This document shows, piece after piece, positions 1 to 64,000 of a stretch of 64,000 bases of DNA. The notes beneath the pieces are model-generated. The model was not told the origin of the DNA and ran no database searches. It saw only the letters and a list, made by a program, of their open reading frames with translations. The first letter of the stretch is position 1; every line of letters begins with the position of its first letter. The translations under genes and the position numbers were made by a program. The stretch is taken from positions 157,644 to 221,643 of the IMG/VR virus record IMGVR_UViG_3300026292_000003. One strand, given 5' to 3'.

Positions 1-1
1 C

Positions 2-589
2 GTAGTTAAAATTGGTATTGGACCAGGCTCAGTATGTACAACAAGAACAATGACAGGTATTGGAGTACCACAGTTTTCAGCTATATTAGAATGTGCAGAT
101 GCGGCAAATGGCGTTGATGGACATATTATGGCAGATGGTGGTTGTGTACACCCAGGAGATATTGCAAAAGCACTTGGTGGTGGAGCTCATATGGTTATGA
201 TAGGTGGTATGTTAGCAGGACACAAAGAAGGTGGTGGTAAACTTATCACTAAACATACAGCCACAGGTGGTGCGTATAAAACACCTGAGGGAACATATGT
301 TCCTTATTATGAAGAACAACAGTTTGTTGAGTTCTACGGAATGAGTTCAGATCGTGCTAGAGAGAAGCATGGCAAACGAAAAGATGGATATAGAGGTAAC
401 GAAGGTAGACATATTGTTATGCCTTACAGAGGACCTATTAATGACACAGTTGAGAATATACTAGGTGGTGTTAGATCAGCGGCCACTTATATTGGAGCAA
501 GACGTTTAAAGGATATGCCAAAGTGTGCAACATTCGTAAGAACAAATAATGTTATCAATAGAACTTACGAGCAATTCACAGTAAAATAA
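2..589 (+). CDS. guaC: GMP reductase, 5'-truncated by window edge
   Basis: Frame open from base 2: VVKIGIGPGSVCTTR catalytic Cys loop, IMADGGC, GGMLAGH, FYGMSS, GGVRSAATYIGA. Confidence 0.9.
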   Translation, partial: VVKIGIGPGSVCTTRTMTGIGVPQFSAILECADAANGVDGHIMADGGCVHPGDIAKALGGGAHMVMIGGMLAGHKEGGGKLITKHTATGGAYKTPEGTYVPYYEEQQFVEFYGMSSDRAREKHGKRKDGYRGNEGRHIVMPYRGPINDTVENILGGVRSAATYIGARRLKDMPKCATFVRTNNVINRTYEQFTVK

Positions 590-675
590 GTATTGCTCAA
601 AATGCATAACAGCCTTTACTAATTAAAACATCAGTTTTTTTCACTTCCGTGATAAATAGAAGTGAAGACAAAAAA

Positions 676-795
676 GCGACCTCAGCTTATAAAAAATGAG
701 TGGCACTAGGGAAAGACCAGGGCGTGCCGACGCCTCAAAACCGACTGACACCGGAAAAGACTGGAATTGGATTCTTTCCCGAGAATGAATCCCAA
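676..795 (+). ncRNA. Putative structured cis-regulatory leader RNA (family not identified)
   Basis: GC-rich intergenic stretch with stems CTCA/TGAG, GGCAC/GTGCC, CCGG/CTGG, GGATTC/GAATCC, lying between GATAAATA (651) and SD GGAG (805). Confidence 0.55.
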
Positions 796-814
796 AAAAT
801 TAATGGAGAAGAAG

Positions 815-1042
815 ATGACTCGAACTTTGAGTGCTCTTGTAACGGCGATTTCTGATGCGTTAACCCCAAAAGGATCAACAGACTCGCAATTACTACTTTG
901 GGCTAAAACAGAATATGGTAATGACTGGCAGTATGCATACAGATGGATGAAAGAGAATCCTGGTACTGTACCTTTTAATAAACCAGTTGTAAAAATAGAA
1001 GTACAGAAGGATAAAGAACATGATGAATACTTTGGTGTCTAA
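815..1042 (+). CDS. Small hypothetical protein (WAKTEYxxDW motif)
   Basis: SD GGAG 805-808, ATG 815; 75 aa. Confidence 0.7.
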   Translation: MTRTLSALVTAISDALTPKGSTDSQLLLWAKTEYGNDWQYAYRWMKENPGTVPFNKPVVKIEVQKDKEHDEYFGV

Positions 1043-1208
1043 TTATTGTGCTATATGTGAAGCAGTATCACATTGGACAAGAAGATTTTTCGCAAGATTA
1101 CTAGAAACTTTTGAAACAGTAGGGAAAGCAAGAGCTTCCGCAGAACTAACCCGACAAGGGTATCATAAAGAAGCAAAGGCGTTGATGTGCGATGTTAAAA
1201 GCGATTAA
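1020..1208 (+). CDS. Small hypothetical protein (ARASAELTRQGY)
   Basis: ORF overlapping neighbours; AAGGA upstream. Confidence 0.7.
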   Translation: MMNTLVSNYCAICEAVSHWTRRFFARLLETFETVGKARASAELTRQGYHKEAKALMCDVKSD

Positions 1209-1326
1209 GAAATTTTTTAAAAATATAACTATGTCAGAAAGCGAACGTTATCTAGCAAATTCAGTAGATTTAGTTGACCTTGAAAGAAGACAACGAGAAT
1301 TAAGAACTAAAGGATTTAGAGTATAA
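1192..1326 (+). CDS. DUF3563-like 44-aa protein
   Basis: MLKAIKKFFKNITMSESERYLANSVDLVDLERRQRELRTKGFRV; YLxxSVDxxDLERRxREL motif; missed by ORF track. Confidence 0.7.
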   Translation: MLKAIKKFFKNITMSESERYLANSVDLVDLERRQRELRTKGFRV

Positions 1327-1370
1327 TGTGGCCTTATACAGAAGAAGAGAACGATTTTTTAAGTAAATAG
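1326..1370 (+). CDS. Putative 14-aa micropeptide MWPYTEEENDFLSK
   Basis: TAATG stop/start coupling to upstream ORF; fills gap before next promoter. Confidence 0.45.
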   Translation: MWPYTEEENDFLSK

Positions 1371-1415
1371 TACCATTGCTCATAAACTATAGTGTTAACT
1401 AGCATAAATAGTAGT

Positions 1416-2387
1416 ATGAGCAAGGTACATTTACTATCACAAATTATTACAAGTTTACAACAGGAAACTACTCAGCAAGGCAAATATAACATATTAAGCC
1501 AATATGAAAAAGAAGCTATTCTGAAAAGAGTAGTAAGTATAGCCTATAATCCTTGGATAGATTTAGAAATGCAAAACTTTGAACCCAAAAGAATGGGCAA
1601 AAAGTTTGGTATGAGTATACCTAAATTTTTACATATCATTGATGATATGATTGAAGATAAATTCACACAAAAAGAAAAAGAGTTTTCTTGTCAAATGGCA
1701 ATGATGCATATAAATGTTACAGAAGCAGAGTTGTTTATTAAGTTAGTTAGGCAAGAGTTAGATTTAGGATTAACAGACGAAACTATTAATAAAGTTTGGC
1801 CTGGGCTTGTAATGAGTTATCCTATAAGTTACCCAAGTGCAAAAGATTATAAATCGTTTAATCAATTTCCAGCCGCGGTACAGCCAGTTAGTAGAGGACT
1901 AAGAGTAAATATTATAATTCACAAAAATACAGTATCATACAAGGACAAGCTAGGGCAGGACATATTAGGTTGGGAAATATACAATGAACAATTTATTAAT
2001 CTTGCACAAGGGAACAATACAGTATTTGATGGTCACGCAGTAGTAGCAAAAGGTCCACAAATAGTTGAAACAGATAATCAAAAAGTATTAGAAGCAGATC
2101 CTAAAGACGTTAGATTTATGTTATGGGATGTAATTAGATTTGATGGATTTATAAAAGGTGAAGATACTAGAGTTGGTTATAACTGGCGTCATAACGGCAT
2201 AGAACATATGCAGATACTAGCAATAGAGAAAAATAAACAACCTTGTTATGATTTAGTACGTGCTGACCTTGTAGGTAGTCAAGAACAATTAGAACTTTCA
2301 GTAAGTAAAATGAAACCTTGTGTTATTAAAGCATTAGATGGTACGTGGAAACACGGTATTGACAATTCGCAAATTATTATTAATTAA
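1416..2387 (+). CDS. ATP-dependent DNA ligase-like protein, degenerate (no motif I Lys, no OB domain)
   Basis: T4-ligase-like N-terminus (ILKRVVSIAYNP), QPVSRGLR in place of QLKADGAR, FDGHAV, FMLWDVI, VIKALDGTWK. Confidence 0.7.
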   Translation: MSKVHLLSQIITSLQQETTQQGKYNILSQYEKEAILKRVVSIAYNPWIDLEMQNFEPKRMGKKFGMSIPKFLHIIDDMIEDKFTQKEKEFSCQMAMMHINVTEAELFIKLVRQELDLGLTDETINKVWPGLVMSYPISYPSAKDYKSFNQFPAAVQPVSRGLRVNIIIHKNTVSYKDKLGQDILGWEIYNEQFINLAQGNNTVFDGHAVVAKGPQIVETDNQKVLEADPKDVRFMLWDVIRFDGFIKGEDTRVGYNWRHNGIEHMQILAIEKNKQPCYDLVRADLVGSQEQLELSVSKMKPCVIKALDGTWKHGIDNSQIIIN

Positions 2388-3147
2388 GTCTTCCAACAAT
2401 TCTTTTAATATATTTTGATCCTAGATGATCATAAAGTCCATCAAATAATTGAAATTTAGTCCAAGCCTTAATTGTACCTCTACCCTTATCAACAAATCTT
2501 TGCCACCAAGTAGTATTAGTTTTAATCTTCATATCGTATGTCATATAATATAATTTACCTACGTGTGAGTAGTATCCAAATGGTGGTACTTGACATACAA
2601 TGTCGTTATTATTAACAAACCTATAAGCTTCTATTTCGTCAAACTGTTTACCCCATTCTCTATCTCCAACACGTGGACTTCCATAAGTGTAAAGAACTGC
2701 ATTTTTATATCCTAGCTCAACTAATCTACTTATTACAATAGTAGCCATTGCGGCTCCTAAACTATGTCCTGTAATAATAAACCTATCTTTTTTATTTTTA
2801 GTTTTTAACCATTTTGTAATAGAAGGCCAAAGTTTATCAACTTCACCTTTAAATCCAGCATGAACGTTTCCTTCAGTTTCACTATCTGCAGGCCATGCTT
2901 TAATGTCTGCTAATATGTCTTTAAATGATGTAGGTTCAGTTCCTCTAAATGCTAATACATTATAATATGGTGTAGATATTCCATAACCTTGTGCATTTTC
3001 TACTTCAAAGTATTTTATTTTTTTAAATTTTAGATTTTGCTCTTTTAAATAGTTTTCTAAAGTAGCATGGTCTTCGTATGCATATTCACATATGTTGGCA
3101 CATATTTCTGCAAACATCCAATCTATATTATTTTTCTGGGTGCTCAA
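2380..3147 (-). CDS. Class 3 lipase (alpha/beta hydrolase)
   Basis: AFRGT, VHAGF, ITGHSLGAA nucleophile elbow, TYGSPRVG, DIVCQVP. Confidence 0.9.
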   Translation of the reverse strand: MSTQKNNIDWMFAEICANICEYAYEDHATLENYLKEQNLKFKKIKYFEVENAQGYGISTPYYNVLAFRGTEPTSFKDILADIKAWPADSETEGNVHAGFKGEVDKLWPSITKWLKTKNKKDRFIITGHSLGAAMATIVISRLVELGYKNAVLYTYGSPRVGDREWGKQFDEIEAYRFVNNNDIVCQVPPFGYYSHVGKLYYMTYDMKIKTNTTWWQRFVDKGRGTIKAWTKFQLFDGLYDHLGSKYIKRIVGRLN

Positions 3148-3445
3148 TGATCTTCTCCAGTTTATGCGTAGGTATTCGTTTGTTGTCTATATAACGCCAA
3201 ACCTTTCCTCTGCCATTACTTACTTGAAATATCGTTTCTCTATAACCTATACTTATTATAGTAGCTTTTTCGCCATCTAGGAATACTATATCACCTGGTT
3301 CAAAACCTGGTTTCATTTTCCAACGTATACTGGCAATAAGATCACCAACAAGTTCCTTTACCCATAAAGCTACAAGGGCGGTAAGACCTAGTGCTATAAT
3401 AGGTGCAAGAATGTTTGATAATTCAAGGGTTTGTTCTTCTAACAT
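3128..3445 (-). CDS. Small membrane protein with MscS-like beta domain
   Basis: N-terminal TM helix, then FEPGDIVFLDGEKATIISIGYRET. Confidence 0.6.
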   Translation of the reverse strand: MLEEQTLELSNILAPIIALGLTALVALWVKELVGDLIASIRWKMKPGFEPGDIVFLDGEKATIISIGYRETIFQVSNGRGKVWRYIDNKRIPTHKLEKIIEHPEK

Positions 3446-3466
3446 AAAACTATTTATCTTTTCTGC

Positions 3467-3495
3467 TTGACACTAAGGTTAAAATAGCTTATAAT
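3467..3495 (+). promoter_or_regulatory. sigma70-type promoter
   Basis: TTGACA-N17-TATAAT perfect consensus. Confidence 0.8.
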
Positions 3496-3547
3496 GAGTA
3501 CATAATTTGGCACAAAGAAGTGCAATTTAACAGAGAGTTATACTATT

Positions 3548-4081
3548 ATGAAAGGTTTAAAGATACCGTCAGTTACTTTTAGAGTTAGACAAGGTGACGA
3601 AGAAGTACCGGGAGAAGCTGGTTGTCCTATTGGAGGAGAATGGATTACTACAACAACAGATGATTACTTCAAAGGTAAACGTATTGTATTGTTTAGTTTA
3701 CCAGGTGCATTTACACCAACTTGTTCCTCAAAGCAGTTACCGGGTTTTGAAGGAAATTATGAGACAATTAAGGCAAAAAACATTGATGAGATTTACTGCA
3801 TAAGTGTAAATGACAGTTTCGTTATGAATGCTTGGGCAGAAAAAATGCAAATTAAAAATGTTAAAATGATTCCAGATGGCTCAGGAAACTTTACTAGGTT
3901 TATGGGTATGCTAATTGGAAAGAACCATTTAGGATTTGGAATGCGTAGTTGGAGATATATGGCAGTTATTAACGATGGAGTTGTTGAACATTGGTGGCAA
4001 GAACCAGGAATCAATAACGAAGGTGATGATAACGATCCATATGGAGAAACTTCTCCAGAAAATTTAATGAAAACTTTATAA
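3548..4081 (+). CDS. Peroxiredoxin (Prx5/redoxin family)
   Basis: FSLPGAFTPTCS, SVNDSFVMNAW, DGSGNFT, RSWRY. Confidence 0.92.
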   Translation: MKGLKIPSVTFRVRQGDEEVPGEAGCPIGGEWITTTTDDYFKGKRIVLFSLPGAFTPTCSSKQLPGFEGNYETIKAKNIDEIYCISVNDSFVMNAWAEKMQIKNVKMIPDGSGNFTRFMGMLIGKNHLGFGMRSWRYMAVINDGVVEHWWQEPGINNEGDDNDPYGETSPENLMKTL

Positions 4082-4091
4082 AGAGAATATT

Positions 4092-4616
4092 TTGAAACAA
4101 GTAAAAGATACAATTAATAATTTCTTTAAATGGGTAAAAGGTACAGAATTAGTAGAGCTAACAGATATAGATGTTTCTGAAGATCCTGTAAGACCTGAAT
4201 TAACACTTGAGTGGAGATTATCTGCTGAAAGAAAGATTTATGGACTTAAATTTGAGGATAGCATAGAAGCAATAGTTTGTGTAGCATATACTAATGAAGT
4301 ACCAATTACTGTTAGAGAAATGGACTATATGAGTCAGGTAGCTTGTCAAGAAAACCAATCTGGTTCTATTGCAGTAGCTTATACAGTATGGTCAAGAAAA
4401 AGAGGAGCAGGTAAAGAGATAATTAATAAGTTACACGAGTTTTTAGTTAGCGAAAGAACTGCGACGAAACGATTAGTAACATTGTCTCCTCTCACGCCTA
4501 TGGCAACACATTTTCATATTAAAAATGGTGCAAAACAAATAAGTATTAATGATACTACACAAAATTTTGAATATAGTTTAGTAAATTCAAAAACAAATTA
4601 TAGTACATATAATTAA
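4092..4616 (+). CDS. Hypothetical protein, possible GNAT-like fold
   Basis: TTG start; YTVWSRKRGAGKEII resembles an acetyl-CoA-binding loop. Confidence 0.55.
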   Translation: MKQVKDTINNFFKWVKGTELVELTDIDVSEDPVRPELTLEWRLSAERKIYGLKFEDSIEAIVCVAYTNEVPITVREMDYMSQVACQENQSGSIAVAYTVWSRKRGAGKEIINKLHEFLVSERTATKRLVTLSPLTPMATHFHIKNGAKQISINDTTQNFEYSLVNSKTNYSTYN

Positions 4617-4636
4617 AAAATTAATCCACAATTCGG

Positions 4637-4666
4637 TTGACAATTAAACTTTTACGTGTATAAATA
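4637..4666 (+). promoter_or_regulatory. Overlapping sigma70 (-35 TTGACA) and T4-late-type TATAAATA promoter for tmRNA
   Basis: TTGACA 4637-4642; TATAAATA 4659-4666. Confidence 0.6.
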
Positions 4667-4671
4667 TACAA

Positions 4672-4957
4672 GTAAGCGATGAAGCGACTTAACGGTAGAC
4701 TGGACCTCGGGGCAGTACCGAGCAGGTCCACCATAAACACTTTGTAGTTACCAGAACTAGATGGTACCCTAAAGTAAGGACAGACGCAGAGTGTTTATGA
4801 TGGGCCTGAATTAGGATCGACAGATATTATAGGGAAGTGGAGTTTACCGGGTGATTGCGTAATTGATCAAATTTTATAAACGCAGAAGATAATTTTGCAA
4901 TAGCGGCCTAATTTAGGCACGTAGGGGTGGGAACTACCTGGCAACAGAAGTGCCACT
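4672..4957 (+). ncRNA. ssrA: Two-piece (circularly permuted) tmRNA, tag AEDNFAIAA
   Basis: Acceptor piece ends CTCGG-GGCAGTA-CCGAG-CAGGTCC-ACCA (4733); hairpin intervening segment; coding piece starts GGGCCTG (4802), giving G3.U70; ATAAAC-GCA resume codon 4882, stop 4911; CCTGGCAACAGAA 3' motif. Confidence 0.92.
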
Positions 4958-5022
4958 GTATTCTTTAGAATTCAGTTACTACAAAAAGATAAACTTCTTA
5001 TCTTTATATCAAGGAAATATAT

Positions 5023-5616
5023 ATGAAATATATAATGACAGCGGCGTTCGTCGCTTTTATGTTTTCTACTGCTAACGCAGAAGATTACAACAATACATCA
5101 ATAACTATGGCCGCAGAAGGACCTGAATATGGTGTAGAATTATCAACAAATGACACTACAAGAAAAGTAAGTGTCTACAATACTAATGGCGCATTAGATC
5201 TAGGAGTACAGTTATTAGATAACGGCACTAACACAGATTTTAATGTATCTGTTGGTAAGACTATCGATAGAAATATTGGAATGGCAGAATCACCATTAGC
5301 TACAGTTTATGTATCTGCAGAAGCTGAGTATAATTGGGGCGATAGTTTTACTAAAAACGAAATGCATTTTACTCCTAAAATTGGAGCTAAAAAAGCTATT
5401 GGAAACCTAACACCATTTGGTGAAATAGGTTACGGTCTAAAATCAATTGAAGGTGATTATCTTGATATTGATAGAGACACACCGTTTGCTGAAATCGGTA
5501 CATCAGTTGGTCTAACTGATAATACGTCATTAAAAGCATCAGTAACACAATCAATGAATACTGATTGGGAAAAGACTGATCGTGAAATTGGACTAAAGCT
5601 GACAGTTCAGTTTTAA
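5023..5616 (+). CDS. Outer-membrane beta-barrel protein
   Basis: Signal peptide ending ANA, alternating amphipathic strands, C-terminal LKLTVQF. Confidence 0.75.
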   Translation: MKYIMTAAFVAFMFSTANAEDYNNTSITMAAEGPEYGVELSTNDTTRKVSVYNTNGALDLGVQLLDNGTNTDFNVSVGKTIDRNIGMAESPLATVYVSAEAEYNWGDSFTKNEMHFTPKIGAKKAIGNLTPFGEIGYGLKSIEGDYLDIDRDTPFAEIGTSVGLTDNTSLKASVTQSMNTDWEKTDREIGLKLTVQF

Positions 5617-5626
5617 TTAATTAGGT

Positions 5627-5660
5627 TGCGGGTTACCCTTTACACAAAAACCCGCATTTC
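5627..5660 (+). terminator. Rho-independent terminator-like hairpin
   Basis: TGCGGGTT...AACCCGCA followed by TTT. Confidence 0.5.
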
Positions 5661-5697
5661 CGATAAATATTATAGACAGGCAAGAGGAGATTTTATC

Positions 5698-6777
5698 ATG
5701 CCGCCTAGAAATCATAAAAATTGGTTAGCAAAACCAAACGTAGAATATGTAAGTAGTGAAATATATTCAGATCAAAAAATTTTCGAAGAAGAAATAAAAC
5801 ATATCTTTAGTAAGGTATGGGTACCAGTATGCCATACAAGTGAAATGAATATGACTGGTTGTTTTAGAACAACACAAATTGCATTTCAAAATATAATTGT
5901 TATTAAATTTAGTAGTGGAATTGTTAGAGCATTTCATAATAAAGATGTAACAAAAGTATCAGGTATGGATATGTCGCTTTGTTATCATGCATTAAGTTGG
6001 AAAGAATTGCCGTGCGAAATAAAGCATGGTGGAATGGTATGGGTAACTTTAGATACAGAAACAACACAGAGTGTAGATCAATGGACGGCTGGTGCATTTG
6101 ATTGTATTAGTGATGCAATTGATGCAGAAGACTTAGAAGTATTTCATTACCATAAAGCAATTATACCAACAAACTATAAACTATGGCATGATACAAATAG
6201 TGAATTTTATCATGACTTTATGCATTATTTTAATAGAGTAACTGGTTTTAATGATGAATATTTTGCTAGAAAAAATATTCCATTTGATAACGGTCACGTA
6301 AATGTAAGTAGCTTTACAGTTAATTATACAGAATTTAATAAAGATGGTGACCGAGGAGAATTAAGTTTTCCTAACTTACCACCAAACCAATGGTATATGG
6401 TAGACTTGTTTCCAGGGTTTAATTTTAATTTGCGTGGTAGTGCGTATCGTAGTGATAGTGTTACTCCACTAGGGCCTAATAGCACACTTATAGAGTTTAG
6501 GGGCTATGGGCTAGAAAAAGATACTAAAGAAGAACGTGAAACTCGTATCAAACATCACAATACTATATGGGGACCTTTTGGACGTAATTTGCACGAAGAC
6601 TTAATTGGAGTTACAGGGCAAGGAGTATCAATGGCAGAAGGCACAGAAAAAAGAAACATTTTACATGGTAGGCACGAAAATGGAACTATACATGATGAGG
6701 TTGGTATGAGGCATTATTACGCAGAGTGGGGAAAACACGTAAACTTAGATCCTTCTAATCCTATTATTAGTACTTGA
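5698..6777 (+). CDS. Ring-hydroxylating oxygenase alpha subunit (MsmA-like) lacking Rieske cluster motif
   Basis: SD GAGGAG, ATG 5698; IYSDQKIFEEE..IFSKVW, NYKLWHDTNSEFYHDFMH, LHEDL; no CxH...CxxH. Confidence 0.8.
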   Translation: MPPRNHKNWLAKPNVEYVSSEIYSDQKIFEEEIKHIFSKVWVPVCHTSEMNMTGCFRTTQIAFQNIIVIKFSSGIVRAFHNKDVTKVSGMDMSLCYHALSWKELPCEIKHGGMVWVTLDTETTQSVDQWTAGAFDCISDAIDAEDLEVFHYHKAIIPTNYKLWHDTNSEFYHDFMHYFNRVTGFNDEYFARKNIPFDNGHVNVSSFTVNYTEFNKDGDRGELSFPNLPPNQWYMVDLFPGFNFNLRGSAYRSDSVTPLGPNSTLIEFRGYGLEKDTKEERETRIKHHNTIWGPFGRNLHEDLIGVTGQGVSMAEGTEKRNILHGRHENGTIHDEVGMRHYYAEWGKHVNLDPSNPIIST

Positions 6778-6807
6778 CATTATTCTTAAATCTGTTAATA
6801 TGTATGT

Positions 6808-6884
6808 GGACCATTAGCTCAGCTGGATAGAGCGCCTGTCTACGGAACAGGAGGCCAGGAGTTCGAATCTCTTATGGTCCGCCA
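6808..6884 (+). tRNA. tRNA-Arg(ACG)
   Basis: Cloverleaf; CCTGT-CTACGGA-ACAGG anticodon arm; TTCGAAT; encoded CCA. Confidence 0.95.
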
Positions 6885-6900
6885 AAAGATAAATAGACGA

Positions 6901-7302
6901 GTGAAACTGCTAGAGCATAAGCATATTATAATAAGAGCGGAAGTACTTGATCCGCCACGTGCAGAAAACCCTACAAGTGAACAAGTAAAAACTCTGATCA
7001 ATGATATTGGAATGAAAATTATGATGGGTCCTTTTGCCCAAAGATCAGAAATGGTAGGTAATGCAGGACTTACAGTAGCAACAATTATAGAAACATCACA
7101 CGTAATACTACATACCTGGGATGAAGTGCATCCAGCATTAATGCAATTAGATGTTTATACTTGCAGTCATTTAGATCCTAAAATAGTTTTTAAATGGCTA
7201 GAACAATTCAAGCCAACCAAAATAGATTACAAATATATTGATAGGGAATTTAAGTTAGATCTTAAACGGAAAAAGATACCTTTCCATATTGAACAGGATT
7301 AG
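6901..7302 (+). CDS. speD: S-adenosylmethionine decarboxylase proenzyme
   Basis: IETSHVILHTWDE autocleavage motif, LDVYTC; GTG start chosen because track start lies inside tRNA. Confidence 0.85.
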   Translation: MKLLEHKHIIIRAEVLDPPRAENPTSEQVKTLINDIGMKIMMGPFAQRSEMVGNAGLTVATIIETSHVILHTWDEVHPALMQLDVYTCSHLDPKIVFKWLEQFKPTKIDYKYIDREFKLDLKRKKIPFHIEQD

Positions 7303-7951
7303 TTAAATATCTTTTAATATATTTTTTAGCGACATCTTCGTTATGCCAATGTTCGTGTGACACTTGTTTTAAATCTTCACACCAAAAAATATTAATAAAC
7401 CCATTCTTTTTATAGTGTTCGTGTTGATATGTATCATCTACTAGTGATTCACTATACGTGGAAATTAAAACTTCATTAGGAACATGATTATTATATGTTA
7501 ATCCATTCCAAGCATCGTCTACATTATTAAATTTTGTATAAGGCAATTCTTTTGTAGTACCATAATCAGGAAAATTAAAATCTAAAACTATACATTCAGT
7601 AGATAAATTTTGTGCCCATCTTGCATTTAATCTACTTACACCTGGGTGGCAAAAAGTATTACCAGGTTCTCTTCTTACTATTGGTTTGTATACTATGGAT
7701 TGATCAGCCATCCATAAACATTGAACAGCACCTCTTACACGTCGGTGAAAGTCATCTATTAAATGATTGTCTGTATAATGTTTCCAATTAATATTATTGT
7801 GATAGTTCCTTATAAACCTAGTCCATTCTTTTGGTCTTTCTAAGTAACGTTCTTCGGTATCTGTTATATCAGCAGTACCTATGTTACCTCCACGTTCTAT
7901 AAGGTTATAGTAAAACTTTTTAAAATTATTATATGCTAAATTTTCTGCCAT
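7262..7951 (-). CDS. Hypothetical protein (HPGxSR motif)
   Basis: 229-aa ORF coupled to upstream gene. Confidence 0.65.
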   Translation of the reverse strand: MAENLAYNNFKKFYYNLIERGGNIGTADITDTEERYLERPKEWTRFIRNYHNNINWKHYTDNHLIDDFHRRVRGAVQCLWMADQSIVYKPIVRREPGNTFCHPGVSRLNARWAQNLSTECIVLDFNFPDYGTTKELPYTKFNNVDDAWNGLTYNNHVPNEVLISTYSESLVDDTYQHEHYKKNGFINIFWCEDLKQVSHEHWHNEDVAKKYIKRYLTNPVQYGKVSFSV

Positions 7952-9336
7952 GGAAATAGTTTTGATAAGTATGGAAATTTTGGATCTTCATTAACTAAAT
8001 TAATGTCAAATCCTCTAGTAACAAATTTATCAGGATGTTTATTAAAGAAATCTATATAATCACTTTCAAGTCTTAGTCTAATATTTTTACTATATAGTAT
8101 TGAATTAATTTCATAGTTAAAAGCATTACTTACATCGATAAAAACTTTTTTATCACTATCCCAATCTATTTCATCTTTTAATTCTTTTTTTATTCTTGCT
8201 ATTGCCATAAGATCAAGAACTCTAAATTCGTGTTTAAATGTTTTATAAGTTGTATTCCACCATTTTACAAAATCTTCACCTAGTCCTTCTATATACTCGT
8301 CATTAAAATGTAAGTCTTTTTCGCATACAAATCTACTGCCAATTATAGGATTTTCTTTTTTATAATCCTTAACAAATTTAGACCAATTTCTTCCGTCCCA
8401 ATTATTACTAATATACCATTGCATATGTACTGCAACAGTATCAATATCGTATGCAACAAGTTTTCCGCCTTCTTCTAAGTTATTAATATATGCATTTGCT
8501 ATCGGACTTATTCCACCGCTGGTACTATAAACAGTTTTACATTTATGATCTTTTTTTATAGTATCTAGTGATTCAGTATTTGCACTATACCATCTTGCGT
8601 CCCATAAATCATGACCTACTTGAAATAGTTTTTCATAATGGTCCATCATTTCGCCGTACAAATATTCTTTTCCATCTCTTAAATTATCATCCCATATACC
8701 AACTTTTTTACCTTGTTCCATAGCAACACGTAACAAGTTATGTCCTTGCCATTTGCCACTTGCTTGTACAGTTTCATTTGTAGCCCATATTTCTGTGGGG
8801 TTATATGTCTGATCTCTTTTTCCTAATGTTACTTCACTTCTACGTATTTTTGGTGCAGTCCAATCTATATCGTCAAATTGATTTTCACCAAATTCTGGTC
8901 TTCCACTAGCAACCCACCATTCTAAATCAATGAACATACATTGAGGATGAATTTGCCACCATCTATGTTTTCTATCTAATATGTGTCCTACAATAACACA
9001 ATCTTTATATTGGTTATTCCAGTATTCTTTTGACTTTTCAATAAAATTACGTAGTATTATACCTTGCTTACAAATAAGTAATTTTTTAAATCCAGTATCA
9101 TATGCAATACTACATAGCTTAACAAACTCGTTTGCTTGTATTTGAGGTATACGTCTATATTTAAAACTGTAAAAATCAAGAAGATTTTGAGTTATACCTT
9201 CGGTAGCTTTATCTTTTATTTTGTCGTTTAATAGCCAACCAATACCACAGTTGTCTGGTAGCTTGTCAGCAGTATGGTCAAACTGGAATATTTTTTCATG
9301 TCTCATATTTTGAACCTTTTTATTAACATAGTACAT
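7936..9336 (-). CDS. Hypothetical protein, possible transferase
   Basis: 466-aa ORF; VGHILDR...IHPQCMFIDL; start uncertain. Confidence 0.65.
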   Translation of the reverse strand: MYYVNKKVQNMRHEKIFQFDHTADKLPDNCGIGWLLNDKIKDKATEGITQNLLDFYSFKYRRIPQIQANEFVKLCSIAYDTGFKKLLICKQGIILRNFIEKSKEYWNNQYKDCVIVGHILDRKHRWWQIHPQCMFIDLEWWVASGRPEFGENQFDDIDWTAPKIRRSEVTLGKRDQTYNPTEIWATNETVQASGKWQGHNLLRVAMEQGKKVGIWDDNLRDGKEYLYGEMMDHYEKLFQVGHDLWDARWYSANTESLDTIKKDHKCKTVYSTSGGISPIANAYINNLEEGGKLVAYDIDTVAVHMQWYISNNWDGRNWSKFVKDYKKENPIIGSRFVCEKDLHFNDEYIEGLGEDFVKWWNTTYKTFKHEFRVLDLMAIARIKKELKDEIDWDSDKKVFIDVSNAFNYEINSILYSKNIRLRLESDYIDFFNKHPDKFVTRGFDINLVNEDPKFPYLSKLFPWQKI

Positions 9337-9372
9337 TACTATTTATTATCTTTAATAAATCAAATTAAGTAG

Positions 9373-9401
9373 TTGACAACGACTACAAATGATGTTATAT
9401 T
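9373..9401 (+). promoter_or_regulatory. sigma70-type promoter
   Basis: TTGACA-N17-TATATT. Confidence 0.7.
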
Positions 9402-9430
9402 ATTAACATTGAATGAGAAGGAAAACGGAT

Positions 9431-9649
9431 ATGATTACAAGCAGACAGGTAGTTGAGATAATCAACGAAGAGATTGATAAGAATAATGAAGATAGTATCC
9501 GTAAGGCACTACAGAAGGTTAAAGATAGAATTGAGTTTCTTGAAGAATTAGAATTTGTTCATCAGCACAAACAACCAGTGTATGATGCTAGAAAATCTGA
9601 AGAACAGAAAGAAACTGCACAAAAACAGTTTAACGAGTATTTTAAATAG
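9431..9649 (+). CDS. Hypothetical protein
   Basis: AAGGA SD upstream; coiled-coil character. Confidence 0.65.
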   Translation: MITSRQVVEIINEEIDKNNEDSIRKALQKVKDRIEFLEELEFVHQHKQPVYDARKSEEQKETAQKQFNEYFK

Positions 9650-9651
9650 CC

Positions 9652-9819
9652 ATGGAGTACAGTGAACTAATAAACAAAATTCAAGTGCTAACGGAATCAG
9701 TAGAGGTATTCCGGAGTCGTATACAAGAACATGACACCGGATACCTGTACACTACCATAAGCACAATTGAAGACTACATAGAAGAACTTGAAAAACAAGT
9801 TAAATCCTTAGATCATTAA
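9652..9819 (+). CDS. Hypothetical 55-aa protein
   Basis: MEYSELINKIQVL...HDTGYLYTTI; fills gap; missed by track. Confidence 0.6.
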   Translation: MEYSELINKIQVLTESVEVFRSRIQEHDTGYLYTTISTIEDYIEELEKQVKSLDH

Positions 9820-9843
9820 AGTAAAAAAAGTACCAAAAAGATG

Positions 9844-9872
9844 TTGACAAGTCGGTAACATTATCGTACTAT
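9844..9872 (+). promoter_or_regulatory. sigma70-type promoter
   Basis: TTGACA-N17-TACTAT. Confidence 0.7.
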
Positions 9873-9900
9873 GTATATAAATTAAACAGAAGAGACGCAA

Positions 9901-10191
9901 ATGAAACTACAAGATCTTAAAATGGTACAAACTACAGTTCCTAATGGGGTTCAGGCCCTAGTGAAGTTTGGGCCCCATTACGAGCTGAGCATTGTCAAGA
10001 ACGATGTCTCATATGGTGGCAAAATGGGACTATACGAAATTGCAGTATTTCTAGATAACCAAATGACAGAACTACCCGGCATCACAGAGTCCGGAGATAC
10101 AGTCAAAGGATTCCTTACAGAAGATAATGTAAATGATATCCTATCCTCAATGACCCAATTGACAAAAAGGGAACCTCAACAAACAAACTAA
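9901..10191 (+). CDS. Hypothetical phage protein (SYGG..GLYEIAV)
   Basis: 96-aa ORF after promoter. Confidence 0.7.
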   Translation: MKLQDLKMVQTTVPNGVQALVKFGPHYELSIVKNDVSYGGKMGLYEIAVFLDNQMTELPGITESGDTVKGFLTEDNVNDILSSMTQLTKREPQQTN

Positions 10192-10200
10192 TCAGCTATA

Positions 10201-10277
<77 letters not shown>

Positions 10278-10283
10278 ATTTAT

Positions 10284-10369
10284 GCGAGTGTGGCGGAATA
10301 GGTAGACGCAACGGACTTAAAATCCGTTATCTTTATGGTGTGTGGGTTCGAGTCCCTCCACTCGCACCA
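10284..10369 (+). tRNA. tRNA-Leu(TAA)
   Basis: ACGGA-CTTAAAA-TCCGT; long variable arm; TTCGAGT; ACCA. Confidence 0.95.
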
Positions 10370-10413
10370 AATTGGAGTCCTGTATTGATAAATATTATCT
10401 AAAAAGGAGATTT

Positions 10414-10614
10414 ATGGCAGGATTTAAAGCAACAAGAGGACAAAGAACTCATAACTGGAAACGTATGCTAAATGGTATTGAGATTAAACCTTGTATGTAC
10501 GTTAATGAGAATGGTAAAAAAACAATGGCTGGATCAGTTGATGGTGAAGTAATCAGAGACAGTAACGGAAAAGTATTACCGTATAGATCAATTCAACACA
10601 CATCGATGGAATAG
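10414..10614 (+). CDS. Hypothetical protein
   Basis: GATAAATA and AAGGAG upstream of ATG 10414. Confidence 0.7.
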   Translation: MAGFKATRGQRTHNWKRMLNGIEIKPCMYVNENGKKTMAGSVDGEVIRDSNGKVLPYRSIQHTSME

Positions 10615-10616
10615 TC

Positions 10617-10850
10617 ATGTGGAAGATTATAGCAGTAATCTGTATCCTTGAGTGGCCAGATTACACAATGAATTCTGAGCTGGTGTGTAGAATGTTTGAA
10701 GATTCAACAGATGCGAGATTTCAAACTAAAGAAGAGTGTGATAAATCAGCAATAATAAAGTATAACAATACTTTAGATAGTTTTGAAAAATATCGTGAAA
10801 CTTTTGAATCGTTAGAAGTTGCGTGTGTGAGAACAAAAAATGAAGTTTAA
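10617..10850 (+). CDS. Small Cys-containing, possibly exported protein
   Basis: Hydrophobic N-terminus, FQTKEEC, VAC. Confidence 0.6.
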   Translation: MWKIIAVICILEWPDYTMNSELVCRMFEDSTDARFQTKEECDKSAIIKYNNTLDSFEKYRETFESLEVACVRTKNEV

Positions 10851-11326
10851 ATATGACCTTGAGATCTTAATAGCCATATAAACCCAACAGTTACACCACC
10901 TAACAATACTACTAAAAATACAATTAATGCACCATCTATAAGTGCCTGTTTTCTTTCTTGTTGTTTGTAAATTGTTTCTTCTCTTTCTTGTCTAATCTTT
11001 CTTCGCATTTCAATTAGTTCTTTCCACGTGCCAAATCCATAACGCCAATTTAATAGTGTTTGTAATTCTGCTTCTTGTTCTTTAATTGTTTTTTCGTGGA
11101 TTAATAATGCAAGAGCTTCTTCTTCAACACTACCTGCTTGAAATAATTTTTTAAATAGGGGAGGTTTTTGATTATTTTGTTTGGCTTTTCTAACGTCACT
11201 TACTGCACCAAACCATTTTCCCATTTGGCCTACAACGTTTTCGAAATCTTGCCCAACGGTTACTGCTCTCTTAATTGTATTAAAAGCCGTGGTCGCTACC
11301 GCGATCGCTGAAATTGGATCTACTAT
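10847..11326 (-). CDS. Membrane-anchored coiled-coil protein with probable ATA start
   Basis: AAGGAG-8nt-ATA GTA GAT CCA (xVDPISAIA) extends track ORF by 34 codons; C-terminal TM helix. Confidence 0.7.
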   Translation of the reverse strand: MVDPISAIAVATTAFNTIKRAVTVGQDFENVVGQMGKWFGAVSDVRKAKQNNQKPPLFKKLFQAGSVEEEALALLIHEKTIKEQEAELQTLLNWRYGFGTWKELIEMRRKIRQEREETIYKQQERKQALIDGALIVFLVVLLGGVTVGFIWLLRSQGHI

Positions 11327-11403
11327 TGGTTTGACTCCTTACTTAACTATATGTATTTAATACATATATAACCAACATTAAACCCGTATTTAAACGAAAT
11401 ATC

Positions 11404-11432
11404 TTGACAATTTCTTTTATAATGTTTATAAT
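11404..11432 (+). promoter_or_regulatory. sigma70-type promoter followed by CATAAATA
   Basis: TTGACA-N17-TATAAT. Confidence 0.8.
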
Positions 11433-11467
11433 AAGCATAAATACAACGTATTCAAAAGGAACGAAAT

Positions 11468-11647
11468 ATGACTTTTATACATTCGACTAACGATATTAAG
11501 TCTAAGGTTATGGTAATCTTAGATAAGATAGAGTTACTCCAAGAAGCTGAAGTGTTAGGTAACACAGATTCAAAAAAACACCTGGTAGACGATATCAGAG
11601 CTCTTGCGAGAGAAATTGCTAACGATAACGTTAGCAACGTAAAATAG
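11468..11647 (+). CDS. Hypothetical 59-aa protein
   Basis: AAGGA SD; MTFIHSTNDIK...; missed by track. Confidence 0.6.
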   Translation: MTFIHSTNDIKSKVMVILDKIELLQEAEVLGNTDSKKHLVDDIRALAREIANDNVSNVK

Positions 11648-11660
11648 AGGAGAAAATATT

Positions 11661-11831
11661 ATGTTTTCATGGATTAAAGATAGATTTGCAGAACGTACAT
11701 CTCTAGATGGCGGAATGCTAATTGCAGTAGGTGTAATTGGATTGTTCTTTTCGGCAATAATTCCAATGAACCTAATTTGTTGGGCCGCTATAGGTTATGG
11801 CGCCTGGACACTATTAAAGTCAGAAGGATAA
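11661..11831 (+). CDS. Small 2-TM membrane protein, holin candidate
   Basis: GAGGAG SD; MFSWIKDRFAERTSLDGG, two hydrophobic helices; directly upstream of endolysin. Confidence 0.6.
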   Translation: MFSWIKDRFAERTSLDGGMLIAVGVIGLFFSAIIPMNLICWAAIGYGAWTLLKSEG

Positions 11832-11837
11832 TAATAA

Positions 11838-12290
11838 ATGGCCTTTAAATTAAGTAAGAGAAGTCTATCAAGGCTTGACGGTGTTAACCCAAAATTAGTA
11901 AAAGTTGTAACAACGGCTATTACTATGTCCAAGATTGATTTTGGAGTAATATGCGGTCTACGAACAATAGAAGAACAACGTGAGCTCGTTGCTAAAGGTG
12001 CATCACAGACAATGAAGTCTAAACACATCGATGGCAATGCAGTTGACTTAATGGCTTATATTGGTAGTAGAGGATCATGGGAAATGAACTTATATGATGA
12101 TATCGCTGATGCAATGAAAATTGCCGCAGATGAGCATAACATCCAAATCAGATGGGGTGCCGCTTGGCATATCACTGATCTAAGAGAATGGGATAGTTCA
12201 ATGCAGGACGCAATGAATGCCTACATCGACCTAAGAAGAAGTCAAGGTCGAAGACCATTCATAGATGGACCGCATTTTGAACTAATGTAG
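11838..12290 (+). CDS. Endolysin, M15 (L-Ala-D-Glu peptidase type)
   Basis: GLRTIEEQ, SKHIDGNAVD, RWG, DGPHFEL. Confidence 0.9.
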   Translation: MAFKLSKRSLSRLDGVNPKLVKVVTTAITMSKIDFGVICGLRTIEEQRELVAKGASQTMKSKHIDGNAVDLMAYIGSRGSWEMNLYDDIADAMKIAADEHNIQIRWGAAWHITDLREWDSSMQDAMNAYIDLRRSQGRRPFIDGPHFELM

Positions 12291-12294
12291 GATT

Positions 12295-13482
12295 TTGACT
12301 CAGAATAATCACAGCACTAGTTGGTGTCCTATACCGTTTAATGCTATTTCGTTTCACCCAACCGGCAATTTAACTCGTTGTATGATGAGCAATACGCCGA
12401 TGGGTGAAACCTTTGACAGCCCTCAGATGCAAAAACTGCGTCATGATATGTTGGCTGGCACCTGGGATAAAGAAGGGTGTATGACTTGTTGGAAAAAAGA
12501 ACAACAAGGTAATATAAGTCAAAGACAAAAGTGGTTACAACGTAGTCCCTCAGATTTCAAAAATACAGATGGATTTATAAAACCAAAAATAACAGGAAAC
12601 CCTGTTAATCACCTTTTTATTAACTATAGCAATATATGTAATTTTAAGTGTAGAATGTGTGGACCAGATTATAGTACTAGTCTAATACCAGAGCATAAAC
12701 ATTTACATACAATAGGATTACGTAAAGAAGTAAAAATAGAAAATATTAAAAATAGAAATTTTATTAATACATATCTAAAAGAAAATCCAGAAAGTTTAAA
12801 AGATGTAACTAGTATATGGATAACAGGTGGCGAACCCTTTATGGACGATAACTGTTATGATTTAATTGACATACTAGCTGAAAATGGAAATGAATTTGAA
12901 ACAGATATGGTTATTACTACAAATGGCTCTAAAGTAGATTTAGATAAGTTACAAAAATTTGAGAATTTAAAATTCTTTGAATTAGATTTAAGTATTGATG
13001 CACCTAATACTATGTTTGAGTATATGCGTAGTGCAGGCGTATTTACTTGGGATCAAATGAGTAAGTTAATTGATGATTTAACTTATTTTAAAAAACAGAA
13101 TAGTAGTTGGTTTCATATGTGTTTTAATGCTAGTATACAAGCATATAATTACGATACAATACTTGAATTTGATTCAGTATGTAGGAAAGCAGGAGCATTG
13201 AACAATACTAGAATGTTAATATTTCCAGAACATTTTAGACTCAACGTACTACCTTATAAATATAGAAAAGAACAATTTGATAAAATCTATGATTATAAAG
13301 TAGTAAATGATCCAAGGTTTAAAAGAACTCATATGGATATATGCAAAAATCTTTTACAAGAACAAGCAAATGAAACTGTAATCAGTAGATTTAAAGAACT
13401 TACGATAGCACAAGACAAGTATAGAAAAATGTCTATAAAAGACTTCCATCCACGGTTAGCGGAGTTTATATATGAAAAATAA
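12295..13482 (+). CDS. Radical SAM protein with N-terminal twitch/SPASM-like domain
   Basis: CNFKCRMC, TGGEP, TTNGS; WCPIPF...CMTCW. Confidence 0.9.
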   Translation: MTQNNHSTSWCPIPFNAISFHPTGNLTRCMMSNTPMGETFDSPQMQKLRHDMLAGTWDKEGCMTCWKKEQQGNISQRQKWLQRSPSDFKNTDGFIKPKITGNPVNHLFINYSNICNFKCRMCGPDYSTSLIPEHKHLHTIGLRKEVKIENIKNRNFINTYLKENPESLKDVTSIWITGGEPFMDDNCYDLIDILAENGNEFETDMVITTNGSKVDLDKLQKFENLKFFELDLSIDAPNTMFEYMRSAGVFTWDQMSKLIDDLTYFKKQNSSWFHMCFNASIQAYNYDTILEFDSVCRKAGALNNTRMLIFPEHFRLNVLPYKYRKEQFDKIYDYKVVNDPRFKRTHMDICKNLLQEQANETVISRFKELTIAQDKYRKMSIKDFHPRLAEFIYEK

Positions 13483-14785
13483 TCAAAATGAAAACGGCTT
13501 ATGGAGATTTGATCCAAAAAAGCACGTAGTTCCTGCTGACCAAATAGAAACAAAAGTAGTTGAAAACGATCAATGGAAAAATATACACAGTAACAGTTGG
13601 TGTCCAATTCCGTTTAATACAATAAGCTGGCATCCTAGTGGGCATATATCAAGATGTATGATGAGTGACGACAATATGGGAACTCATTATGACAGTGAAC
13701 ATATGCAAAGGTTAAGAAGAGATATGTTAGCTGGTAAGTGGGATACTTATGGATGTACTAGCTGTCTTAACAAAGAAAAGAAAGGTTATCGTAGTCAACG
13801 TATGAGTTGGCTAAGACATGATAAGATTAAGCATCTAGGAAATCCAGAACCTTATCGTAATCCAAAATTAACCGGTAATCAGATAAGTCATTTGTTTATT
13901 AATTTTTCAAATGTATGTAATTTTAAATGTAGAATGTGTAGTGCAAACTTTAGTAATAGTTTGATACCTGAAAACAAGCATATGTTAGAAAAATTTCCAC
14001 TTGAATATAAAAAGGTTCCACTTCAGAATCAAAAAAACTTTAATGATATTATTGGATATTTAGAAAAGAACTTAGACATACTACCTGGTATAAAAAGTAT
14101 TTGGATGACAGGAGGAGAGCCCTTCATGACTGATGATCCATACAAACTGATTGACTTAATTGTAGAACACGGCAAGCCAGAAGAACTTGATATAGTTATT
14201 ACTACAAATGGATCAAAATTAGATTTTGAAAAGTTAGAAAAGTTTAACAAAGTTAAAAAATTAACATTAGATTTAAGTATTGATGCAGTAGGACCTTTGT
14301 TTGAATATATGAGAAGTAATAAGGTTTATACTTGGAGTCAAATGGAAAATACTTGTGGTAAATTATATGAATATAAAAAAGTAAATAAGAAATGGTTTGA
14401 TTTTTTTATTAATAGCAGTTACCAAATATTTAATTATGATAACTTATTAGAATTTTACGATTTTATATATGATCATAAATGTGAAAGTAATATAAGAATG
14501 TTAATGTTTCCTGAACATTTTAGAGTGGGTAACTTGCCAAAAGTATTTAAAGATGAAGCTAGAGCAATGTGTGATAAGATAGAATTAAGGTATGGAAATA
14601 GAAATGTACATAAGATTAAAATTCTAGATGATATTAGAACTGCATTAGATATTGAAGAACCTTACTTACATAGAACTTTAAGAGTAGTACCAGAACAAGA
14701 TAAATTTAGAGGAGTATACTTAACTGACTATCACGATAAACTAGCTGACTTAATATATGGACCAAAACAATTATGCCTGTTTTAA
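13472..14785 (+). CDS. Radical SAM protein with twitch/SPASM-like domain (paralog of upstream gene)
   Basis: CNFKCRMC, TGGEP; WCPIPFN...CTSC. Confidence 0.9.
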   Translation: MKNNQNENGLWRFDPKKHVVPADQIETKVVENDQWKNIHSNSWCPIPFNTISWHPSGHISRCMMSDDNMGTHYDSEHMQRLRRDMLAGKWDTYGCTSCLNKEKKGYRSQRMSWLRHDKIKHLGNPEPYRNPKLTGNQISHLFINFSNVCNFKCRMCSANFSNSLIPENKHMLEKFPLEYKKVPLQNQKNFNDIIGYLEKNLDILPGIKSIWMTGGEPFMTDDPYKLIDLIVEHGKPEELDIVITTNGSKLDFEKLEKFNKVKKLTLDLSIDAVGPLFEYMRSNKVYTWSQMENTCGKLYEYKKVNKKWFDFFINSSYQIFNYDNLLEFYDFIYDHKCESNIRMLMFPEHFRVGNLPKVFKDEARAMCDKIELRYGNRNVHKIKILDDIRTALDIEEPYLHRTLRVVPEQDKFRGVYLTDYHDKLADLIYGPKQLCLF

Positions 14786-15534
14786 CAAGACCTCAACATA
14801 GAACATACACAATAGTTTATAATACAGGATTACCTGGAGAATGGTTTTCTTGGTTTATTAATATGCATCATGGATTTCCACGTATTGATTTATTAGATAT
14901 TAGAACAGAAACTACAAAGCCTGGGCAAGAACCTATTGCACATCAAGGTAGAGTGTGGGTTCCAGAAAGTAGAAAATTTGAAAATCATGAAGGTGAATAT
15001 TGGACTATTGAACGTAACCATTTTTATACTGCTATAGAAAAAGGTTTAGAAATGGGTGTAGGTGATTTTGATAAATTAATAATTAAAATACATCCATATC
15101 ATTACTTAAATTATATATGGGATAATTTTAAAAAGATACATAACAAAGATACTAATATAACAAATCATATTGTATTAGAAGTAAGCGATAAAGACATATT
15201 AGGTATACTAGAAGCTGATCATGAATTTTATCGTCCTAGGCATAGACCTAAGTTTCAATATAGTGTTACTCCCCAATGGGAAGGATTGTCATATGATACA
15301 GATGGTGATCTACCTGTGTTTAATGACTTTAATGAAGGTTATGTACACTATAAAAGTCAATTTGAAGAAAAAGGTGTACACGTAGATAAGATAGATGTTG
15401 CAAAAATATTCCAACAAGATGTAAGTGAATACTATAAATTATTACATATATTAGATAGCCCACCTTTAAAAAAATGGAAAACCCTAGTAAAAGAATATAC
15501 AGATTTTAGATTTGATGGTATAAAATTTACTTGA
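14773..15534 (+). CDS. Hypothetical protein, possible sulfotransferase/P-loop-like fold
   Basis: YNTGLPGEWFSWFI N-terminal loop. Confidence 0.55.
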   Translation: MPVLTRPQHRTYTIVYNTGLPGEWFSWFINMHHGFPRIDLLDIRTETTKPGQEPIAHQGRVWVPESRKFENHEGEYWTIERNHFYTAIEKGLEMGVGDFDKLIIKIHPYHYLNYIWDNFKKIHNKDTNITNHIVLEVSDKDILGILEADHEFYRPRHRPKFQYSVTPQWEGLSYDTDGDLPVFNDFNEGYVHYKSQFEEKGVHVDKIDVAKIFQQDVSEYYKLLHILDSPPLKKWKTLVKEYTDFRFDGIKFT

Positions 15535-15559
15535 CATTGATAAGAATAAGTGTTATATT
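15531..15559 (+). promoter_or_regulatory. sigma70-type promoter
   Basis: TTGACA-N17-TATATT. Confidence 0.7.
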
Positions 15560-15589
15560 GTTAATACAATTTTGTAACGGAGTTATTTT

Positions 15590-16039
15590 ATGACTATGCA
15601 TCTAGCACGTGGTCTTACCACGTTGAATACTAAAAAACGTAAAGCAAAGAAAAGAAAATCTGCTGATCATTATATTGCTGGATGGCGTAAGCAAAATAAA
15701 TTCTATAAAGAAAAAGGTTTAGAAATGATGACACTAGATGAATATATTGACTATGTTCATGGTGTCTATAAACCTAAACAAGAACCTCGAGCAGTACAAG
15801 CACCATGGCACCATACTGATTCTGCATATCATAGGGAATCCCCAAAAGTTCCTAGCAGTAATTCAAAGCATGGTATTGGTACTGCCACTAAAAGACCATC
15901 TATGCAATACACAGGTGAACGTAAACTAGTAGGTATTGCTATGATGCACAAAAGTAATTTAGTTCCTGTATTTGCAGATGATGACGATAAAACAGGATCT
16001 AAACAAGCCACTGAAATCGCACAGATGCGAAGGAACTAA
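15590..16039 (+). CDS. Conserved large-phage hypothetical protein
   Basis: YTG..LVGIAMMHKSNLVPVF motif; GGAG SD. Confidence 0.75.
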   Translation: MTMHLARGLTTLNTKKRKAKKRKSADHYIAGWRKQNKFYKEKGLEMMTLDEYIDYVHGVYKPKQEPRAVQAPWHHTDSAYHRESPKVPSSNSKHGIGTATKRPSMQYTGERKLVGIAMMHKSNLVPVFADDDDKTGSKQATEIAQMRRN

Positions 16040-16043
16040 ATCA

Positions 16044-16346
16044 TTGGAAAGCAAAGTTTGGAGTGTGACTATAAATGGTCAGAACGATTGTGTTGTATTG
16101 ACTGATTTTGAAGCAATGCAAGTCAAGATGAAATTTATGCCAGATATTGAGATGTACGATATGACAGAACGTCATGGATTAAAACCAGCTCACTTGCATA
16201 AGTTAGATCGTAAAAAACAAAGCATACCAGGTCTATCTTGGATAGGTCCAGAACCTACATACACTAAAGGCGTTGGTCCAGGTATGTTTGGTGGTGCGGC
16301 AGATATGATTTGGGAATTTAAGGACCTAATGGATATGGATATTTAA
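16044..16346 (+). CDS. Hypothetical protein (start uncertain)
   Basis: ORF fills gap between neighbours. Confidence 0.6.
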   Translation: MESKVWSVTINGQNDCVVLTDFEAMQVKMKFMPDIEMYDMTERHGLKPAHLHKLDRKKQSIPGLSWIGPEPTYTKGVGPGMFGGAADMIWEFKDLMDMDI

Positions 16347-16347
16347 T

Positions 16348-16929
16348 ATGGAAAAGATTATTTTAACTGATGTAGACGGAGTTCTACTAGATTGGGAGAC
16401 TGCTTTTTATGAATGGATGAAAAATAAAGGGTATGATGCAAAGAACGAAGGCATTTATAATATGGAAGCTGTTTTTGAAATGCGACAGGATAAAACAAAA
16501 GCATTAATTAGAGAATTTAATAATAGTGCGTGGATGGCTTATTTACAACCATTACGAGATGCTAGAAGTGGGGTAGCTAAATTAGTAGAAGCAGGATATA
16601 CGTTTCATGCTATAACTAGTATAAGTCTAGATCCTAATACAAAAGAATTGAGACAACAAAACTTAGATAGTGTATTTGGTAAAGGTGTATTTACAAAACT
16701 TGTTTGTCTAGATACTGGTGCTGACAAAGATGATGCATTAGCTGAATATAAAGATAGTGGATTATATTGGATTGAAGACAAGACAATGAATGCTAATCTT
16801 GGAGCAAGATTAGGTCTTAAGAGTATACTTATTACTCATAACCACAATAAAAATGATAGCGAATTAGATTCTTCTGTTCAACGAGCAGGCAAATGGACCG
16901 AAATAGTTGACATCGTTGTTAACTGTTAA
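16348..16929 (+). CDS. HAD-family 5'(3')-nucleotidase-like protein
   Basis: LTDVDGVLLDW motif I, WIEDK. Confidence 0.85.
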   Translation: MEKIILTDVDGVLLDWETAFYEWMKNKGYDAKNEGIYNMEAVFEMRQDKTKALIREFNNSAWMAYLQPLRDARSGVAKLVEAGYTFHAITSISLDPNTKELRQQNLDSVFGKGVFTKLVCLDTGADKDDALAEYKDSGLYWIEDKTMNANLGARLGLKSILITHNHNKNDSELDSSVQRAGKWTEIVDIVVNC

Positions 16930-17675
16930 ATTTCGTTATCACCATAAATTGTTAGAACTTCTGTTACTGCAACGTGTCTTTCTACGTCGCCTGTAGTAAA
17001 TTCTACTACACCAATTAAATTACTTTGTTTTTGTTTTAACAATTTAATAAATTCTTTGAGGCCATTGTGTTCAAAGCCTCTATCATGTTGTGCTAAATCT
17101 CCTGTTACTATAATTTTTGAATTATCACCAATACGTGTTAGCAACATCTTCATTTGAGATGGTGTTGCATTTTGCATTTCGTCAGCAATAATCCAACTGT
17201 TTTTGAAAGTTCTACCTCTCATATAAGCAAGTGGTGCAATTTCAATAACATTGTCCTCGATCATAGACTCGATTCTTTTGGGTGACCAGTATTCTTCCAT
17301 AACGTCAAAAATAGGTCTTGTCCATGGTGCCATTTTTTCAACAAGTGTTCCGGGTAGGAATCCGTGTTGTTCATCAACGGAAACAGCTGGTCTAGTAACA
17401 ACGATTTTTTCGCACTCACCATTATTATATGCGTCAATCGCAGAAAGAACACCAAGTAAGGTTTTACCTGTACCTGCTGGACCCATAGAAAATACTATAT
17501 TCTTTGTGTGGTCGTCAAGCATAGTTACATAGTCTTCTTGAGCTATGTTGCGTGGAATTATAGTCACGTGTTTTTTTCGTTGCTTGAATGCTTCTTTTAC
17601 GTGGATTACGTTACTGTTTTCGTAATGTTGTTGATAGTGTTGTTGTTTTTTTGTTTTTCGAGCTCGTTTAGCCAT
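16926..17675 (-). CDS. phoH: PhoH family ATPase
   Basis: GPAGTGKT, GFLPG, AYMRGRTF, DEMQN, TGDLAQHD; AGGAG SD before MAKRARK. Confidence 0.95.
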   Translation of the reverse strand: MAKRARKTKKQQHYQQHYENSNVIHVKEAFKQRKKHVTIIPRNIAQEDYVTMLDDHTKNIVFSMGPAGTGKTLLGVLSAIDAYNNGECEKIVVTRPAVSVDEQHGFLPGTLVEKMAPWTRPIFDVMEEYWSPKRIESMIEDNVIEIAPLAYMRGRTFKNSWIIADEMQNATPSQMKMLLTRIGDNSKIIVTGDLAQHDRGFEHNGLKEFIKLLKQKQSNLIGVVEFTTGDVERHVAVTEVLTIYGDNEI

Positions 17676-17796
17676 ATTAACTCCTGTATTCGGGATGGAA
17701 GGCCCAATTTGCCTGCTCATAAGTATTTAACATCGAAAATCTCTAATTAACTGAATGTTAAATAAAAGTGATAAATAATATAAAGTAAGGAATATT

Positions 17797-18324
17797 ATGA
17801 TGGATCAAAATTACATATTAAACAATTTAAAAGCTAATACTAGTAGGAATAGTGCATTAGAAACACTTATGAATTTAGAAAGTGTTATCGACCATGCTAA
17901 CATATATGCCTATCCTAATTGGATAGAAGGTGAAGTAGTTGAAGGACCTCATATTGATAGATATTGGGTTACAGTTACTTTAATGTATCCACATAAACTT
18001 ATGCCAGATCCAGAAGGTGCTGAAAGATTGTTAAAACATGGTTGCAAAGTATACTATGCTAAAGACGAATTAGAAACTGCGGCTAAATTAAAAAGTCCAG
18101 ATGATAGTGAAGGTCAAGATAATGCTAGTGAAAGACGACCAGGACAAACTAGAGCTAAGGTAGTTAAAAAACCAATTTGGTTAGTTACATTAGTAGTACC
18201 AAGAAAATTTATGGATGATATTGAAGCTAGTAAATTAAGAATAGAAGACCAAGCTATTAATAGTGATGCAGTAGAACAAGCAAACGTAGAGGCTATGGCA
18301 CCACAACCTGAAGGTGAAGTATAA
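17797..18324 (+). CDS. Conserved jumbo-phage hypothetical protein
   Basis: 175 aa; GATAAATA and AAGGA upstream. Confidence 0.75.
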   Translation: MMDQNYILNNLKANTSRNSALETLMNLESVIDHANIYAYPNWIEGEVVEGPHIDRYWVTVTLMYPHKLMPDPEGAERLLKHGCKVYYAKDELETAAKLKSPDDSEGQDNASERRPGQTRAKVVKKPIWLVTLVVPRKFMDDIEASKLRIEDQAINSDAVEQANVEAMAPQPEGEV

Positions 18325-18794
18325 TGAGTATTCAAAATAATGATTTAGAAGATTTAATATCTACTGTAGTAAGCATAGACCAATATAAAAGTAAAATTGG
18401 TAAAGATGAGAATGTAGTGGTAATAGCATTTGATATAAAAGATAGCGACCCTGCAAAAGATTTAAGTCAATTTATTGAAACAGGACATGAATGTATTGAT
18501 GTAGATGTTTCACCTGGACCAACTAAAGATGGTACATATAAAGTTTTTATAGAATTAGAAAGAAATAGTAAGTTATTTGATTCTATTGATAAGATATTAA
18601 AAGACATTTCAAGAGTTGATAATTTAGCAAAGGATTTTAGATTTAAAGCATACAAGAGTGGTGATGTTCCTAAATCATGGAGCAAAGACAACTTTGAAAG
18701 GTTTGTTATTAGTAGCAGTTACGATTATCTATTAGCAAATAATTCAGAAGCTAAAAACATCACAGAAAGACTAAAATTCTTAAATAAATATTAG
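18324..18794 (+). CDS. Conserved jumbo-phage hypothetical protein
   Basis: TAATG-coupled; IDQYKSKIG...DVDVSPG. Confidence 0.75.
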   Translation: MSIQNNDLEDLISTVVSIDQYKSKIGKDENVVVIAFDIKDSDPAKDLSQFIETGHECIDVDVSPGPTKDGTYKVFIELERNSKLFDSIDKILKDISRVDNLAKDFRFKAYKSGDVPKSWSKDNFERFVISSSYDYLLANNSEAKNITERLKFLNKY

Positions 18795-18797
18795 CAC

Positions 18798-19016
18798 ATG
18801 GCAAAACAAGAATCTATTAAATTTTCTGGTCGTGTGTTAGACTCGTTACCGGGTTCCTTTTTTAAAGTGGAACTAGATAACGGACACAAAATAACAGGTG
18901 TTATGAGTGGAAAGATCAGAAAAAATAATATCAAGATTTTGCCTGGCGATAAGGTTGACATAGAAATGTCACCATACGATCTTAGTAAAGGTCGTATAGT
19001 TTTTAGGTATAAATAA
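18798..19016 (+). CDS. infA: Translation initiation factor IF-1
   Basis: 72 aa; [43 protein letters not shown]. Confidence 0.95.
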
Positions 19017-19020
19017 AAAT

Positions 19021-19506
19021 ATGTTTGGAATATTTGGAAGACTAAAAGTTTATTTTATAATGTTTGCGGCATTCGCAGTATTTGCCGGAGTCGCTTATTG
19101 GTACTATCAAAGTACACAAAAGCAGATTATAGCATATGCTAAAAATCAAGCAACATTAGAAACTACTGTAGAACTGCAAAAGCAGACTACATTAGCTCTA
19201 CAAAAAGACCTAAAGAAAGCAAATGATGCATTAGTAACACTAACTGACGAATTTGCTGAAAGTAGAAAAAACGTTAAAGAATTGGAAACAATCTTTAATC
19301 AATCTAAAGATGGAACTAAAAGAGACTTCGGTGAAGAATCAATTAAGAACCCAGAATATATTGAGGGCGAAATTAATAAAGGTTCAAATCAAGTTTTCAG
19401 ATGTTTTGAATTATTAAGTGGGCAGAAGCCTATGGAAGGTGATAAAAATGAAGAACAGTATATTAATTGTATTAATGGCACTACTAACTCTAACGGGTTG
19501 CAGTAG
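19021..19506 (+). CDS. Inner-membrane spanin (Rz-like)
   Basis: N-terminal TM helix, coiled coil, C-terminal Cys; overlaps lipoprotein gene. Confidence 0.7.
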   Translation: MFGIFGRLKVYFIMFAAFAVFAGVAYWYYQSTQKQIIAYAKNQATLETTVELQKQTTLALQKDLKKANDALVTLTDEFAESRKNVKELETIFNQSKDGTKRDFGEESIKNPEYIEGEINKGSNQVFRCFELLSGQKPMEGDKNEEQYINCINGTTNSNGLQ

Positions 19507-19810
19507 TCTAAAAGTACCACAAATACTAAAAGTTAACACAGCACCTATAGAGAAACATTCTTTAAAACTCCCTAAGGTTGATCAATATGATGCAAGATCA
19601 TTGGAGTGGATAGTTCTTACTCCTGACAATGTAGACGAAGTGTTTGCAAAACTAAAAGCTAATAACATAGACCTCGTACTTTTTGCTGTAACTGATGATG
19701 GATACCAAAACTTATCGCTTAATATGGCTGATATAATTAAATTGGTAAAACAACAAAAATCCATTATAGCGGCTTACGAAAAGTACTTGGACAATGAAGA
19801 AGCTCAATAA
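19448..19810 (+). CDS. Outer-membrane spanin lipoprotein (Rz1-like)
   Basis: [18 protein letters not shown] lipobox; overlaps Rz-like gene. Confidence 0.7.
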
Positions 19811-20471
19811 TCCTTGGTATATTCTTGGCGTTGAACCTAACGCATCGCTTACCGCGATAAAAAAAGCATATAAAAGATTAGCAATTAGAATGCACCCAGA
19901 CAAAGGTGGCTCTGTAGCTGATTGGTTAAATGTAAGTCAAGCATATGAAAAGATTTTAAAGAAAGAACACGTACCTGTAAAGAAAGGTAAAGATGTTAAA
20001 TATGTTGATATATACTTAACTATACAACAACAAATAAATGGTTTTGAAGGCTTTGTAGTAATAGATGAAGAAAAAGAATTATATTTAAAAGTAAAAATAC
20101 CAGCAGGTGCATTAAGAAATGATAAGTTTAGAGTAATACACAATGCTAAAAAGTACATTATAAATATTAAAGAAAAAGCAGATAAAGTCTTTACAAGACA
20201 AGGAAATAATGTTATAGTATATAAAAAGTTAGATATAATAGACATAATGAAACAAAAACCGTTTGTTGTTATATCTCCTTTAGGTGAATATCTCGAAGTA
20301 CAAATTCCACCAAATACAGATTCTGGAAGTATAATTGTCGTAAAAGGACAAGGCTTATACAACAGAAGAACAAAGAAAAGAGGAAACTTAAGAATTAACG
20401 TGAAAGTAAATATACCCACAGTGAACAAAGATAATGTTCAACAAATTATAAAAAGATTAAAAGATGACTGA
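19794..20471 (+). CDS. DnaJ/CbpA-type co-chaperone
   Basis: J domain [18 protein letters not shown]; DnaJ C-terminal domain GQGL..RGNL. Confidence 0.9.
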
Positions 20472-22725
20472 TATAGAAAAAATTGTTATAACTGCTATTA
20501 ACCTAGCAAAGAAATTTAGACACGAGTATGTTACTATTGAACATTTGTCGGCTGTTATATTAGATGACCCAGAAGTTCAAGCAATGTGTTATGAAGTACA
20601 AGCAGATCATGAACAGTTACAAATTTCATTAGTAAATTATTTAGAGCATGATTGTAAAGAATTAATAAAAAGTAAAAAAGAAGAACCTAATCCATTTAAG
20701 ACTCAAATGTTAGAAAGGGTTTTTAACAGAGCATTAACTCAAGCATTGTTTCAAGGTAAGAAAGCAATTAATCAGTTAGATTTAGTATTAAGTATATTAG
20801 GTGAAGAACATAGTGTTGCGGCAACATATGCAGATCAATGTGGACTTAATAAAAATAAAGTTATGGCTTGGATGCAAGATACAGCTCAAGCACAAATTGA
20901 TACAATATTTACAGCCATGCCACCAGGTATGGATCCTTATGGACACAATGGTCCACAAACTCCACTTGCAGTATTAAATCAATATTGTAATAATCTAAAT
21001 GAAGCAAGTCAAGACTTTGATGATGTAGTAGGGCGTAGAGATGTGTTAAGAGATTTAGTTCAAACTGTAGCACGTAAGAAAAAATCAAATGCAGTATTAA
21101 CAGGAGGCAGTGGTGTAGGTAAAACAGCCATTGTACAAGGATTAGCAAAATTAATTGTAGAAGGTAAAGTTCCTGAAGTTATAAAAAGTAAAACTGTATG
21201 GGAACTTGATATGACAAAACTAGTAGCTGGTACAAAATACAGAGGTGACTTTGAAGAACGTATGAAGCAATTAGGAGAAGCATTACGAAAACAACCAGAC
21301 ATTATTTTATTCATAGATGAGATACATCAAATAATTGGTGCAGGTAGTACAAATCAATCAATGGACGCAGGTAATATGTTAAAGCCTGCATTAGCAAGTG
21401 GAACATTAAAAGTTATTGGTGCTACAACAGATGAAGAATATAGAAGAGTATTTGAGAAAGAAACTGCATTAGCACGTAGGTTTACAAAAGTATCAGTAGA
21501 TGAACCTAGTGTAAAAGATGCTAAAGAAGTATTAAAACATACTATAGTTTCTTATGAAGGATATCATGATGTAGAAATTACAGATGAGGCTTGTGAACTA
21601 GCAGTTGATTTAAGTCATCAATATATGTTTAATAAAAAGTTACCAGATAAAGCATTTGACATAGTTGATAGAGCCTGTGCATATAATACAATATTACCAG
21701 TAAAAGATAGATTAAAGGTTATTGGTGTAGATGAAATTAGAGCAGAAGTATCTAAACTTACTACAATACCTGAAGAACATTTAGGACTTTCAAAAGATAA
21801 AGAAACTGCTACTAAACATAGCGAAGTAAGATCATTCTTAGAAAAAACTGTATTTGGACAACAAGGTGCTATTAATCGTGTAGTTGATAGTATTACAGTT
21901 AGTATGGCAGGATTAAAAGATCCTGTTAAACCTATTGCAAGTTATTTGTTTACTGGTCCAACTGGTGTTGGTAAAACAGAATTAGCAAAAAGATTAGCAC
22001 AAGCAATGACTATGAAACTGGTACGTTATGATATGGCAGAATATCAAGAACGTCATACAGTATCAAAACTTATTGGATCACCTCCAGGATATGTAGGGTT
22101 TGCAGATGGAAAAGCAGGTGATGGTTTATTAATTACACAACTAGAAGATAATCCAAATTGTGTACTATTATTAGACGAAGTAGAAAAAGCACACCCAGAC
22201 TTAATGAGTGTATTATTAAGTTTATTAGACGAGGGTACAATTACAAGTAGTACTGGTAAAATAGTAAATGCAAAAAATGCAATAATTATTATGACTAGTA
22301 ACTTAGGTGCCAGAGATGCGTCAATTAAAAGTATAGGTTTTAACGAAGAAACTTATAATCACAAAGCAGTAGATGAAGCAATAAACAATTACTTCTCGCC
22401 AGAATTTCGTAATAGGCTTGATGGTATAGTAAAATTTAATTCATTATCACGTGAGAATATGAACAGTATTGTTATTAAATTCTTAAATGAATTAGAGAGT
22501 TATGTAGCTCAAAGAAACATAGAAATTTCTTGGGGTCCTGCATTACAAACTATGCTAGAAGATAAAGGGTATGATCCTCAGATGGGAGCAAGGCCTTTAG
22601 CAAGACTAATTAACGAAAAAGTAAAACTTCCATTAGCTAAATACTTACTAGATAGAGAAGGTAAGAAAAAGCTAAACTTAACAGTTGATTGGAAGAAAGA
22701 CGAGCTAGTAATTAATGGAAAATAA
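20464..22725 (+). CDS. clpA: ClpA-type AAA+ unfoldase
   Basis: Two AAA modules ([15 protein letters not shown]; [15 protein letters not shown]), GTKYRG and GYVG pore loops, IGF loop, no ClpB M-domain. Confidence 0.9.
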
Positions 22726-23338
22726 ACCAACATTAAAATTATTTTATGGATTATATGATACTTGTATTAAGTTAAATTCCATTCCGCTAGGCTACGAATT
22801 CAGTTATAACAAATTTTCAAAAGATGCTCACTTTCCAGGTTGGAGAGGTGTAAAGCATATTAATAGAAGCAAATCAACATATGATTGTTTAGTATATACA
22901 TCAAGCAAATATATAATCAATGATATATTAAAAAATGATTTTTTACAAAGTAAGATAGTATCTATACAACGTCCTATAAGTCAAAAGCATAAAGAAATGT
23001 TAAAGAAGAAAGATAGGAAAGTTATTTTAAGAGAATCTCTATGGTTTGGCAAATATAAGCATAGAGTACAATGCACTCATAATTGGGATAGACCAGTTAC
23101 AAAAGATGAGAGCTTTGAAATAGTACAATGGATATATAATAATTTTAAAAAATCTGAAACACGTATAGTTAATACTATGGGAGCTTATTTAGGTTATCAC
23201 AGAAAAAACCAACGATTAGCACCTATTCCTACAGTTTTTACTACAAACGAAGAGACTATAATGTTGTTTAAACTAACATTTAGTGATCGTTTGAACATGA
23301 ATATAGAAACAATCATTCAGGTAAACGATATAGATTAG
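22715..23338 (+). CDS. Hypothetical protein
   Basis: 207-aa ORF overlapping clpA stop. Confidence 0.7.
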   Translation: MENKPTLKLFYGLYDTCIKLNSIPLGYEFSYNKFSKDAHFPGWRGVKHINRSKSTYDCLVYTSSKYIINDILKNDFLQSKIVSIQRPISQKHKEMLKKKDRKVILRESLWFGKYKHRVQCTHNWDRPVTKDESFEIVQWIYNNFKKSETRIVNTMGAYLGYHRKNQRLAPIPTVFTTNEETIMLFKLTFSDRLNMNIETIIQVNDID

Positions 23339-23368
23339 ATAAATACTTGTAGATACAGGAGAACATAC

Positions 23369-23740
23369 ATGGCTAGTTCCATAATTTTATTAACAAATAA
23401 GAACGAATTATCATATACAAGTAACGCCGTTAAAGGCGACGGTTACTACGGTTTTAGTGATGGCTTACATACTATGAGCTTTCACGTAGTAAACTTTACA
23501 GGTAGAATACATTTAGAAGCTACAATCGTTGAGAATCCTACTGATGACGATTGGTTCCCTATCGAACTAGACGCAGTAACTCCTTATTACCAATTCACCG
23601 CTGAAACTGCAACCAAAGGTATTAGTTTTGAAGGAAACTTTGTATATTTAAGATGCAAAGTGGATAGAGCATACTTAGGTGCAAACTCATATGATCCTGC
23701 ATTACATGGTTCAATTGACAAAGTGGTGGTTCTACTATAG
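23369..23740 (+). CDS. Probable virion structural protein
   Basis: Late motif GATAAATA and AGGAG SD; beta-rich. Confidence 0.6.
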   Translation: MASSIILLTNKNELSYTSNAVKGDGYYGFSDGLHTMSFHVVNFTGRIHLEATIVENPTDDDWFPIELDAVTPYYQFTAETATKGISFEGNFVYLRCKVDRAYLGANSYDPALHGSIDKVVVLL

Positions 23741-23750
23741 GAGATAAACT

Positions 23751-25757
23751 TTGGCCATTAAAGCATTCAGCGGCGGTATTCAAAATCAACCATTACCAGA
23801 AATTAACCTAGCTAATATTGCAGACGGTGATATCCTAGTCTATGATGTAAGCACAAAAGCATTTGAGAACACCGCAGGTAGTTTTACTACATTAGACCAA
23901 GTTAATGCTCTTATAGCAAACATTAACAGTGGTGGAACAGTAGATTTAAGTAACTATGCTACCACAGCCTCACTTTCTACAGAAGTCACAAATTTGACAG
24001 CTTTAATTAACTCTAAGACTACTGAATCTTATGTAGATGCACAGATAGCCGCACTTCCTGGACCTACTGATTTAACTAACTATGTTACAAATTCAGATCT
24101 TGCGGCGGCAATAGCAAACTTTGATACTAGCACAGAAATTGATGGAAAAATTAATACGGCTATTGCAAACGCCACATTCTTTGATGGCGATTACAATAAC
24201 CTTTTTAACACTCCCCAAATTCCATCATTAACTGGATATGCTACACAAGTTTGGGTACAACAACAAATTAATGCTATACCCGGTGGCGGTGGAGGTGGTT
24301 CAACAACACTAGATGGATTAACTGATGTTGATACTACAAGTGCAACAGCAGGTCAAGTATTAAAATATGATGGTAATTCATGGGCACCAGCAGATGATGC
24401 AACAACTGGAGGTGGCGGAACTGATGCAGATACATTAGATGGTTTTGATAGTTCTTATTATTTAGATTATACTAACTTTACTAATACTCCAGCTCCTGTT
24501 ACACCATTTAGTGGTGACTATGCAGACCTAACAAACAAGCCAACATTATTTGATGGAGCATATGCTTCGTTAAGTGGTGCACCAACTGTTCCAACAGATT
24601 TAAGTGATTTAACTGATACAACTAATTTATTATCAGGTGCGGCTTATACTGATGCAAGTGTAGATATACATATTAATAAAGCATCAGCGGCATCTGGTCA
24701 AGTATTAGGTTGGGATGGTTCAGATTATGTTTGGGTTAACAATGCAGGTGGAGGCGGCGGTGCTACTTCTTTAGGTGGACTAACAGATGTAAGTAATACT
24801 GCACCATCATCAGGAATGGTTTTAAAATGGAATGGTACTGAATGGGCTCCAGCAGTTGACGCAACTACAGGCGTTGGTGGAAGTAACTATGCAACAGAAT
24901 CTTATGTAGATCAAAAATTAACAGAACGTGGACCACATTTTAGTGGTGACTATAATGATTTAACAAACACACCTGTTTTATTCTCAGGTGACTATACTGA
25001 CTTACTTAACAAACCAGCAGGTAATGCAGATTTAAGTTTACAACTTGTTGGTACTGATTTACAATTATTAAATATAGAACCTGATCCAGATACAATTATT
25101 AGTTCAGTAAGTTTATCTTCATTAGGTGCGGCGATAGGTACTAGTATAGATTATACAGATTTACAAAACTTACCTAACTTGTTTAGCGGTGACTATAATG
25201 ATTTAGTTAATAGACCAAATTTATTCTCAGGCAATTATGATGATTTAGCAAATAAACCAGTAGTACCTAGTATTGCAGGATTAGCATCTACTGCTTATGT
25301 TGATGCGGCAGTTACTGGTGCAACAACAGGAGATAAAGTATTTGAAGGTAACGTAAGTCAAGTAGCAAAAGTTTCTAATGTTGTTGCGGCATCGCAAGAT
25401 AATTATATTATATCTATTACAACAACAGATGCAACAATTACTGAAGCATTATTAATGAGTGGTAATAGAATAGAAATTGAAGATAATAGTACAGTTATGT
25501 ACGATATTCATGTTGTAGGTGCAGATAGCACAGAACATCATGGTGTAAAAATTAAAGGAATCATAGATAGAACTAGTGGAACTACCGCATTAGTTGGTAC
25601 TCCTGCTAAAGAAATATTAGTAGAAAATGATGATGGGTGGAATGCAGACGTTATTGCAGACACCGTAAATGGTAGTTTAAAGATTACAGTTCAAGGAGAA
25701 GCAAGTAGATCCGTACAATGGACTATATTTGTGGAACTAAAAACCGTAAAAAGATAG
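23751..25757 (+). CDS. Tail-fibre/virion fibre protein
   Basis: Repeats F(S/D)GDYxDLxNxP and LxGLTDV...GQVLKxxGxxW; Gly linkers; acidic, T/A/G-rich. Confidence 0.7.
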   Translation: MAIKAFSGGIQNQPLPEINLANIADGDILVYDVSTKAFENTAGSFTTLDQVNALIANINSGGTVDLSNYATTASLSTEVTNLTALINSKTTESYVDAQIAALPGPTDLTNYVTNSDLAAAIANFDTSTEIDGKINTAIANATFFDGDYNNLFNTPQIPSLTGYATQVWVQQQINAIPGGGGGGSTTLDGLTDVDTTSATAGQVLKYDGNSWAPADDATTGGGGTDADTLDGFDSSYYLDYTNFTNTPAPVTPFSGDYADLTNKPTLFDGAYASLSGAPTVPTDLSDLTDTTNLLSGAAYTDASVDIHINKASAASGQVLGWDGSDYVWVNNAGGGGGATSLGGLTDVSNTAPSSGMVLKWNGTEWAPAVDATTGVGGSNYATESYVDQKLTERGPHFSGDYNDLTNTPVLFSGDYTDLLNKPAGNADLSLQLVGTDLQLLNIEPDPDTIISSVSLSSLGAAIGTSIDYTDLQNLPNLFSGDYNDLVNRPNLFSGNYDDLANKPVVPSIAGLASTAYVDAAVTGATTGDKVFEGNVSQVAKVSNVVAASQDNYIISITTTDATITEALLMSGNRIEIEDNSTVMYDIHVVGADSTEHHGVKIKGIIDRTSGTTALVGTPAKEILVENDDGWNADVIADTVNGSLKITVQGEASRSVQWTIFVELKTVKR

Positions 25758-25827
25758 CAAAGATGATAAATAAATGTAGTAGCAAAAGCTACAGAACATT
25801 AAATATACATTTTAAGGAGAACTAAAA

Positions 25828-26133
25828 ATGGCAACAAGAAATCCAGCAAACGTAATTGAGTTCGGTAAAGTTAACTTTGGCGCACCTATTACAGTATTCG
25901 CAATCGCATCTGCATCAGGTATCGATGGACAAGTAGCTCCAGGTGAAGACCTAGAGAAATTTGTAGAAGCAGTACAATCAAAAGGTACAGTTATCGGTCT
26001 AGGTGCTGAATCAGGTGGAGCATTCAACTGTTATGTTGAAAACTCTTCTTGGACAGCGGCTGACTTAGAAACAGCAGTTCAAGCATTAGGCGGAACTCTA
26101 GCTTCAGCAACAGTTACTGACGCAGGTCTATAA
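25828..26133 (+). CDS. Probable abundant virion protein
   Basis: GATAAATA, AAGGAG, own terminator; A/G/V-rich. Confidence 0.6.
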   Translation: MATRNPANVIEFGKVNFGAPITVFAIASASGIDGQVAPGEDLEKFVEAVQSKGTVIGLGAESGGAFNCYVENSSWTAADLETAVQALGGTLASATVTDAGL

Positions 26134-26162
26134 TATTTAAATTATAGATATTAAAACAATTC

Positions 26163-26198
26163 AAAAGCCCAGTATACTTAATTGTGTACTGGGCTTTT
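26163..26198 (+). terminator. Rho-independent terminator
   Basis: AAAAGCCCAGTATAC-TTAATT-GTGTACTGGGCTTTT. Confidence 0.85.
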
Positions 26199-26247
26199 CC
26201 TTTGACGATAGATAAATACTATATACACACTATAGGAGTACAATAAA

Positions 26248-26610
26248 ATGTCAACAGATATAAACAAAGACGGTAAAGTTTCATGGCTTGAAGCATTTCC
26301 TTATTGGTTTGATAAATTACGTATATTTCCAAGAATATTCATTTCTATGTATATCTATTTGTTATACAGAGTAACTGAATGGTTTATGGCTTTGCCAGAA
26401 CCAAGTATGCCACAAGCTGGTTTAGTAAGTGTTGTAGTTGGTGCCGGTGCGGCATGGTTTGGACTATATGTAAATAGTACAAGTGAGAATCCAGGTAAAA
26501 TTGTAGTACAAACAACTGCAAGTCCTACTTCAACAAGCGGTTCCTCTTATTCAGGAGCGGCGTCAGCTGAAGCAGAATACTCAGATGAATATAAGGGTGG
26601 AAAATATTAA
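26248..26610 (+). CDS. 2-TM membrane protein with EF-hand-like N-terminus
   Basis: DINKDGKVS; two hydrophobic helices; Ser/Thr tail. Confidence 0.65.
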   Translation: MSTDINKDGKVSWLEAFPYWFDKLRIFPRIFISMYIYLLYRVTEWFMALPEPSMPQAGLVSVVVGAGAAWFGLYVNSTSENPGKIVVQTTASPTSTSGSSYSGAASAEAEYSDEYKGGKY

Positions 26611-27161
26611 TGTATCAACATCATATTATATTAAAAACAAAAGAACCACTGGAAGCCAAACTCGTTGCTGAATGGTTAAAAACAGTAAAAGAGTTTGGAC
26701 CAGATGATATTGCATTTGCATATCAGCACGGTGATCACGAAGTAAGTATGGAATATGGAACAAATGAAGAAAGTCCACTACCGCATAGTTACGTAGTTCC
26801 ATTAAAAAGAGATATGACAGCAGATGAAACATTTGTTGTTGTTTCAGCTTGGGAATACAAATATATGCCAGACTTTAATATAGAAATTTCTAATATGTAT
26901 GATACAATGCAAGACTTTGAAATAGACATCGATGAAGATGTTAAACAAAAAGCAACACTAGATCTTAACAAGTGGCATCATAATAGATGGCGTGACGAAA
27001 TGTTAAAAGAAGGTTGGCATTATGGATTGTACTTTAGTTCAAAAAACAAAAGTCACCCTGCATTAAAAGATTGGGATTCATTACCAGAGAGTCATAGAAG
27101 AAGTCCACAGTTTAACAATAAAGAGATATTTGAATGGTTGCGTAAAAACGGCGTAGCATAA
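26610..27161 (+). CDS. RyR-domain protein
   Basis: HNRWRDEMLKEGWHYG...HPALKDWDSLPE. Confidence 0.75.
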   Translation: MYQHHIILKTKEPLEAKLVAEWLKTVKEFGPDDIAFAYQHGDHEVSMEYGTNEESPLPHSYVVPLKRDMTADETFVVVSAWEYKYMPDFNIEISNMYDTMQDFEIDIDEDVKQKATLDLNKWHHNRWRDEMLKEGWHYGLYFSSKNKSHPALKDWDSLPESHRRSPQFNNKEIFEWLRKNGVA

Positions 27162-27162
27162 A

Positions 27163-28071
27163 ATGATATCTAAAAACGACTTTGTCGTACTTACAGAAGA
27201 CGGACAAATCAAATCAACACAAACTCATTTCCTTATTAAGAATAATCTTACAGATTTTATAAGATGGGATTGCGAAGTATTTTCACACACAAAGAATATC
27301 AATTCACAAACTGGTAAAACAGGTTACACAGCCTGTGGTAATAAATCTACAACTTGTAACGTAGGAATATGCTCGTGTCCTACTGATATATATTTGCCTA
27401 AAGGTTTAAACGAGCATTGGCTTTTTTTATTAAGAGAAAAAGTTAGAAAATTATCTACAAATGACATATTAGATAGTTACCAATTAGAAGATGGTAAAAT
27501 TGTTGCTTGTGGTCAACTAGGATTATTAGTTAATACAAAATTTGTAGTAGACTGGAACTTATTAAGAAGATGTAATTTTTCTTGTACCTATTGTGCTCCA
27601 GATATACACAGTTATACAAGTGAGTTTCCACCTTTTGAACAATTACAAAAAGAATTTAATGATATAAAAATTCCACAAGGTAAAGAAGCATATTTTAACC
27701 TAAATGGTGGTGAACCAACATTACACCCAAATATATTTGACATAGTAAAAATGTGTTACAATGTTGGACACGTAGAACTATTATCAAATGGAACTGCTTC
27801 AGTTTCAATGTATAATGATTTACTTGATTATACTAAAATTAATATAAGTTTACACCACGAATTAATTAACGAAAAACATATGAAAAAATTTGTTAAAATA
27901 GCTGAATTAAATAAAGGTGAATTAGTGTTTAAATACTTTAATACATTTGACGAAGAAAAATACAAAGAATACTTGGATAAATTATCAACATTTAACCATG
28001 TATCAATTATTACCAACAAACGTCTTATCTTACGTGGTCAACGTAACCAAGATAAATCTTGGGCAACATAG
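27163..28071 (+). CDS. Radical SAM protein with N-terminal Cys-rich segment
   Basis: CNFSCTYC, GGEPTLHP, SNG; N-terminal C..C..CxC..D. Confidence 0.85.
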   Translation: MISKNDFVVLTEDGQIKSTQTHFLIKNNLTDFIRWDCEVFSHTKNINSQTGKTGYTACGNKSTTCNVGICSCPTDIYLPKGLNEHWLFLLREKVRKLSTNDILDSYQLEDGKIVACGQLGLLVNTKFVVDWNLLRRCNFSCTYCAPDIHSYTSEFPPFEQLQKEFNDIKIPQGKEAYFNLNGGEPTLHPNIFDIVKMCYNVGHVELLSNGTASVSMYNDLLDYTKINISLHHELINEKHMKKFVKIAELNKGELVFKYFNTFDEEKYKEYLDKLSTFNHVSIITNKRLILRGQRNQDKSWAT

Positions 28072-28072
28072 G

Positions 28073-28101
28073 TTGACTTCTATTTTATAATCTGTTATAA
28101 T
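28073..28101 (+). promoter_or_regulatory. sigma70-type promoter
   Basis: TTGACT-N17-TATAAT. Confidence 0.75.
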
Positions 28102-28124
28102 AAAGCTAACAAGGAAGGAAAAAA

Positions 28125-28328
28125 ATGACTAAAACTATAGCATCAATAATCGTCCTAGGATTTCTAGTAGGGTGTAGTGCAATACCAGAAAATCCAAGAA
28201 TGTCTTTTGGTAAGAAATGTTCAGTTACTGAAGAAAATCAGGTTGCATATTCTTATGTATGGTTGTACAATAAAGACTCAGGACTAGAAGCAAATAAAGA
28301 AACTTGTAAAAAATTAGAAGAGAAGTAA
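28125..28328 (+). CDS. Small lipoprotein
   Basis: LVGC lipobox. Confidence 0.7.
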   Translation: MTKTIASIIVLGFLVGCSAIPENPRMSFGKKCSVTEENQVAYSYVWLYNKDSGLEANKETCKKLEEK

Positions 28329-28334
28329 TATATA

Positions 28335-29360
28335 ATGACTTTAGGTAAAGTTGGTTTTGCTTGTAAGTATTTACATCACGATCAAACACAAAAGAAGAAA
28401 ATCCTAGAGGAACTTCAAAGACCACTTACTGAAAAATGTACAACAGTAAGGTGGCTTAATAGTCAACATAGAGATGTAGCAGAGCAAAGGCTATGGGACA
28501 TAATGGTCCATAATAGTCAAGCAGTTTACAACCTAATAGAATATGTTGGCAGTTTACCAGAACGACAGAGAATGGTTAGGCTGGGCAGTAATCAACTGCC
28601 CGTCTATACTCAAGATGATTGGCGATATTTCTGGAAACGCACAGACGTAATTGATTACGCAAATAAGTATTATAGTAGAGCAGGTGAACTTGCAAGGAAA
28701 CTTGGTGTACGTCTTAGTATGCACCCAGGGCAATTTACAGTACTAGCAAGTGATAATCCTGAAATTGTAGAACGTAGTATAGAGGAGTTTGAATATCATG
28801 CGAATATCATCAGGTGGATGGGCTACGGTAAGAGTTGGCAAGACTTCAAGTGTAACGTCCACATCTCAGGCAAAAAAGGTCCAGCCGGTATCAAAGCCGT
28901 CCTTCCAAGATTGTCTACAGAAGCAAGAAACTGTATTACTATTGAAAACGATGAAAACTCGTGGGGCATCGATGCCTCGCTTGAACTTGAGAAGGAGGTA
29001 GCACTCGTTGCAGACATACACCACCACTGGGTTCATAGTGCCGGAGAGTATATACACGTCAATGACGACAGAATTAAACGTATTATTGATTCTTGGCGTG
29101 GCGTTAGGCCTGTGTTGCATTATAGTGTTAGCCGTGAAGATTATATCAACTCGGATAACAAAAGACATAGACCGGACTTTCAAGCCCTTATTGAGCAAGG
29201 ATACAAAAAAGCCAAATTAAGAGCCCATAGCGACTATATGTGGAATACAGCCGTTAACGAATGGGCTGGAACATTCCGTAAAGACTTTGATATCATGGTA
29301 GAAGCTAAAATGAAGAATTTAGCTAGTATCCCATTTGAGGAACAAACAGCTCTTATTTGA
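28335..29360 (+). CDS. uvsE: UV damage endonuclease
   Basis: GFACK, RLSMHPGQF, IENDE, DIHHH, RAHSD, DIMVEAKMK. Confidence 0.93.
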   Translation: MTLGKVGFACKYLHHDQTQKKKILEELQRPLTEKCTTVRWLNSQHRDVAEQRLWDIMVHNSQAVYNLIEYVGSLPERQRMVRLGSNQLPVYTQDDWRYFWKRTDVIDYANKYYSRAGELARKLGVRLSMHPGQFTVLASDNPEIVERSIEEFEYHANIIRWMGYGKSWQDFKCNVHISGKKGPAGIKAVLPRLSTEARNCITIENDENSWGIDASLELEKEVALVADIHHHWVHSAGEYIHVNDDRIKRIIDSWRGVRPVLHYSVSREDYINSDNKRHRPDFQALIEQGYKKAKLRAHSDYMWNTAVNEWAGTFRKDFDIMVEAKMKNLASIPFEEQTALI

Positions 29361-29386
29361 TAAATACTACAAATAGGAGATACATT

Positions 29387-29725
29387 ATGAATGATATTCA
29401 AAGATTAAAAGAACTTTCAGGCATCATATCTGAAGCACCAAAACCCGTAGCAAAAATAAGCCAAGGCGGATTTATGGACTGGAAATATTCTAGTCGTGAT
29501 GATATAATAGACTTGGGACATAGTGTAGCCGACTCATTAAAAGTAGAGGGTACATATACTCACGATTTAAACAAAGAATGGGAACAAACTGGTTACATTA
29601 ATTTAGCTATGATACAGAATTGGGAAGAAATCAAAGGACAAATTCCAAGTGAAGATTTAGAACAAATTTTAGAAGATGAAGAAATTATCGAACCTGCAAG
29701 ATGGTTAGATGTAGATTGGGTTTAA
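29387..29725 (+). CDS. Putative internal head protein
   Basis: GATAAATA, AGGAG; MNDIQRLKELSGIISE leader. Confidence 0.6.
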   Translation: MNDIQRLKELSGIISEAPKPVAKISQGGFMDWKYSSRDDIIDLGHSVADSLKVEGTYTHDLNKEWEQTGYINLAMIQNWEEIKGQIPSEDLEQILEDEEIIEPARWLDVDWV

Positions 29726-29726
29726 T

Positions 29727-30962
29727 ATGAAATTTAATGATATAAAACAAATGCCACAAGAAGGCGACATTGTAGGTTTAGAATTTGGCGATGTGATGAT
29801 CGAATCTAAATTTGTGGAATATCTAGATGATGGTATCGTAGTAGAAATGGCTCCTAAAGGCGAACAACTATTAAAAGAATTTTTACCTCTTATACCTGCG
29901 GCAGTATGGGCAGGCGGTGCGGCGTGGAGTGCATATGATGCATGGCAGGCAAAAAAAGCATATGACAGAGGTGAAATTACAAAAGGTCAATTAGCAGGAA
30001 GAATTGGTACTGATGCGGCACTTACAATTATAGGTGGTGGATTAGCAAAAGGTGCAGTAAAAGCAACAAAAGCAGTAGCAAAAATGTTTAAGAAAAAACC
30101 AGATGTAAAAATTGATGTACCAAAAGTAGAACCAGTTAAAACAAATAATGTTCCAGTTAAAACAAACAATGTTCCAGTTAAAACAAATAATGTTCCAGTT
30201 AAAACAAACAATGTTCCAGTTTCAACAACTGGTGGAGCAGTAGCAGGTAAGACAACTAGTAAAGTAGTCACAAAGAAAGTTGACGATATAAAAAATAAAA
30301 ATAAGAATAAAAAGAAGAAAAGTAAACTTAATAGATTTGGTGGTAACCTAGCACCAAATGCAACTATGGGTTCTAATCTATCTGGCGTTGTAAACAAATA
30401 TGGATTTGGTTCAACAGTAAATGCATCTATGCAATATGAAGATATGGATGGTGATCAAGCAAAAGTTTTAAAAGGCTTTGATGCAAAAACACAAGCTGAA
30501 ATAGTAAAACTAAAAGCACGTTATCCACAAGCAGACAATTTAATGTCAGCACTATTAGCAGATGTGGCAAGTAAAAATCAGGCAGGTGTTAACAGTGATC
30601 ATAGACAAGATTTAAAATTTAAAGATTTAGAAAAACGTTTATTTGATTTAGAACAAAAGTTAAATGCAAGAGTTACAGAAGAACTTACTGAAGCGGAATA
30701 TCAAGGACGAAAAGTTGAACTAAACAAACCAACACGTGGTGATGTTAAAAAGTTTAAAGTATATGTCAAAGACCCTAAGACTGGAAACGTTAAGAAAGTA
30801 AACTTCGGACACGGCGGAACAAGTGCTGAAGCAAAAGGTGAAAAGACTATGAGTATTAAAAAGTCTAATCCTGAAAGACGTAAGAGTTTTAGAGCAAGAC
30901 ATAACTGTGATAATCCTGGTCCAAAGACTAAAGCACGTTATTGGTCATGCAAGGCTTGGTAA
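29727..30962 (+). CDS. Putative internal head polyprotein
   Basis: MKFNDI leader; hydrophobic Gly/Ala segment; PVKTNNV repeats; C-terminal RRKSFRARHNC..ARYWSC domain. Confidence 0.65.
   Translation: MKFNDIKQMPQEGDIVGLEFGDVMIESKFVEYLDDGIVVEMAPKGEQLLKEFLPLIPAAVWAGGAAWSAYDAWQAKKAYDRGEITKGQLAGRIGTDAALTIIGGGLAKGAVKATKAVAKMFKKKPDVKIDVPKVEPVKTNNVPVKTNNVPVKTNNVPVKTNNVPVSTTGGAVAGKTTSKVVTKKVDDIKNKNKNKKKKSKLNRFGGNLAPNATMGSNLSGVVNKYGFGSTVNASMQYEDMDGDQAKVLKGFDAKTQAEIVKLKARYPQADNLMSALLADVASKNQAGVNSDHRQDLKFKDLEKRLFDLEQKLNARVTEELTEAEYQGRKVELNKPTRGDVKKFKVYVKDPKTGNVKKVNFGHGGTSAEAKGEKTMSIKKSNPERRKSFRARHNCDNPGPKTKARYWSCKAW
30132..30221 (+). repeat. 21-bp coding tandem repeat, 4.3 copies (PVKTNNV)
   Basis: CCAGTTAAAACAAAYAATGTT repeated. 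Confidence 0.95.
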
Positions 30963-30965
30963 TAA

Positions 30966-31085
30966 ATGAGCAGAAAAACTTCCCCAAAACAAAAAATACA
31001 GAACCTTCGTTCTGCTAAAAAAAAGTTTAAAAGAAAACTTAATTTTAAAATTAAAAAAAGAAAACAAAGACAGGGTTTAGTATAA
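30966..31085 (+). CDS. Very basic 39-aa peptide
   Basis: MSRKTSPKQKIQNLRSAKKKFKRKLNFKIKKRKQRQGLV; TAATG-coupled to next gene. Confidence 0.55.
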   Translation: MSRKTSPKQKIQNLRSAKKKFKRKLNFKIKKRKQRQGLV

Positions 31086-31282
31086 TGGATATTGATAGAC
31101 TAAAAGTATTAGCAGGTGTAAATAAATCTGTTGCTGAATCTCCTGAAGGATCTAACATAAGTATTATTGGATCTGAAAAAGCAAAAATTCAAAGAGAACG
31201 TAAAATTAAACCAGGAACAGACGAATGGTTTAAATTGTGGTTTTCAAGACCACATCTTACTGGTGAAAAACCAACAAAATAG
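31085..31282 (+). CDS. Putative internal head protein
   Basis: MDIDRLKVLAGV leader; IKPGTDEWFKLWFSRP. Confidence 0.65.
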   Translation: MDIDRLKVLAGVNKSVAESPEGSNISIIGSEKAKIQRERKIKPGTDEWFKLWFSRPHLTGEKPTK

Positions 31283-31293
31283 GAGAACGCATA

Positions 31294-31680
31294 ATGGGTA
31301 CGGCAACCCTTTTACTTTTTGTACTAATGTGCAAACACGCGATTTGCGACTTGGCACTACAGTCATTTAGAACACCAACAGACAAATATAAGTATTTCAA
31401 TAAAGGTTTACATATACATTCATTAGATCACGGAATAGGTGCGTTCATTGTACTACTATTCTTTATAAACCCATTGTACGCCGCTCTATTTGCGTTTATT
31501 GACTATATTTTCCATTGGCATATTGACTTTATTAAAACAAATATTACTCGAAAATTTGGCTGGACAAAAGATGGTAAGGCTTTTTGGCGTCTACAAACAT
31601 TTGATCAAATTGCTCACTATGCAACGTATGCTCTAATAGTGTATTTGATATTTAAATGCCCTTTATGCATAATTAGATAA
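31294..31680 (+). CDS. DUF3307-like membrane protein
   Basis: KHAICDLALQ, HSLDHG, HWHIDFIK, DQIAH. Confidence 0.75.
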   Translation: MGTATLLLFVLMCKHAICDLALQSFRTPTDKYKYFNKGLHIHSLDHGIGAFIVLLFFINPLYAALFAFIDYIFHWHIDFIKTNITRKFGWTKDGKAFWRLQTFDQIAHYATYALIVYLIFKCPLCIIR

Positions 31681-31688
31681 ATACAGTT

Positions 31689-34600
31689 ATGCGTATAAAC
31701 GAAGTAGATAGAGAACTAACTCAGACTGAACTAGATCAACTAGAAACCTTTGCAGATAGATTATTTGCAAAGATAGGTATTGATGTAGAATTCACCCGAC
31801 ATTTTTTGGATAGAGTAAATGATGAACGTAATGTAAAACAAATTACGGCAGGTGAATTAACTCGTTTATTCAAACAAGAATACAAAAGATGGGGTAAACA
31901 AATTGCACAATTAGGTCCTGATACAGAAGCAGTATTAAAAGATCTTGCAACCGATGTTAATATACCCTTTGCCTTGCGTTGGGATTCTTCAAATAACGAA
32001 TTAGATCTTATTGCTAAAACAGTAATGAGAAAACCAGATTTCAAAACAAGTAATCAAGAATTTGCAGTAGAATATAAAACTTCAACAAACGATCTTAATA
32101 TTATAATGGAGGGATTACCTGCATTAAATAATGGTGGTGCGTTAGGAACAGGACTTTCTCCAGCTGAATTTAAAACAAGATATGGAATGTCTCCTGCTAA
32201 TGCAAACAAAACACTAGGAAATGTTATTGAATTATTTCCACAAGAAATTAAAAACAATCCAAGATTTAGACCTTTTATTAAACAATATATAATGAATCCA
32301 AAACAACTTGGAAATCTTCAAGCAGTTAATGATAATGTTATAGATCTTGATAAATGGAAAAAGAAAAAATTAAATAATAAATCTTGGAAAAACTTTTTTA
32401 AAAAAGCACCAATAAGAGCAGTAGGTTCGTTCCTTACTTTTCTATTAACACCTACACAATTAGGTGATGGTGAAATTCCAATGGACGAACGTATGGTTAT
32501 GGATACAATAAGCAAAATGTCAGATGCTGATCCACTAGCAATGATGGAACTTATAAAATCATCATATCCAGACACTTATCAAGATAATTGGTATTACAAA
32601 AATGCGGCTGAAAAATATTCAGATCAAGTTATAGCACAATTAGATGGAAAAGTGGATCCTTCTTTACAAAAAGCAGTAGAGAAAGTTAGAAAAGCAAAAG
32701 AGATGGAAAAGTGGAATGCTATGCCACTTGATCCAGGTTTACAAAAAGCATTAGATGCTTCTCAACCAAAAGTAGATTTTACTACAGGACCTGAATTGGG
32801 TCACCCTGCTCCAAAAATTGATCCAGCTCCAGATATGCCAGAGCCTGCTAATGATCCAGAACCAATTAAGCAACCAGAAGTAATTCCGTTTCCACAACCA
32901 AGACCAGAGAAACAACCTGAAGTTCCTGAGCCAGATAAAAAGCCAGAAGTTGAACCAGAAGGTCCAGAACAACCCAAAGAACCAGAAGTAAAACCAGATG
33001 AGAAACCAAAAGTTATTCCGTTTCCACCTGCACCCGAAGTTCCAGAAGTTCCTGAATTGCCAGATCCAACTACAACTCCAGAGCCAATTAAGACTCCAGA
33101 GCCAATTACAACTCCTGAGCCAATTAAGACTCCAGAACCAATTAAGCAACCAGAACCAGAAATTCAACCAGCTCCGGTTAGAGATCCAGATAAGGATCCA
33201 TTACCACAACCAGATTATGAGCCAAAAGATATTCCTATTGAAATACCTGAGCCAATTAAAATTGAGCCAGCACCGGAACCAGTTCCACAGCCAGAACCAA
33301 TTAAGCAACCAGAGCCAATTAAGCAACCAGAAATAGTGCCAACTCCAGGTAATGTTACAGCACCAGATGTTGGAATAATTCCGGCTCCATTACCAGTTCC
33401 AGCTCCAGCACCAGTTCCGCCAGGAATTCAACAAAAACCTTATAGAAGAAAAAGATGGGATACAGGTGGATACAATGACTTATACAAAACTAATTTATAT
33501 AGATGGACACAAAAATACGGAACATTTGAAAATGACAAATTAAATAAAATGTTACTTACACTTGGTGAAAACAGTATTAGTACTAGAACTAACGTTACAA
33601 CAAATAAAACTGGAAATGGTACAAACCAAACATTTAGTAAATATATTCAAAAGACTGGAAACGATGGCGGTACATCTTTAAGTAAAGTATCAAATCTAAA
33701 TAAGACAGCTAGTGGAACTACAGGTACTACTACAAAAAGATTTGTGAGACCAGGAGGAAGTGGAACAAACACAACATTTAACCACGGAACTGGAAAAGTT
33801 ACTAGAACTAATTTTCAATTAAAAGGTCCACAAAGCTGGGCATATGATAAGAAATTAAATTCATCAGTAACTAAAGAAGCTCAAGCAGTAGCAGGTGGAA
33901 AAGTACATAAAAATATTACAGGGCATAACTTAACTTGGAAAGGTGTTAAACAAGAGAGAATAGACTTTGAATTAATTAGTATTGATAATGCTACTAAAAG
34001 TGTTAAATTAGGAATACTTAAACCAGAAGAATTTGCAGGTGAAGTAGCTAACGTATCATTTAAAACACTTCGTAGAGGACCATTTGTAAAAACAGAATTA
34101 AATGAATCAATTATTATGGAAGGCGGAGCAATGCCAGGCGTTGGTGCAATCCATATAGATGAAATAAACCCAACACTAGAACAACTAGAAAAGTCATTAG
34201 GATTAGATTTAAAAAACTTTACATTAGGTAGTGTTGGTAAAAGACAATTTAGCGGTGATATTGATGTAGCGTTAAATTTGAAGCCTGAAGATCTTCCAGC
34301 GTTTGTTGAGAAGCTTAAAAAGAATCCTTTAATTAAGGATATAGCAAAATCAAGTGTTATAATGACAAAAGTACAAATTCAGAATTTTGATAAATCTAAA
34401 TCAGATGGAAGACCACGTACAGGTTTTGTACAATTAGATTTCATGCCAGGTGATCCAGGTTGGTTAAAAACTTACTTTCATTCACCAAGTGAAAAGGAAT
34501 CAAAATATAAAGGTGTGTTCCGTAACGTAATGGTAGCTACAATGGCCGCAGTACATAATAGAGATGACAGTGATGCTGAAGTGGAAGATGGAAGACCTTT

Positions 34601-34916
34601 AGAGAGTAGACGTTTTATGTGGAGCCCCACAGATGGATTAGTACGTGTTCTACGTACTCCAGTTCCAGCAAAGAATGGTAATGGTTATACCAAAAAGAAC
34701 CAAAACAAAGTTATAGATGGACCATGGAAACAAGCTGATGAAATCGCAAAACAACTTGGGTTAAATAGTGCAAAGGACTTAAACAGTTTTGAATCATTGT
34801 TAGATGCAATGAAAAAGAGCTATACTCAAGAAGAGCAGAAGAAAGTCATTGATAATTTAAAAGATAGTAAAGTAGTCCAAGACATTGGTTTACCTGACGA
34901 AATTAAAGATCTATAA
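31689..34916 (+). CDS. Multidomain protein: N-terminal HFLDR domain, Pro/Glu linker, C-terminal Pol-beta-type nucleotidyltransferase
   Basis: MRINEV leader; FTRHFLDRVND; PEPIKQ repeats; LGSVGK...SGDIDV...VQLDF. Confidence 0.75.
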   Translation: MRINEVDRELTQTELDQLETFADRLFAKIGIDVEFTRHFLDRVNDERNVKQITAGELTRLFKQEYKRWGKQIAQLGPDTEAVLKDLATDVNIPFALRWDSSNNELDLIAKTVMRKPDFKTSNQEFAVEYKTSTNDLNIIMEGLPALNNGGALGTGLSPAEFKTRYGMSPANANKTLGNVIELFPQEIKNNPRFRPFIKQYIMNPKQLGNLQAVNDNVIDLDKWKKKKLNNKSWKNFFKKAPIRAVGSFLTFLLTPTQLGDGEIPMDERMVMDTISKMSDADPLAMMELIKSSYPDTYQDNWYYKNAAEKYSDQVIAQLDGKVDPSLQKAVEKVRKAKEMEKWNAMPLDPGLQKALDASQPKVDFTTGPELGHPAPKIDPAPDMPEPANDPEPIKQPEVIPFPQPRPEKQPEVPEPDKKPEVEPEGPEQPKEPEVKPDEKPKVIPFPPAPEVPEVPELPDPTTTPEPIKTPEPITTPEPIKTPEPIKQPEPEIQPAPVRDPDKDPLPQPDYEPKDIPIEIPEPIKIEPAPEPVPQPEPIKQPEPIKQPEIVPTPGNVTAPDVGIIPAPLPVPAPAPVPPGIQQKPYRRKRWDTGGYNDLYKTNLYRWTQKYGTFENDKLNKMLLTLGENSISTRTNVTTNKTGNGTNQTFSKYIQKTGNDGGTSLSKVSNLNKTASGTTGTTTKRFVRPGGSGTNTTFNHGTGKVTRTNFQLKGPQSWAYDKKLNSSVTKEAQAVAGGKVHKNITGHNLTWKGVKQERIDFELISIDNATKSVKLGILKPEEFAGEVANVSFKTLRRGPFVKTELNESIIMEGGAMPGVGAIHIDEINPTLEQLEKSLGLDLKNFTLGSVGKRQFSGDIDVALNLKPEDLPAFVEKLKKNPLIKDIAKSSVIMTKVQIQNFDKSKSDGRPRTGFVQLDFMPGDPGWLKTYFHSPSEKESKYKGVFRNVMVATMAAVHNRDDSDAEVEDGRPLESRRFMWSPTDGLVRVLRTPVPAKNGNGYTKKNQNKVIDGPWKQADEIAKQLGLNSAKDLNSFESLLDAMKKSYTQEEQKKVIDNLKDSKVVQDIGLPDEIKDL

Positions 34917-34945
34917 TTGACTTTTTTCAATATATTAGTTATAAT
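34917..34945 (+). promoter_or_regulatory. sigma70-type promoter; ATG 5 nt after -10 (leaderless)
   Basis: TTGACT-N17-TATAAT-AAGCC-ATG. Confidence 0.7.
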
Positions 34946-34950
34946 AAGCC

Positions 34951-36129
34951 ATGCCAGAAAAATACTGCATATACACGAATAATTTCACCTTTGTAGACAA
35001 TGATGGCTATGTTGCGTTATGTTGTAAGAACTTAAAAAACAAACTAACACAATATCATATCAAAGATTACAAATTAAGCGAAATATGGAATAGCCCAGAA
35101 ATGCATTCCGTAAGGCAAGAAATTGCCAGCGGAGGAGAACCTATGGGTTGTTTTAAATGTTATGATCCAGAACGTGATGGTGTACGTAGTTTTAGACAAA
35201 AAGCATTAGGTATGATTAACAAAGGTGTACCCTTTGAAGATGAAAAAATACACGCATTAGATTTAAGACTAGGTAATGTATGCAACTTAAGATGTGTAAT
35301 GTGTTTCGCTGGTAATAGTAACAAAATTTTAAAAGATCATAAGCAAATGGCAGACCATTTTAAATGGAAAGAAGGTCGCCTAGAAAAAGAAGCAGAAAAG
35401 TATCACAAAAGCAATTATGACTGGAGTGATGATGAAAGAGCCTGGGAAAACATTATTACCAGTGTAGATAAAAATTTAAAACACGTTTACCTAGCAGGTG
35501 GTGAACCATTTTACTTAAAAAACTTTCCAACAACTGTAGAACGTTTAGGTACACTAGCACCAGATGCTAGATTTGTTATTAACTCAAACGGTACAAGACT
35601 ATTAAGAGAAAAAGATCTAAAACAACTGAAAAAGGTTGAGAATGTATTCATTAGATTTAGTGTTGACGGTTGGGGTGGTGCAGATGAATGGATTAGACAA
35701 GATACAAAATGGGAAGAAAAACTACAAGTAATGGATCAATATTACAAACACTTTAAATTAAGAGTTTGGGATATTACTGCAAATAGTTTAGGTGTTAGAC
35801 AAATACCAAAGCTAATAGAATATCTTTGGGAGCATTATCCTGAAGCAAAAGTACAAATTAGACCCGTAGTTAATAAGACAGAAATATTAATGGAAAATAT
35901 TCCTGATAGACTAAAAGCAAAGCCTTTGGAATTCTTTGAGAAACACAAAAATAAACTTGAAGGTGTTGATCATGTAATTAACGAGATGCGTAAACCATTC
36001 AATCCAGATCCTAACAGAGCAAAAACAGTTAAGCATTGGGTTGATTACTACGATAATACCGGCGTAGTAAAACTAGGTGACTTTGATCCAGAGCTTTCAG
36101 ATTGGATTCAAAGTAATGGGCAACAATAA
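34951..36129 (+). CDS. Radical SAM/twitch protein
   Basis: CNLRCVMC, AGGEP; N-terminal YC..LCC..CFKC. Confidence 0.9.
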   Translation: MPEKYCIYTNNFTFVDNDGYVALCCKNLKNKLTQYHIKDYKLSEIWNSPEMHSVRQEIASGGEPMGCFKCYDPERDGVRSFRQKALGMINKGVPFEDEKIHALDLRLGNVCNLRCVMCFAGNSNKILKDHKQMADHFKWKEGRLEKEAEKYHKSNYDWSDDERAWENIITSVDKNLKHVYLAGGEPFYLKNFPTTVERLGTLAPDARFVINSNGTRLLREKDLKQLKKVENVFIRFSVDGWGGADEWIRQDTKWEEKLQVMDQYYKHFKLRVWDITANSLGVRQIPKLIEYLWEHYPEAKVQIRPVVNKTEILMENIPDRLKAKPLEFFEKHKNKLEGVDHVINEMRKPFNPDPNRAKTVKHWVDYYDNTGVVKLGDFDPELSDWIQSNGQQ

Positions 36130-37333
36130 TTTTTGTAGTATACCTTGGATACATTCAGCAACTAAAACAAATGGTGCTAGTAGAGTATGTTGTTTGATGA
36201 GCAACTACGAACAAGGTAATGGCGGTCAAACAGGACATAACTTCAAAACAGATACTATAGAAGAAATACACAATAGCGAATATACTCGTAATCTTCGTAA
36301 GAAGTTTTTAAAGGGTTATAAACCAATTGAATGTAATACGTGTTGGGTTAAAGAGAAGAATGGTGGACAAAGTAGACGTATGTTTACTAATAAAATGTAC
36401 AAGCATTTAATTGACTATGAGAAAGCATTAAAGATCACAAAAGAAGATGGCAGTACAGATCAAATGCCAGTATATTGGGATTTACGTTTTGGTAACTTAT
36501 GTAATCTAAAGTGTGTTATGTGTGGACCACAAAGTAGCAGTATGTGGTATAAAGATTGGGCTCATATGTATGATACGGATCATTTTGAAGATTCAGGAGA
36601 AAAAATATTTTTTAAAGATAAAGGGGTTGACAGTAACGTATACGATTGGTATACAAGTAGCAACTTCTGGGAGCAAATGGAAAAGAATATAGATCAGCTA
36701 GAACATATATACCTAGTTGGTGGCGAGCCTATGCTTATTGAACAACATTATATATTTTTACAAAAGCTAATAGATAAAGGCGTAAGTCAAAATGTTACAT
36801 TGGAATATGATACAAATATTACTAACGTACACCAACGTGCTATTGAGCAATGGAGTAAGTTTAAAACATTAATGTTAAGAGTAAGTATAGATGATTATGG
36901 AGAACAAAATGATTATATACGTTTTCCTAGCAAATGGTATAAGTTAGATGAGAACATTAAACGTATTAAAGAATTAGTACCAAATACAAAAGTTGAAATA
37001 AGTATAACTTGGCAAATGCTTAATGCATATACATTTTTAAATTTAGTAGAGCATTTTAAAGATTACTTTATTAATATTAGAATATTGTCTGCACCAGAGA
37101 TATTTGATCCAAAACACTTACCAAAACAGGCTAAATTAGAGCTTATTGATATGTACAATAGTTCTGTACATAAAGATAAACTAAAGCATCTAATAAGCTA
37201 TCTAACAAATAACTTAAATAATAATAGATTATTATACCAAGAATCAGCAGATTTTCTAAATAGGCTAGATGTATTAAGAGGTACAGATTGGCCCAAAACG
37301 TTCAAGCAACTGCATAAATCGATAAATATATAA
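36116..37333 (+). CDS. Radical SAM/twitch protein
   Basis: CNLKCVMC, GGEP; FCSIPW..VCC..CNTC. Confidence 0.9.
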   Translation: MGNNNFCSIPWIHSATKTNGASRVCCLMSNYEQGNGGQTGHNFKTDTIEEIHNSEYTRNLRKKFLKGYKPIECNTCWVKEKNGGQSRRMFTNKMYKHLIDYEKALKITKEDGSTDQMPVYWDLRFGNLCNLKCVMCGPQSSSMWYKDWAHMYDTDHFEDSGEKIFFKDKGVDSNVYDWYTSSNFWEQMEKNIDQLEHIYLVGGEPMLIEQHYIFLQKLIDKGVSQNVTLEYDTNITNVHQRAIEQWSKFKTLMLRVSIDDYGEQNDYIRFPSKWYKLDENIKRIKELVPNTKVEISITWQMLNAYTFLNLVEHFKDYFINIRILSAPEIFDPKHLPKQAKLELIDMYNSSVHKDKLKHLISYLTNNLNNNRLLYQESADFLNRLDVLRGTDWPKTFKQLHKSINI

Positions 37334-37346
37334 AAGGAGCATACTT

Positions 37347-37799
37347 ATGAAAGTTAATGAAATAGTAACAGAACAAGGTGTTATAGTCAAAGGCGTAAAC
37401 ACAACAGTCGATGTTCAACCTGGTGAAACAGAGCGTCAGGCGGCTAAACTATTCCCAATGAATAAAGGTGGGAAACCAGCATCATTAATTAATGATAAAG
37501 TTCGTAAGAATAGCAATCCACACGTTCTTTTTAATATGGGCTTAACTGAAGAGCAAATACTACTATTAGAAAAAGTAGTTAAGCAATCAAAGCCTATGAA
37601 AGTATTAATGAACCTAGCAAGTAGAAATGATAATAATCCATTTCCAGTAAAAATGGGTGATATTATAGTTAATGTTACACCCGATACTGCTAGAAGAGTT
37701 ATACACCATTATTTTAATTCAAGTGATTTTAGACAAAACGAAATTGAGAAGATGTTAAATGATGCAATGGGATTTAAAAAACTTGTAAAGGAGATTTAA
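37347..37799 (+). CDS. Putative internal head protein
   Basis: GATAAATA, AAGGAG; MKVNEIVTE leader; GVNTTVDV. Confidence 0.65.
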   Translation: MKVNEIVTEQGVIVKGVNTTVDVQPGETERQAAKLFPMNKGGKPASLINDKVRKNSNPHVLFNMGLTEEQILLLEKVVKQSKPMKVLMNLASRNDNNPFPVKMGDIIVNVTPDTARRVIHHYFNSSDFRQNEIEKMLNDAMGFKKLVKEI

Positions 37800-37985
37800 A
37801 TGGACAAAAAGGAAATGTATACCGAGTATGGGTATAGAGGTACTGTTGAATTACAATTAGAAAAAGACCGTAACAAGAAATTAGTAGAAGATAACAAAAA
37901 GCTAGTTGAAGATAATAAAAAACTAATAGAAGCTAATGAGAAATTAATTGAGGACTTAAGAAAGGCTGAAGAGAAATTAATATGA
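37800..37985 (+). CDS. Small coiled-coil protein with NKKLVED heptad repeats
   Basis: AAGGAG SD; four heptad repeats. Confidence 0.6.
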   Translation: MDKKEMYTEYGYRGTVELQLEKDRNKKLVEDNKKLVEDNKKLIEANEKLIEDLRKAEEKLI

Positions 37986-38281
37986 GAATAAATGAAATTA
38001 TTACTAAAGAATTTGCTCCAACAAAAACAGCAAAGCAAGTGGCACACAATGCCCAAGCTGATGCCGCATTCTGGAAAAGCAAACTTGCACCTACTCCATT
38101 AAATAAAGATACAATGGTAATTACTGGTCCTAATGCACAAAACAAGATTGATAATAAAATTGCAAAAGCTAACAGTTTAAGTAAGGCGGCAAATGTAAAC
38201 CCTAATGCATTTACTAACAATTTACAAAAATCTTTTAGTAATAATACATCAAAATTTAAAACTAAATTTGGAAGATCATAA
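37982..38281 (+). CDS. Basic Asn/Lys-rich putative internal protein
   Basis: MRINEIITKE leader; no Glu afterwards. Confidence 0.65.
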   Translation: MRINEIITKEFAPTKTAKQVAHNAQADAAFWKSKLAPTPLNKDTMVITGPNAQNKIDNKIAKANSLSKAANVNPNAFTNNLQKSFSNNTSKFKTKFGRS

Positions 38282-38628
38282 TGAAAATAAGTGAAATTGT
38301 AACAAAGAAAACAGGTGCAGGTACAGTAAAAACTGTAGGTGGAAATGAGATTTCTAGAAGCACTCCTAATATAGGTGGACTACAAACAACTCAATATGCA
38401 GATGGATCTATCAAAAGTACATTCAATACTAACATAGGTGGAACATCTACAAATTTTACAAAAGTAAATGGAATTAATACTAACACAAATATGGCTTCTG
38501 GTAACCTTGCACTTAAAACAACAAACACTGGTAACAATAAATTTAAATTAAATAAAGCCACGTATAATATGGGCGGTGGACAAGGTACCCTAGTAGCACA
38601 GCCAGGTAAGTGGTCAGTAAGGAAGTAG
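38281..38628 (+). CDS. Basic Thr/Asn/Gly-rich putative internal protein
   Basis: MKISEIVTK leader. Confidence 0.65.
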   Translation: MKISEIVTKKTGAGTVKTVGGNEISRSTPNIGGLQTTQYADGSIKSTFNTNIGGTSTNFTKVNGINTNTNMASGNLALKTTNTGNNKFKLNKATYNMGGGQGTLVAQPGKWSVRK

Positions 38629-38630
38629 TT

Positions 38631-39005
38631 ATGAGAATAAATGAAATTACAAAAGAAGGATTTGACGACGCAGGGCAAAAAATTTACAAAGGTAATACAA
38701 CTCGTGTTGTTCATACACCAGTAGCAGATAAAAATATTAGTGTAGCAACCCAACGTATTAATAAATTTGCTAGTGATAGAGCCAGAGATGATCTAACTTA
38801 TAAAGGTGCTAAAATAACTGTACCAGGAACTAATCAAGCTATTGCTAAAGCTAAGAGTAATACAGTTACAGCATACAACAAGCAAGATAAAATAGATCAA
38901 AGATCAGGTGCAGGAACTTCTTACATTACTAAAGGCAAGCCAATTAAGTTTGGTAACAATGATAATGTTAAACTTAATATGTTCAGTAGTAAGGACAAAG
39001 AATGA
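38631..39005 (+). CDS. Basic putative internal protein
   Basis: MRINEITKE leader; AAGGA SD. Confidence 0.65.
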   Translation: MRINEITKEGFDDAGQKIYKGNTTRVVHTPVADKNISVATQRINKFASDRARDDLTYKGAKITVPGTNQAIAKAKSNTVTAYNKQDKIDQRSGAGTSYITKGKPIKFGNNDNVKLNMFSSKDKE

Positions 39006-39886
39006 AAATTAATCAAATCATAAATGAAGCAGTAGATTCAAAAGCTGAAATATATGTTGATATGGATGGCGTATTAGCAGACTTTTTTGGCGTATGGACT
39101 AAAATGGTTGGCGTTAAGAATTGGAAAGAAGTTAAAGACGTTGACTCTGCATTAGATATGATTAGAAGTCAAAAAGATTTTTGGATTAATTTACCACTTA
39201 CACCCAATGCCTCAAAGTTATTAAATTCAATTAAAAAAGTAAAAGGAAACTATACTATATTAAGTTCTCCTTTACCAGATGATCCAAATTCAGAACCACA
39301 AAAACGTGAATGGGTTAAAAAGATGCTTTCAGGTTTTGCACCTAAAAGAGTTATTATAACGCATAATAAAAGTGCGTATGCAAAACAACCTGATGGAACT
39401 CCTAATGTATTAATTGACGACTATGGAGATAATATTCAAAAATGGGAAAACGCAGGTGGAATAGGAATACAACACTCAGATAAAAATGCAGATGCAACAG
39501 TTTCAAAATTAGAAGAAGCTGATTTTGTTCATGCAATAAGCAGATTTATGAATAGAAATATACGTCCTGGTTTCTATAAAAGAGCCGCAAAAAAGTTTCA
39601 TGAATGGTTAAAAGGTCAAGCACCTTACAGACATAGCCTAGGATATTATGCTATGGAATGGGGTCATCAGTATAAACATATAGATTGGAGAAATCTAAAA
39701 CAAGCATATGAAGTTATGTTTGGAGATGATGTATTAGTAGAAGGCAAAGAACCTAAACTTGTAAAAGATAAAAAACAAAAGAATTTAAGCAGTATGGATA
39801 AACCTACAAAGTATGAAAGACGTAAAAATTATACTAAAGCTGATGAAGGTGAAGAGCCAAAACAAAAAAAAGAAAAGAAAAAATGA
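39002..39886 (+). CDS. HAD 5'(3')-deoxyribonucleotidase-like protein with leader and basic tail
   Basis: MKINQIINE; YVDMDGVLADF, ILSS, LIDD, WENAGGIGI. Confidence 0.85.
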   Translation: MKINQIINEAVDSKAEIYVDMDGVLADFFGVWTKMVGVKNWKEVKDVDSALDMIRSQKDFWINLPLTPNASKLLNSIKKVKGNYTILSSPLPDDPNSEPQKREWVKKMLSGFAPKRVIITHNKSAYAKQPDGTPNVLIDDYGDNIQKWENAGGIGIQHSDKNADATVSKLEEADFVHAISRFMNRNIRPGFYKRAAKKFHEWLKGQAPYRHSLGYYAMEWGHQYKHIDWRNLKQAYEVMFGDDVLVEGKEPKLVKDKKQKNLSSMDKPTKYERRKNYTKADEGEEPKQKKEKKK

Positions 39887-40077
39887 AAATAAAAGATGTA
39901 TTACAACTTCCAGCAATCAATATTGGTGATGAAGTCTATGTAGGTAGATTTAAAAATCGTAAAGCTACAGTAACAGGCTTTGGAGTTGATAATCATAATC
40001 AGCCTATATTAAAAACAAACAAGGGCGAACACAAGTTATTCAAGCCTAGAATAGCAAAATTAATGAAAGAAGAGTAG
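39883..40077 (+). CDS. Small SH3/KOW-like protein
   Basis: MKIKDV; INIGDEVYVGRFKN. Confidence 0.6.
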   Translation: MKIKDVLQLPAINIGDEVYVGRFKNRKATVTGFGVDNHNQPILKTNKGEHKLFKPRIAKLMKEE

Positions 40078-40088
40078 AGTTCAACTCT

Positions 40089-40469
40089 ATGAGAGTATCC
40101 TTAAAAAGACTACAACCCAATGATGCATTTCATTTAAGACGCATACTTGACAAAGATACTGCTCTTAAATGTTATTTAACATGGCCGTTTACAAAAGAGG
40201 TTGCAAAAACTTTCATTTCAGACTATAATACATATGGAATATGGATTAATAATGGAATATTAGTAGGAGCCATAGAAGTTAAAGAGTCATTGGAAACAGC
40301 ATATTTTGTTTCACCTACATATAGAAACAAAGGTATAGCTACAAAGGCTGTAACAGAGTGTAAAGATTTATTTGGAAAAAAACAACTATGGTGTGTTATT
40401 AATCCAAAAAATAAGGCAAGTTTGAAGGTAGCTGAAAAATCAAAATTACGAGTAAATTTTGTCAGCTAA
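40089..40469 (+). CDS. GNAT (RimJ/RimL-like) acetyltransferase
   Basis: YRNKGIATKA, NKASLKVAEK. Confidence 0.8.
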   Translation: MRVSLKRLQPNDAFHLRRILDKDTALKCYLTWPFTKEVAKTFISDYNTYGIWINNGILVGAIEVKESLETAYFVSPTYRNKGIATKAVTECKDLFGKKQLWCVINPKNKASLKVAEKSKLRVNFVS

Positions 40470-40478
40470 ATATCTTAT

Positions 40479-40715
40479 ATGTCTAATAAGAAGTTTAATA
40501 AAGACCTTATTAAAGATAACCATGGTCCAATGAATAGTGTCTCGAAAGACGACGCACTAGTCTGGGCAGGTGCTCCGCCAGTAAAGAATTTAAGTAACTT
40601 GGAGCCAAGAATTAGAAGAGAAGTATTAGCTAAAAAAAAGAAAGCTGAAACTAGTTCTAAAAAAGCTGATAGAAATATTAGCAAACAAATTAAAAGAAAG
40701 TATGAAGAGGAATAG
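40479..40715 (+). CDS. Basic hypothetical protein
   Basis: 78 aa; GCTAAATA upstream. Confidence 0.6.
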   Translation: MSNKKFNKDLIKDNHGPMNSVSKDDALVWAGAPPVKNLSNLEPRIRREVLAKKKKAETSSKKADRNISKQIKRKYEEE

Positions 40716-40717
40716 AT

Positions 40718-41479
40718 ATGGATTATAGTAAAGTTGATAAAGACGGAAAAGAGCTTAACACAGTTCCAAAAGCTAATCAAGCAAAACAAGCTGGTTACTA
40801 TGATAGATGGATTGAAAGTGGAAAGACTTGGGGAGAACCTACACCTGAAGATATCAAATGTGAATTACAACTAGATGCCTTATGTGACTTTGAACCACTT
40901 AAATGGGAAATTGATTTAGGTTGGTTTAAAAAAGAAATTAAAGCATATGATGGCAAATGGGTACCATATCTTCGTAGAGAAGGTGTTGTAAATAATAGAG
41001 AAGGATTATGTTTAGTAGGATTACCAGGTGATGAACCTTGGGATAGTTTAAGTATGCCAGAAGCAAGAAGACGTACTGGTAGAAAGTTAAGTGAATTAGA
41101 TTTTAACGAACCAACACAACTATACAAAGACTTAAAAAGTTTACATCCATTATTAGATTATTGGAAGCCTTTGGGACGTACGATGATAGTAAATTCTGGT
41201 GCAGGTGGCTGGTTTCCACCACATAAAGATCAACCTTTATTAACCAGAGATACGTTTAGAGTATGTGCATTTATATCAAACAACGTAACGCATGATGCGT
41301 ATGAATGGCATATGGACGGTCGTGTATGGCCTATTAAAGCAGGTGGAGTATATTATATTAATACTAAAAAGACGCACAGAACTCATGCCTGGAAAGATAA
41401 TAGTTTACATTTAGTAATGAATATACCTAAAACTTGGGAAAATGTACTCAAGCTAATGAGTGCAACCCTCAATTACTAG
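40718..41479 (+). CDS. 2OG-Fe(II) oxygenase (Asp/Asn beta-hydroxylase-like)
   Basis: GGWFPPHKD...YYINTKKTH; HxD...H triad. Confidence 0.75.
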   Translation: MDYSKVDKDGKELNTVPKANQAKQAGYYDRWIESGKTWGEPTPEDIKCELQLDALCDFEPLKWEIDLGWFKKEIKAYDGKWVPYLRREGVVNNREGLCLVGLPGDEPWDSLSMPEARRRTGRKLSELDFNEPTQLYKDLKSLHPLLDYWKPLGRTMIVNSGAGGWFPPHKDQPLLTRDTFRVCAFISNNVTHDAYEWHMDGRVWPIKAGGVYYINTKKTHRTHAWKDNSLHLVMNIPKTWENVLKLMSATLNY

Positions 41480-41510
41480 TGTATATTAAACAAATTAGAT
41501 AAATACTTGT

Positions 41511-42005
41511 ATGAAAGTATTTGATATCATAAACGAAGATGCTGACGGTGGAAGTTCAATGGCAGGTAACTTTGCTAGTGTTAGTTTTCCTTTGTTTGGC
41601 AAAAAGAAGCAGATTAGACGTGCAGTTGATCCTAAAGGATATTTAGGTGATGGCAAACTCAAGCTACCCAAAGTAGGTTATAACAAACCTGTTAAAGTAG
41701 ATAACGTAGCTGAGTCTGTAAACGAGAAGGTATACAAAAAGAACCCAGATGATCCTATGGATCCAGAAGTTCATGTGCCGGGTATGGCAGTATACAGTCT
41801 TAAAGGTCTTGAAAGAGATGTAAAAGGTATGTTTGAAGATTTAGCAAAACAAGCAGGTGATGGTAATTGGGAAAACATAGATTATTACTTACATCAGCAC
41901 GGAGTTTTATCAGCTAAAGTAAAAGCGATAGCAAGTACATATGAAGATTTAGAAAATACGAGAAAACGTGGAGGCAGAGCTTCTCAAGGTATTATAAAAA
42001 GGTAA
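41511..42005 (+). CDS. Putative internal head protein
   Basis: MKVFDIINE leader; internal AESVNE. Confidence 0.65.
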   Translation: MKVFDIINEDADGGSSMAGNFASVSFPLFGKKKQIRRAVDPKGYLGDGKLKLPKVGYNKPVKVDNVAESVNEKVYKKNPDDPMDPEVHVPGMAVYSLKGLERDVKGMFEDLAKQAGDGNWENIDYYLHQHGVLSAKVKAIASTYEDLENTRKRGGRASQGIIKR

Positions 42006-42010
42006 CGACA

Positions 42011-42802
42011 ATGACACCAAATGAACAAAAAATTGACAACACTTTTAATAGAGTGATGGACGATATAAACAGATTACAAAAAGCATTCCAACCAGGAAAA
42101 AATTTAGAAAAAGCTATCGCAGAAGTCGGTGGTGATATAGGTTGGTTAACAGAAATTAATAAATCTTTTGATGACTTATATGAATCATTAGAAGAAGGAC
42201 ATATGGGAGCAATAGCTCATTTACAAATGGAAGAATCAGCAAAAAAAGAAGTTAAAGAAAGTGTATTAGACTCTGCAGATGATGATGGGTTTATGGCACG
42301 TTCACAACTATACTTCCTAGCACGTGATGCAATTAATTTGCACGGCATGATTGATGATAGATCAGATTTAGAACCATGGGTTCAAAGTAAAATATCTCAA
42401 GCTTCAAAAGACATTGATGCAGTACGTCGTTATACTGAGTACAATGCAATGGAGCAAGAACAAGAACCAGAAGTACCAGCAGTAATACCAGGAGAAGAAC
42501 CACAAGAAGAAATGCCAACAATAGACGTACAAATGCCAGCAGGAGAATCAGTAGTAGAAGAAAAAGATCCTGAAACAGATTTCACAAGATGGTTAAAAGA
42601 CAAATACAATAAATCAGTGAGAGATCTAAAAGGTGATGAGTATACTAAAATGTCTAAAGAGTTTCAAGCATCTAAGAAAAAAGATGAAAGCATTAATGAA
42701 GAAATGAAATTTGATGACAAAAGAGATGCAGACCTAAAAGTCTTTGCAAAAGATTTGTATAAGAAGGCTGTTAAAAAAGCTAGAAGCAAAGCAAACAAAT
42801 AG
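42011..42802 (+). CDS. Putative internal head/core polyprotein
   Basis: MARSQL...LEPWVQSKIS module; multiple ESxxE linkers. Confidence 0.6.
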   Translation: MTPNEQKIDNTFNRVMDDINRLQKAFQPGKNLEKAIAEVGGDIGWLTEINKSFDDLYESLEEGHMGAIAHLQMEESAKKEVKESVLDSADDDGFMARSQLYFLARDAINLHGMIDDRSDLEPWVQSKISQASKDIDAVRRYTEYNAMEQEQEPEVPAVIPGEEPQEEMPTIDVQMPAGESVVEEKDPETDFTRWLKDKYNKSVRDLKGDEYTKMSKEFQASKKKDESINEEMKFDDKRDADLKVFAKDLYKKAVKKARSKANK

Positions 42803-42811
42803 GAGCATATC

Positions 42812-45637
42812 ATGAGAATACTAGACTTAGGCGAAGCTGGTTACGAAGGACAATCAGAAGCACAAAAACATTATTTTTATATTGAAGGCGATTACGATCA
42901 AGATCGTGGAATAAGTGAAAAAGATTGTGAAGAGATTACAAAACAACTTGTTGATATGGGATTAAAAGCTCATTGTCAACCAGATGAGTCTAGACAAGGT
43001 GTTGTAGAAATTAACACTTACAGTGGTCATACAACTATAGCAGATGCACTAGCTAAAGCTGGATACGAAGCTGATGCAGTTGGCGACTATGCAGGTTTTA
43101 CTTTTCATGAAGGTGAAGCAAATATTATAGCAGAAAATCCAAAAAAATTTACAAAAGCAGACTTTGACGCAAACGAAGACAAAAACTATCACACAGAAAA
43201 CGGTGTTGAATTAGCTAAAGCATTTGGTACTCCAGAAGAGATTGAGCAAATGGAACAAATTGCAAAAAATCATTATACTCGTGGACATATACTATCACAT
43301 GAAATAGATGCTCGTAGTGAAATTGTTGGAAAATATCTTCCATCATTAGAATCACAAGAAGAAGCAATGAGTAAAATGACTGAAGGCGATTTACAACCAG
43401 GTGATATAGAATTACTAAAACCAATGGTTGATATGAAACCAGAAGTATTAAAAGTTTATGCAAGAAATATTATAAAGAAATATCCACACCTTAAAGATAA
43501 CGTTATGAGAATGTTACCTGAATCACAAGAAGAAGATTTTATTGTTACATACAACGGAACACAAAAAGCAAATGATGCAGATTCTGCATTAGATATTTTA
43601 CAAGATAATGGATATGATGTAGAACGTGACTTTGATGGTACGTTTAAAGTATCTTATGAAGGTGTACAAAAAGCAGATAATATATATGACGTATTAGATT
43701 TATTACGTGATGAAGGTTATGAAGTACAAATTGCTGAACGTAAACTTTCTAAAGGTGAAGAAGATAAAAAAGAAGATATTGTAAAAGGCATGAAAAAAGA
43801 TAAAGACGGATTCAAAGAAAGATATGGCAAAGATGCAGAAGCAGTAATGTATGCGACAGCAACTAAATTAGCCAAAGAAGAAAATATAGTTGAAGACGAT
43901 GAACAAGCACTTGCACGTCAATTAATGCGTAAAGATGGAATTGATCCAGATAAAGTAAGTGACGGTGGAGTATTTTCCAAGTATCGTGAAAAGGCAAAGA
44001 AACAACTATCAGAAGATTTTATGGACGACAGAAAATATCAGAGCTTAGAAGAATTAAGAGACAAGTTAGTAGATATTGAAAAACATATTAAACGTTTAGG
44101 CGTTATGGACGGTGCCACAGAGTGGGAAGGTAAACACCTAACAGGTACAGCCGATATACACGACCAACTTACTACTATGTATAAAGATATTGCAGGACTA
44201 CAAGGTGCAGTAGGTAGAGCATTAAAAATAGTACCTGCAGAACAAAATCCATCTACAAAAGAATTTAAAAAGAAATATGGAATGGGCGAAGCAGACTCAA
44301 TGGGAATGAACAAGTATGGACTTGCGGCGGCAAAGAAAAATGGCAAGTTTATCTCATATAGAAATGGTAAAAAAACAGGTGAGTTTGATTCTATGGAAGA
44401 ACTTTCAAAACACCAACTTGATTTAATTAAAGATGAATCAGTAGAAGTAAAAGAAGGTGTAAATGATGTAGATAAAATTCATCAACTTACAGATGAGCTT
44501 TATAGAGAATTAGTTGATTTCCAAAACGAAGAGTTTGATGAAAACATTGAAGAGCTTATTGGACACCTAGCAGAATTCAAAGCTAAACTTGAAGGTGATA
44601 CAGGATCATTTTCAGAAGATACTATTAAAGAAGCATATATCAATAATACAAAAGATGCTATTGACATTTTAGGACGGCTACGAGGCAAAGGTAAGCAGTT
44701 AGAAAGAGGCCAACAAGAATACAAAGGTAACCTACCAAATGAGTACGTTAATGATGTATGGGACGTATGGACTTGGATGGAAAGTAAACTTGGTGGTGGA
44801 GCAGAAGCAAATGATCCAAAACTTAAAGCAATTATGCAAGAAGTATTTTGGCTCAGAGGCGAAGCTAAAAAAATGGAAAGAAATTACAGTCCAGATCTAG
44901 AGCGTTCAGAAGATCATATGGGAGCGGCAGGTTTTGGAAATATGGTAGTGAATACTTTATATCCATTAATGCAATGGCTAGATATGAATGATAGTAAGTT
45001 AAACGAATTTGATATTAAAAAATCATTTAATAATATTGCTAACAACGTTAAAAACACTATGTCAAATGTTGTTAAAGGAAATCCATTAAGAACTAAAATG
45101 AATAAAAATGCAAATAAAAATGGACCAAGTTTAGCAAGACAGATTAATTGGGGTGGAAAGTATGAGTCAAAAGATGATATAAACGAACTTGATACATTTG
45201 CACCAAAAACAGATTACATAAAAGGTCCAGGTGGCGAGTTTTATAAAATTGAATATCGTAACAATAGTGGACTAACAGGTAAACGTAAAGATGATACGGC
45301 TAGATTCGTTTCAGTGAATCCTGCAAGTGATCAAGAAGTATCTGCATTAAATTTAGATGATATGATTGCTAAAGGTAATACAAGTATTCATCAAGGACAC
45401 GATCATCAAGGTGGATTACCTTGGAGTGATAAAGACATTGCTGTTTATGCATATGGCGGCGATGATTATGAAGAAGGAATTCCTAACAATGCAAAAATGA
45501 AATTAATTAAAGTAATGACTACAGAAGCTGAAAAGAAAAGGAAAGCAGAGCTAGGCACGAAAATACGTTCGTGGAGAGAAACAAAAGCTGACATGAAGAA
45601 GAAAATTGAAGCTTCTAAACCAGGAGATAAAAAATGA
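42812..45637 (+). CDS. Large acidic modular putative internal polyprotein
   Basis: MRILDLGE leader; modules separated by xxE linkers; RYG...VMYATATK module. Confidence 0.65.
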   Translation: MRILDLGEAGYEGQSEAQKHYFYIEGDYDQDRGISEKDCEEITKQLVDMGLKAHCQPDESRQGVVEINTYSGHTTIADALAKAGYEADAVGDYAGFTFHEGEANIIAENPKKFTKADFDANEDKNYHTENGVELAKAFGTPEEIEQMEQIAKNHYTRGHILSHEIDARSEIVGKYLPSLESQEEAMSKMTEGDLQPGDIELLKPMVDMKPEVLKVYARNIIKKYPHLKDNVMRMLPESQEEDFIVTYNGTQKANDADSALDILQDNGYDVERDFDGTFKVSYEGVQKADNIYDVLDLLRDEGYEVQIAERKLSKGEEDKKEDIVKGMKKDKDGFKERYGKDAEAVMYATATKLAKEENIVEDDEQALARQLMRKDGIDPDKVSDGGVFSKYREKAKKQLSEDFMDDRKYQSLEELRDKLVDIEKHIKRLGVMDGATEWEGKHLTGTADIHDQLTTMYKDIAGLQGAVGRALKIVPAEQNPSTKEFKKKYGMGEADSMGMNKYGLAAAKKNGKFISYRNGKKTGEFDSMEELSKHQLDLIKDESVEVKEGVNDVDKIHQLTDELYRELVDFQNEEFDENIEELIGHLAEFKAKLEGDTGSFSEDTIKEAYINNTKDAIDILGRLRGKGKQLERGQQEYKGNLPNEYVNDVWDVWTWMESKLGGGAEANDPKLKAIMQEVFWLRGEAKKMERNYSPDLERSEDHMGAAGFGNMVVNTLYPLMQWLDMNDSKLNEFDIKKSFNNIANNVKNTMSNVVKGNPLRTKMNKNANKNGPSLARQINWGGKYESKDDINELDTFAPKTDYIKGPGGEFYKIEYRNNSGLTGKRKDDTARFVSVNPASDQEVSALNLDDMIAKGNTSIHQGHDHQGGLPWSDKDIAVYAYGGDDYEEGIPNNAKMKLIKVMTTEAEKKRKAELGTKIRSWRETKADMKKKIEASKPGDKK

Positions 45638-45885
45638 TATTTAATTGGATTAAAAACATATTAGGTGTTGGTGAAAAGCCTTTGGTTTTAACTGACGAAG
45701 TAGAGCCAAAGAAAAATGAGATTAAACCTATTATCGTAAAACCTTCATTTAAAACTAAAAAAGATTTGTCAAGTATGACAAAAGGTAGACTTGAAGAAGT
45801 TGGTAGAATCTATGGTATAGAATTAGATAAAAGATTAACTAAAGCTAAACTAGTAGATCAACTTTGGAAACAGTTAAAGAAATAA
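45634..45885 (+). CDS. Small protein with Rho-N/HeH-like C-terminal motif
   Basis: LSSMTKGRLEEVGRIYGIELDKRLTKAKLVDQL. Confidence 0.6.
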   Translation: MIFNWIKNILGVGEKPLVLTDEVEPKKNEIKPIIVKPSFKTKKDLSSMTKGRLEEVGRIYGIELDKRLTKAKLVDQLWKQLKK

Positions 45886-46077
45886 ATGATGGCTGAATTC
45901 GTTAGAAAGCCAGCAGAGCATACTAACGGACATTGCCAAAATTGTGGACATCCTAGCCATTGTGGTGGAAGTCTACAACAAGAAGTAAGAGATTATGCTT
46001 GTGATAGTAAAGATAATAATAACACACGTATGATTGAAGTCTGTAAATGTTGCAGATGTAAAAACTGTACTAAATAG
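45886..46077 (+). CDS. Cys/His-rich Zn-binding small protein
   Basis: CQNCGHPSHC...CKCCRCKNC. Confidence 0.65.
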   Translation: MMAEFVRKPAEHTNGHCQNCGHPSHCGGSLQQEVRDYACDSKDNNNTRMIEVCKCCRCKNCTK

Positions 46078-46093
46078 TACAAAGGACTAAATT

Positions 46094-46237
46094 ATGAAGT
46101 TACATAAAGGTTTTGTAGAACACGAAACTACGCCGAAGAAGACAAGCATTGGGAACAATAAATCCAGACATAAAACTTCTTCTATGAATAAGCATAAGAG
46201 GCGTTCATACAAGCCGTATAGAGGACAAGGAAAATGA
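46094..46237 (+). CDS. Basic 47-aa phage peptide ending YRGQGK
   Basis: AAGGA SD; ATGA overlap with next gene; missed by track. Confidence 0.7.
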   Translation: MKLHKGFVEHETTPKKTSIGNNKSRHKTSSMNKHKRRSYKPYRGQGK

Positions 46238-47436
46238 GACTAGATCAACTATTTAAAGAAAATGATACTACAGTAAAAACTATGTCTATGCCTGAGAAGG
46301 TAGCAGTATTTGATAGATTACAACCAGGTCAAGAAATTGGCTTATGGTTTGATTCAGTTATTAGAAGAGCTGACAAGTATAAACCCTTTGTAGTTGGTAG
46401 AAAAACAAGATCAAAATTACGTCCTTTAGAAAAAATTACACTATTACAAAAAAGCAAAGATGGTGGAACAGGTGGTATGAAATACTACCTATATAAGAGA
46501 AATGGTGACAATGTTAGTTTAGCAATGGGCGATATGGCCGCAAGTCTAGTAGACATTAAAGAAGCTAAAGCATATGACATAAACGAAGCTGATACAACTA
46601 TAATGGAAAGAATAGTACTAGATATAGACTATAGTAGAAATCCAGAAGCATTACTTAAAGCAGTTAATACAATGGGTAAAAGATTAGACCTTACATTAAT
46701 GAATGCACCACAAGCAATTAAAGATTTAAAAGAAAAAGGCTTTGCTAGAATAGAAGGTAAAGATGCAGACATTATGTCATTTGTAAATTATCTATATTCA
46801 AAAGGTATTGAGCCAAACTACGATATTCAAAATATGGATAAAGTACAAACACCAGGTTTAAATGCTAATCCAAATATGCCTGCATTTATAGGCAAGAAAG
46901 AAGTACCAGTTGAAGAAGGTATTCCATTATCCACAATGTACGGACTTGTTATTGATGGCAAGTATGTTGCTAAAGGCTCAAAAGAAAAAATGAGAAAAAT
47001 GCAAAAAGAAAAAGGTGGTACAGTTTATAATGCTCCTGGCAAAAAAGTAGGAGACAGTGAAGGTAAAGTTAAAGAAGGACATTCTAATACTAGACAGCAA
47101 TCTCAAACTATGTTAAAACTAGAAGAGTTAAGAGATATGATTATGGTACTAGATATGAATGATGATTCAAAAACATCAGCACTTACAGCATTAGATCAAG
47201 TAGCTGATGATATAACAGTTCTTGAATCAAAAGATGGAGCTAATAGTTCTACATATGGTGGACCCAGAGCGGCACAGATATATTTAAAAACTATAGACGA
47301 CTATGCTATGATGCTTAAAGGCAAAGATGGCGATGTAGAAGAAATAGGATATAGAATTCAAAATGCGGCAGATGATTTAAGAAAACATCTAAAACTTGAT
47401 CCTACTAATTTAAGAACAGCATTTAACGAAAAGTAA
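46234..47436 (+). CDS. Putative internal head polyprotein
   Basis: MRLDQLFKE leader; DIKE/DINE/VEE/VKE linkers. Confidence 0.65.
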   Translation: MRLDQLFKENDTTVKTMSMPEKVAVFDRLQPGQEIGLWFDSVIRRADKYKPFVVGRKTRSKLRPLEKITLLQKSKDGGTGGMKYYLYKRNGDNVSLAMGDMAASLVDIKEAKAYDINEADTTIMERIVLDIDYSRNPEALLKAVNTMGKRLDLTLMNAPQAIKDLKEKGFARIEGKDADIMSFVNYLYSKGIEPNYDIQNMDKVQTPGLNANPNMPAFIGKKEVPVEEGIPLSTMYGLVIDGKYVAKGSKEKMRKMQKEKGGTVYNAPGKKVGDSEGKVKEGHSNTRQQSQTMLKLEELRDMIMVLDMNDDSKTSALTALDQVADDITVLESKDGANSSTYGGPRAAQIYLKTIDDYAMMLKGKDGDVEEIGYRIQNAADDLRKHLKLDPTNLRTAFNEK

Positions 47437-47448
47437 TAGGAGAGAATA

Positions 47449-48528
47449 ATGAGATTACATGATTTATTTTTATTAAAAGAATACGATGATTTAGAACAAG
47501 AAAAACAAGGTATTATCTCTGCTATATCTGGACTTCGTGCTGACAACGAAGAAGATGCTAAACTATTAGATAGAATTTATAAAGTATTAAACACAGGCCA
47601 AATTGGTCAAAATATTTCAAATGCTTTCACAGTACCATTAGAAGGTGAACCATTAAGTGATAAAGAAAAAGCTCTAGTAGTACAAGACATGACTACTATT
47701 ATTTCTCAATCAGATAATGATTTTAAATCACTTTCAGGTATGACAGAAATGTTAGAAAAAGGTGGCGTTGTTGATGTTGGAGCATTAGATTCTCCACTAA
47801 CTACATTCAGCAATGTATTTCAACACCCAGCGGCAGTTAAAGTATTTCATGCATTAAAGAATTATGGAACTGGTAAAAAACAAAAAGGCCCAGGCGAATA
47901 TGCTTTGGCTTGTTTAACTAATAAAATTAGATTAGCGGCAGGTGAAGGTGACATTGAAGTTGATGGCATTGGAAAAGTAGAATTAAAATCAGCAGTATCT
48001 AGCACAGGTGGACGTATAGGTTACGGTGGTGGATCACAAAAAGCTAAAAGAGCAGTACTAGACAAATACGCAGAAAGAATTCCAACAGTTATGGGTGCTA
48101 TTGGTGGTAAAGGTGGTTCGTTGGGATTAAGTAAATTTGTTCCAGCATTAGCACAAGACTTACCACTTAATGATGCAGACAGTAAGAAATTAAGAGAACA
48201 GATTGCAAGTGAACTATTAACAATGGATATGGAAAACTTTGCACAACCAATTATAAAAGCATTTGGTAGTACAGACAATGTAGAACAAATTGAAGACGAA
48301 TATTTAAAAGCAAACTTTGCATGGTACAAAGATAGAGATGATTTTGATGCCCTATTACTATGTAGTTTCCCGAATGAAAAATTTGCTATGATTAAAAATG
48401 ATAGTGATTTAATAGCCTTTAGAAGAGGCGGACAAGCTAACTCAACAAGTATAAGTATTATTCCTACACAAGCTGGTGCAGGAAGAGAACAATGGGCTCA
48501 GCTAACTCTAAATAAGGCTAAGGTATAA
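47449..48528 (+). CDS. PD-(D/E)xK nuclease-like protein with targeting leader
   Basis: MRLHDLFLLKE; KGPGE...GDIEVDG...VELK. Confidence 0.6.
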   Translation: MRLHDLFLLKEYDDLEQEKQGIISAISGLRADNEEDAKLLDRIYKVLNTGQIGQNISNAFTVPLEGEPLSDKEKALVVQDMTTIISQSDNDFKSLSGMTEMLEKGGVVDVGALDSPLTTFSNVFQHPAAVKVFHALKNYGTGKKQKGPGEYALACLTNKIRLAAGEGDIEVDGIGKVELKSAVSSTGGRIGYGGGSQKAKRAVLDKYAERIPTVMGAIGGKGGSLGLSKFVPALAQDLPLNDADSKKLREQIASELLTMDMENFAQPIIKAFGSTDNVEQIEDEYLKANFAWYKDRDDFDALLLCSFPNEKFAMIKNDSDLIAFRRGGQANSTSISIIPTQAGAGREQWAQLTLNKAKV

Positions 48529-48531
48529 TAT

Positions 48532-48771
48532 ATGATGTTTTGGTACTATTGGGCATTAAAAGCAATAGCAGGCGGAATTATAGGAAGTGCATTTGCTAAT
48601 TGGTTCCAAGGAACTAAAGTAGGTATATGGTTTTTTAAAAAAGTAGAAAACTTAATGCATTGGGCGGCTGAACGTTATAATCTAGAAATACTAAAAACTG
48701 AAAGTAGATTTGCAAAAAAATATCCCACAATAATGGAAAGATTAGAGAAATTAGAAAAAAAGAGAAAGTAG
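48532..48771 (+). CDS. Small membrane-associated protein
   Basis: Hydrophobic N-terminus; coiled C-terminus. Confidence 0.65.
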   Translation: MMFWYYWALKAIAGGIIGSAFANWFQGTKVGIWFFKKVENLMHWAAERYNLEILKTESRFAKKYPTIMERLEKLEKKRK

Positions 48772-48775
48772 TACT

Positions 48776-49504
48776 ATGTCTATAGAAGCTTGGGAAAATA
48801 GATACACAGTAAGAAAATTTTCAGAAACTAACAGAGAAATCAATCCAGAACATTTAAAATATCTAGAAACAGCATTAAACAACTTACCATATCAGTGTAA
48901 TATAAAATCTGATGTATGGATATATCTTGGCAGTAGTGATAAAGATCTTGAATTCAGAAAATGGTTGATGGAAAATATATACAATATGTATAATCAAAAA
49001 GGTGAATTTAAAGAACATATGTTACCTGTGCTACAAGCACCCGGTATTATGTTGTGTGTCAAAACAAGTAGAGCTTGGTTAGATGGAGCAGGTGACAGAT
49101 CATCTAGTGATATAGAAGCTATAGCAGATAGAGCAGAAGGTATGTTTACTGGTGCAGTTATTGCAATAATGCTAAACTTTGGATACAAAGTAGGAACATT
49201 TCGTTGCACATCTGGACTAGAAGAATACCCAAACGATAAAATAGAATACTTTTCTAACTACATTAAAGACAGATATGAATCACAACTTGCACATATGTTT
49301 CAAACAGATGATCCAGAAGAATTTGAATTTGAGCCAGGAACAATAGTAGCATTTGGCCCAGAAGATGAAAAATACATAAACATTAAAACTGGTAAAGCTC
49401 TAGTACCTGGAACCAATAAAGCTGAATGGAATGGTTACGAATTTCATTCTTATAAGATAACAGGTAGACAAACTTACGATATACCTTCGTGTATCTTTCA
49501 ATAG
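48776..49504 (+). CDS. Nitroreductase-like protein
   Basis: N-terminal ENRYTVRKFS FMN-binding motif; QAP. Confidence 0.6.
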   Translation: MSIEAWENRYTVRKFSETNREINPEHLKYLETALNNLPYQCNIKSDVWIYLGSSDKDLEFRKWLMENIYNMYNQKGEFKEHMLPVLQAPGIMLCVKTSRAWLDGAGDRSSSDIEAIADRAEGMFTGAVIAIMLNFGYKVGTFRCTSGLEEYPNDKIEYFSNYIKDRYESQLAHMFQTDDPEEFEFEPGTIVAFGPEDEKYINIKTGKALVPGTNKAEWNGYEFHSYKITGRQTYDIPSCIFQ

Positions 49505-49513
49505 GAAACAAAT

Positions 49514-50368
49514 ATGAATCACATTTATCTAGTATGTACTCGTAGTGCGATAAGTGCTAGTGCATTAACTTATATAATAAATCAAAGTCCACAGTTCTAT
49601 AACATAACCCATCAAGGCCTTTATATAGATGAAGATGGTGAAAGCTTCTCAAAAGCAGTTACTATAAATGATTGGTGGAATATTCCACATGACTTCGCTA
49701 AAGCATACAATGAAGATTTACGTAACAATGAGACCATGTCCGTTGACACATTAAAGGCATTGTGTGATGCTTGGACTATAGACAAGGATATAGCATTATT
49801 CACACACGCAAAAAACACAAAAGACATTATGAAGTGGAGAGATGAATTTAATTTACCAATAAAAGTAGTTACTACGATTATGGGAAAAAATTGTTTTAAA
49901 TATTTGGATATGTATTTAAAAAGAGAGTATAGTAGCCTAATGAATGAGTTTACTGATTTGTTTGATACTTGGAAACACATATACAATCAATTCTTAACTA
50001 TAGATACAATATGGGCATCTAATACTGATTGCGTACTAGAAATGAACGACTGGTTAGACTCAGCAGAAGTAGCCTATAACAAGCTAGATATAGCACATAA
50101 TAAGCACATAGCACAATGGATAAGCGAATATAAGATGTACAACAGTTATACTGAATTAGATATTCAAAAGAATAATATATCTAACAAGTTGAAAACAATA
50201 TGTTACATTTACAATAAATATGAGTATATGCTCCATAACGATATGGCTAAACGTTTATTTGCAATCGCAGTAATTGATGCAGTTAGAGAATGGGAAGAAA
50301 ATAGTACTATGCAAGATATAATCAATAGGGTTGCAAAAAAGGCAAGATTGAGCTTGACTAATACCTAG
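49514..50368 (+). CDS. Hypothetical protein, possible sulfotransferase-like fold
   Basis: IYLVCTRSAISASALTYII. Confidence 0.55.
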   Translation: MNHIYLVCTRSAISASALTYIINQSPQFYNITHQGLYIDEDGESFSKAVTINDWWNIPHDFAKAYNEDLRNNETMSVDTLKALCDAWTIDKDIALFTHAKNTKDIMKWRDEFNLPIKVVTTIMGKNCFKYLDMYLKREYSSLMNEFTDLFDTWKHIYNQFLTIDTIWASNTDCVLEMNDWLDSAEVAYNKLDIAHNKHIAQWISEYKMYNSYTELDIQKNNISNKLKTICYIYNKYEYMLHNDMAKRLFAIAVIDAVREWEENSTMQDIINRVAKKARLSLTNT

Positions 50369-50382
50369 TTAAAGTGTATAAT
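50354..50382 (+). promoter_or_regulatory. sigma70-type promoter
   Basis: TTGACT-N17-TATAAT. Confidence 0.75.
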
Positions 50383-50411
50383 TTATAAAATTAACAAAGG
50401 AGAATTTGCAT

Positions 50412-50669
50412 ATGAGTATTTCATTCAGTAATGATGATATAGAAAAACTTAAAAGGCTAATTCAAGAAGGTACTCAAGTCATGGGCGAAGTCGAAACCTT
50501 AAACGAGGGATTAAAAGACACCGTCAAGCATATTGCAGAAGAAATGGGAATCAAACCGGCTGTACTTACTAAAGCAATTAAGGTAGCACACAAAGGCGAG
50601 TTTGGTAAACATAGAGATGACTTTGATACTCTTGAGTCTATTTTGCATAGTGTCGGAAAAGACATCTAA
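50412..50669 (+). CDS. dsDNA-binding protein (T4 DsbA/GapR-like)
   Basis: LKDTVKHIAEEMGIKPAVLTKAIKVAHK. Confidence 0.7.
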   Translation: MSISFSNDDIEKLKRLIQEGTQVMGEVETLNEGLKDTVKHIAEEMGIKPAVLTKAIKVAHKGEFGKHRDDFDTLESILHSVGKDI

Positions 50670-50672
50670 GTA

Positions 50673-51926
50673 GTGCAACAAAAAGATACCGCTTATATTC
50701 CTACTTCTGAAAATACATGGTGTGTCAGTCCTTGGACTGAGATTCATATTGATCAAGAAGGTGAGATGGTATTTTGCTGTCAAGCTAAAGACGTAGTAGG
50801 AAACGTCAAAACAGATAAAATCAAAGATATCTTTAATGGCATTGAATACAAAAAAGCCAGACAAATGACATTAACTAATGTCTGGCCTAAAGGATGCCAT
50901 TTATGTGAAAGAGCAGAAAAGGTTGTTAACCGAAGTATGCGATATCAACAACAAGAAACATATGACGGTAATTTAAATCCTGTAATACCAGACATTACAA
51001 AAAACTACAAAATACAAAAGTTTAAAATTGATTTCAGTAATCAATGTAATTTAAGATGTACGATGTGTGGTCCTAATAGAAGTACTGGCTGGTTCAAAGA
51101 TGCTAAAATGCTTATGAACTCTGACCTTACTAGAAAAGAAGTAGGTAGAGCAGTATACATTCAGCAAAAAGATGATACACTTCCATACAGTATAGAAAAT
51201 TATGGAATTCCTAGTAGTGTTGTAGATGATAATTTAGATGTTATATTAGATACCAAATTGATTGATATAAGTGGTGGAGAACCTTTTTATACGCCACAGT
51301 TCAAATATCTAGTAGATAAACTAGTAGAGCATAATTACAAAGGAAGATTAAAAGTTATTACAAATCTAACATTGTTAGATAAAGAGTATGTAGAAAAATT
51401 AAAAAATATTGATACAACATTAATTGTTAGTATGGACGCCGTTGGCGATTTATACGAATACGTGAGACCTAGTACACCATTTGGAAAATACAAAGGCAAA
51501 GATATACAAAACAAGATTATTGAATTAAAACACGATCACGGTTTTGATATGTCAATAAGTTATACACCACAACTGTTTAATGTATATAACATACAAGATT
51601 ATTTAGATTGGTTACAATTTGCTAAATTAGGATTGAAAAGTGAGTTTATGTTTAATGGACCTGTTGTTCATCCCAGATATTTAACTATAGCGGTACACCC
51701 AGATATGGATTACAAAATGAGACTTGCAGAAAGACTTGAAAAAGATTTTGGTAAAACTAATAGGTTAGATGGAATAATTAACCTATGTAAGAAACCAAGA
51801 GACGAAGAAGAATTAGACAACTGGAAGTTCTTCTGTAAAATCACAGAAATGCTTGACAAACATAGAAAAACAAGTATACTAAACTATATTCCGCAATTAG
51901 AAAAATACTGGGTTAAAAACGTATGA
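50673..51926 (+). CDS. Radical SAM/twitch protein
   Basis: CNLRCTMC, SGGEP; WCVSPW..FCC..CHLC. Confidence 0.9.
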   Translation: MQQKDTAYIPTSENTWCVSPWTEIHIDQEGEMVFCCQAKDVVGNVKTDKIKDIFNGIEYKKARQMTLTNVWPKGCHLCERAEKVVNRSMRYQQQETYDGNLNPVIPDITKNYKIQKFKIDFSNQCNLRCTMCGPNRSTGWFKDAKMLMNSDLTRKEVGRAVYIQQKDDTLPYSIENYGIPSSVVDDNLDVILDTKLIDISGGEPFYTPQFKYLVDKLVEHNYKGRLKVITNLTLLDKEYVEKLKNIDTTLIVSMDAVGDLYEYVRPSTPFGKYKGKDIQNKIIELKHDHGFDMSISYTPQLFNVYNIQDYLDWLQFAKLGLKSEFMFNGPVVHPRYLTIAVHPDMDYKMRLAERLEKDFGKTNRLDGIINLCKKPRDEEELDNWKFFCKITEMLDKHRKTSILNYIPQLEKYWVKNV

Positions 51927-54616
51927 GTTATGTAGACGCAATTCACAACAAAGAAAAAGATGTTGTACAGGTAGTTGAACGTGTAGATGGTAAACGTCAG
52001 TTCAAAGAAATTCCTGCAAAATACACATTTTATTATAAAGATGCACGTGGTAAATTTACTAGTATTTTTGGTGAAAAGTTAGAACGTGTAGTTTGTAATA
52101 CCAGTAAAAAATTCAACACAGAAAAGAAGATTAATGGGCACAAAGGTTTGTATGAAAGTGATGTAAATGTTATTTTTAAAACATTTGCTGAAAACTATGA
52201 TCCTAATGAAGTGCCAAAACTTAATATTGCATTTTTTGATATTGAGACTGACTTTAATAAAGAAATGGGATTTGCTGAACCTAGTGATCCTTTTAATCCT
52301 ATAACTGCTATTAGTTTACATTGTAATTGGCTTGATACAACTATATGTCTTGCAATTGGTCCTAAAACTATGAGCTTTGATGAAGCACAGGCAGTAACTA
52401 ACAAGTTTGAAAATACTATACTATTTAGAACTGAAAAAGAACTACTTGAAGCATTCCTTGACTTAATTGATGATGCTGATATATTAAGTGGTTGGAACAG
52501 TGAAGGTTTTGATATTCCTTATATGGTTAATCGTGTTGCTAAAGTAATGAGTAAAAGTCATACACGTAAATTTTGTCTTTGGGATAAAATGCCTAAAGAA
52601 AGAAGGTTTGAAAGATATGGTGCAGAACAACAAACATTTGATTTAATTGGTCGTGTACATTTAGACTATATGGAATTATATCGTAAGTACACATATCACG
52701 AAATGCATAGTTATAGTTTAGATGCTATTGGTGAATATGAACTAGGCGATCGTAAAGTAGAATATGATGGTACGTTAGACCAGCTATACAACAATGACTT
52801 TGAAAAGTTTATTGCATATTCTAGGCAAGACGTTGAACTACTTGTTAAGCTAGATGCTAAACTACAATTTATTGATTTGGCAAACGTATTAGCACATTCT
52901 AATACTGTACTACTTCAAACAACAATGGGTGCGGTTGCACAAACAGATCAAGCTATTATTAATGAAGCACATAGGCAAGGACTTATTGTTCCTGATAAAA
53001 GATATGATAAAGATACTACACAGGCCGCAGGTGCATATGTTGCTAATCCTAAAAAAGGTATGCATAAGTGGGTTGGTAGTATTGACTTGAACAGTCTATA
53101 TCCTAGTATCTTACGTAGTGGTAATATGAGTACGGAAACTATTATTGGTCAAGTGCGACATACATATACACAAGAAATGATCGAGAATGCAAAAACTGTA
53201 GCAGAGGCCTGGGAAGGAAGATTTGCTACACATGAATATGAAAAAGTTATGGAAAAAGATATAGTTGAAAAGCTACATCTTGATTTTGAAAATGGTGATA
53301 GTTTTGAAGCAACCGGTGCAGAAATATATGAATTAATTTTTAATAGTGGGCAACCTTGGATTATTAGTGCTAATGGTACAATATTCAGTTATGAGAAAAA
53401 AGGTGTTATTCCTGGTTTGCTAGAACGTTGGTATGCTGAACGTAAAGAGCTACAAGCAAAAGCACGTGAAGCTAGAGCAGAAGGCGGAGATGCATTTGCA
53501 TTTTGGGATAAACGACAACTTGTTAAAAAGATTAACTTAAACAGTTTGTATGGTGCATTATTAAATCCTGGTAGTAGATTCTTTGATAGTAGATTAGGGC
53601 AAAGTACAACATTAACAGGTAGAGTTATTGCAAGACATATGGCGGCAGAGCTTAACAAAGTTATTGCAGGTGAATATGATTATATGGGTAAAGCTATTGT
53701 TTATGGTGATACAGACTCAACTTATTTTAGTGCATATCCTGTTTTAAAAGAACAGATTAAAAAAGGTGAAATTAATTGGGATAGAGATAATATTATTTCA
53801 TACTATGATGCAGTATGTGAAGAAGTTAATAAAACATTTCCTGCATTTATGAATAAAACATTTCATACTACCTTAGAGCTAGGTCAAATAATTGCGGCTG
53901 GTAGAGAAATGGTAGGAAGTAGTGGAATCTTTATTACTAAAAAACGTTATGCAATGTTAGTATTTGATAACGAAGGTAAACGTGAAGATGTAGATGGTAA
54001 AGCTGGCTATATTAAAGCTATGGGGTTAGATCTTAAACGTAGTGATACGCCACCTTGGATGCAAGACTTTCTTAAAAACATTTTACTAGATGTACTTACA
54101 GGTAGTGAAGAAAATGAGATAATTGATAAAATTATTGAGTTTCGTAAAGAATATAGAGAAAAGCCTAGTTGGCAAAAAGGTAGTCCTAAACGTGTTAACA
54201 ATTTGACTGCATATAGAGGTAAGATGGATAGATATGATAGAGATAGAAAGAAAGCACATGACACAGGTAAAAGTGTAAAAGACATTAAAAAGCCTCCTAT
54301 GCCAGGTCACGTAACTGCGGCACTAAATTGGAATAAGCTAAGACAGATCAATAGCGATAGTTATGCAGTAGAAATTACTGATGGTATGAAAACTATTGTA
54401 TGTAGGCTTAAAGATAATCCAATGGGTATGACAAGTGTTGGTTATCCTACAGATGAAACACGTTTGCCAGAATGGTTTAAAGAATTACCATTTGATGATG
54501 ATCATATGGAATCCGTAGTAGTTACTAAAAAGCTAGAAAATCTACTAGGTGTGCTAAATTGGGACCTAGATAAAGCCGCGGCAAAAAACACATTTAACAG
54601 TTTATTTGAGTTTTAA
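51923..54616 (+). CDS. Family B DNA polymerase (T4 gp43-like)
   Basis: Exo FDIETD, GWNSEGFD; DLNSLYPS, KINLNSLYG, YGDTDS, KKRY. Confidence 0.97.
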   Translation: MSYVDAIHNKEKDVVQVVERVDGKRQFKEIPAKYTFYYKDARGKFTSIFGEKLERVVCNTSKKFNTEKKINGHKGLYESDVNVIFKTFAENYDPNEVPKLNIAFFDIETDFNKEMGFAEPSDPFNPITAISLHCNWLDTTICLAIGPKTMSFDEAQAVTNKFENTILFRTEKELLEAFLDLIDDADILSGWNSEGFDIPYMVNRVAKVMSKSHTRKFCLWDKMPKERRFERYGAEQQTFDLIGRVHLDYMELYRKYTYHEMHSYSLDAIGEYELGDRKVEYDGTLDQLYNNDFEKFIAYSRQDVELLVKLDAKLQFIDLANVLAHSNTVLLQTTMGAVAQTDQAIINEAHRQGLIVPDKRYDKDTTQAAGAYVANPKKGMHKWVGSIDLNSLYPSILRSGNMSTETIIGQVRHTYTQEMIENAKTVAEAWEGRFATHEYEKVMEKDIVEKLHLDFENGDSFEATGAEIYELIFNSGQPWIISANGTIFSYEKKGVIPGLLERWYAERKELQAKAREARAEGGDAFAFWDKRQLVKKINLNSLYGALLNPGSRFFDSRLGQSTTLTGRVIARHMAAELNKVIAGEYDYMGKAIVYGDTDSTYFSAYPVLKEQIKKGEINWDRDNIISYYDAVCEEVNKTFPAFMNKTFHTTLELGQIIAAGREMVGSSGIFITKKRYAMLVFDNEGKREDVDGKAGYIKAMGLDLKRSDTPPWMQDFLKNILLDVLTGSEENEIIDKIIEFRKEYREKPSWQKGSPKRVNNLTAYRGKMDRYDRDRKKAHDTGKSVKDIKKPPMPGHVTAALNWNKLRQINSDSYAVEITDGMKTIVCRLKDNPMGMTSVGYPTDETRLPEWFKELPFDDDHMESVVVTKKLENLLGVLNWDLDKAAAKNTFNSLFEF

Positions 54617-54702
54617 CACTCATAGGTTGCACAACTTTCTATTGACAAAACCAGTTAATTAACTTATTATATTACTTTATGATAATATATCGTAAATATT
54701 AT

Positions 54703-55254
54703 ATGCAGAAGGCGTTAATATTTTTAGTATTTACATTGTTTTCATTCAACGTAAATGCGACTGAAATAACCAACAATGAGTTCGCTAAAAGAATTAGCAA
54801 GTGTGTTAGTTCAATTTATGCAGATGCTGAACAATATCCAAAACACAAACAAATTCCACTAGAACTAGTAATTGCACAGGCCGCACACGAATCAGCTTGG
54901 GGTAAAAGCAGGTTTGCAGTAGAAGGTAATGCATTATTTGGTGTAAGAACTTGGGATGAGAACGTCCCACATATAAAAGCTAAAGGAGCACCAGATGCAG
55001 AATGGGGTGTTAAAACATATAGAAATTGGTGCGATTCTGTAGCAGATTATATTAGAATATTAAATAACCATCCAGCATATGAACAATTCAGAGAAGAGCT
55101 AGATTTTCAATACAAAACACTAGGTAAAGCAGAAGCCATTACATTAGTGCAATACTTAGAAGCTTGGAGTGAGCAAGGACAACAGTATATTCACCTACTT
55201 CAAAGCATAATTCAGTCATTATATCAGCAAGATTTCTTCAAAAATATCAAATAA
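54703..55254 (+). CDS. GH73 glucosaminidase (Bax/FlgJ-like), signal peptide
   Basis: IAQAAHESAWGKSRFA..NALFGV, LNNHPAY. Confidence 0.85.
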   Translation: MQKALIFLVFTLFSFNVNATEITNNEFAKRISKCVSSIYADAEQYPKHKQIPLELVIAQAAHESAWGKSRFAVEGNALFGVRTWDENVPHIKAKGAPDAEWGVKTYRNWCDSVADYIRILNNHPAYEQFREELDFQYKTLGKAEAITLVQYLEAWSEQGQQYIHLLQSIIQSLYQQDFFKNIK

Positions 55255-55269
55255 TTTTCAAAAAAGATT

Positions 55270-55298
55270 AAAAACCCTTGATTTTACTGGGTTTTTTA
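55270..55298. terminator. Bidirectional terminator-like hairpin
   Basis: AAAAACCC-TTGATTTTACT-GGGTTTTTT. Confidence 0.6.
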
Positions 55299-55311
55299 TT
55301 GGTAAAAAAGG

Positions 55312-55340
55312 TTGACTTTTATACCAAGATGTCTTACAAT
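55312..55340 (+). promoter_or_regulatory. Early sigma70 promoter with ACCAAGATGTCTTA element
   Basis: TTGACT-N17-TACAAT. Confidence 0.75.
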
Positions 55341-55375
55341 ATATACATAATTAGAAAAAAGGAGAAATATAAATT

Positions 55376-55705
55376 ATGATGTTTAAAAAAGAAAACTTTG
55401 AATATGATGGTATGTACTTAATGTATAATCTTAAGCCTGGTCAACATTATGGTAACAATGAATTTGTTGCTAGATTTAAATATGTTAAATTTGCAGGTGC
55501 TTTTAAAAACTTCTTAATTAAGCATTTTACTACTGATGAATATTTTGGTAGATATAAAGCAGGTGAAAGCCCATTAGATATTTTAGAATCTAAAGGTTTT
55601 GTTACACCACAAGCTAAAAAACTTTGTAAAAAGCATGATATGGTTCCTAGCAAAGAAAACTATATGAAATGTATTAAAATTGAAATGGAAAGAAGAGGAC
55701 TTTAA
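55376..55705 (+). CDS. Early hypothetical protein
   Basis: AAGGAG SD; FVARFKY...PLDILESKG. Confidence 0.75.
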   Translation: MMFKKENFEYDGMYLMYNLKPGQHYGNNEFVARFKYVKFAGAFKNFLIKHFTTDEYFGRYKAGESPLDILESKGFVTPQAKKLCKKHDMVPSKENYMKCIKIEMERRGL

Positions 55706-55707
55706 TA

Positions 55708-56232
55708 ATGAACGCACTAGTTTCACATATCGAATCAAAAAATGCAGAAATGCAGAAGTGGATTGATGAAGATCCAAAAAATAGGTTTGGTGGTATGCTA
55801 GTTACTGATCCTGCACATTGGGCAGAGTATAAAATCTATACACCTGCTGAATTAGACAGGTATTTAGATGAAACTACTCTTTACGAGATGGTTTCTTATT
55901 GTACTAGCAAGAGTTATGCTAGACACGTTGTTGCTAATACTGATGGTATGAGTGATGAAGAATTTAAAAAAGAAATGGACTATTGGTCTAAAGAATCTGA
56001 TGCTCATTCTATAGAAGAAGCAGAAGCTGAAAAAATTAATATCAAAGAATTTGAAGATAGAGTTACTGACACTATTAAATCAGGTGCAGGTAATAGGGAA
56101 ACTGCATTACGTTGGATAATGCAGGCTGAGAATATGGAAGATGAACATGACGCAGGTTATATTTGTTATTGTTTAAATTTGCCATATTCTTATGAGAAAG
56201 AATTTCAACCATTAATTAAGAGGGTTGCATAA
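55708..56232 (+). CDS. Early hypothetical protein
   Basis: GAGG SD; GAGNRETALRW. Confidence 0.75.
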   Translation: MNALVSHIESKNAEMQKWIDEDPKNRFGGMLVTDPAHWAEYKIYTPAELDRYLDETTLYEMVSYCTSKSYARHVVANTDGMSDEEFKKEMDYWSKESDAHSIEEAEAEKINIKEFEDRVTDTIKSGAGNRETALRWIMQAENMEDEHDAGYICYCLNLPYSYEKEFQPLIKRVA

Positions 56233-56330
56233 TGGGTAATTGGATTAAAAACTTTTTAGATGGATTAGCAATAAGAGTTTTTTGGTTTATTATCTTTGTA
56301 ATCTTCTGTATGATATTTCAACCATTTTAA
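56232..56330 (+). CDS. 32-aa single-TM peptide
   Basis: TAATG-coupled; MGNWIKNFLDGLAIRVFWFIIFVIFCMIFQPF. Confidence 0.5.
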   Translation: MGNWIKNFLDGLAIRVFWFIIFVIFCMIFQPF

Positions 56331-56339
56331 AAAATAATT

Positions 56340-56579
56340 ATGGAAAAGCTAGGTATTGATATTTTAAAAGAATTAGGAATGGGTCCATTAGATAGAGGAC
56401 ATGGTAGTCCATACGACAGAGGTCGTGCAGATAGTTACTATAGACGTAGCAAAAGACCCCATTATAGGCTGGGTCAAGTAGAAATAGATGAAAAAAATAT
56501 GACCCAAGAAGAAAAAAGCCAGTATTTACAAGGGTTTTTGGACAATGAAAAAGACGGTGATTTTAAAGATTTTGGTTGA
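56340..56579 (+). CDS. Conserved phage hypothetical protein (HGSPYDRGRADSYY)
   Basis: Recognisable motif; 79 aa. Confidence 0.75.
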   Translation: MEKLGIDILKELGMGPLDRGHGSPYDRGRADSYYRRSKRPHYRLGQVEIDEKNMTQEEKSQYLQGFLDNEKDGDFKDFG

Positions 56580-56604
56580 CAAATTAACCAAGATGTCTTA
56601 TTAT
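56576..56604 (+). promoter_or_regulatory. Early sigma70 promoter with ACCAAGATGTCTTA element
   Basis: TTGACA-N17-TATTAT. Confidence 0.75.
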
Positions 56605-56636
56605 AATAGTATAGTTAGAAACAAAGGAGAAAATAT

Positions 56637-56885
56637 ATGATACACAGTTTGTTAGAAATGGAATTTAATAAAGCAGTTAACGATTCTGACAACAAAAACG
56701 AAGACGGTTCTATTAATTGGAACTTTGTTGATTCAGATTGTTATATGAGTGGTGTTCCAAAACTATACAAAAACGATGCTGAGTATTATGCAGATTGGAA
56801 TGATTTAGCAGATAAGTTTGAAGCTAAATCTTCAACAGTTGACTTTGATCAAACTTCATTTAATTTTAACCAGGAGGACAAATAA
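56637..56885 (+). CDS. Acidic early protein (DGSINWNFVDSD)
   Basis: AAGGAG SD. Confidence 0.7.
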   Translation: MIHSLLEMEFNKAVNDSDNKNEDGSINWNFVDSDCYMSGVPKLYKNDAEYYADWNDLADKFEAKSSTVDFDQTSFNFNQEDK

Positions 56886-56886
56886 T

Positions 56887-57171
56887 ATGACGCCGGAACT
56901 TAAAAATGCAATTGATGCATTGAGAAAAATCAATAGCACTTCAGACATGAGCGAACTTGCTGATGCTTGGAAACTTCATTCAAGATATATTGGATCTCAA
57001 AATAAAAGAGGTCTTAAAATTGGTGATATGATTGAATGGGAATATAGAGGTAACATTAAGCAGGGTGAAATTGTTAAAATTAATCCTACTACTACTGTAA
57101 TTAAAGGTGAGTTTGATATTAGAACTAGAATTTCAAATTCATTAATTAAAGGTAAAGTGGAGGTTGCTTAA
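56887..57171 (+). CDS. Small protein with SH3/KOW-like C-terminus
   Basis: AGGAGG SD; LKIGDMIEW..GEIVKIN. Confidence 0.7.
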   Translation: MTPELKNAIDALRKINSTSDMSELADAWKLHSRYIGSQNKRGLKIGDMIEWEYRGNIKQGEIVKINPTTTVIKGEFDIRTRISNSLIKGKVEVA

Positions 57172-57374
57172 TGTCGCAGACTAAAAATATGTATTGGGAC
57201 GAAGCTGAAAAGGCTTTGGATGTTTTAAAGGCAAAAAAAGATGCAGGCGAAAGTATTGAGAGTATCGTTGCATTTGCTAAAGAACAGAATGTTGCTTGGG
57301 GTCTAGTTGGTTTTGATACTGACTATCCAAGTGAGCTTGAAGATCAACTTACTGAATGGTTACAGGAGGCCTAA
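57171..57374 (+). CDS. Hypothetical protein
   Basis: GGAGG SD; TAATG coupling. Confidence 0.7.
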   Translation: MSQTKNMYWDEAEKALDVLKAKKDAGESIESIVAFAKEQNVAWGLVGFDTDYPSELEDQLTEWLQEA

Positions 57375-57379
57375 ACAGA

Positions 57380-58051
57380 ATGAACTTTATAATGAAAGCT
57401 ATTAGTAATCTTTTTACTGGCATATGCATTTTAGGAATTGCCTTCTTTGCATTAAACTATCCACCTACAGAAGTTAAAGCTGATACAACAGGTGTATTGC
57501 CTGATTATGAGGTAGTGGATATTGAACAACATAAATTTATAATGGATACTGAACTAGTTAAATATACAAAGAAAGATGTTGCTTGTTTAGTAGAGAATAT
57601 GTACTTTGAAGCACGTAGTGACGGGTATGCAGGTATGTATGCAGTAACAATGGTAGTTATGAACCGTGTTGCTGATAAGAGATATCCAAATACAGTTTGT
57701 GGTGTTATACAACAAGGTCCTACTAGAGAGTCTTGGAAAACACGTGGTAAAGATGTTGCAGATAGTGAACGTAAATATTGGCCAATTAAAAACAGATGTC
57801 AGTTTAGCTGGTACTGTGATGGTAAAAAAGATGTAATGTATAACGAAGAAGCAGTACATTTGGCTACAGATATTGCCCTACTTGTTTTAGACATAAGTAC
57901 TAATAGATTAGGTGATACAACATTCCTGGTTGATATAACAGAAGGTAGTACACATTATCATACCAACTATGTTAATCCTAAATGGAAGAACGATAGAGGA
58001 ATGGCTAGAATCACTAGTGTAGGAACACACATATTTTATAGGTGGAACTAA
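57380..58051 (+). CDS. SleB/CwlJ-type cell wall hydrolase
   Basis: CLVENMYFEAR, VMNRV, PNTVCGVI, CQFSWYCDG, THYH..PKW, HIFY. Confidence 0.9.
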   Translation: MNFIMKAISNLFTGICILGIAFFALNYPPTEVKADTTGVLPDYEVVDIEQHKFIMDTELVKYTKKDVACLVENMYFEARSDGYAGMYAVTMVVMNRVADKRYPNTVCGVIQQGPTRESWKTRGKDVADSERKYWPIKNRCQFSWYCDGKKDVMYNEEAVHLATDIALLVLDISTNRLGDTTFLVDITEGSTHYHTNYVNPKWKNDRGMARITSVGTHIFYRWN

Positions 58052-58053
58052 AG

Positions 58054-58245
58054 ATGGCTGAATGGCTACTAGTATTAGTATTAGCAACCTCAACAGGAGA
58101 TATTAAAGCTCATACGGTTGCTAATTTTAACACCGTTGCAGAATGTACTGACGCAATGGTTACAGTAGGAAAAGAAGGTCCTGCTATAGATGAACCACAA
58201 AACGTTGTTGTAGTTTGTCTAGAAAAAGGAAAGGACGATGAATAA
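58054..58245 (+). CDS. Small Cys-containing protein
   Basis: WLLVLV...FNTVAEC...VVC. Confidence 0.6.
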   Translation: MAEWLLVLVLATSTGDIKAHTVANFNTVAECTDAMVTVGKEGPAIDEPQNVVVVCLEKGKDDE

Positions 58246-58343
58246 TGGAAGATATGTTTTTAATAAGTGATTGGGAATTAATCGGATATATGACTCTTTT
58301 TTCTGTATGCTTTTTATTCTGGTTATGGTGGACAGGCAAGTGA
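58245..58343 (+). CDS. 32-aa single-TM peptide
   Basis: TAATG/GTGA coupling on both sides. Confidence 0.45.
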   Translation: MEDMFLISDWELIGYMTLFSVCFLFWLWWTGK

Positions 58344-58543
58344 GTAAAAAGAAAACAAAAAAAATAAAAAAAGTAAAAGACCATGAGCTACTACAGGCAA
58401 ATAATTATTTGAAACTTGGAAAAAGAGTAGATGCTTTAGAAGTTAAAATTGATAAACTTGCTAATATGATAGACGAGCATATTAGAATTTTTGATACACC
58501 AGGGCCAATCAAGAGAATTTGGCAAAAACTCTTAGGAGAATAA
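58340..58543 (+). CDS. Hypothetical coiled-coil protein
   Basis: GTG start overlapping previous stop. Confidence 0.55.
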   Translation: MSKKKTKKIKKVKDHELLQANNYLKLGKRVDALEVKIDKLANMIDEHIRIFDTPGPIKRIWQKLLGE

Positions 58544-58546
58544 TAA

Positions 58547-58699
58547 GTGAAACAATGGATTAGCAAAGACAAATATGAAGATTGGGCAACTGTTATTAGA
58601 ACAGAACAAGTTCCAGTCGCTAGGGTAATTCAAGTAATGGAAGAGAACCCAACATTTGCAGAATGGTATAGAAAAACTTATCTGAATGAAACTTCGTGA
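58547..58699 (+). CDS. Hypothetical 50-aa protein
   Basis: AGGAG SD, GTG; WATVIRTEQVP. Confidence 0.55.
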   Translation: MKQWISKDKYEDWATVIRTEQVPVARVIQVMEENPTFAEWYRKTYLNETS

Positions 58700-59384
58700 C
58701 CATACTAATTTTAAAGAAATAAGATATACTGAATCTGAATGGTTCAGTAATTTTACATTAGGACATGATGAACCAGGTGGCCGTAATTGGTTAGATGAAG
58801 GCGAAAAAGAACTTGGTGGAAATGAACTTGATGTTGAATATCATATTAATAGATACCGTTATAGAGATAATATAGAACCAAACAAAAATATACCTGCGGC
58901 GTTTGGCTGTAGTTATACATTTGGTTATGGAGTTAACAATCCTTGGCCAAAGTTAATAGGCGTAGCTAATTGTGGACAGAATGGTGCTAGTAACGATATG
59001 ATTACTAGACTTGCTATAAGTTATTGTGAAACTTTTAAGCCATCAGAAATATATGTATTATGGACATTTCCACATAGAAGAGAACATATAAACAATGATG
59101 GTGGGTTAGACAAGTATAGAAATATGTCAACAAAAACACTAGACGAAGAATTTAAAAACAAAACTTGGCGTAGTAGTTATTTAGAGTTAAGCAATGATAA
59201 AGCTGATCAATATAACTTTACTAAAAATAAAATATTATTAAATCATTATTGTTCTGTATATAACATTCAACTTAATCAGGCAACAATATTTGATTTTCCA
59301 AAAGATAAATTTCCATTAGCCAGAGATAACGATCATCCAGGTAAAGACTGGCATACTAATTTGGCTGGTCACTTATGCGAGTAG
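58686..59384 (+). CDS. SGNH-hydrolase-like protein
   Basis: FGCSYTFG, NCGQNGASN, DNDHPG. Confidence 0.7.
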   Translation: MKLRDHTNFKEIRYTESEWFSNFTLGHDEPGGRNWLDEGEKELGGNELDVEYHINRYRYRDNIEPNKNIPAAFGCSYTFGYGVNNPWPKLIGVANCGQNGASNDMITRLAISYCETFKPSEIYVLWTFPHRREHINNDGGLDKYRNMSTKTLDEEFKNKTWRSSYLELSNDKADQYNFTKNKILLNHYCSVYNIQLNQATIFDFPKDKFPLARDNDHPGKDWHTNLAGHLCE

Positions 59385-60166
59385 ATCCATTTAATAAATG
59401 GTTAGATGAACATAGAAGTATGGGAGGCTATGTAGCTTCTTCATATGTTAATTGGGATATACTAGCTGACCCAGGCGATGATATAGTAAAACTACTAGAA
59501 CAATTCAAAGACCTTCCATTTGATGCAGTAATGGAATTTGCTGAAGCAGATAGATTTGATAATGAAATGGGTTATAGAGATATCTGTGAAGATGCTAGTA
59601 AGTTATTCTTTTTAACAGAGCTAGTGCAATTTAATGAACTATTATATTGCCCACAAATTATACACGAGCCATGGTTTGATAGATATAGAGTGCATCCAGG
59701 TAGTGGAAGATTACAGGCACTTTGGTTATGTGGCTATAACAGTATAAAATGTATATACACACATTTTAATGAACCTGAATTTATTCCACCAGGAGATTGT
59801 TTTGAAATAATAAACAAACGTCAGTTTGATAAAGAAATAATGTTAAGACCAGATCCTATTAAATGGCATTTTGAAGTGTACGAAGCTTTTCCAAAAGAAA
59901 AACAAGAACAAGTATGGACCAAACGTAGGGATAGAGAATGGGAGTGGCATCATACAGAAACAGATAAACCTTGGAAGTTTATGAGGTTTAGTGAAGGTCC
60001 TGATTTTGCACATCATAAAAAGTTATGGAGAAGTTATGCTATTGATGGTTGGCAAGACTTACAACACGATCATATACAAATAGGATCAACAGTTTTTGAG
60101 TTTAATAATAAAGGTAAAGTAAGTAACGTTAAAAGATTTAAAAATATTGGATCAAAATCTTACTAG
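59375..60166 (+). CDS. Hypothetical protein (HPGSGR motif)
   Basis: RVHPGSGRLQA; similar motif in 7262..7951. Confidence 0.6.
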   Translation: MRVDPFNKWLDEHRSMGGYVASSYVNWDILADPGDDIVKLLEQFKDLPFDAVMEFAEADRFDNEMGYRDICEDASKLFFLTELVQFNELLYCPQIIHEPWFDRYRVHPGSGRLQALWLCGYNSIKCIYTHFNEPEFIPPGDCFEIINKRQFDKEIMLRPDPIKWHFEVYEAFPKEKQEQVWTKRRDREWEWHHTETDKPWKFMRFSEGPDFAHHKKLWRSYAIDGWQDLQHDHIQIGSTVFEFNNKGKVSNVKRFKNIGSKSY

Positions 60167-60867
60167 AAGTTCAAATACGAAATAGTAACATCATGCTTTA
60201 ATCCCATAAGTGGATCTTTACTATCCCATCTATATCCTTCTAAATGTTTTATATGATTATCAAGTGGTGTGTCTGGTAATGGATTTAAATTCCATTTATT
60301 TTTAAAATGTCCTAGACTTGCAATGTGAGTATCTAGCCCATATTCCCATATAGTCTTTCTAGCTAAAAATACTTCTTCTTTTAATTTCTCTTTTCCATAC
60401 TCGTTGTTTTTATAAAATTCTTTATAGTGTGGATATGGAGTATCTGGTCCGCCTACACTAGTCCACCCAGCAAAACAACCCTCAGGTGGTCTTGTTACAA
60501 TACAAAATTTACTTTCTGGAAATGTATCAATCATCCAATCTATGTTGTATATAAATTGATGGCATCTAACAATATATGTCATAGCAGGATCCCATACAGG
60601 CCATGCTTGAATTATTTCTTCAAATATATCATCTTTTGACATTGTGTTAATGTTATGGAAATTTTTTCCTAGTTCATTACCAGGACCAAAGTAAACACCT
60701 GTATGACGAACATTACCCCATTTGGTATCGTGTTTCAATAGTCTTTCAGGAGTTCTATCTCCTTTGTCAACTTTAAGTTCTGGTATTTCACTTAATACAT
60801 AACTTACTGCACTCCATTTACTACCAGGAGCACCAGTCATCCAAATTACGTTACTGAAGTCTTTCAT
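60163..60867 (-). CDS. Sulfotransferase/P-loop-like protein
   Basis: WMTGAPGSKWS. Confidence 0.55.
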   Translation of the reverse strand: MKDFSNVIWMTGAPGSKWSAVSYVLSEIPELKVDKGDRTPERLLKHDTKWGNVRHTGVYFGPGNELGKNFHNINTMSKDDIFEEIIQAWPVWDPAMTYIVRCHQFIYNIDWMIDTFPESKFCIVTRPPEGCFAGWTSVGGPDTPYPHYKEFYKNNEYGKEKLKEEVFLARKTIWEYGLDTHIASLGHFKNKWNLNPLPDTPLDNHIKHLEGYRWDSKDPLMGLKHDVTISYLNF

Positions 60868-61618
60868 TAAGCCACCTTTTGATTTCTTTATAATCTATAT
60901 CTAATGTAGTATTTAAAACACGTTCGTGGTTAACTGTTTTTCTAAAAACACTATTTGAGAACATTTTAGCATATACTTCTTTGGTAAGCATTGGCTCGTA
61001 TTTGTCTTGCCAAAACTTTTTCTTTCTTTCAAATGCCCAAACATCTGCTAGTGTTAAATCTTCTTTTCTACCTTTTAATATTTCTAAGTATTTTAAATAT
61101 TTGTTATCTTCTGGAACTATTCCTTTGTGTCTTACATATGCTGGAAACTCTTTTACTATTTCCATCCATCTTTTTGTTGTTTGTTTAGGATCGTGCAATA
61201 TATTAATAATTAATGCATTAGGAAAATGTTCTAATATTTTACTTGGCATAGTATGAGTACAATAAATTACTCTTTGATCATTATCAAATATATCTTGTCC
61301 ACCATTTTCTACAAACAACTTATCAAACATTTTATAATATTGTTTTTCGTTAGGTATATACTTTTCTACATAATCATGTGTAGGTGGAAGTTTACCTTTG
61401 GGTGTAATTCTATCAAAATGGAATCTGCTTAATTTACGTTGTCTAATATGTTTATCTACTATACCTACGTTCCAAGGATTAATTCCATTCTCTTTACAAC
61501 TATACCAATACATACAAGGCATTGTTGCTAACACTCTAGCTAACTTGTGGCCACTAGCACCTTGTTCAAAACTAATGAATATCCATTTGTCTTTTTCTTT
61601 ACGAACTTTGTCTGCCAT
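60851..61618 (-). CDS. Hypothetical protein, possible sulfotransferase-like fold
   Basis: FISFEQGASGHKLARVL. Confidence 0.55.
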   Translation of the reverse strand: MADKVRKEKDKWIFISFEQGASGHKLARVLATMPCMYWYSCKENGINPWNVGIVDKHIRQRKLSRFHFDRITPKGKLPPTHDYVEKYIPNEKQYYKMFDKLFVENGGQDIFDNDQRVIYCTHTMPSKILEHFPNALIINILHDPKQTTKRWMEIVKEFPAYVRHKGIVPEDNKYLKYLEILKGRKEDLTLADVWAFERKKKFWQDKYEPMLTKEVYAKMFSNSVFRKTVNHERVLNTTLDIDYKEIKRWLNERLQ

Positions 61619-62297
61619 AATACCAATACCTTTCATTGTGGAATTTAACTACATCTCCGGTAGCAAACCACTCGTCGTATACACATATGTCACCTTTGAC
61701 ATATAATTCATCTTCTACAATTTTTGTTTCTGCAAATACTTCATTACCCATTAATGTACAAGTCCTGCCATCTATGTCTAAGTCTTCTGCTTCTGCATTT
61801 GAAGGTGTAAATGTTTCGTTAATAGCTACAGGGCCAACTTCACTCATACCCCAATTTGCTATAAACGTACAACCCTTGTCTACAAACTTATTAATTATAC
61901 TAGCTGGAACTCTATCACTACCACAAGCAATAATCTTTCCGGTTAGATCTATATCAGCCCAACTTTTAGTTCTTGTAATTGCTTCTGCCATACCAGGTGT
62001 TAAATGACTGTGAGTAAAATCTTTAATACTACTGACCCACTTAAATGGGTTAAATGATTCTATATGAACTTGTGCCTTTACTTCTATAGCAGGTAATGTT
62101 TGTGCAAATAACCCACCTGCATGATCCATACTGCATACAGTATAAACTTTGCTATCTTTAGTAATCATCTGTACATCCCTAGCCACTTTGTTTGCTGACT
62201 TAATTTTATCAACAGGTTGATGTATAGGTTTACTAGGACCGGTTGTGCCACTAGTATAAATTGTTGTACCTTCATTTAGAATCTTTATTAAGTTCAT
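61599..62297 (-). CDS. Minimal AMP-binding (adenylate-forming) enzyme
   Basis: YTSGTTGPSK, WGMSE, WFATGD, YGR; lacks C-terminal subdomain. Confidence 0.8.
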   Translation of the reverse strand: MNLIKILNEGTTIYTSGTTGPSKPIHQPVDKIKSANKVARDVQMITKDSKVYTVCSMDHAGGLFAQTLPAIEVKAQVHIESFNPFKWVSSIKDFTHSHLTPGMAEAITRTKSWADIDLTGKIIACGSDRVPASIINKFVDKGCTFIANWGMSEVGPVAINETFTPSNAEAEDLDIDGRTCTLMGNEVFAETKIVEDELYVKGDICVYDEWFATGDVVKFHNERYWYYGRQSS

Positions 62298-62562
62298 CTT
62301 TCAATTTTTTCCAATCTGGATGTTGTGGCAAATATTTGTGTAAACCTATTGCCTGGTTAATAACCATTTCTAATAATTTAAAATTAAATAGTGGTGGAAA
62401 TATACCATGTATAATACTAGCAAACGCCATGAATAATTGTTGACCTGCCGCTTTAAATGCAATATACAGATGTATAAAATAATGTATCACAGGATTCTTT
62501 TTTGGTCTTTTATTTAAAGAATCTGCTACTCCTAAATGTTTCCAATCAAACCATTGTTTCAT
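62272..62562 (-). CDS. DUF6356-like small protein
   Basis: YFIHLYIAF...ASIIHGIFP. Confidence 0.55.
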   Translation of the reverse strand: MKQWFDWKHLGVADSLNKRPKKNPVIHYFIHLYIAFKAAGQQLFMAFASIIHGIFPPLFNFKLLEMVINQAIGLHKYLPQHPDWKKLKDELNKDSK

Positions 62563-63058
62563 AATACTTTTCTATGTTAAGTTTCCATACTGATTGACGT
62601 TGTCCGTATATTTCTTCTTCAGTAAAGAAATCAACTACTCCTTGTTTTTCTAATAAATGAAATAGTTTATCTGTTCTATTCATTTTTCCACTTGCATCAT
62701 TTTCTACGTTTGTAGTAATATATGCAGGTTGTTTATCTGAGCTTCCTGCCCATTTTAATTGTTCTGGTAATATCCATTTCCACGGAATACTAGTCATATG
62801 TTTTTTACTTAATCCGTGTTGAGCAGGCATAGTTTGAACTCCTCTAAAAAGCATTCTATGTCCATCATGAAACTTATGACAACCTGCCATTGCAACTATA
62901 ATATCGTTATGATAAGCCGCCCACCATTCACCTTGGTGTTTTTTACACCAATCGTATTTCATTGCTTCTAAGTTGGCATTATTAAGGTAGCCCATATCTT
63001 CGCAGATATAACCAAAGAATTCTATATCTCTTTTTCCAGGATCTATTTTTACTAGCAT
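62546..63058 (-). CDS. GNAT-like protein
   Basis: WAAYHNDIIVAMAGCH...RMLFRG...YITTN. Confidence 0.5.
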   Translation of the reverse strand: MLVKIDPGKRDIEFFGYICEDMGYLNNANLEAMKYDWCKKHQGEWWAAYHNDIIVAMAGCHKFHDGHRMLFRGVQTMPAQHGLSKKHMTSIPWKWILPEQLKWAGSSDKQPAYITTNVENDASGKMNRTDKLFHLLEKQGVVDFFTEEEIYGQRQSVWKLNIEKYYETMV

Positions 63059-63067
63059 TGTTCTATA

Positions 63068-63131
63068 ATTATATACATACTTATTTATCTGTCAATGATT
63101 GATTGACATTATGTGATAAATAGTATAGTAT
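63068..63131. promoter_or_regulatory. Symmetric back-to-back promoter pair
   Basis: TATTTATC-TGTCAAT-GATTG-ATTGACA-TTATGT-GATAAATA: TTGACA and GATAAATA on each strand. Confidence 0.6.
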
Positions 63132-63172
63132 ATACAAAATGTACCAGATAGGTGCATAAAGGAGAAATTAAA

Positions 63173-63448
63173 ATGGCTTTCGTAAAAACTGCAGACTTGG
63201 TAACCAAGAACGATAATACCTATGCAACTACAGATGAATTTAAAGCTGAGCATGGTTTACTAGGTACGGAAAATACCAATTATATTACTGACAGTAGCAT
63301 TACTTTAAATGATGCTGGTACTGGTGTTAGAATAGTTTTAACCTATGTTGATGAAGCAACTGCTGATGCACATAGAGCGGCATTTGCTGATGAGATCGCG
63401 GCAAAGAATTACGATGTTACAATCGTATCTGAAGAAACTACTGAATAA
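63173..63448 (+). CDS. Small acidic Thr/Ala-rich protein
   Basis: AAGGAG SD; 91 aa. Confidence 0.75.
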   Translation: MAFVKTADLVTKNDNTYATTDEFKAEHGLLGTENTNYITDSSITLNDAGTGVRIVLTYVDEATADAHRAAFADEIAAKNYDVTIVSEETTE

Positions 63449-63465
63449 TATATTTGGTAGTTTAA

Positions 63466-64000
63466 ATGATGAAGTTAAGTAATACACAGAAGCTTCTATC
63501 AATTCATGCATTTTGTCACTTGATGTTAATACCAGCATTCATCTACGGCAATATATGGCTATTCGTTGCAAGTTTCATATGGTGGCAATGGATAGCGGCG
63601 ACATCAATTAGTGCAGGTTATCATAGATATTTTAGTCACAAATCTTTCAAGGCATCTGCATGGTATGAAATATATGCACAAATCTTAGGATTATTTGCTA
63701 ACCCTGGTCCTGTATTAACTTGGGCGGCAACTCATAGAATGCATCACACATATGTAGATTCAGACAAAGATCCACATAGCCCTACTATAAAAGGATTCCT
63801 AAAAGTTTATTGTAGTGCTTGGGGTGATGATGTAAAAATAGAACGAAGAATGTTAAAAGGATTGAATGCTCCTAGCATAAAATTTTTTCATAAAAATTAT
63901 TTTACGTTAATATTTTTATTACCTACATTCTTATTCTTAATCAATCCTATGTTATTTTTATTTGGTTGGTGCGTTCCGGTTGTGTTTGCTTTTCATGGAT
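63466..64000 (+). CDS. Delta-9-type membrane fatty acid desaturase (3'-truncated by window edge)
   Basis: GYHRYFSH and HRMHH His boxes, DPHSP; TM helices. Confidence 0.9.
   Translation, partial: MMKLSNTQKLLSIHAFCHLMLIPAFIYGNIWLFVASFIWWQWIAATSISAGYHRYFSHKSFKASAWYEIYAQILGLFANPGPVLTWAATHRMHHTYVDSDKDPHSPTIKGFLKVYCSAWGDDVKIERRMLKGLNAPSIKFFHKNYFTLIFLLPTFLFLINPMLFLFGWCVPVVFAFHG

What the first reader, a model, noticed from the sequence alone, without database searches (positions are those of the whole stretch)
29387..48528. Cargo locus: about 12-14 unrelated proteins share an N-terminal capsid-targeting-like leader ending in Glu
Seen: starts MKFNDI (29727), MRINEV (31689), MKVNEIVTE (37347), MRINEIITKE (37982), MKISEIVT (38281), MRINEITKE (38631), MKINQIINE (39002), MKIKDV (39883), MKVFDIINE (41511), MRILDLGE (42812), MRLDQLFKE (46234) and MRLHDLFLLKE (47449). 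A second type, (D/Q)RLKxL(A/S)G, occurs at 29387 and 31085. Downstream sequences are unrelated (HAD nucleotidase, NTase, nuclease, basic peptides), and several genes follow GATAAATA late motifs. Known: T4 internal proteins carry an approximately 10-aa capsid targeting sequence (MKTYQEFIAE) that prohead protease gp21 removes by cutting after Glu. Inference: a modular system for loading many effectors into the head for delivery at infection, possibly usable as a packaging tag.
Basis: partly seen in the sequence, partly recalled or inferred. Interest (0 to 1): 0.8.

Follow-up and report, generated by a model that had tools for sequence, protein, structure and literature searches.

The report
Capsid-targeting leaders on phage cargo proteins
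A marine giant phage puts the same short N-terminal tag on a dozen unrelated proteins, and in a cultured relative every protein with that tag is found in the virus particle, so the tag very likely loads cargo into the head as phage T4's capsid-targeting sequence does.

Summary
Twelve of about 26 genes at 29.7-48.5 kb start with M-[KR]-hydrophobic-x-[DEQ]-[ILV]. Only 3 of 188 other genes do so in 148 kb of the same genome (Fisher 3e-10). Nine of the 12 have Glu at residues 8-11. The cargo proteins share nothing else.

The window is the end of a 221-kb marine jumbo-phage contig. Its DNA polymerase is 47-48% identical to those of Agrobacterium phage Atu_ph07 and Sinorhizobium phage Phosso.

The decisive test used Atu_ph07. 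All 23 of its annotated genes that start with this leader are in its published virion mass-spectrometry list (P about 1e-17; 11 independent cargo families, P about 1e-8). Nineteen of the 23 have [LI]-x-E at residues 6-8, the cut-site rule of the T4 gp21 protease, which Atu_ph07 also encodes.

The leader matches the T4 tag MKTYQEFIAE with a one-residue shift. Four cargo domains recur in the T4-like phage Melnitz behind T4-type tags.

The second motif (DIxRLKxL[AS]G) copies the conserved C-terminal tail of the clade's scaffold-like protein. It also marks virion proteins in Atu_ph07 (2 of 2).

Cleavage, packaging in this phage and its own protease gene are not shown. I judge it a new variant of a known mechanism.

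The parts
29359..29366 (+). GATAAATA, late-promoter-like motif 28 nt upstream of the 29387 start
   Evidence: Atu_ph07 has TATAAATA before its protease gene and several leader genes.
29387..29725 (+). 112-aa acidic protein (pI 4.3) with the type-2 tag: MNDIQRLKELSGIISE
   Evidence: The tag matches the scaffold tail ..EIIRIKKLAGI* of relatives.
29727..30962 (+). 411-aa protein with a type-1 leader (MKFNDIKQMPQE). It has a KTNNVPV x4 repeat and a widespread C-terminal domain of about 93 aa.
   Evidence: The orthologue in L337 starts MRLNDLFEND.
30966..31085 (+). 39-aa very basic ORF (pI 12), no tag; coding status uncertain
31085..31282 (+). 65-aa protein with the type-2 tag: MDIDRLKVLAGVNKSVAE
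31676..31683 (+). GATAAATA 13 nt upstream of the 31689 start
31689..34916 (+). 1075-aa protein with a type-1 leader (MRINEVDRE). The N-domain is 66% identical to a 149-aa Melnitz protein. The middle is a Pro/Glu-rich repeat. The C-domain looks like a Pol-beta-type nucleotidyltransferase and is homologous to Atu_ph07 gp65, a virion protein.
   Evidence: gp65 is in Table S5
34951..37333 (+). Two radical-SAM/SPASM paralogues, untagged, embedded in the locus
37321..37328 (+). GATAAATA 26 nt upstream of the 37347 start
37347..37799 (+). 150-aa basic protein (pI 9.5), leader MKVNEIVTE
37982..38281 (+). 99-aa basic protein (pI 10.4), leader MRINEIITKE; similar in size and charge to the T4 internal proteins
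38281..38628 (+). 115-aa basic protein (pI 10.4), leader MKISEIVTKK; no Glu nearby
   Evidence: The L004 orthologue starts MRINEIVTKK.
38631..39005 (+). 124-aa basic protein (pI 9.9), leader MRINEITKE
39002..39886 (+). 294-aa HAD 5'-nucleotidase (NT5C family), leader MKINQIINE. The leader is a 12-13 aa extension that leaderless homologues lack.
   Evidence: Pfam 3.4e-7; PHROG 2.7e-28; alignment
39883..40077 (+). 64-aa basic protein, leader MKIKDVLQ; conserved in relatives
41498..41505 (+). GATAAATA 13 nt upstream of the 41511 start
41511..42005 (+). 164-aa protein, leader MKVFDIINE
42812..45637 (+). 941-aa acidic protein, leader MRILDLGE
46234..47436 (+). 400-aa protein, leader MRLDQLFKE. Residues 17-110 are homologous to part of a 462-aa Melnitz protein.
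47449..48528 (+). 359-aa protein, leader MRLHDLFLLKE. The family alignment has indels only inside the leader, just before the invariant EYDDL. There are weak nuclease-like leads.
   Evidence: the AlphaFold model is unusable
9901..10191 (+). 96-aa ORF, MKLQDLKM; the only leader-like start in the window outside the locus

Best explanation
The type-1 leader is M-[KR]-hydrophobic-x-[DEQ]-[ILV]-x(1-4)-E. I propose that it is a prohead-targeting propeptide of the same kind as the T4 capsid targeting sequence (CTS). The proposed mechanism has five steps. Late in infection the tagged proteins are made from GATAAATA-type late promoters. The short amphipathic leader docks them onto the scaffold core while the prohead assembles. 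The shell then closes around them. A gp21-family prohead protease cuts after the Glu that follows the [ILV]-x pair, freeing the cargo inside the head. The cargo then leaves with the DNA at the next infection.

The locus at 29.4-48.5 kb is therefore a large, fast-changing 'internal protein' locus. It holds small basic proteins like the T4 internal proteins, plus enzymes (a HAD nucleotidase and a nucleotidyltransferase-like domain) and large proteins of unknown function.

The two type-2 proteins carry at their N-terminus a copy of the conserved C-terminal tail of the clade's scaffold-like protein. They probably enter the prohead through the contact that this tail makes.

Shown here: the enrichment and shape of the motif, its match to the T4 CTS layout, the diversity and turnover of the cargo, and the presence in virions of every tagged protein in a cultured relative. 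Inferred: docking on the scaffold core, cleavage, location inside the head, and ejection.
For: Enrichment in the same genome: 12 of 26 locus genes against 3 of 188 others in 148 kb. Glu at residues 8-11 in 9 of 12.

T4 record: IPII and IPIII start MKTYQEFIAE|A, and IPI starts MKTFKEFTSTTTPVSTITE|A. In T4, targeting depends on residues 4 and 7 and processing on residues 8 and 10 (PMC9026906). The window leaders place hydrophobic residues at 3, 6 and 7 and Glu at 9, the same spacing shifted by one.

Atu_ph07: the whole 490-kb genome was scanned. The leader stands at 23 annotated gene starts, and all 23 are in virion MS Table S5 by position and exact mass: gp43, 46, 47, 53-63, 196, 199, 381, 408, 482, 487, 548, 561 and 672. 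Table S5 lists 140 of 714 proteins. The hypergeometric P is 1e-17. The 23 fall into 11 cargo families, giving P = 1e-8. Nineteen of the 23 have Glu at residue 8 with L or I at residue 6.

Atu_ph07 encodes a gp21 homologue, gp204: 33% identity in Table S3, and 32% with E = 5e-18 in my own BLASTP. gp53 (87 kDa) is most abundant in a low-mass gel band. TATAAATA precedes gp204 and several of the leader genes.

Natural comparison: HAD nucleotidases with the leader have a 12-13 aa extension. The leaderless Atu_ph07 homologues gp301 and gp310 are not in the virion list.

Four window cargo domains recur in a Melnitz gene cluster whose proteins start MKKFSEIIEA, MKKFSELTSE and MKSIVEVTSINEE. The C-terminal domain of the 411-aa protein occurs across marine viral contigs behind MKTFQEYLKEA-type and MKINEI-type starts.

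Among relatives the cargo changes while the leader stays. Codons differ between leaders, and Atu_ph07 uses Trp at residue 3, so selection acts on the peptide and not on the DNA.
Against: There are no proteomic data for this phage, and no N-terminal peptide data even for Atu_ph07, so cleavage is inferred from a motif alone.

The prohead protease, scaffold and capsid genes were not found in the 148 kb of this genome that I could read.

Mass spectrometry of whole virions cannot tell head interior from tail or surface fibres. The Atu_ph07 authors suspected that the gp31-76 cluster might build its unusual outer structures.

Three of the 12 window leaders lack a nearby Glu. In several others the residue two before the Glu is T, F or V and not L or I.

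Thirteen of the 23 Atu_ph07 proteins are paralogues of one another.
Confidence: 0.72

Rival explanations
1. The leader is a virion-assembly signal, but not for the head interior and not cleaved. It could, for example, anchor proteins to whisker, hair or tail structures, or to the outside of the capsid.
For: Atu_ph07 has whisker-like structures. Its authors noted that the gp31-76 cluster holds many unexplained structural proteins. Whole-virion MS cannot give location. The gp54-62 paralogues run at about their predicted mass, though a 1-kDa loss would not be visible.
Against: Glu is kept at a fixed distance after an L or I in 19 of 23 Atu_ph07 leaders and in 9 of 12 window leaders. That is what a gp21-type protease would select for, and this protease acts only inside the prohead (PMC5694885). 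The layout equals that of the T4 CTS. Much of the cargo is small basic proteins and soluble enzymes, not fibre-like proteins.
Confidence: 0.14
2. The shared start reflects constraints on translation initiation in an AT-rich genome, or a shuffled 5' gene cassette. It has no function as a peptide.
For: AAA, ATT, AAT and GAA are the commonest codons at 33% GC, and Lys as second residue is common in highly expressed genes.
Against: About 185 other genes of the same genome, including strongly expressed structural genes, lack the motif. Leaders differ in their codons, and upstream regions are unrelated. The pattern persists at 37% GC in Atu_ph07 with Trp (TGG) at residue 3. It predicts presence in the virion 23 times out of 23.
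Confidence: 0.03
3. The leader is a recognition tag for the phage's own Clp machinery (ClpA, ClpX, ClpP and ClpS are encoded). It would be a degron or unfolding signal that times protein turnover.
For: The genome encodes a ClpA/B-like ATPase (20464-22725), and ClpP, ClpX and ClpS just upstream of the window. Atu_ph07 has seven Clp-family genes.
Against: The tagged proteins are stable virion components in Atu_ph07. Nothing in this reading explains the conserved Glu or the match to the T4 CTS.
Confidence: 0.04
4. The shared starts are only remnants of common descent, that is, an old duplicated gene family whose bodies have diverged beyond recognition.
For: In Atu_ph07, 13 of the 23 tagged proteins are true paralogues.
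Against: The window cargo includes recognisably different folds (HAD nucleotidase, Pol-beta-like NTase domain) and lengths from 64 to 1075 aa. The HAD enzyme has leaderless homologues, so the leader is an added module.
Confidence: 0.03

Closest known systems
T4 capsid targeting sequence (CTS) on internal proteins IPI, IPII, IPIII and Alt, removed by the prohead protease gp21 (Mullaney & Black 1996; reviews PMC3012670, PMC9026906)
   Same: A tag of about 10 residues starting with Met-Lys/Arg, with two spaced hydrophobic residues and a [hydrophobic]-x-Glu end. It sits on otherwise unrelated, often small and basic proteins. The genes are clustered in variable loci and have late-promoter-like motifs. 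The genome belongs to the wider T4 superfamily, judged by its PolB, terminase, tail sheath and gp13/gp15 homologues.
   Different: The sequence is one residue shorter before the hydrophobic pair (MKINQIINE against MKTYQEFIAE), and Arg is as common as Lys at residue 2. The scale is larger: 12 tagged genes in one locus and at least 15 in 148 kb here, and 23 in Atu_ph07, against about 4 in T4. The cargo includes proteins of up to 1075 aa. A second tag type exists. No cargo is homologous to the T4 internal proteins.
Hypervariable internal-protein loci of T-even phages, where diverse basic proteins keep a CTS-like start (cited in PMC9026906 and PMC3012670)
   Same: The leader is conserved while the cargo is swapped between close relatives.
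   Different: The host lineage is far removed (marine, probably alphaproteobacterial) and the genome is of jumbo size. I found no mention of this clade in the searchable literature.
Propeptides of phiKZ/SPN3US giant-phage head and ejection proteins, cut by a gp21-related protease at S/A-x-E (PMC5694885, PMC10052503)
   Same: Many head-internal proteins, families of paralogues, and cleavage after Glu.
   Different: Those propeptides are mostly longer than 100 residues and use a small residue two before the Glu. Here the tags are 8-11 residues with L, I or V at that position, as in T4.
C-terminal coat-binding tails of phage scaffolding proteins (for example P22; from my own knowledge, not tested here)
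   Same: The type-2 tag matches the conserved last 11 or so residues of the scaffold-like protein encoded just before the capsid gene in this clade.
   Different: Here the peptide sits at the N-terminus of small non-scaffold proteins. What the tail binds in this clade is unknown.

Membership tests
T4-type CTS / internal-protein system | Short N-terminal propeptide (10-19 aa) with spaced hydrophobic targeting residues | tested here: met
   Twelve starts have a hydrophobic residue at 3 and 6 (often also 7). T4 has them at 4, 7 and 8 (PMC9026906).
T4-type CTS / internal-protein system | The propeptide ends in the protease motif [L/I]-x-Glu | tested here: inconclusive
   Nine of 12 have Glu at residues 8-11. 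The residue two before it is I or L in four (39002, 41511, 42812, 47449) and V, T, F or D in five. Three have no Glu nearby.
T4-type CTS / internal-protein system | The propeptide is actually removed by the prohead protease | not testable with these tools
   No N-terminal or semi-tryptic peptide data are available for this phage or for Atu_ph07.
T4-type CTS / internal-protein system | A gp21-family prohead protease in the same genome | tested here: inconclusive
   None was found in contig positions 73,973-221,643 by tblastn with Atu_ph07 gp204, gp214, gp215 and gp198. Positions 1-73,972 could not be fetched. The protease is present in Atu_ph07 and in more than 600 related contigs.
T4-type CTS / internal-protein system | Tagged proteins are present in mature virions | tested here: met
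   Met for the cultured relative only: 23 of 23 tagged Atu_ph07 proteins are in Table S5. Not testable for this uncultured phage.
T4-type CTS / internal-protein system | Unrelated cargo behind a conserved tag, in a variable locus | tested here: met
   No pairwise similarity among the cargo proteins. About 15 cargo families occur among relatives, with gains and losses.
T4-type CTS / internal-protein system | Expression at the time the prohead assembles (late promoters) | tested here: inconclusive
   GATAAATA stands before four transcription units of the locus and before likely structural genes. This is a consensus match only; no transcript data were examined.
T4-type CTS / internal-protein system | Cargo is ejected into the host with the DNA | not testable with these tools
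   Needs infection experiments.
phiKZ-type inner-body / ejection proteins | Long propeptides cut at S/A/G-x-E, with a phiKZ-like head gene set | tested here: not met
   The tags are 8-11 aa with a hydrophobic residue two before the Glu. The genome's relatives are T4/Rak2/Atu_ph07-like.

The most novel reading that the evidence does not exclude
This phage clade uses two separate peptide 'addresses' for loading the head.

The first is a CTS-like leader that alone predicts the packaged proteome from sequence: 23 of 23 in Atu_ph07, and at least 15 candidates in this marine phage.

The second is an N-terminal copy of the scaffold protein's own C-terminal tail ([DE]-I-x-R-[LI]-K-x-L-[AS]-G-[ILV]). 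This copy would let small proteins enter the prohead by imitating the contact that the scaffold tail makes. If so, cargo loading by scaffold-tail mimicry would be a mechanism not described for any phage. Both tags could also serve as portable packaging tags for jumbo phages.
Probability: 0.35. Interest if true: 0.8.

Novelty: new variant of a known kind. Interest (0 to 1): 0.65.

Why it matters
If the tag works as proposed, the proteins that a large and mostly uncultured group of jumbo phages carry inside their heads can be read directly from genome sequence. The group includes marine relatives of Atu_ph07, and related leaders occur in T4-like marine phages. These packaged proteins are the first phage proteins to reach a newly infected cell, so they are prime candidates for counter-defence and host takeover.

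The result shows that the T4 targeting principle is old and widespread, and that some lineages use it on a much larger scale (12-23 tagged proteins, some over 1000 residues). It explains more than twenty 'unknown structural proteins' in the published Atu_ph07 proteome. It also offers short natural tags for loading foreign proteins into large phage heads. The second tag points to a possible new loading route through the scaffold's binding site.

Tried and rejected
- A nucleotide search of the locus against GenBank phages found nothing. tblastn of the 359-aa protein found nothing either.

- Hunt for the prohead protease, scaffold and capsid genes of this genome:
  - I walked a 258-kb relative contig over 47-87 kb.
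This found the terminase, tail sheath, gp13- and gp15-like genes, ribonucleotide reductase, primase/helicase and Clp genes, but no head module.
  - Searches of viral contigs with Atu_ph07 gp204, a protease alignment, a degenerate DNA pattern and the capsid protein returned hundreds of other phages but never this contig.
  - A protein search with the capsid protein returned too many close hits to pick out this genome.

- An AlphaFold model of the 359-aa protein, built with 10 orthologues, had mean pLDDT 51 and was not used. Its 'nuclease' label rests only on weak Atlas leads and a D...ELK motif.

- phmmer of the 1075-aa protein against the PDB gave nothing useful.

- The PHROG hit 'prohead protease inhibitor' for the 83-aa protein at 45634 is weak (E 2.8e-5). 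It covers only residues 42-80 of the protein against profile positions 5-44 of 165. I did not test it further and did not count it as evidence.

- My first, stricter pattern for the type-2 motif missed the scaffold tails. The core pattern found them.

- T4 gp22 does not end in this tail, so the type-2 tag is not a T4 feature.

Full report
WHAT THE WINDOW IS. The window is 33% GC. It is the last 64 kb of a 221,643-bp marine viral contig, IMGVR_UViG_3300026292_000003, which is the same as JGI Ga0208277_1000001. Its family-B DNA polymerase is 47-48% identical to those of the jumbo phages Sinorhizobium Phosso and Agrobacterium Atu_ph07, and about 45% identical to those of Rak2-like phages such as GAP32 and CBB. 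The gene order DnaJ, ClpA, virion proteins, DNA polymerase echoes Atu_ph07. Further along the same contig lie a T4-type large terminase, a tail sheath, and gp13- and gp15-like genes. The phage is therefore an uncultured member of the wider T4 superfamily. An ENA assembly that carries an identical terminase is 329,779 bp long. A permuted tmRNA of the alphaproteobacterial type suggests an alphaproteobacterial host.

The pattern ^M[KR][ILVF].[DEQ][ILV] fits 12 of 25 locus genes and 1 of 76 other genes in the window. Of 2551 ATGs in six frames, only 15 are followed by it, and 12 of those are these gene starts. I then assembled 147,671 bases of the same contig without a single overlap mismatch. In that stretch the leader stands at 15 gene starts, 12 of them inside the 19-kb locus (12 of 26 against 3 of 188, Fisher 2.6e-10). 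The three outside the locus are:
- a 381-aa DUF6267 protein next to the helicase (MKVNEIIVG);
- a 109-aa protein with a GTG start (MRYAELFE);
- the 96-aa ORF at window position 9901.

Nine of the twelve have Glu at residues 8-11, against 18% of other genes (P = 3e-5). Six have Glu exactly at residue 9. All-against-all BLASTP finds nothing shared by the tagged proteins beyond the leader. The only paralogues in the locus are the two untagged radical-SAM genes.

COMPARISON WITH T4. I took the T4 internal proteins from the T4 record. IPII and IPIII begin MKTYQEFIAE|A and IPI begins MKTFKEFTSTTTPVSTITE|A. They are 95-193 aa long with pI 8.9-9.5. According to the review PMC9026906, these 10-19 residue propeptides target proteins to the prohead core. 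Targeting depends mainly on residues 4 and 7 and processing on residues 8 and 10, and the first 10 residues are enough to package foreign proteins. T4-family and phiKZ-family prohead proteases always cut after Glu in a short motif (PMC5694885). The window leaders (MKINQIINE, MKVFDIINE, MKVNEIVTE, MRLDQLFKE) have hydrophobic residues at 3, 6 and 7 and Glu at 9. That is the T4 spacing shifted by one residue. Several cargo proteins are small and basic like the T4 internal proteins (99-164 aa, pI 9.1-10.4).

THE DECISIVE TEST: A CULTURED RELATIVE WITH A VIRION PROTEOME. Atu_ph07 has a published ESI-MS/MS virion proteome. Table S5 lists 140 of its 714 proteins, 131 of them above the authors' threshold. 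It also has a T4 gp21 homologue, gp204 (PMC6102473). I fetched the whole 490,380-bp genome and listed every ATG-started ORF of at least 40 aa that begins M[KR][ILVFWYM].[DEQ][ILV]. There are 27:
- two are internal Met codons of longer annotated genes;
- two are ORFs that were never annotated, so they were not in the MS search database;
- the other 23 are annotated gene starts.

All 23 are in Table S5, matched by gene order and by mass to 0.01-0.02 kDa: gp43, 46, 47, 53-63, 196, 199, 381, 408, 482, 487, 548, 561 and 672. The chance of this is about 1e-17. Thirteen of the 23 are paralogues of each other. Counting cargo families gives 11 of 11, P = 1e-8. Nineteen of the 23 read M-[KR]-x-x-[DEQ]-[LI]-x-E, so [LI]-x-E falls at residues 6-8. 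gp196 and gp199 flank the portal gene. Head-module proteins of Atu_ph07 also carry hydrophobic-x-E near their N-termini: the capsid protein has ..AALLE|G, gp205 ..ALLE|G, gp206 ..IINE|S, gp213 ..LLINE|D and the scaffold-like gp214 ..KLLE|G. gp53 (87 kDa) is most abundant in a low-mass gel band, which suggests processing. A T4-type TATAAATA precedes the protease gene and several stand-alone leader genes. The Atu_ph07 and RaK2 papers do not mention the motif. My literature searches found no description of it in jumbo or marine phages.

THE LEADER IS AN ADDED MODULE. The leader-bearing HAD 5'-nucleotidases are window 39002, its L004 orthologue, and Melnitz MKSIVEVTSINEE. Each has a 12-13 residue extension before the catalytic DxDG motif. 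The leaderless homologues (window 16348, Atu_ph07 gp301 and gp310) start directly at the fold, and gp301 and gp310 are not in the virion list. In the 359-aa family, the only indels among ten orthologues fall inside the leader, just before the invariant EYDDL (MRLHDLFLLKE|YDDL against MRLRNLFE|YDDL).

LINKS TO T4-LIKE MARINE PHAGES. Four cargo domains of the locus have homologues in one gene cluster of the OM43 phage Melnitz (family Kyanoviridae). Proteins of that cluster start with T4-type tags: MKKFSEIIEA, MKKFSELTSE, MKNFKNHIAEE and MQGFKTFLSE. The C-terminal domain of about 93 aa from the 411-aa protein occurs in more than 440 viral-contig stretches. There it is fused to many different N-terminal parts, which often begin with T4-type tags (MKTFQEYLKEA, MKTLKDYLTEA, MRTFKEYFEQ) or window-type tags (MKINEIVNK, MRLNDLFEN, MRYLDIVEE). 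Leader-type starts also recur in head-module loci of other uncultured relatives, for example MRINELLTE, MKINEILTE and MRYLEILKE, and in Phosso, for example MRLSEIINES and MKAIEILSES.

THE LOCUS IS PLASTIC. In 21 related contigs (63-100% identity on the 359-aa protein) tagged genes are gained, lost, split or replaced while the leader is kept. About 15 cargo families occur in this small sample. One relative lacks the type-2 gene altogether.

THE SECOND MOTIF. The core [LIM][KR].[LIM][AS]G[ILVM] occurs only twice in ORFs of the window, both times at residues 6-7 of the proteins that start at 29387 and 31085. In the 490-kb Atu_ph07 genome it occurs four times:
- at the N-termini of gp111 and gp257, both of which are in the virion list with exact mass matches;
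- at the very C-terminus of gp214, the scaffold-like protein encoded just before the capsid gene;
- once in a spurious ORF.

A long ORF ends in this tail in 98 of 124 protease loci and in 61 of 80 capsid-gene loci of related phages. In low-GC relatives the tail reads ..AEIIRIKKLAGI*, which lines up residue for residue with the window tags NDIQRLKELSGI and MDIDRLKVLAGV. T4 gp22 has no such tail. I infer that type-2 proteins enter the prohead through the contact made by the scaffold's tail. Only the sequence match and the presence of gp111 and gp257 in virions are shown.

EXPRESSION. GATAAATA occurs 15 times in the window, against 7.7 expected. Nine copies lie 13-63 nt upstream of + strand gene starts. 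Four of those nine head the transcription units of the locus (before 29387, 31689, 37347 and 41511). The others precede 17797, 63152 and three genes (23369, 25828, 26248) that lie in the stretch syntenic with the Atu_ph07 virion-protein genes gp284-290. This fits late expression but is only a consensus match.

CARGO FUNCTIONS. These are only partly resolved.
- HAD nucleotidase (39002): Pfam NT5C and PHROG deoxyribonucleotidase hits.
- C-terminal domain of the 1075-aa protein: resembles Pol-beta-type nucleotidyltransferases by Atlas features and structure. It is homologous to the virion protein Atu_ph07 gp65.
- 359-aa protein: only weak nuclease-like leads, and the model was unusable.
- The rest have no known family.

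WHAT IS NOT SHOWN. Four things remain open: cleavage after the Glu; packaging and ejection in this phage; a location inside the head as opposed to elsewhere in the virion; and the presence of the protease in this genome. No head genes lie in the 148 kb I could read, and the first 74 kb of the contig stayed out of reach.

VERDICT. The feature is real and strongly non-random. Its best explanation is a CTS-type head-loading tag, used on a much larger scale than in T4 and accompanied by a second tag that resembles the scaffold tail. It is a new variant of a known mechanism and appears to be undescribed for this clade.

Noticed in passing
window 4617-4959: A permuted, alphaproteobacterial-type tmRNA is encoded by the phage (Rfam RF01849 97 bits, RF04321 98 bits; ARAGORN tag peptide AEDNFAIAA). 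With the 33% GC content, it hints at a marine alphaproteobacterial host such as SAR11.
   Followed up: partly
window 12295-13482, 13472-14785, 27163-28071, 34951-36129, 36077-37333, 50673-51926: Six radical-SAM proteins are encoded. Three of them (34951, 36077, 50673) carry an N-terminal SPASM-type Cys cluster. Relatives carry further copies next to UvdE (L337). Their function is unknown.
   Followed up: no
window 31676-31683 and 41498-41505: GATAAATA starts only 13 nt before the ATG at 31689 and 41511. If it is a -10-like late promoter, as TATAAATA is in T4, these mRNAs would be nearly leaderless.
   Followed up: no
window 30681-30959 (C-terminal residues 319-411 of the 29727 protein): A domain of about 93 aa (KKFKVYVK...RKSFRARHNC...YWSCKAW) is found in more than 440 IMG/VR stretches at up to 88% identity. 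It is fused to many different N-terminal parts. It may be a very common packaged-protein module of marine phages.
   Followed up: partly
L027:7876-9120 (Atu_ph07 gp214) and many loci among L115-L238 and L346-L425: The scaffold-like protein encoded before the capsid gene ends in a conserved tail, ..[DE]I.x[IL][KR][KR]LAG[IL]. This holds in 98 of 124 protease loci and 61 of 80 capsid-gene loci. The tail was not seen in the Rak2-like isolates or in T4 gp22.
   Followed up: partly
MF403008.1 22449-22868 (+) and 315248-315526 (-): Two unannotated Atu_ph07 ORFs (139 and 92 aa) start with the leader (MRIIDLEY, MRLFDLFEK). They are likely missed virion-protein genes.
   Followed up: no
window 30140-30230 and 32800-33300: There is a tandem KTNNVPV x4 repeat in the 411-aa protein. 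The 1075-aa protein has a long Pro/Glu-rich repeat (PEP[IV]K[QT]PE).
   Followed up: no
window 30966-31085 and 46094-46237: Two very small, very basic ORFs (39 aa, pI 12.0; 47 aa, pI 10.9) sit between tagged genes. The 47-aa ORF is conserved in close relatives (L001, L006). They could be protamine-like DNA-binding peptides.
   Followed up: no
own contig 119,731-120,876 and 124,896-125,225 (L341, L340): A second, smaller region is syntenic with the Atu_ph07 gp30-66 virion cluster. It holds two more leader genes: a DUF6267 protein (MKVNEIIVG) and a 109-aa protein with a GTG start (MRYAELFE).
   Followed up: partly
window 26610-27161: A 183-aa protein has a RyR domain (Pfam 2.5e-8). It sits among likely virion genes preceded by GATAAATA.
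   Followed up: no

What the first reader, a model, noticed from the sequence alone, without database searches (positions are those of the whole stretch)
37982..39005. Glu-free basic payloads, consistent with evading a Glu-specific head protease
Seen: after the leader, 37982 has 89 residues with no Glu, 38281 has none after residue 23, and 38631 has none in 114 residues until its last residue. Similar Glu-free Asn/Thr/Lys/Gly-rich blocks lie between xxE sites inside larger ORFs: 102 aa at 33570-33875 between LGE and TKE, and blocks in 41511 and 42812. Glu is otherwise abundant in this proteome. Inference: these are mature peptides that survive maturation cleavage, possibly DNA-coating or anti-defence proteins of unknown family.
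Basis: partly seen in the sequence, partly recalled or inferred. Interest (0 to 1): 0.65.

Follow-up and report, generated by a model that had tools for sequence, protein, structure and literature searches.

The report
Glutamate-free basic phage head cargo proteins
Three back-to-back small genes of a marine jumbo T4-related phage encode basic proteins that carry a T4-style capsid-targeting leader and then almost no glutamate, a bias kept in all their relatives, which fits cargo that must survive a glutamate-specific head protease; no experiment yet shows this.

Summary
ORFs 37982, 38281 and 38631 have Glu only in the leader (residues 5/10, 5/23, 5/9) plus the last residue of 38631, against 6.8% Glu in the proteome. 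Similar Glu-free runs are not rare in this genome (22 runs of 89 aa or more, 9 expected), so raw run length is weak evidence. The stronger evidence comes from relatives:
- Families B and C keep Glu out through 138 and 249 inferred substitutions (0 and 5 Glu gains; 10 and 22 expected).
- Asp stays near 11% in family C.
- Fused relatives have about 6% Glu outside the core, and a Glu sits 2-7 residues before the core start.

The genome encodes a gp21-type protease. The leader closely resembles the T4 gp24 propeptide that gp21 removes.

The general claim does not hold. Most leader-bearing proteins, and T4 IPI/II/III, have normal Glu. Only poorly folding basic modules are Glu-free.

Best reading: these are T4 internal-protein analogues, about 10-12.5 kDa and pI about 10, protease-proofed by lacking Glu. 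Virion presence, DNA coating and anti-defence roles are untested. I rate this a new variant of a known kind.

The parts
37982..38281 (+). Family A gene: 99 aa. Leader is aa 1-10, ending in TKE. The predicted mature part is 89 aa, 9.6 kDa, pI 10.5, with no Glu.
   Evidence: Four close homologues (86-91% identity) also have Glu only at 5 and 10. No Pfam or PHROG hit.
38281..38628 (+). Family B gene: 115 aa. It has the leader plus a conserved second Glu at GNE-23. The predicted mature part is 92 aa, 9.6 kDa, pI 10.6, 58% N/T/S/G/Q, with no Glu. Its start overlaps the stop of the previous gene (TAATG).
   Evidence: Nine homologues (47-90% identity) have Glu only at position 5 and in the GNE motif. 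Glu gains: 0 observed against 10.2 expected over 138 substitutions. AF2 pLDDT is 51.
38631..39005 (+). Family C gene: 124 aa. Leader is aa 1-9. The core starts at DDAGQKIY. The predicted mature part is 115 aa, 12.6 kDa, pI 9.9, with 10 Asp and 1 Glu (the C-terminal residue).
   Evidence: In 18 aligned homologues the core has Glu 11/1963 and Asp 215/1963. Glu gains: 5 observed against 22.1 expected. AF2 pLDDT is 53.
29727..48528 (+). Cassette of 12 ORFs that share the N-terminal leader M-[KR]-[ILVF]-x-[DENQS]-[ILVF], usually followed by a Glu at residues 8-11. Starts are at 29727, 31689, 37347, 37982, 38281, 38631, 39002, 39883, 41511, 42812, 46234 and 47449.
   Evidence: 15 of 280 ORFs in the genome carry the leader, 12 of them here. 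Codons differ between the leaders, so the conservation is at protein level. The leader resembles the T4 gp24 N-terminus MAKINELLRE.
33570..33875 (+). 102-aa Glu-free, N/T/G/S/K-rich block (aa 628-729) inside leader-bearing ORF 31689-34916, bounded by LGE and TKE.
30132..30437 (+). 102-aa Glu-free basic block (aa 136-237) inside leader-bearing ORF 29727-30962. It includes four PVKTNNV repeats.
41538..41711 (+). 58-aa Glu-free block (aa 10-67) after the leader of ORF 41511, bounded by INE and VAE. On its own it is not significant.
   Evidence: Short standalone relatives of 52-69 aa with 0-1 Glu after residue 12 occur in IMG/VR loci L022, L027, L049 and L053.
45008..45163 (+). 52-aa Glu-free basic block (aa 733-784) in ORF 42812, bounded by LNE and KYE. 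On its own it is not significant.

Best explanation

Proposed steps:
1. Each protein carries an N-terminal capsid-targeting-type leader (consensus M-K/R-I-N-E-I-I-T-x-E). The leader takes it into the prohead core. This is inferred.
2. The phage's gp21-family serine protease cuts after the leader's Glu. The protease gene is shown. Cleavage after Glu is known for the family. Cleavage here is inferred.
3. The released 9.6-12.6 kDa, pI about 10 polypeptides have no confident fold. They stay intact because they offer no Glu to a strictly Glu-specific enzyme.
4. The same protease shreds the Glu-rich scaffold and the hyper-acidic core protein (16% and 21% Glu).
5. The basic products then remain with the packaged DNA and are probably ejected with it.

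The same Glu-free modules also occur fused into larger leader-bearing proteins. There they are bounded by Glu-containing, leader-like linkers, so those proteins may be cut into pieces.
For: - Protease: Peptidase_S77 at G000:52933-53361, 88 bits; phrog_207, 2e-61. It is flanked by a leader-bearing 64-aa core protein, a 306-aa protein with 21% Glu, a scaffold with 16% Glu and a gp23-type capsid protein.
- gp21 cuts after Glu at L/I-x-E, and Asp at the site blocks processing (PMC9026906).
- The leader matches the T4 gp24 propeptide pattern KINE-hydrophobic-hydrophobic-x-basic-E. gp24 is annotated as cleaved by gp21.
- Glu exclusion is conserved. The family C core has 0.56% Glu and 11% Asp in 18 homologues. 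Glu gains are 5 against 22.1 expected for C and 0 against 10.2 for B. Asp gains are normal.
- Eight ordinary neighbouring gene families give Glu-gain ratios of 0.52-1.10.
- In distant fused homologues the core has 18/891 Glu and the rest has 119/1978.
- Every family C member whose N-terminus is present has a Glu 2-7 residues before the core start, whatever lies upstream.
- P0003 joins core C to a further module through the linker IKTNE-ITTG. In L064 the same module stands alone as MKINE-ITTG.
- AF2 gives pLDDT 51-53 for B and C.
- The mature forms are small and basic, like T4 IPs.
- Cassette-type replacement occurs among relatives.
- Basic Glu-free runs of 80 aa or more are about 3 times enriched in leader ORFs of IMG/VR.
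Against: - No virion proteomics exists for this phage or any relative. Families B and C have no match in GenBank phage isolates.
- T4 IPs and most leader-bearing proteins here have normal Glu, so Glu-freeness is not required for survival.
- Glu-free, Asp-containing runs of similar length occur in non-leader structural proteins of the same genome, so composition alone can produce them.
- A few Glu are tolerated in family C cores, for example TNE-L in seven homologues.
- The second leader Glu often has Thr, not Leu or Ile, at P3.
- The low AF2 confidence may reflect shallow alignments rather than disorder.
- The protease-substrate co-fold gave no answer.
Confidence: 0.45

Rival explanations
1. 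They are packaged internal or DNA-associated proteins, but the lack of Glu is a by-product of what they are. Basic, N/T/S/G-rich, beta-rich or disordered DNA binders have little use for Glu, a helix former with negative charge. On this reading the protease does not shape the composition.
For: - Glu-free runs of 89 aa or more are 2.4 times more frequent than random across the genome. Most lie in non-leader structural proteins with about 11% Asp.
- Family B is predicted all-beta.
- Families A and B are also poor in Asp (1-3%).
- T4 IPs survive gp21 with normal Glu.
- The leader-bearing class as a whole is not Glu-poor.
Against: - Family C keeps 11% Asp and a predicted helical hairpin, yet has 0.56% Glu.
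- Glu gains are 4-fold or more below the calibrated expectation, while Asp gains are normal.
- The depletion stops sharply at module edges, which are marked by Glu.
- Basic Glu-free blocks are enriched specifically in leader-bearing ORFs.
Confidence: 0.27
2. The shared N-terminus is not a capsid-targeting or processing signal. It might be a translation-initiation or expression cassette, or a tag for another pathway. On this reading the proteins act in the infected cell and are never in heads, and the Glu bias is unrelated to the protease.
For: - No direct evidence of packaging exists.
- Mobile regulatory cassettes are known to shuffle genes in T4-type phages (PMC2839356, seen only as a title and abstract).
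- The cassette includes enzymes (GNAT, nucleotidase, radical SAM neighbours) that need not be virion proteins.
Against: - The leaders are conserved at protein level with different codons, and the upstream DNA is not conserved.
- The leader also sits on the small core protein next to the protease.
- It resembles the T4 gp24 propeptide.
- Internal leader-like linkers in fusions make no sense for a translation-start element.
Confidence: 0.15
3. Chance, or not real genes: AT-rich spurious ORFs that happen to lack GAA/GAG codons.
For: The ORFs are small, have no family hit and give low-confidence folds.
Against: - 4, 9 and more than 30 homologues exist in independent marine metagenomes, with invariant motifs and indel-free cores.
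- The reading frames are tightly coupled.
- The antisense ORFs have no such support.
Confidence: 0.02

Closest known systems
[quoted passage not shown]
   Same: - Several unrelated small basic proteins (8-20 kDa in T4; 9.6-12.6 kDa here) share a roughly 10-residue N-terminal leader ending in Glu.
- The genome has a gp21-type protease.
- The genes lie in a variable cassette with replacement among relatives.
- In T4 the mature proteins stay in the head with the DNA and are ejected.
   Different: - There is no sequence similarity of the mature parts, and the leader differs from MKTYQEFIAE.
- T4 IPs have normal Glu (5.7-8.4%) and IPI* is folded, whereas these are essentially Glu-free and give no confident fold.
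- The cassette is much larger (12 leader genes in 19 kb, including proteins of 941 and 1075 aa).
- Packaging here is inferred, not shown.
T4 gp24 vertex-protein propeptide (MAKINELLRE, removed by gp21)
   Same: The leader here (for example MRINEIITKE, MKVNEIVTE) shares the K-I-N-E-hydrophobic-hydrophobic-x-x-E pattern.
   Different: In T4 this propeptide sits on a shell protein, not on internal cargo. P3 of the second Glu is often Thr here rather than Leu. The similarity covers 10 residues only.
Inner-body and ejection proteins of phiKZ, 201phi2-1 and SPN3US, processed at S/A/G-x-E
   Same: - Jumbo phages with many head-internal proteins cut after Glu by a diverged gp21 homologue.
- Multiple cleavage sites occur in the propeptides.
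- Paralogues have conserved N-termini (PMC5694885, PMC10052503).
- Family B has a conserved G-N-E site at residue 23.
   Different: - Their propeptides are often longer than 100 aa.
- The protease here is much closer to those of PA5oct, Phosso, SCTP-2 and T4-type phages.
- I found no report of Glu-free mature regions in the papers read.
Adenovirus core proteins VII and mu, and protamine-like DNA condensers (works-like comparison only, from general knowledge)
   Same: Small, very basic, poorly structured proteins that are processed by the virion protease and remain on the packaged genome.
   Different: Unrelated viruses, protease and cleavage rule. No homology.

Membership tests
T4-type CTS-dependent internal head proteins | A short N-terminal leader shared by otherwise unrelated proteins of the same phage | tested here: met
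   15 of 280 ORFs carry the leader, 12 of them in one cassette. The three ORFs align only in the leader.
T4-type CTS-dependent internal head proteins | The genome encodes a gp21-family (Peptidase_S77) prohead protease with scaffold and core genes | tested here: met
T4-type CTS-dependent internal head proteins | The leader ends in a gp21 cleavage motif (L/I-x-E) | tested here: inconclusive
   I-N-E at residue 5 fits the motif. The second Glu fits in several cassette members (INE, LGE, LKE, VTE) but is T-K-E in ORFs 37982 and 38631 and G-N-E in 38281. The specificity of this protease is unknown.
T4-type CTS-dependent internal head proteins | Small, basic mature protein | tested here: met
   9.6-12.6 kDa, pI 9.9-10.6, net charge +9 to +11.
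T4-type CTS-dependent internal head proteins | Located in a variable region with gene replacement among related phages | tested here: met
   L064 lacks family A and has another leader module in place of C. Families A and B were found in IMG/VR only on a 100%-identical contig, while C is in five other related contigs.
T4-type CTS-dependent internal head proteins | Physically present in proheads and virions, N-terminally processed, and ejected with the DNA | not testable with these tools
   No isolate or proteome is available.
T4 IPI / IPII / IPIII sequence families | Sequence homology of the mature region | tested here: not met
   No PHROG or Pfam family and no PDB relative.
OB-fold tRNA_anti-like (PF12869), considered for ORF 38631 | Score above the Pfam gathering threshold, and a beta-barrel fold | tested here: not met
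   17.5 bits against a cut-off of 23.5. The AF2 model is a low-confidence helical hairpin.

The most novel reading that the evidence does not exclude
Glu-exclusion may be an evolved protease-proofing rule for unstructured capsid cargo in a large, uncultured group of marine jumbo T4-related phages. Basic Glu-free modules, standalone or strung together through leader-like Glu linkers, would be cut out by the prohead protease into DNA-coating or ejected peptides. If so, cargo and cleavage maps could be read directly from sequence, as Glu-free blocks between Glu-marked joints.
Probability: 0.3. Interest if true: 0.7.

Novelty: new variant of a known kind. Interest (0 to 1): 0.55.

Why it matters
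If true, it gives a simple sequence rule for predicting which phage proteins ride inside the head and where they are cut: a leader, then a Glu-free basic block, with Glu at the joints. That would apply to uncultured jumbo phages, where no proteomics exists. It would also explain how unstructured cargo coexists with a protease that destroys the scaffold. And it suggests a design constraint for CTS-based protein packaging: flexible cargo must lack accessible Glu. The three protein families themselves are new, with no Pfam, PHROG or PDB relative, and are candidates for ejected host-takeover or anti-defence factors.

Tried and rejected
- Paralogy of the three ORFs: none beyond the leader.
- Similarity of family B to the 33570 block: none.
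- Pfam and PHROGs: nothing except a sub-threshold tRNA_anti-like hit for 38631. I rejected it.
- GenBank phage DNA and protein searches: no match.
- PDB profile searches: nothing.
- ESM Atlas look-alikes: only unnamed viral clusters below the useful score.
- AF2 on both family alignments: pLDDT 51-53. This is too low for a fold search, so none was run.
- Protease plus ORF 38631 co-fold: no answer, score 0.00. This is not evidence either way.
- Test for general Glu depletion of leader-bearing proteins: negative.
- Test for depletion of [LI]xE in leader proteins of this genome: only suggestive. Leader proteins show 34 observed against 37.8 shuffled, while other proteins are enriched at 711 against 585.

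Full report
**Context**

The window is bases 157,644-221,643 of a 221,643-bp IMG/VR virus record (about 60% complete). A contig holding the same proteins reaches 329,779 bp. GC is about 33%. Homologues come from marine metagenomes, including Tara.

The genome encodes the following head-assembly genes:
- a T4 gp21-family prohead protease (Peptidase_S77, 88 bits; phrog_207, 2e-61);
- next to it, a 64-aa core protein, a 306-aa protein with 21% Glu and a coiled-coil scaffold with 16% Glu;
- a gp23-type major capsid protein.

The protease is closest (65-71% identity) to those of jumbo T4-related phages: Sinorhizobium phage Phosso, Pseudomonas phage PA5oct, Salicola phage SCTP-2 and Vibrio phage 2.275.O.

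**Observation**

The counts are exactly as reported.

| ORF | Length | Glu positions | Glu-free stretch |
|---|---|---|---|
| 37982 | 99 aa | 5, 10 | 89 aa |
| 38281 | 115 aa | 5, 23 | 92 aa |
| 38631 | 124 aa | 5, 9, 124 | 114 aa |

Proteome Glu is 6.8%. The 102-aa block at 33570-33875 is real. The blocks in 41511 (58 aa) and 42812 (52 aa) are short and not significant alone.

A uniform model gives P values of 3e-4 to 2e-3 per ORF. That model is too generous:
- The genome has 22 Glu-free runs of 89 aa or more against 9.3 expected. Most lie in non-leader structural proteins that still contain about 11% Asp.
- Empirically, 12 of 232 ORFs have 2.5% Glu or less. Three of them being adjacent has P of about 0.02.

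The three ORFs are not paralogues beyond the leader. They are translationally coupled, with TAATG and ATGA overlaps.

**The leader**

Fifteen of 280 ORFs begin M-[KR]-[ILVF]-x-[DENQS]-[ILVF]. Twelve of these lie in window 29727-48528, and one is the small core protein beside the protease. Codons differ among the leaders and the upstream DNA is not conserved, so selection acts on the peptide.

The leader closely resembles the T4 gp24 N-terminus MAKINELLRE. That protein is annotated as cleaved by gp21, and it is cited as having a 10-20-residue propeptide (PMC5694885).

For T4, the following is established (PMC9026906):
- gp21 cuts after Glu at L/I-x-E.
- Ten N-terminal residues suffice to target cargo into the head.
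- Asp in place of the Glu blocks processing but not targeting.

The capsid protein here has an L-S-E site at residue 41, ahead of a conserved N-arm.

**Homologues: the key test**

Family A has four close relatives, all with Glu at 5 and 10 only.

Family B has nine relatives at 47-90% identity. All have Glu only at residue 5 and in a conserved GNE site.

Family C has more than 30 relatives.
- In 18 aligned sequences the core has Glu 11/1963 (0.56%) and Asp 215/1963 (11%).
- Parsimony counts on FastTree trees give 249 substitutions in the C core. Glu gains are 5 against 22.1 expected from BLOSUM62 exchange (P = 1e-5), and Asp gains are 15 against 11.3.
- Family B has 138 substitutions. Glu gains are 0 against 10.2 expected (P = 4e-5).
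- The same test on eight ordinary neighbouring gene families of the same phages gives Glu-gain ratios of 0.52-1.10, pooled about 0.81. The depletion therefore remains about 4-fold or more after calibration.
- The few tolerated Glu (TNE-L, GGE-Q, KGE-P, KFE-P, KLE-L) lack a hydrophobic P3 residue.

**Modularity**

The HMM search of 1.8 billion representatives found family C cores embedded in larger, mostly leader-bearing proteins.
- In these proteins the core has 18/891 Glu, several at the edges of the matched region. The remainder has 119/1978 (6.0%).
- Every member with an intact N-terminus has a Glu 2-7 residues, most often 3, before the DD-x-GQKIY core start. This holds whether the upstream part is a 9-aa leader or a domain of 45-115 aa.
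- P0017 joins the N-module of ORF 37347 to the C core.
- P0039 joins leader, C core and a second Glu-free block that has a short family-B-like motif (judged by eye), followed by a Glu-normal domain.
- P0003 joins C through the linker IKTNE-ITTG to a module that stands alone in L064 as MKINE-ITTG.
- L064, a close relative, lacks family A and carries that module in place of C. This is a cassette-type replacement, as at the T4 IP loci.

Glu-freeness is not a property of leader-bearing proteins in general.
- 12 of 15 in this genome have 4.5-10% Glu.
- 85 leader ORFs sampled from IMG/VR have 6.5% Glu against 6.3% in 701 controls.
- In loci with several leader ORFs the figures are 7.0% against 6.4%.
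- T4 IPI, IPII and IPIII have 8.4%, 7.0% and 5.7%.

What is enriched in leader ORFs is the presence of basic, non-hydrophobic Glu-free blocks of 80 aa or more: 11/68 against 23/492, Fisher P = 0.001.

AF2 on the family alignments gives pLDDT 52.7 for C (a helical hairpin at 60-70, the rest below 50) and 51.1 for B. The Glu-free modules therefore have no confident fold, although the alignments are shallow.

The coherent reading is that folded cargo tolerates Glu, while flexible basic cargo must lack it to survive a Glu-specific protease that is meanwhile degrading the Glu-rich scaffold.

**Mechanism proposed, and what is shown**

- Shown: the composition, its conservation, the leader, the protease gene, the modular fusions, and the basic character of the products (9.6-12.6 kDa, pI 9.9-10.6).
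- Established for the family: cleavage after Glu, and leader-dependent targeting.
- Inferred: that these leaders target and are cleaved, that the products stay in the head and are ejected, and that protease pressure causes the Glu exclusion.
- No evidence: DNA coating and anti-defence roles.

**Rivals**

1. The composition is a by-product of a basic, beta-rich or disordered protein. Genome-wide Glu-free runs in structural proteins and the Asp-poverty of families A and B support this. The 11% Asp in family C, the calibrated Glu-gain deficit and the sharp Glu-marked boundaries argue against it.
2. The leader is not a capsid signal. Protein-level conservation, its presence on the core protein beside the protease, the likeness to gp24 and the internal leader-like linkers argue against this.
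3. Chance or non-genes. The conservation of the homologues excludes this.

**Novelty**

The kind is known: CTS-type internal head proteins. The three families are new, with no Pfam, PHROG, PDB or GenBank-phage relative. The conserved Glu exclusion, specific to poorly folding cargo modules, was not reported in the papers read. I rate it a new variant of a known kind, with moderate interest.

**Not done**

- The protease-substrate co-fold gave no answer.
- No fold search was run, because the models are of low confidence.

Noticed in passing
window 4617-5002 (+): The phage carries a tmRNA gene of the permuted alphaproteobacterial type (Rfam alpha_tmRNA 97 bits, tmRNA_permuted 98 bits; ARAGORN tag AEDNFAIAA). 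Three tRNAs lie nearby: Arg-ACG at 6808, Arg-TCT at 10201 and Leu-TAA at 10284. With 33% GC and a marine origin, this hints at an alphaproteobacterial host.
   Followed up: partly
window 41511-42005 (+), aa 10-40; compare the capsid gene at G000:54624-55787: After its leader, ORF 41511 has the segment GGSSMAGNFASVSFP...RRAV. This resembles the N-arm of the phage's own gp23-type capsid protein just after its L-S-E site (SGTTMAGNVASL...RRV). Short standalone versions (52-69 aa, 0-1 Glu after residue 12) recur in IMG/VR loci L022, L027, L049 and L053. It may be a capsid N-arm mimic.
   Followed up: no
window 29727-30962 (+), C-terminus; also P0036, P0039, P0040 and L004:5716-6555: A Cys-containing C-terminal domain (phrog_7595; ...RHNCDNPGPKTKARYWSC..) ends ORF 29727. 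It is also fused downstream of family C cores in distant homologues, so it is another shuffled cargo module.
   Followed up: partly
window 30150-30240 and 32700-33500 (+): ORF 29727 contains four tandem PVKTNNV repeats. ORF 31689 contains a long Pro/Glu/Lys-rich PEP-type repeat region (EPIKQPE and similar) upstream of its Glu-free block.
   Followed up: no
window 34951-37333 and 50766-51926 (+): There are three radical SAM proteins. In the two at 34951-37333 the SPASM-type Fe-S domain lies at the N-terminus. They sit inside or beside the leader cassette but have no leader themselves.
   Followed up: no
window 20464-22725 (+) and 51923-54616 (+): A ClpB/Hsp104-like double AAA+ protein (AAA_2 at 5e-57, ClpB_D2-small) and a family B DNA polymerase.
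   Followed up: no
IMG/VR loci L011-L129: The exact leader MK/RINEI, followed by a Glu at residues 8-10, starts ORFs in many unrelated-looking IMG/VR contigs, several with 3-8 leader ORFs per 10 kb. The leader system therefore seems widespread in environmental phages.
   Followed up: partly
whole genome G000: [LI]-x-E is enriched over shuffled expectation in ordinary proteins (711 against 585) but not in leader-bearing proteins (34 against 37.8). This is a weak hint of motif avoidance in packaged proteins.
   Followed up: partly
window 37800-37985 (+): A 61-aa, 18% Glu coiled-coil ORF with KKLVEDN repeats sits directly upstream of the Glu-free trio, overlapping by ATGA. It is conserved in L064 and has no leader.
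   Followed up: no

What the first reader, a model, noticed from the sequence alone, without database searches (positions are those of the whole stretch)
47449..48528. PD-(D/E)xK nuclease with capsid-targeting-like leader: candidate injected 'reverse restriction' enzyme
Seen: this ORF has the same leader as the cargo cluster (MRLHDLFLLKE), followed by a restriction-endonuclease-like core (GPGE...GDIEVDG...VELK). No methyltransferase gene is adjacent. Inference: the phage may package a site-specific nuclease and inject it to cut host or competing DNA, protecting itself by lacking the site rather than by methylation. The GCWGC purge is a natural candidate for that site. The link is a hypothesis; host RM avoidance explains the purge equally well.
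Basis: inference. Interest (0 to 1): 0.75.

Follow-up and report, generated by a model that had tools for sequence, protein, structure and literature searches.

The report
Leader-tagged restriction-like nuclease of a marine phage
This gene of an uncultured marine jumbo phage encodes a new restriction-enzyme-like nuclease with a short T4-style "pack me into the head" leader, so it is probably injected with the DNA, but comparison with relatives shows no link to the genome's total lack of GCWGC sites.

Summary
Window 47449-48528 (+) is a real, conserved 359-aa gene. It has an 11-residue leader (MRLHDLFLLKE|Y) and a nuclease core whose only invariant residues across a deep family alignment include E150, D168, E178 and K180, the PD-(D/E)xK signature. 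AlphaFold models place these residues on the canonical helix and strands. The best structural neighbours are type II restriction enzymes (HhaI, MspI, HinP1I), but the scores are weak.

The boundary [L/I/V]-x-E|Y is conserved in stand-alone genes. It is also conserved where the module is the C-terminal part of 700-2300-aa proteins. The phage encodes a T4-type prohead protease. The same leader marks 12 clustered genes. Packaging and cleavage are therefore well supported by inference, but not shown.

GCWGC is truly absent (0 in 221,643 bp, about 115-220 expected) and no methyltransferase was found. The proposed link fails the comparative test:
- A relative with a 76%-identical nuclease has 167 GCWGC sites and no purged short site.
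- Modules 88-92% identical sit in genomes with different purges.
- The purge changes at least 7 times on the nuclease tree.
- This genome also lacks RCATGY entirely.

Host restriction avoidance explains the purges better. The nuclease's target is unknown.

The parts
47438..47442 (+). Ribosome-binding site AGGAG, 6 nt before the ATG. The gene follows the upstream leader-bearing 400-aa gene after a 12-nt gap, so it looks like the same operon.
   Evidence: Read directly from the sequence.
47449..47481 (+). Leader peptide MRLHDLFLLKE (residues 1-11). It resembles a capsid-targeting sequence and ends in L-K-E. Cleavage by the prohead protease is predicted between E11 (47479-81) and Y12 (47482-84).
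   Evidence: The boundary [L/I/V]-x-E|Y is conserved. In about 120 non-redundant stand-alone members P3 is L or I in 111, P1 is E in 110 and P1' is Y in 111. In 40 fused members the figures are 40, 39 and 38. AF2 gives pLDDT below 50 for residues 1-15, i.e. disordered. The T4 CTS is MKTYQEFIAE (PMC8442874).
47482..47829 (+). N-terminal all-helical domain of the mature module (residues 12-127). It is always present with the core, in fused forms too. Its function is unknown.
   Evidence: AF2 helices at 15-26, 34-47, 49-59, 71-88 and 92-103 with pLDDT 55-90. Matches in fused proteins begin at query residue 8-9.
47830..48525 (+). PD-(D/E)xK nuclease core (residues 128-359).
   Evidence: The domain model has pLDDT 94.3 and pTM 0.90. 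The top VIA-align hits are HhaI Z 4.9, MspI 4.8, HinP1I 4.4, NhoI 4.4, Eco15I-N 4.0, NaeI 3.6 and Hjc 3.5.
47896..47898 (+). E150, the invariant glutamate at the start of the core helix (motif KGPGE).
   Evidence: Invariant in A2. Helix 150-155 in the model. Codon checked.
47950..47952 (+). D168, the invariant aspartate (motif GEGD) immediately before strand 169-171.
47980..47988 (+). E178-L-K180, the invariant ExK inside strand 175-182.
   Evidence: It is retained in all 14 divergent variants found in the same slot of relatives.
29727..47436 (+). Upstream block of 11 further genes that start with the same kind of leader (M[RK][ILV]x[EDQ][ILV]). Their starts are 29727, 31689, 37347, 37982, 38281, 38631, 39002, 39883, 41511, 42812 and 46234. 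Radical SAM/SPASM, GNAT and other genes are interspersed. The nuclease is the last gene of this block.
   Evidence: Pfam content.

Best explanation
The gene encodes the founding example, in this window, of an unannotated family of PD-(D/E)xK (restriction-endonuclease-fold) nucleases found almost only in viruses. The family occurs in uncultured marine T4-related jumbo myophages. The protein is made with an 11-residue N-terminal leader. By analogy with the T4 internal proteins, the leader takes it into the prohead core, and the phage's T4-type (S77) prohead protease removes it by cutting after E11 in L-K-E|Y. The mature enzyme (residues 12-359: a helical domain plus the nuclease core) would then sit in the filled head and enter the cell with the DNA. 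There it would cut nucleic acid of the host or of rival elements. Shown here: the conserved catalytic signature and its fold context, the conserved cleavage-type boundary, the protease gene, the leader cluster, and rapid replacement of the cargo behind a constant leader. Inferred, not shown: packaging, cleavage, ejection, nuclease activity and the substrate. The complete absence of GCWGC (and of RCATGY) from this genome is most likely avoidance of host restriction enzymes and independent of this gene.
For: Nuclease:
- E150, D168, E178 and K180 are invariant in 36 sequences reaching down to about 25% identity, and in 14 further variants.
- The models place E150 at the start of a helix, D168 before a strand and ExK within the next strand.
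- In a domain-only search of 48,161 PDB representatives the top 7 hits are all PD-(D/E)xK nucleases (HhaI, MspI, HinP1I, NhoI, Eco15I-N, NaeI, Hjc). Hjc, ThaI, PvuII, SwaI, NlaIV, I-Ssp6803I and DpnI follow.
- The two top Swiss-Prot Foldseek hits are BsuFI and BsuRI.
- The nearest named ESM-Atlas clusters are HinP1I, SmaI, Eco47II and Bsp6I.

Leader and packaging:
- The [LIV]xE|Y boundary is conserved in stand-alone and fused members.
- Distant members start MRAxEF[LI]xE, close to the T4 CTS MKTYQEFIAE.
- T4 head proteins are targeted by a CTS and cut after Glu, for example Alt at ITE-6 and LTE-619 (PMC5694885; PMC3012670).
- G000 encodes a Peptidase_S77 prohead protease (E 6e-26) within a T4-like head module. 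A 64-aa gene bearing the leader lies between the portal and protease genes.
- The leader is enriched about 28-fold and clustered.
- In phages with 84-88% identical DNA polymerase, the same slot holds family members only 25-78% identical that keep the leader MRLxxLFE. The T-even internal-protein loci show the same pattern (PMC3012670).

Purge is independent of the gene. Methyltransferases predicted to recognise GCWGC/GCNGC are widespread in bacteria (PMC11347163).
Against: - No structural match is individually significant. The best Z is 4.9 and the best Foldseek E-value is 0.17; the tool notes say Z under 8 can be a common arrangement.
- There is no Pfam, PHROG, NCBIfam, PADLOC or PDB sequence hit.
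- No cultured phage carries a homologue, so no virion proteome can be consulted.
- The protease-leader complex prediction gave no answer.
- A mature nuclease lying in the head with the DNA needs some form of self-protection. Relatives such as G006 lack any purged 4-6-mer and no methylase was found, so how self-cutting is avoided is unexplained.
- The gene lies in the replication-side part of the genome, next to DNA polymerase, about 150 kb from the head module.
- The T4 late-promoter consensus is not used here.
Confidence: 0.55

Rival explanations
1. The packaged enzyme is a site-specific endonuclease that cuts GCWGC (or another purged site, such as RCATGY) in host or competitor DNA. The phage protects itself by having removed every copy of that site.
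For: - GCWGC and RCATGY are each completely absent from 221.6 kb.
- No DNA methyltransferase was found.
- A nuclease stored with the DNA needs self-protection, and lack of the site is a simple way to get it.
- The weak structural neighbours cut short GC-rich palindromes: HhaI and HinP1I cut GCGC, MspI and BsuFI cut CCGG, and NhoI and Bsp6I cut GCNGC.
- The immediate clade of the query (92-100% identical, L002-L006, plus L020 at 75%) is uniformly GCWGC-free.
Against: - G006 has a 76%-identical nuclease, an 87%-identical polymerase and 123 kb alignable to G000. It carries 167 GCWGC and 226 RCATGY sites, and no 4-6-mer is absent from it.
- 39 of 79 carrier loci purge nothing.
- Modules 88-92% identical go with a CGCG purge, a CATG purge or none.
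- The GCWGC purge needs at least 7 changes on the nuclease tree. It occurs with variants 25-38% identical.
- It also occurs in polymerase relatives with no family member in the locus or record: L110-L113 and L115 have 0 sites against 9-14 expected. Those records are only 5-12% complete.
- One gene cannot explain two full purges plus strong depletion of GCGC and GCTAGC.
Confidence: 0.08
2. The protein is a nuclease but is not packaged. It would be an intracellular phage enzyme for host-DNA breakdown, recombination, repair or homing. The conserved N-terminus would then be a translation-start or regulatory feature, not a targeting and cleavage signal.
For: - The gene lies among replication and repair genes (DNA polymerase 3.4 kb downstream, UvdE, PhoH), far from the head module.
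- Several genes with the leader have enzyme domains not obviously needed in a virion, such as the NT5C nucleotidase at 39002.
- No proteomic evidence exists.
Against: - The same [LIV]xE|Y boundary is kept where the module is internal to 700-2300-aa proteins. A translation-start explanation cannot apply there.
- The leader is conserved while the cargo diverges to 25% identity.
- The leader resembles the T4 CTS, and an S77 protease is present.
- A small gene with the same leader lies between the portal and protease genes.
Confidence: 0.2
3. The protein is a packaged nuclease whose discrimination is by DNA modification or structure, not by a short sequence. It might cut unmodified host DNA while phage DNA carries a modified base (the T4 EndoII/EndoIV logic). 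Or it might cut branched or single-stranded nucleic acid, so packaged duplex DNA is not a substrate.
For: - This would explain how carriers with no purged site and no methylase avoid self-cutting.
- PD-(D/E)xK neighbours include modification-dependent enzymes (NhoI, Eco15I, DpnI) and Holliday-junction resolvases.
- The window is rich in radical SAM enzymes and has a 5'-nucleotidase, which could serve nucleotide modification. That last step is speculative.
Against: No recognised DNA-modification pathway was identified in the window. Nothing in the sequence indicates a modification reader domain. This is a refinement of the best explanation, not a contradiction of it.
Confidence: 0.15

Closest known systems
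T4 internal proteins IPI/IPII/IPIII and Alt (CTS-directed, gp21-processed, ejected head proteins)
   Same: - A short N-terminal leader ends in (L/I)xE and is followed by the mature protein.
- The phage has a T4-type S77 prohead protease.
- The leader is constant while the cargo behind it is hypervariable between close relatives.
- Several such genes are clustered.
   Different: The cargo is a restriction-fold nuclease, not a small basic protein, a GmrSD inhibitor or an ADP-ribosyltransferase. In relatives the same module is released from giant multi-module proteins. Packaging is not demonstrated here.
Type IIP restriction endonucleases of the MspI/HinP1I/HhaI structural group (PD-(D/E)xK)
   Same: The catalytic signature is E..D..ExK on a helix-strand-strand-strand core. 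These enzymes are the best structural neighbours (139-147 aligned residues). The domain size is similar.
   Different: - There is no detectable sequence similarity, and Z is only 4.4-4.9.
- There is no partner methyltransferase.
- The family is essentially absent from 185,579 prokaryotic genomes (1 hit, on a MAG contig).
- It has an extra N-terminal helical domain and a leader.
- The specificity is unknown.
Polyvalent proteins of phages and conjugative elements (Iyer et al. 2017, PMC5512222)
   Same: Relatives carry the module at the C-terminus of 700-2300-aa multi-module proteins, one of them with an Amidoligase_2 domain. This is consistent with virion-delivered effector arrays.
   Different: The window's gene is stand-alone. 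Release seems to rely on prohead-protease sites ([LIV]xE, often in tandem), not on an embedded autoprotease. The other modules have no matches to known families.
Virion-associated restriction endonucleases of chloroviruses (from my own knowledge: Agarkova et al. 2006)
   Same: A restriction-type nuclease is carried in the particle and used on host DNA at the start of infection.
   Different: The chlorovirus enzymes belong to R-M pairs, and methylation protects the viral DNA. Here no methylase was found, and the delivery route would be a T4-type head.

Membership tests
PD-(D/E)xK nuclease superfamily | Catalytic motif: an acidic residue on the core helix, then (P)D, then (D/E)xK, all conserved | tested here: met
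   E150, D168, E178 and K180 are invariant in A2 (36 sequences, down to about 25% identity). They are also kept in 14 divergent slot variants.
PD-(D/E)xK nuclease superfamily | Core topology of a helix followed by three strands, with D at the start of the second strand and ExK in the third | tested here: met
   The AF2 models give helix 150-155, strands 160-162, 169-171 and 175-182, then helices and two further strands. The domain model has pLDDT 94. This is a predicted structure, not a solved one.
PD-(D/E)xK nuclease superfamily | Significant structural similarity to solved members | tested here: inconclusive
   The top 7 of 48,161 PDB representatives are all members (HhaI Z 4.9 down to Hjc 3.5). 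But every Z is below 5 and the Foldseek E-values are 0.17 or higher. The support comes from enrichment, not from any single score.
PD-(D/E)xK nuclease superfamily | Metal-dependent phosphodiester cleavage | not testable with these tools
   Needs enzyme assays.
Type II restriction-modification system | Cognate DNA methyltransferase encoded next to the endonuclease | tested here: not met
   No methylase domain was found in neighbours, in the 221.6-kb record, in five large carrier records for C5 methylases, or beside the single genome hit.
Type II restriction-modification system | Resident in prokaryotic chromosomes or plasmids as a defence gene | tested here: not met
   There is 1 hit in 185,579 species genomes, on a 24-kb MAG contig. 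The Atlas clusters are 100% viruses. PADLOC gives no hit.
Type II restriction-modification system | Cleavage at a fixed short recognition sequence | not testable with these tools
   Indirect evidence only: many carriers lack any purged 4-6-mer.
T4-type CTS-bearing internal head proteins | N-terminal leader of about 10 residues, ending in (L/I)xE and similar to the CTS | tested here: met
   The query has MRLHDLFLLKE|Y. The family consensus is MRxxxLxE|Y or MRAxEF[LI]xE|Y, against MKTYQEFIAE in T4.
T4-type CTS-bearing internal head proteins | Phage encodes a gp21-type (S77) prohead protease that cuts after Glu | tested here: met
   PF03420 matches at G000:52933-53361 with E 6e-26, above the cut-off. 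The cleavage specificity of this particular protease is inferred from T4.
T4-type CTS-bearing internal head proteins | Constant leader on cargo that varies between related phages | tested here: met
   In phages with 84-88% identical polymerase, the slot variants are 25-78% identical and all start MRLxxLFE or MKLHHLFE.
T4-type CTS-bearing internal head proteins | Protein present in the mature head in processed form and ejected | not testable with these tools
   No cultured relative exists. The complex prediction gave no answer.
BisI/NhoI family (GCNGC, modification-dependent) | Sequence or clear structural membership, with a QxK variant of the motif | tested here: not met
   The match to NhoI is only Z 4.4 over 99 residues. 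The motif here is ExK, whereas NhoI has QVK and Eco15I has QIK (PMC11347163). There is no sequence hit.

The most novel reading that the evidence does not exclude
Marine T4-related jumbo phages load their heads with a rapidly diversifying arsenal of effector modules. These are made either as separate leader-tagged genes or as giant polyproteins that the prohead protease cuts at [LIV]xE. One widespread module is a restriction-type endonuclease fired into the cell with the DNA as a first strike against host or rival DNA. In this phage its site could even be one of the two sequences the genome has eliminated.
Probability: 0.4. Interest if true: 0.8.

Novelty: new variant of a known kind. Interest (0 to 1): 0.6.

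Why it matters
If the protein is packaged and active, it would be the first natural restriction-fold nuclease delivered through a T4-type head. Until now this has been done only by engineering, when staphylococcal nuclease was fused to the T4 CTS. It would show that the CTS-plus-protease system known from T-even phages is used far more widely, and with much larger and more varied cargo, in abundant uncultured ocean phages. It would include polyproteins processed at the same sites.

The family has at least 158 clusters at 50% identity and no annotation in Pfam, PHROGs, NCBIfam or PADLOC, so a name and a testable function are useful for annotating marine viromes.

The negative result also matters. 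Complete loss of short palindromes (GCWGC, RCATGY, CATG, GTAC, AGCT, CGCG) is common and labile in these phages and tracks something other than this gene, most likely host restriction systems. That pattern can help host assignment.

Tried and rejected
- **Sequence family searches.** Pfam, PHROGs, NCBIfam, PADLOC, PDB sequences and a PDB profile search all gave nothing.
- **Foldseek on the whole model.** PDB gave only noise and AFDB clusters gave only two uncharacterised relatives. Cutting out the core domain was needed before the restriction enzymes rose to the top.
- **tblastn against GenBank phages.** Four diverse family members were searched against 50,697 GenBank phages with no match, so no virion proteome or annotation could be borrowed.
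- **Polyprotein relatives.** I tested whether they are fusions of the window's upstream genes. They are not. Only a short module of the 941-aa gene (phrog_12788) is shared.
- **Complex prediction.** The prohead protease with residues 1-30 scored 0.00 with the verdict "no answer". It is not used as evidence.
- **T4 late promoter.** TATAAATA is not upstream and is under-represented in the window (4 against 14.9 expected). The sigma-70-like and terminator scans were no better than shuffles.
- **Whole-record GCWGC counts.** I fetched three whole records and counted in Python instead.
- **Family-wide GCWGC specificity.** I considered that the whole family cuts GCWGC, with unpurged carriers protected by C5 methylation. 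No C5 methylase is in five large carrier records. The records are incomplete, so the idea is weakened, not excluded.
- **A caution on sensitivity.** tblastn with the single query missed divergent family members in the polymerase-linked slot. An HMM found them (against 66), so the earlier "no nuclease" calls were corrected.

Full report
**What is there**

Window 47449-48528 (+) is an ATG-started ORF of 359 codons. An AGGAG ribosome-binding site lies 6 nt upstream. The start is 12 nt after the stop of a 400-aa gene on the same strand. The window is the last 64 kb of a 221,643-bp IMG/VR virus record, G000, with 33.6% G+C and a CheckV completeness estimate of 60%. The record's DNA polymerase is 44-48% identical to those of jumbo myophages such as Sinorhizobium phage Phosso, Agrobacterium phage Atu_ph07, Vibrio phage 2.275.O and Cronobacter phage GAP32. 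The record holds one copy of the gene.

**The gene is real and widespread but unannotated**

The big protein collection holds 135 relatives. The 50%-identity library holds 158 cluster representatives. Their sources are environmental metagenome collections, Tara among them. In contrast there is no hit in Pfam, PHROGs, NCBIfam, PADLOC, PDB sequences or a PDB profile search. There is no hit in 50,697 GenBank phages with four diverse queries. There is a single hit in 185,579 prokaryotic species genomes, on a 24-kb MAG contig without a methylase. ESM-Atlas clusters of the family are 100% viral.

**Nuclease core**

I aligned 36 members reaching down to about 25% identity. The only invariant residues are G147, E150, G167, D168, E178, K180, G188 and Y293. 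These include the full E...(G)D...ExK signature of PD-(D/E)xK nucleases.

- The AlphaFold model of the whole protein has pLDDT 83. The model of residues 128-359 has pLDDT 94.3 and pTM 0.90.
- Both put E150 at the start of a short helix, D168 just before the next-but-one strand, and E178-x-K180 inside the following strand. That is the canonical arrangement.
- Foldseek finds nothing significant.
- A full structural scan of 48,161 PDB representatives with the core domain puts HhaI (Z 4.9, 139 residues), MspI (4.8), HinP1I (4.4), NhoI (4.4), Eco15I-N (4.0), NaeI (3.6) and Hjc (3.5) in the first seven places. More restriction enzymes and resolvases follow.
- The two best Swiss-Prot models are the restriction enzymes BsuFI and BsuRI.
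- The nearest named ESM-Atlas clusters are HinP1I, SmaI, Eco47II and Bsp6I.

Each score alone is weak, and the tools warn that Z under 8 may be a common arrangement. The agreement of independent methods, together with the invariant catalytic residues, makes a PD-(D/E)xK nuclease the clear reading. Activity itself is not shown.

**The leader**

Residues 1-11 (MRLHDLFLLKE) are disordered in the model.

- Most close homologues have MRLRNLFE|Y or MRYKDLVE|Y. Distant ones have MRAxEF[LI]xE|Y. That is very like the T4 capsid-targeting sequence MKTYQEFIAE (PMC8442874).
- Many relatives carry the module as the C-terminal part of proteins of 700-2300 aa. There the module again begins at the same Tyr and is preceded by ...KLLNE|Y...SVINE|Y...NKLNE|Y or ...ESLKE|Y.
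- Over non-redundant junctions, P3 is L or I in 111 of about 120 stand-alone members and L, I or V in 40 of 40 fused ones. P1 is Glu in 110 and 39. P1' is Tyr in 111 and 38.
- A second [LIV]-[NS]-E site often lies 5 residues upstream in the fused forms.

In T4, all internal head proteins reach the prohead core through a CTS. The gp21 protease cuts after Glu, for example Alt at ITE-6 and LTE-619 (PMC5694885; PMC3012670).

G000 encodes a Peptidase_S77 prohead protease (E 6e-26). It lies in a T4-like order of portal, small leader-bearing ORF, acidic protein, protease, scaffold-like protein and capsid-like protein. Only the protease is assigned from a domain match. The portal, scaffold and capsid labels are inferred from gene order, size and N-terminal sequence.

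The N-terminal pattern M[RK][ILVF]x[EDQ][ILVF] starts 15 of 268 genes, against 0.54 expected (maximum 4 in 1000 shuffles). Twelve of the 15 lie in window 29727-48528, and one lies between the portal and protease genes.

In phages whose DNA polymerase is 84-88% identical to this one, the same slot about 4 kb upstream of the polymerase gene holds family members only 25-78% identical. All of them start MRLxxLFE (or MKLHHLFE) and keep E..GD..VE[VL]K. A constant leader on fast-changing cargo is the hallmark of the T-even internal-protein loci (PMC3012670). A translation-start artefact cannot explain the internal junctions.

Packaging and cleavage are therefore a well-supported inference, but no experiment or proteome backs them. 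The complex prediction of the protease with the leader gave no answer.

**The GCWGC question**

The purge is real: 0 sites in 221,643 bp, against 115 expected from composition and 220 from a Markov model. No C5, N4/N6 or Dam methylase is present in the record. RCATGY is also absent (0 against 167 or 32 expected). GCTAGC (1 site) and GCGC (27 against 113-174) are strongly depleted.

All 80 IMG/VR loci examined carry a family member. Among them:

- GCWGC is absent from 25 loci and near expectation in about 40.
- Other loci instead lack CATG (0 against 40-70 expected), GTAC, AGCT, CGCG or ACGT.
- Roughly half lack nothing.
- Modules 88-92% identical sit in genomes with different purges: L027 (CGCG) against L032 (CATG) at 90%, and L025 against L052 (none) at 92.5%.
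- The closest pair of GCWGC-free and GCWGC-normal loci is 79% identical.
- On a maximum-likelihood tree of the module, the GCWGC label needs 8 changes, and well-supported branches force at least 7.

Whole records make the same point.

| Record | Nuclease identity to query | GCWGC sites (expected) | RCATGY sites | Notes |
|---|---|---|---|---|
| G000 (221.6 kb) | query | 0 (115) | 0 | also GCTAGC 1, GCGC 27 |
| G006 (204,772 bp) | 76% | 167 (114) | 226 | polymerase 87% identical; 123 kb aligns to G000; no 4-6-mer absent |
| G001 (183.8 kb) | about 25% | 14 (95) | 132 | variant sits in the same slot |
| G007 (202.9 kb) | 63% | 426 (187) | 274 | no purge |

Polymerase relatives L110-L113 and L115 have 0 GCWGC (9-14 expected). 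They have no family member in the locus or the record. Those records are only 5-12% complete, so genome-wide absence is not proven. No C5 methylase is in five large carrier records.

So the gene's presence does not predict the purge. Near-identical enzymes go with different purges, and the same purge goes with very different enzymes. One gene cannot account for two complete purges. Methyltransferases predicted to recognise GCWGC or GCNGC are widespread in bacteria (PMC11347163). From my own knowledge, complete loss of host restriction sites is a known phage strategy; Staphylococcus phage K lacks GATC, for example. Host restriction avoidance is the better explanation. I put the GCWGC or RCATGY link for this particular enzyme at under 10%.

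**What remains open**

The substrate is unknown. It is also unknown how a mature nuclease stored beside the DNA avoids cutting it in carriers with no purged site. Possible answers are a longer or asymmetric site, dependence on DNA modification or structure, or lack of accessible metal ions in the head. The N-terminal helical domain (residues 12-127) has no informative match. The weak structural neighbours that cut GCGC, CCGG or GCNGC are not evidence for specificity.

**Verdict**

This is a new, unannotated virus-only family of restriction-fold nucleases attached to a T4-type head-targeting and cleavage signal. I class it as a new variant of known kinds (CTS-bearing internal proteins, polyvalent ejected proteins, PD-(D/E)xK nucleases).

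Noticed in passing
whole record G000 (window = G000:157644-221643): Besides GCWGC, RCATGY (ACATGT, GCATGC, ACATGC/GCATGT) is completely absent: 0 sites against 167 expected from composition and 32 from a Markov model. GCTAGC occurs once, GCGC 27 times (113-174 expected) and CATG at 0.4 of expectation. GCSGC is over-represented (319 against 58-197).
   Followed up: partly
loci L021-L081 (IMG/VR relatives): Related phages show other complete purges of 4-bp palindromes. CATG is 0 against 40-70 expected in L032, L034, L035, L039, L040 and L068. GTAC is purged in L021, L022 and L069-L071. AGCT is purged together with GCWGC in L024, L026, L037, L079 and L080. CGCG is purged in L025 and L027, and ACGT in L057. 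The pattern changes between close relatives.
   Followed up: partly
window 29727-48528 (+): Twelve genes in a 19-kb block start with M[RK][ILV]x[EDQ][ILV], for example MRINEVDRE (1075 aa), MRINEIITKE, MKVNEIVTE, MKINQIINE (an NT5C nucleotidase domain), MKVFDIINE, MRILDLGE (941 aa) and MRLDQLFKE (400 aa). Most have no known domain. They look like a head-cargo cluster.
   Followed up: partly
window 12295-14785, 27163-28071, 34951-37333, 50673-51926: There are six radical SAM genes in 64 kb. Three of them (34951, 36077, 50673) have a SPASM domain at the N-terminus, ahead of the radical SAM domain. Two lie inside the leader-bearing gene block. Their substrates are unknown.
   Followed up: no
window 45886-46237: A 63-aa Cys-rich ORF (several CxxC pairs, zinc-ribbon-like) is followed by a 47-aa extremely basic ORF (MKLHKGF...KHKRRSYKPYRGQGK) that overlaps the start of the 400-aa leader-bearing gene.
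   Followed up: no
G000:49936-55787 (outside the window): A head module in T4 order. Only the S77 protease (212 aa) is identified by a domain match. The other labels are guessed from order, size and N-terminus: a portal-like gene (556 aa), a 64-aa ORF starting MRFNELAQ (where T4 has gp67/gp68), an acidic 306-aa protein, a 367-aa scaffold-like protein and a 387-aa capsid-like protein whose N-terminus holds LxE/VxE sites (…SYLSE|S).
   Followed up: partly
P0121-P0130, P0144-P0148; loci L024, L036, L046, L078-L081: Relatives encode single ORFs of 1300-2300 aa that end in the nuclease module. One has an Amidoligase_2 domain (P0125). Most of their length matches no family. A short module (phrog_12788) is shared with the window's 941-aa gene. 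Tandem [LIV]xE sites precede the nuclease module.
   Followed up: partly
window 16926-25757: This region holds host-like stress and chaperone genes: PhoH, a DnaJ-like protein (225 aa) and a ClpB/ClpA-like double AAA+ protein (753 aa). Elsewhere the window has UvdE (28335), a class-3 lipase (2380, minus strand), a cyanophage outer-membrane-protein-like beta-barrel (5023) and a ring-hydroxylating oxygenase alpha-subunit domain (5626).
   Followed up: no
window, both strands: The T4 late-promoter consensus TATAAATA is under-represented: 4 matches against 14.9 ± 3.7 in shuffles. None lies near the leader-bearing genes, so late transcription signals must differ from those of T4.
   Followed up: no
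L154 (CAYMPA010000032.1, MAG labelled uncultured Enterobacteriaceae): This is the only prokaryotic-genome hit for the family. It is a 24-kb contig with ClpX, Hsp20, an AAA_28 protein and a flagellin-like gene around a stand-alone member that starts MRAHEFLRE|Y. It may be a phage contig binned into a MAG.
   Followed up: partly
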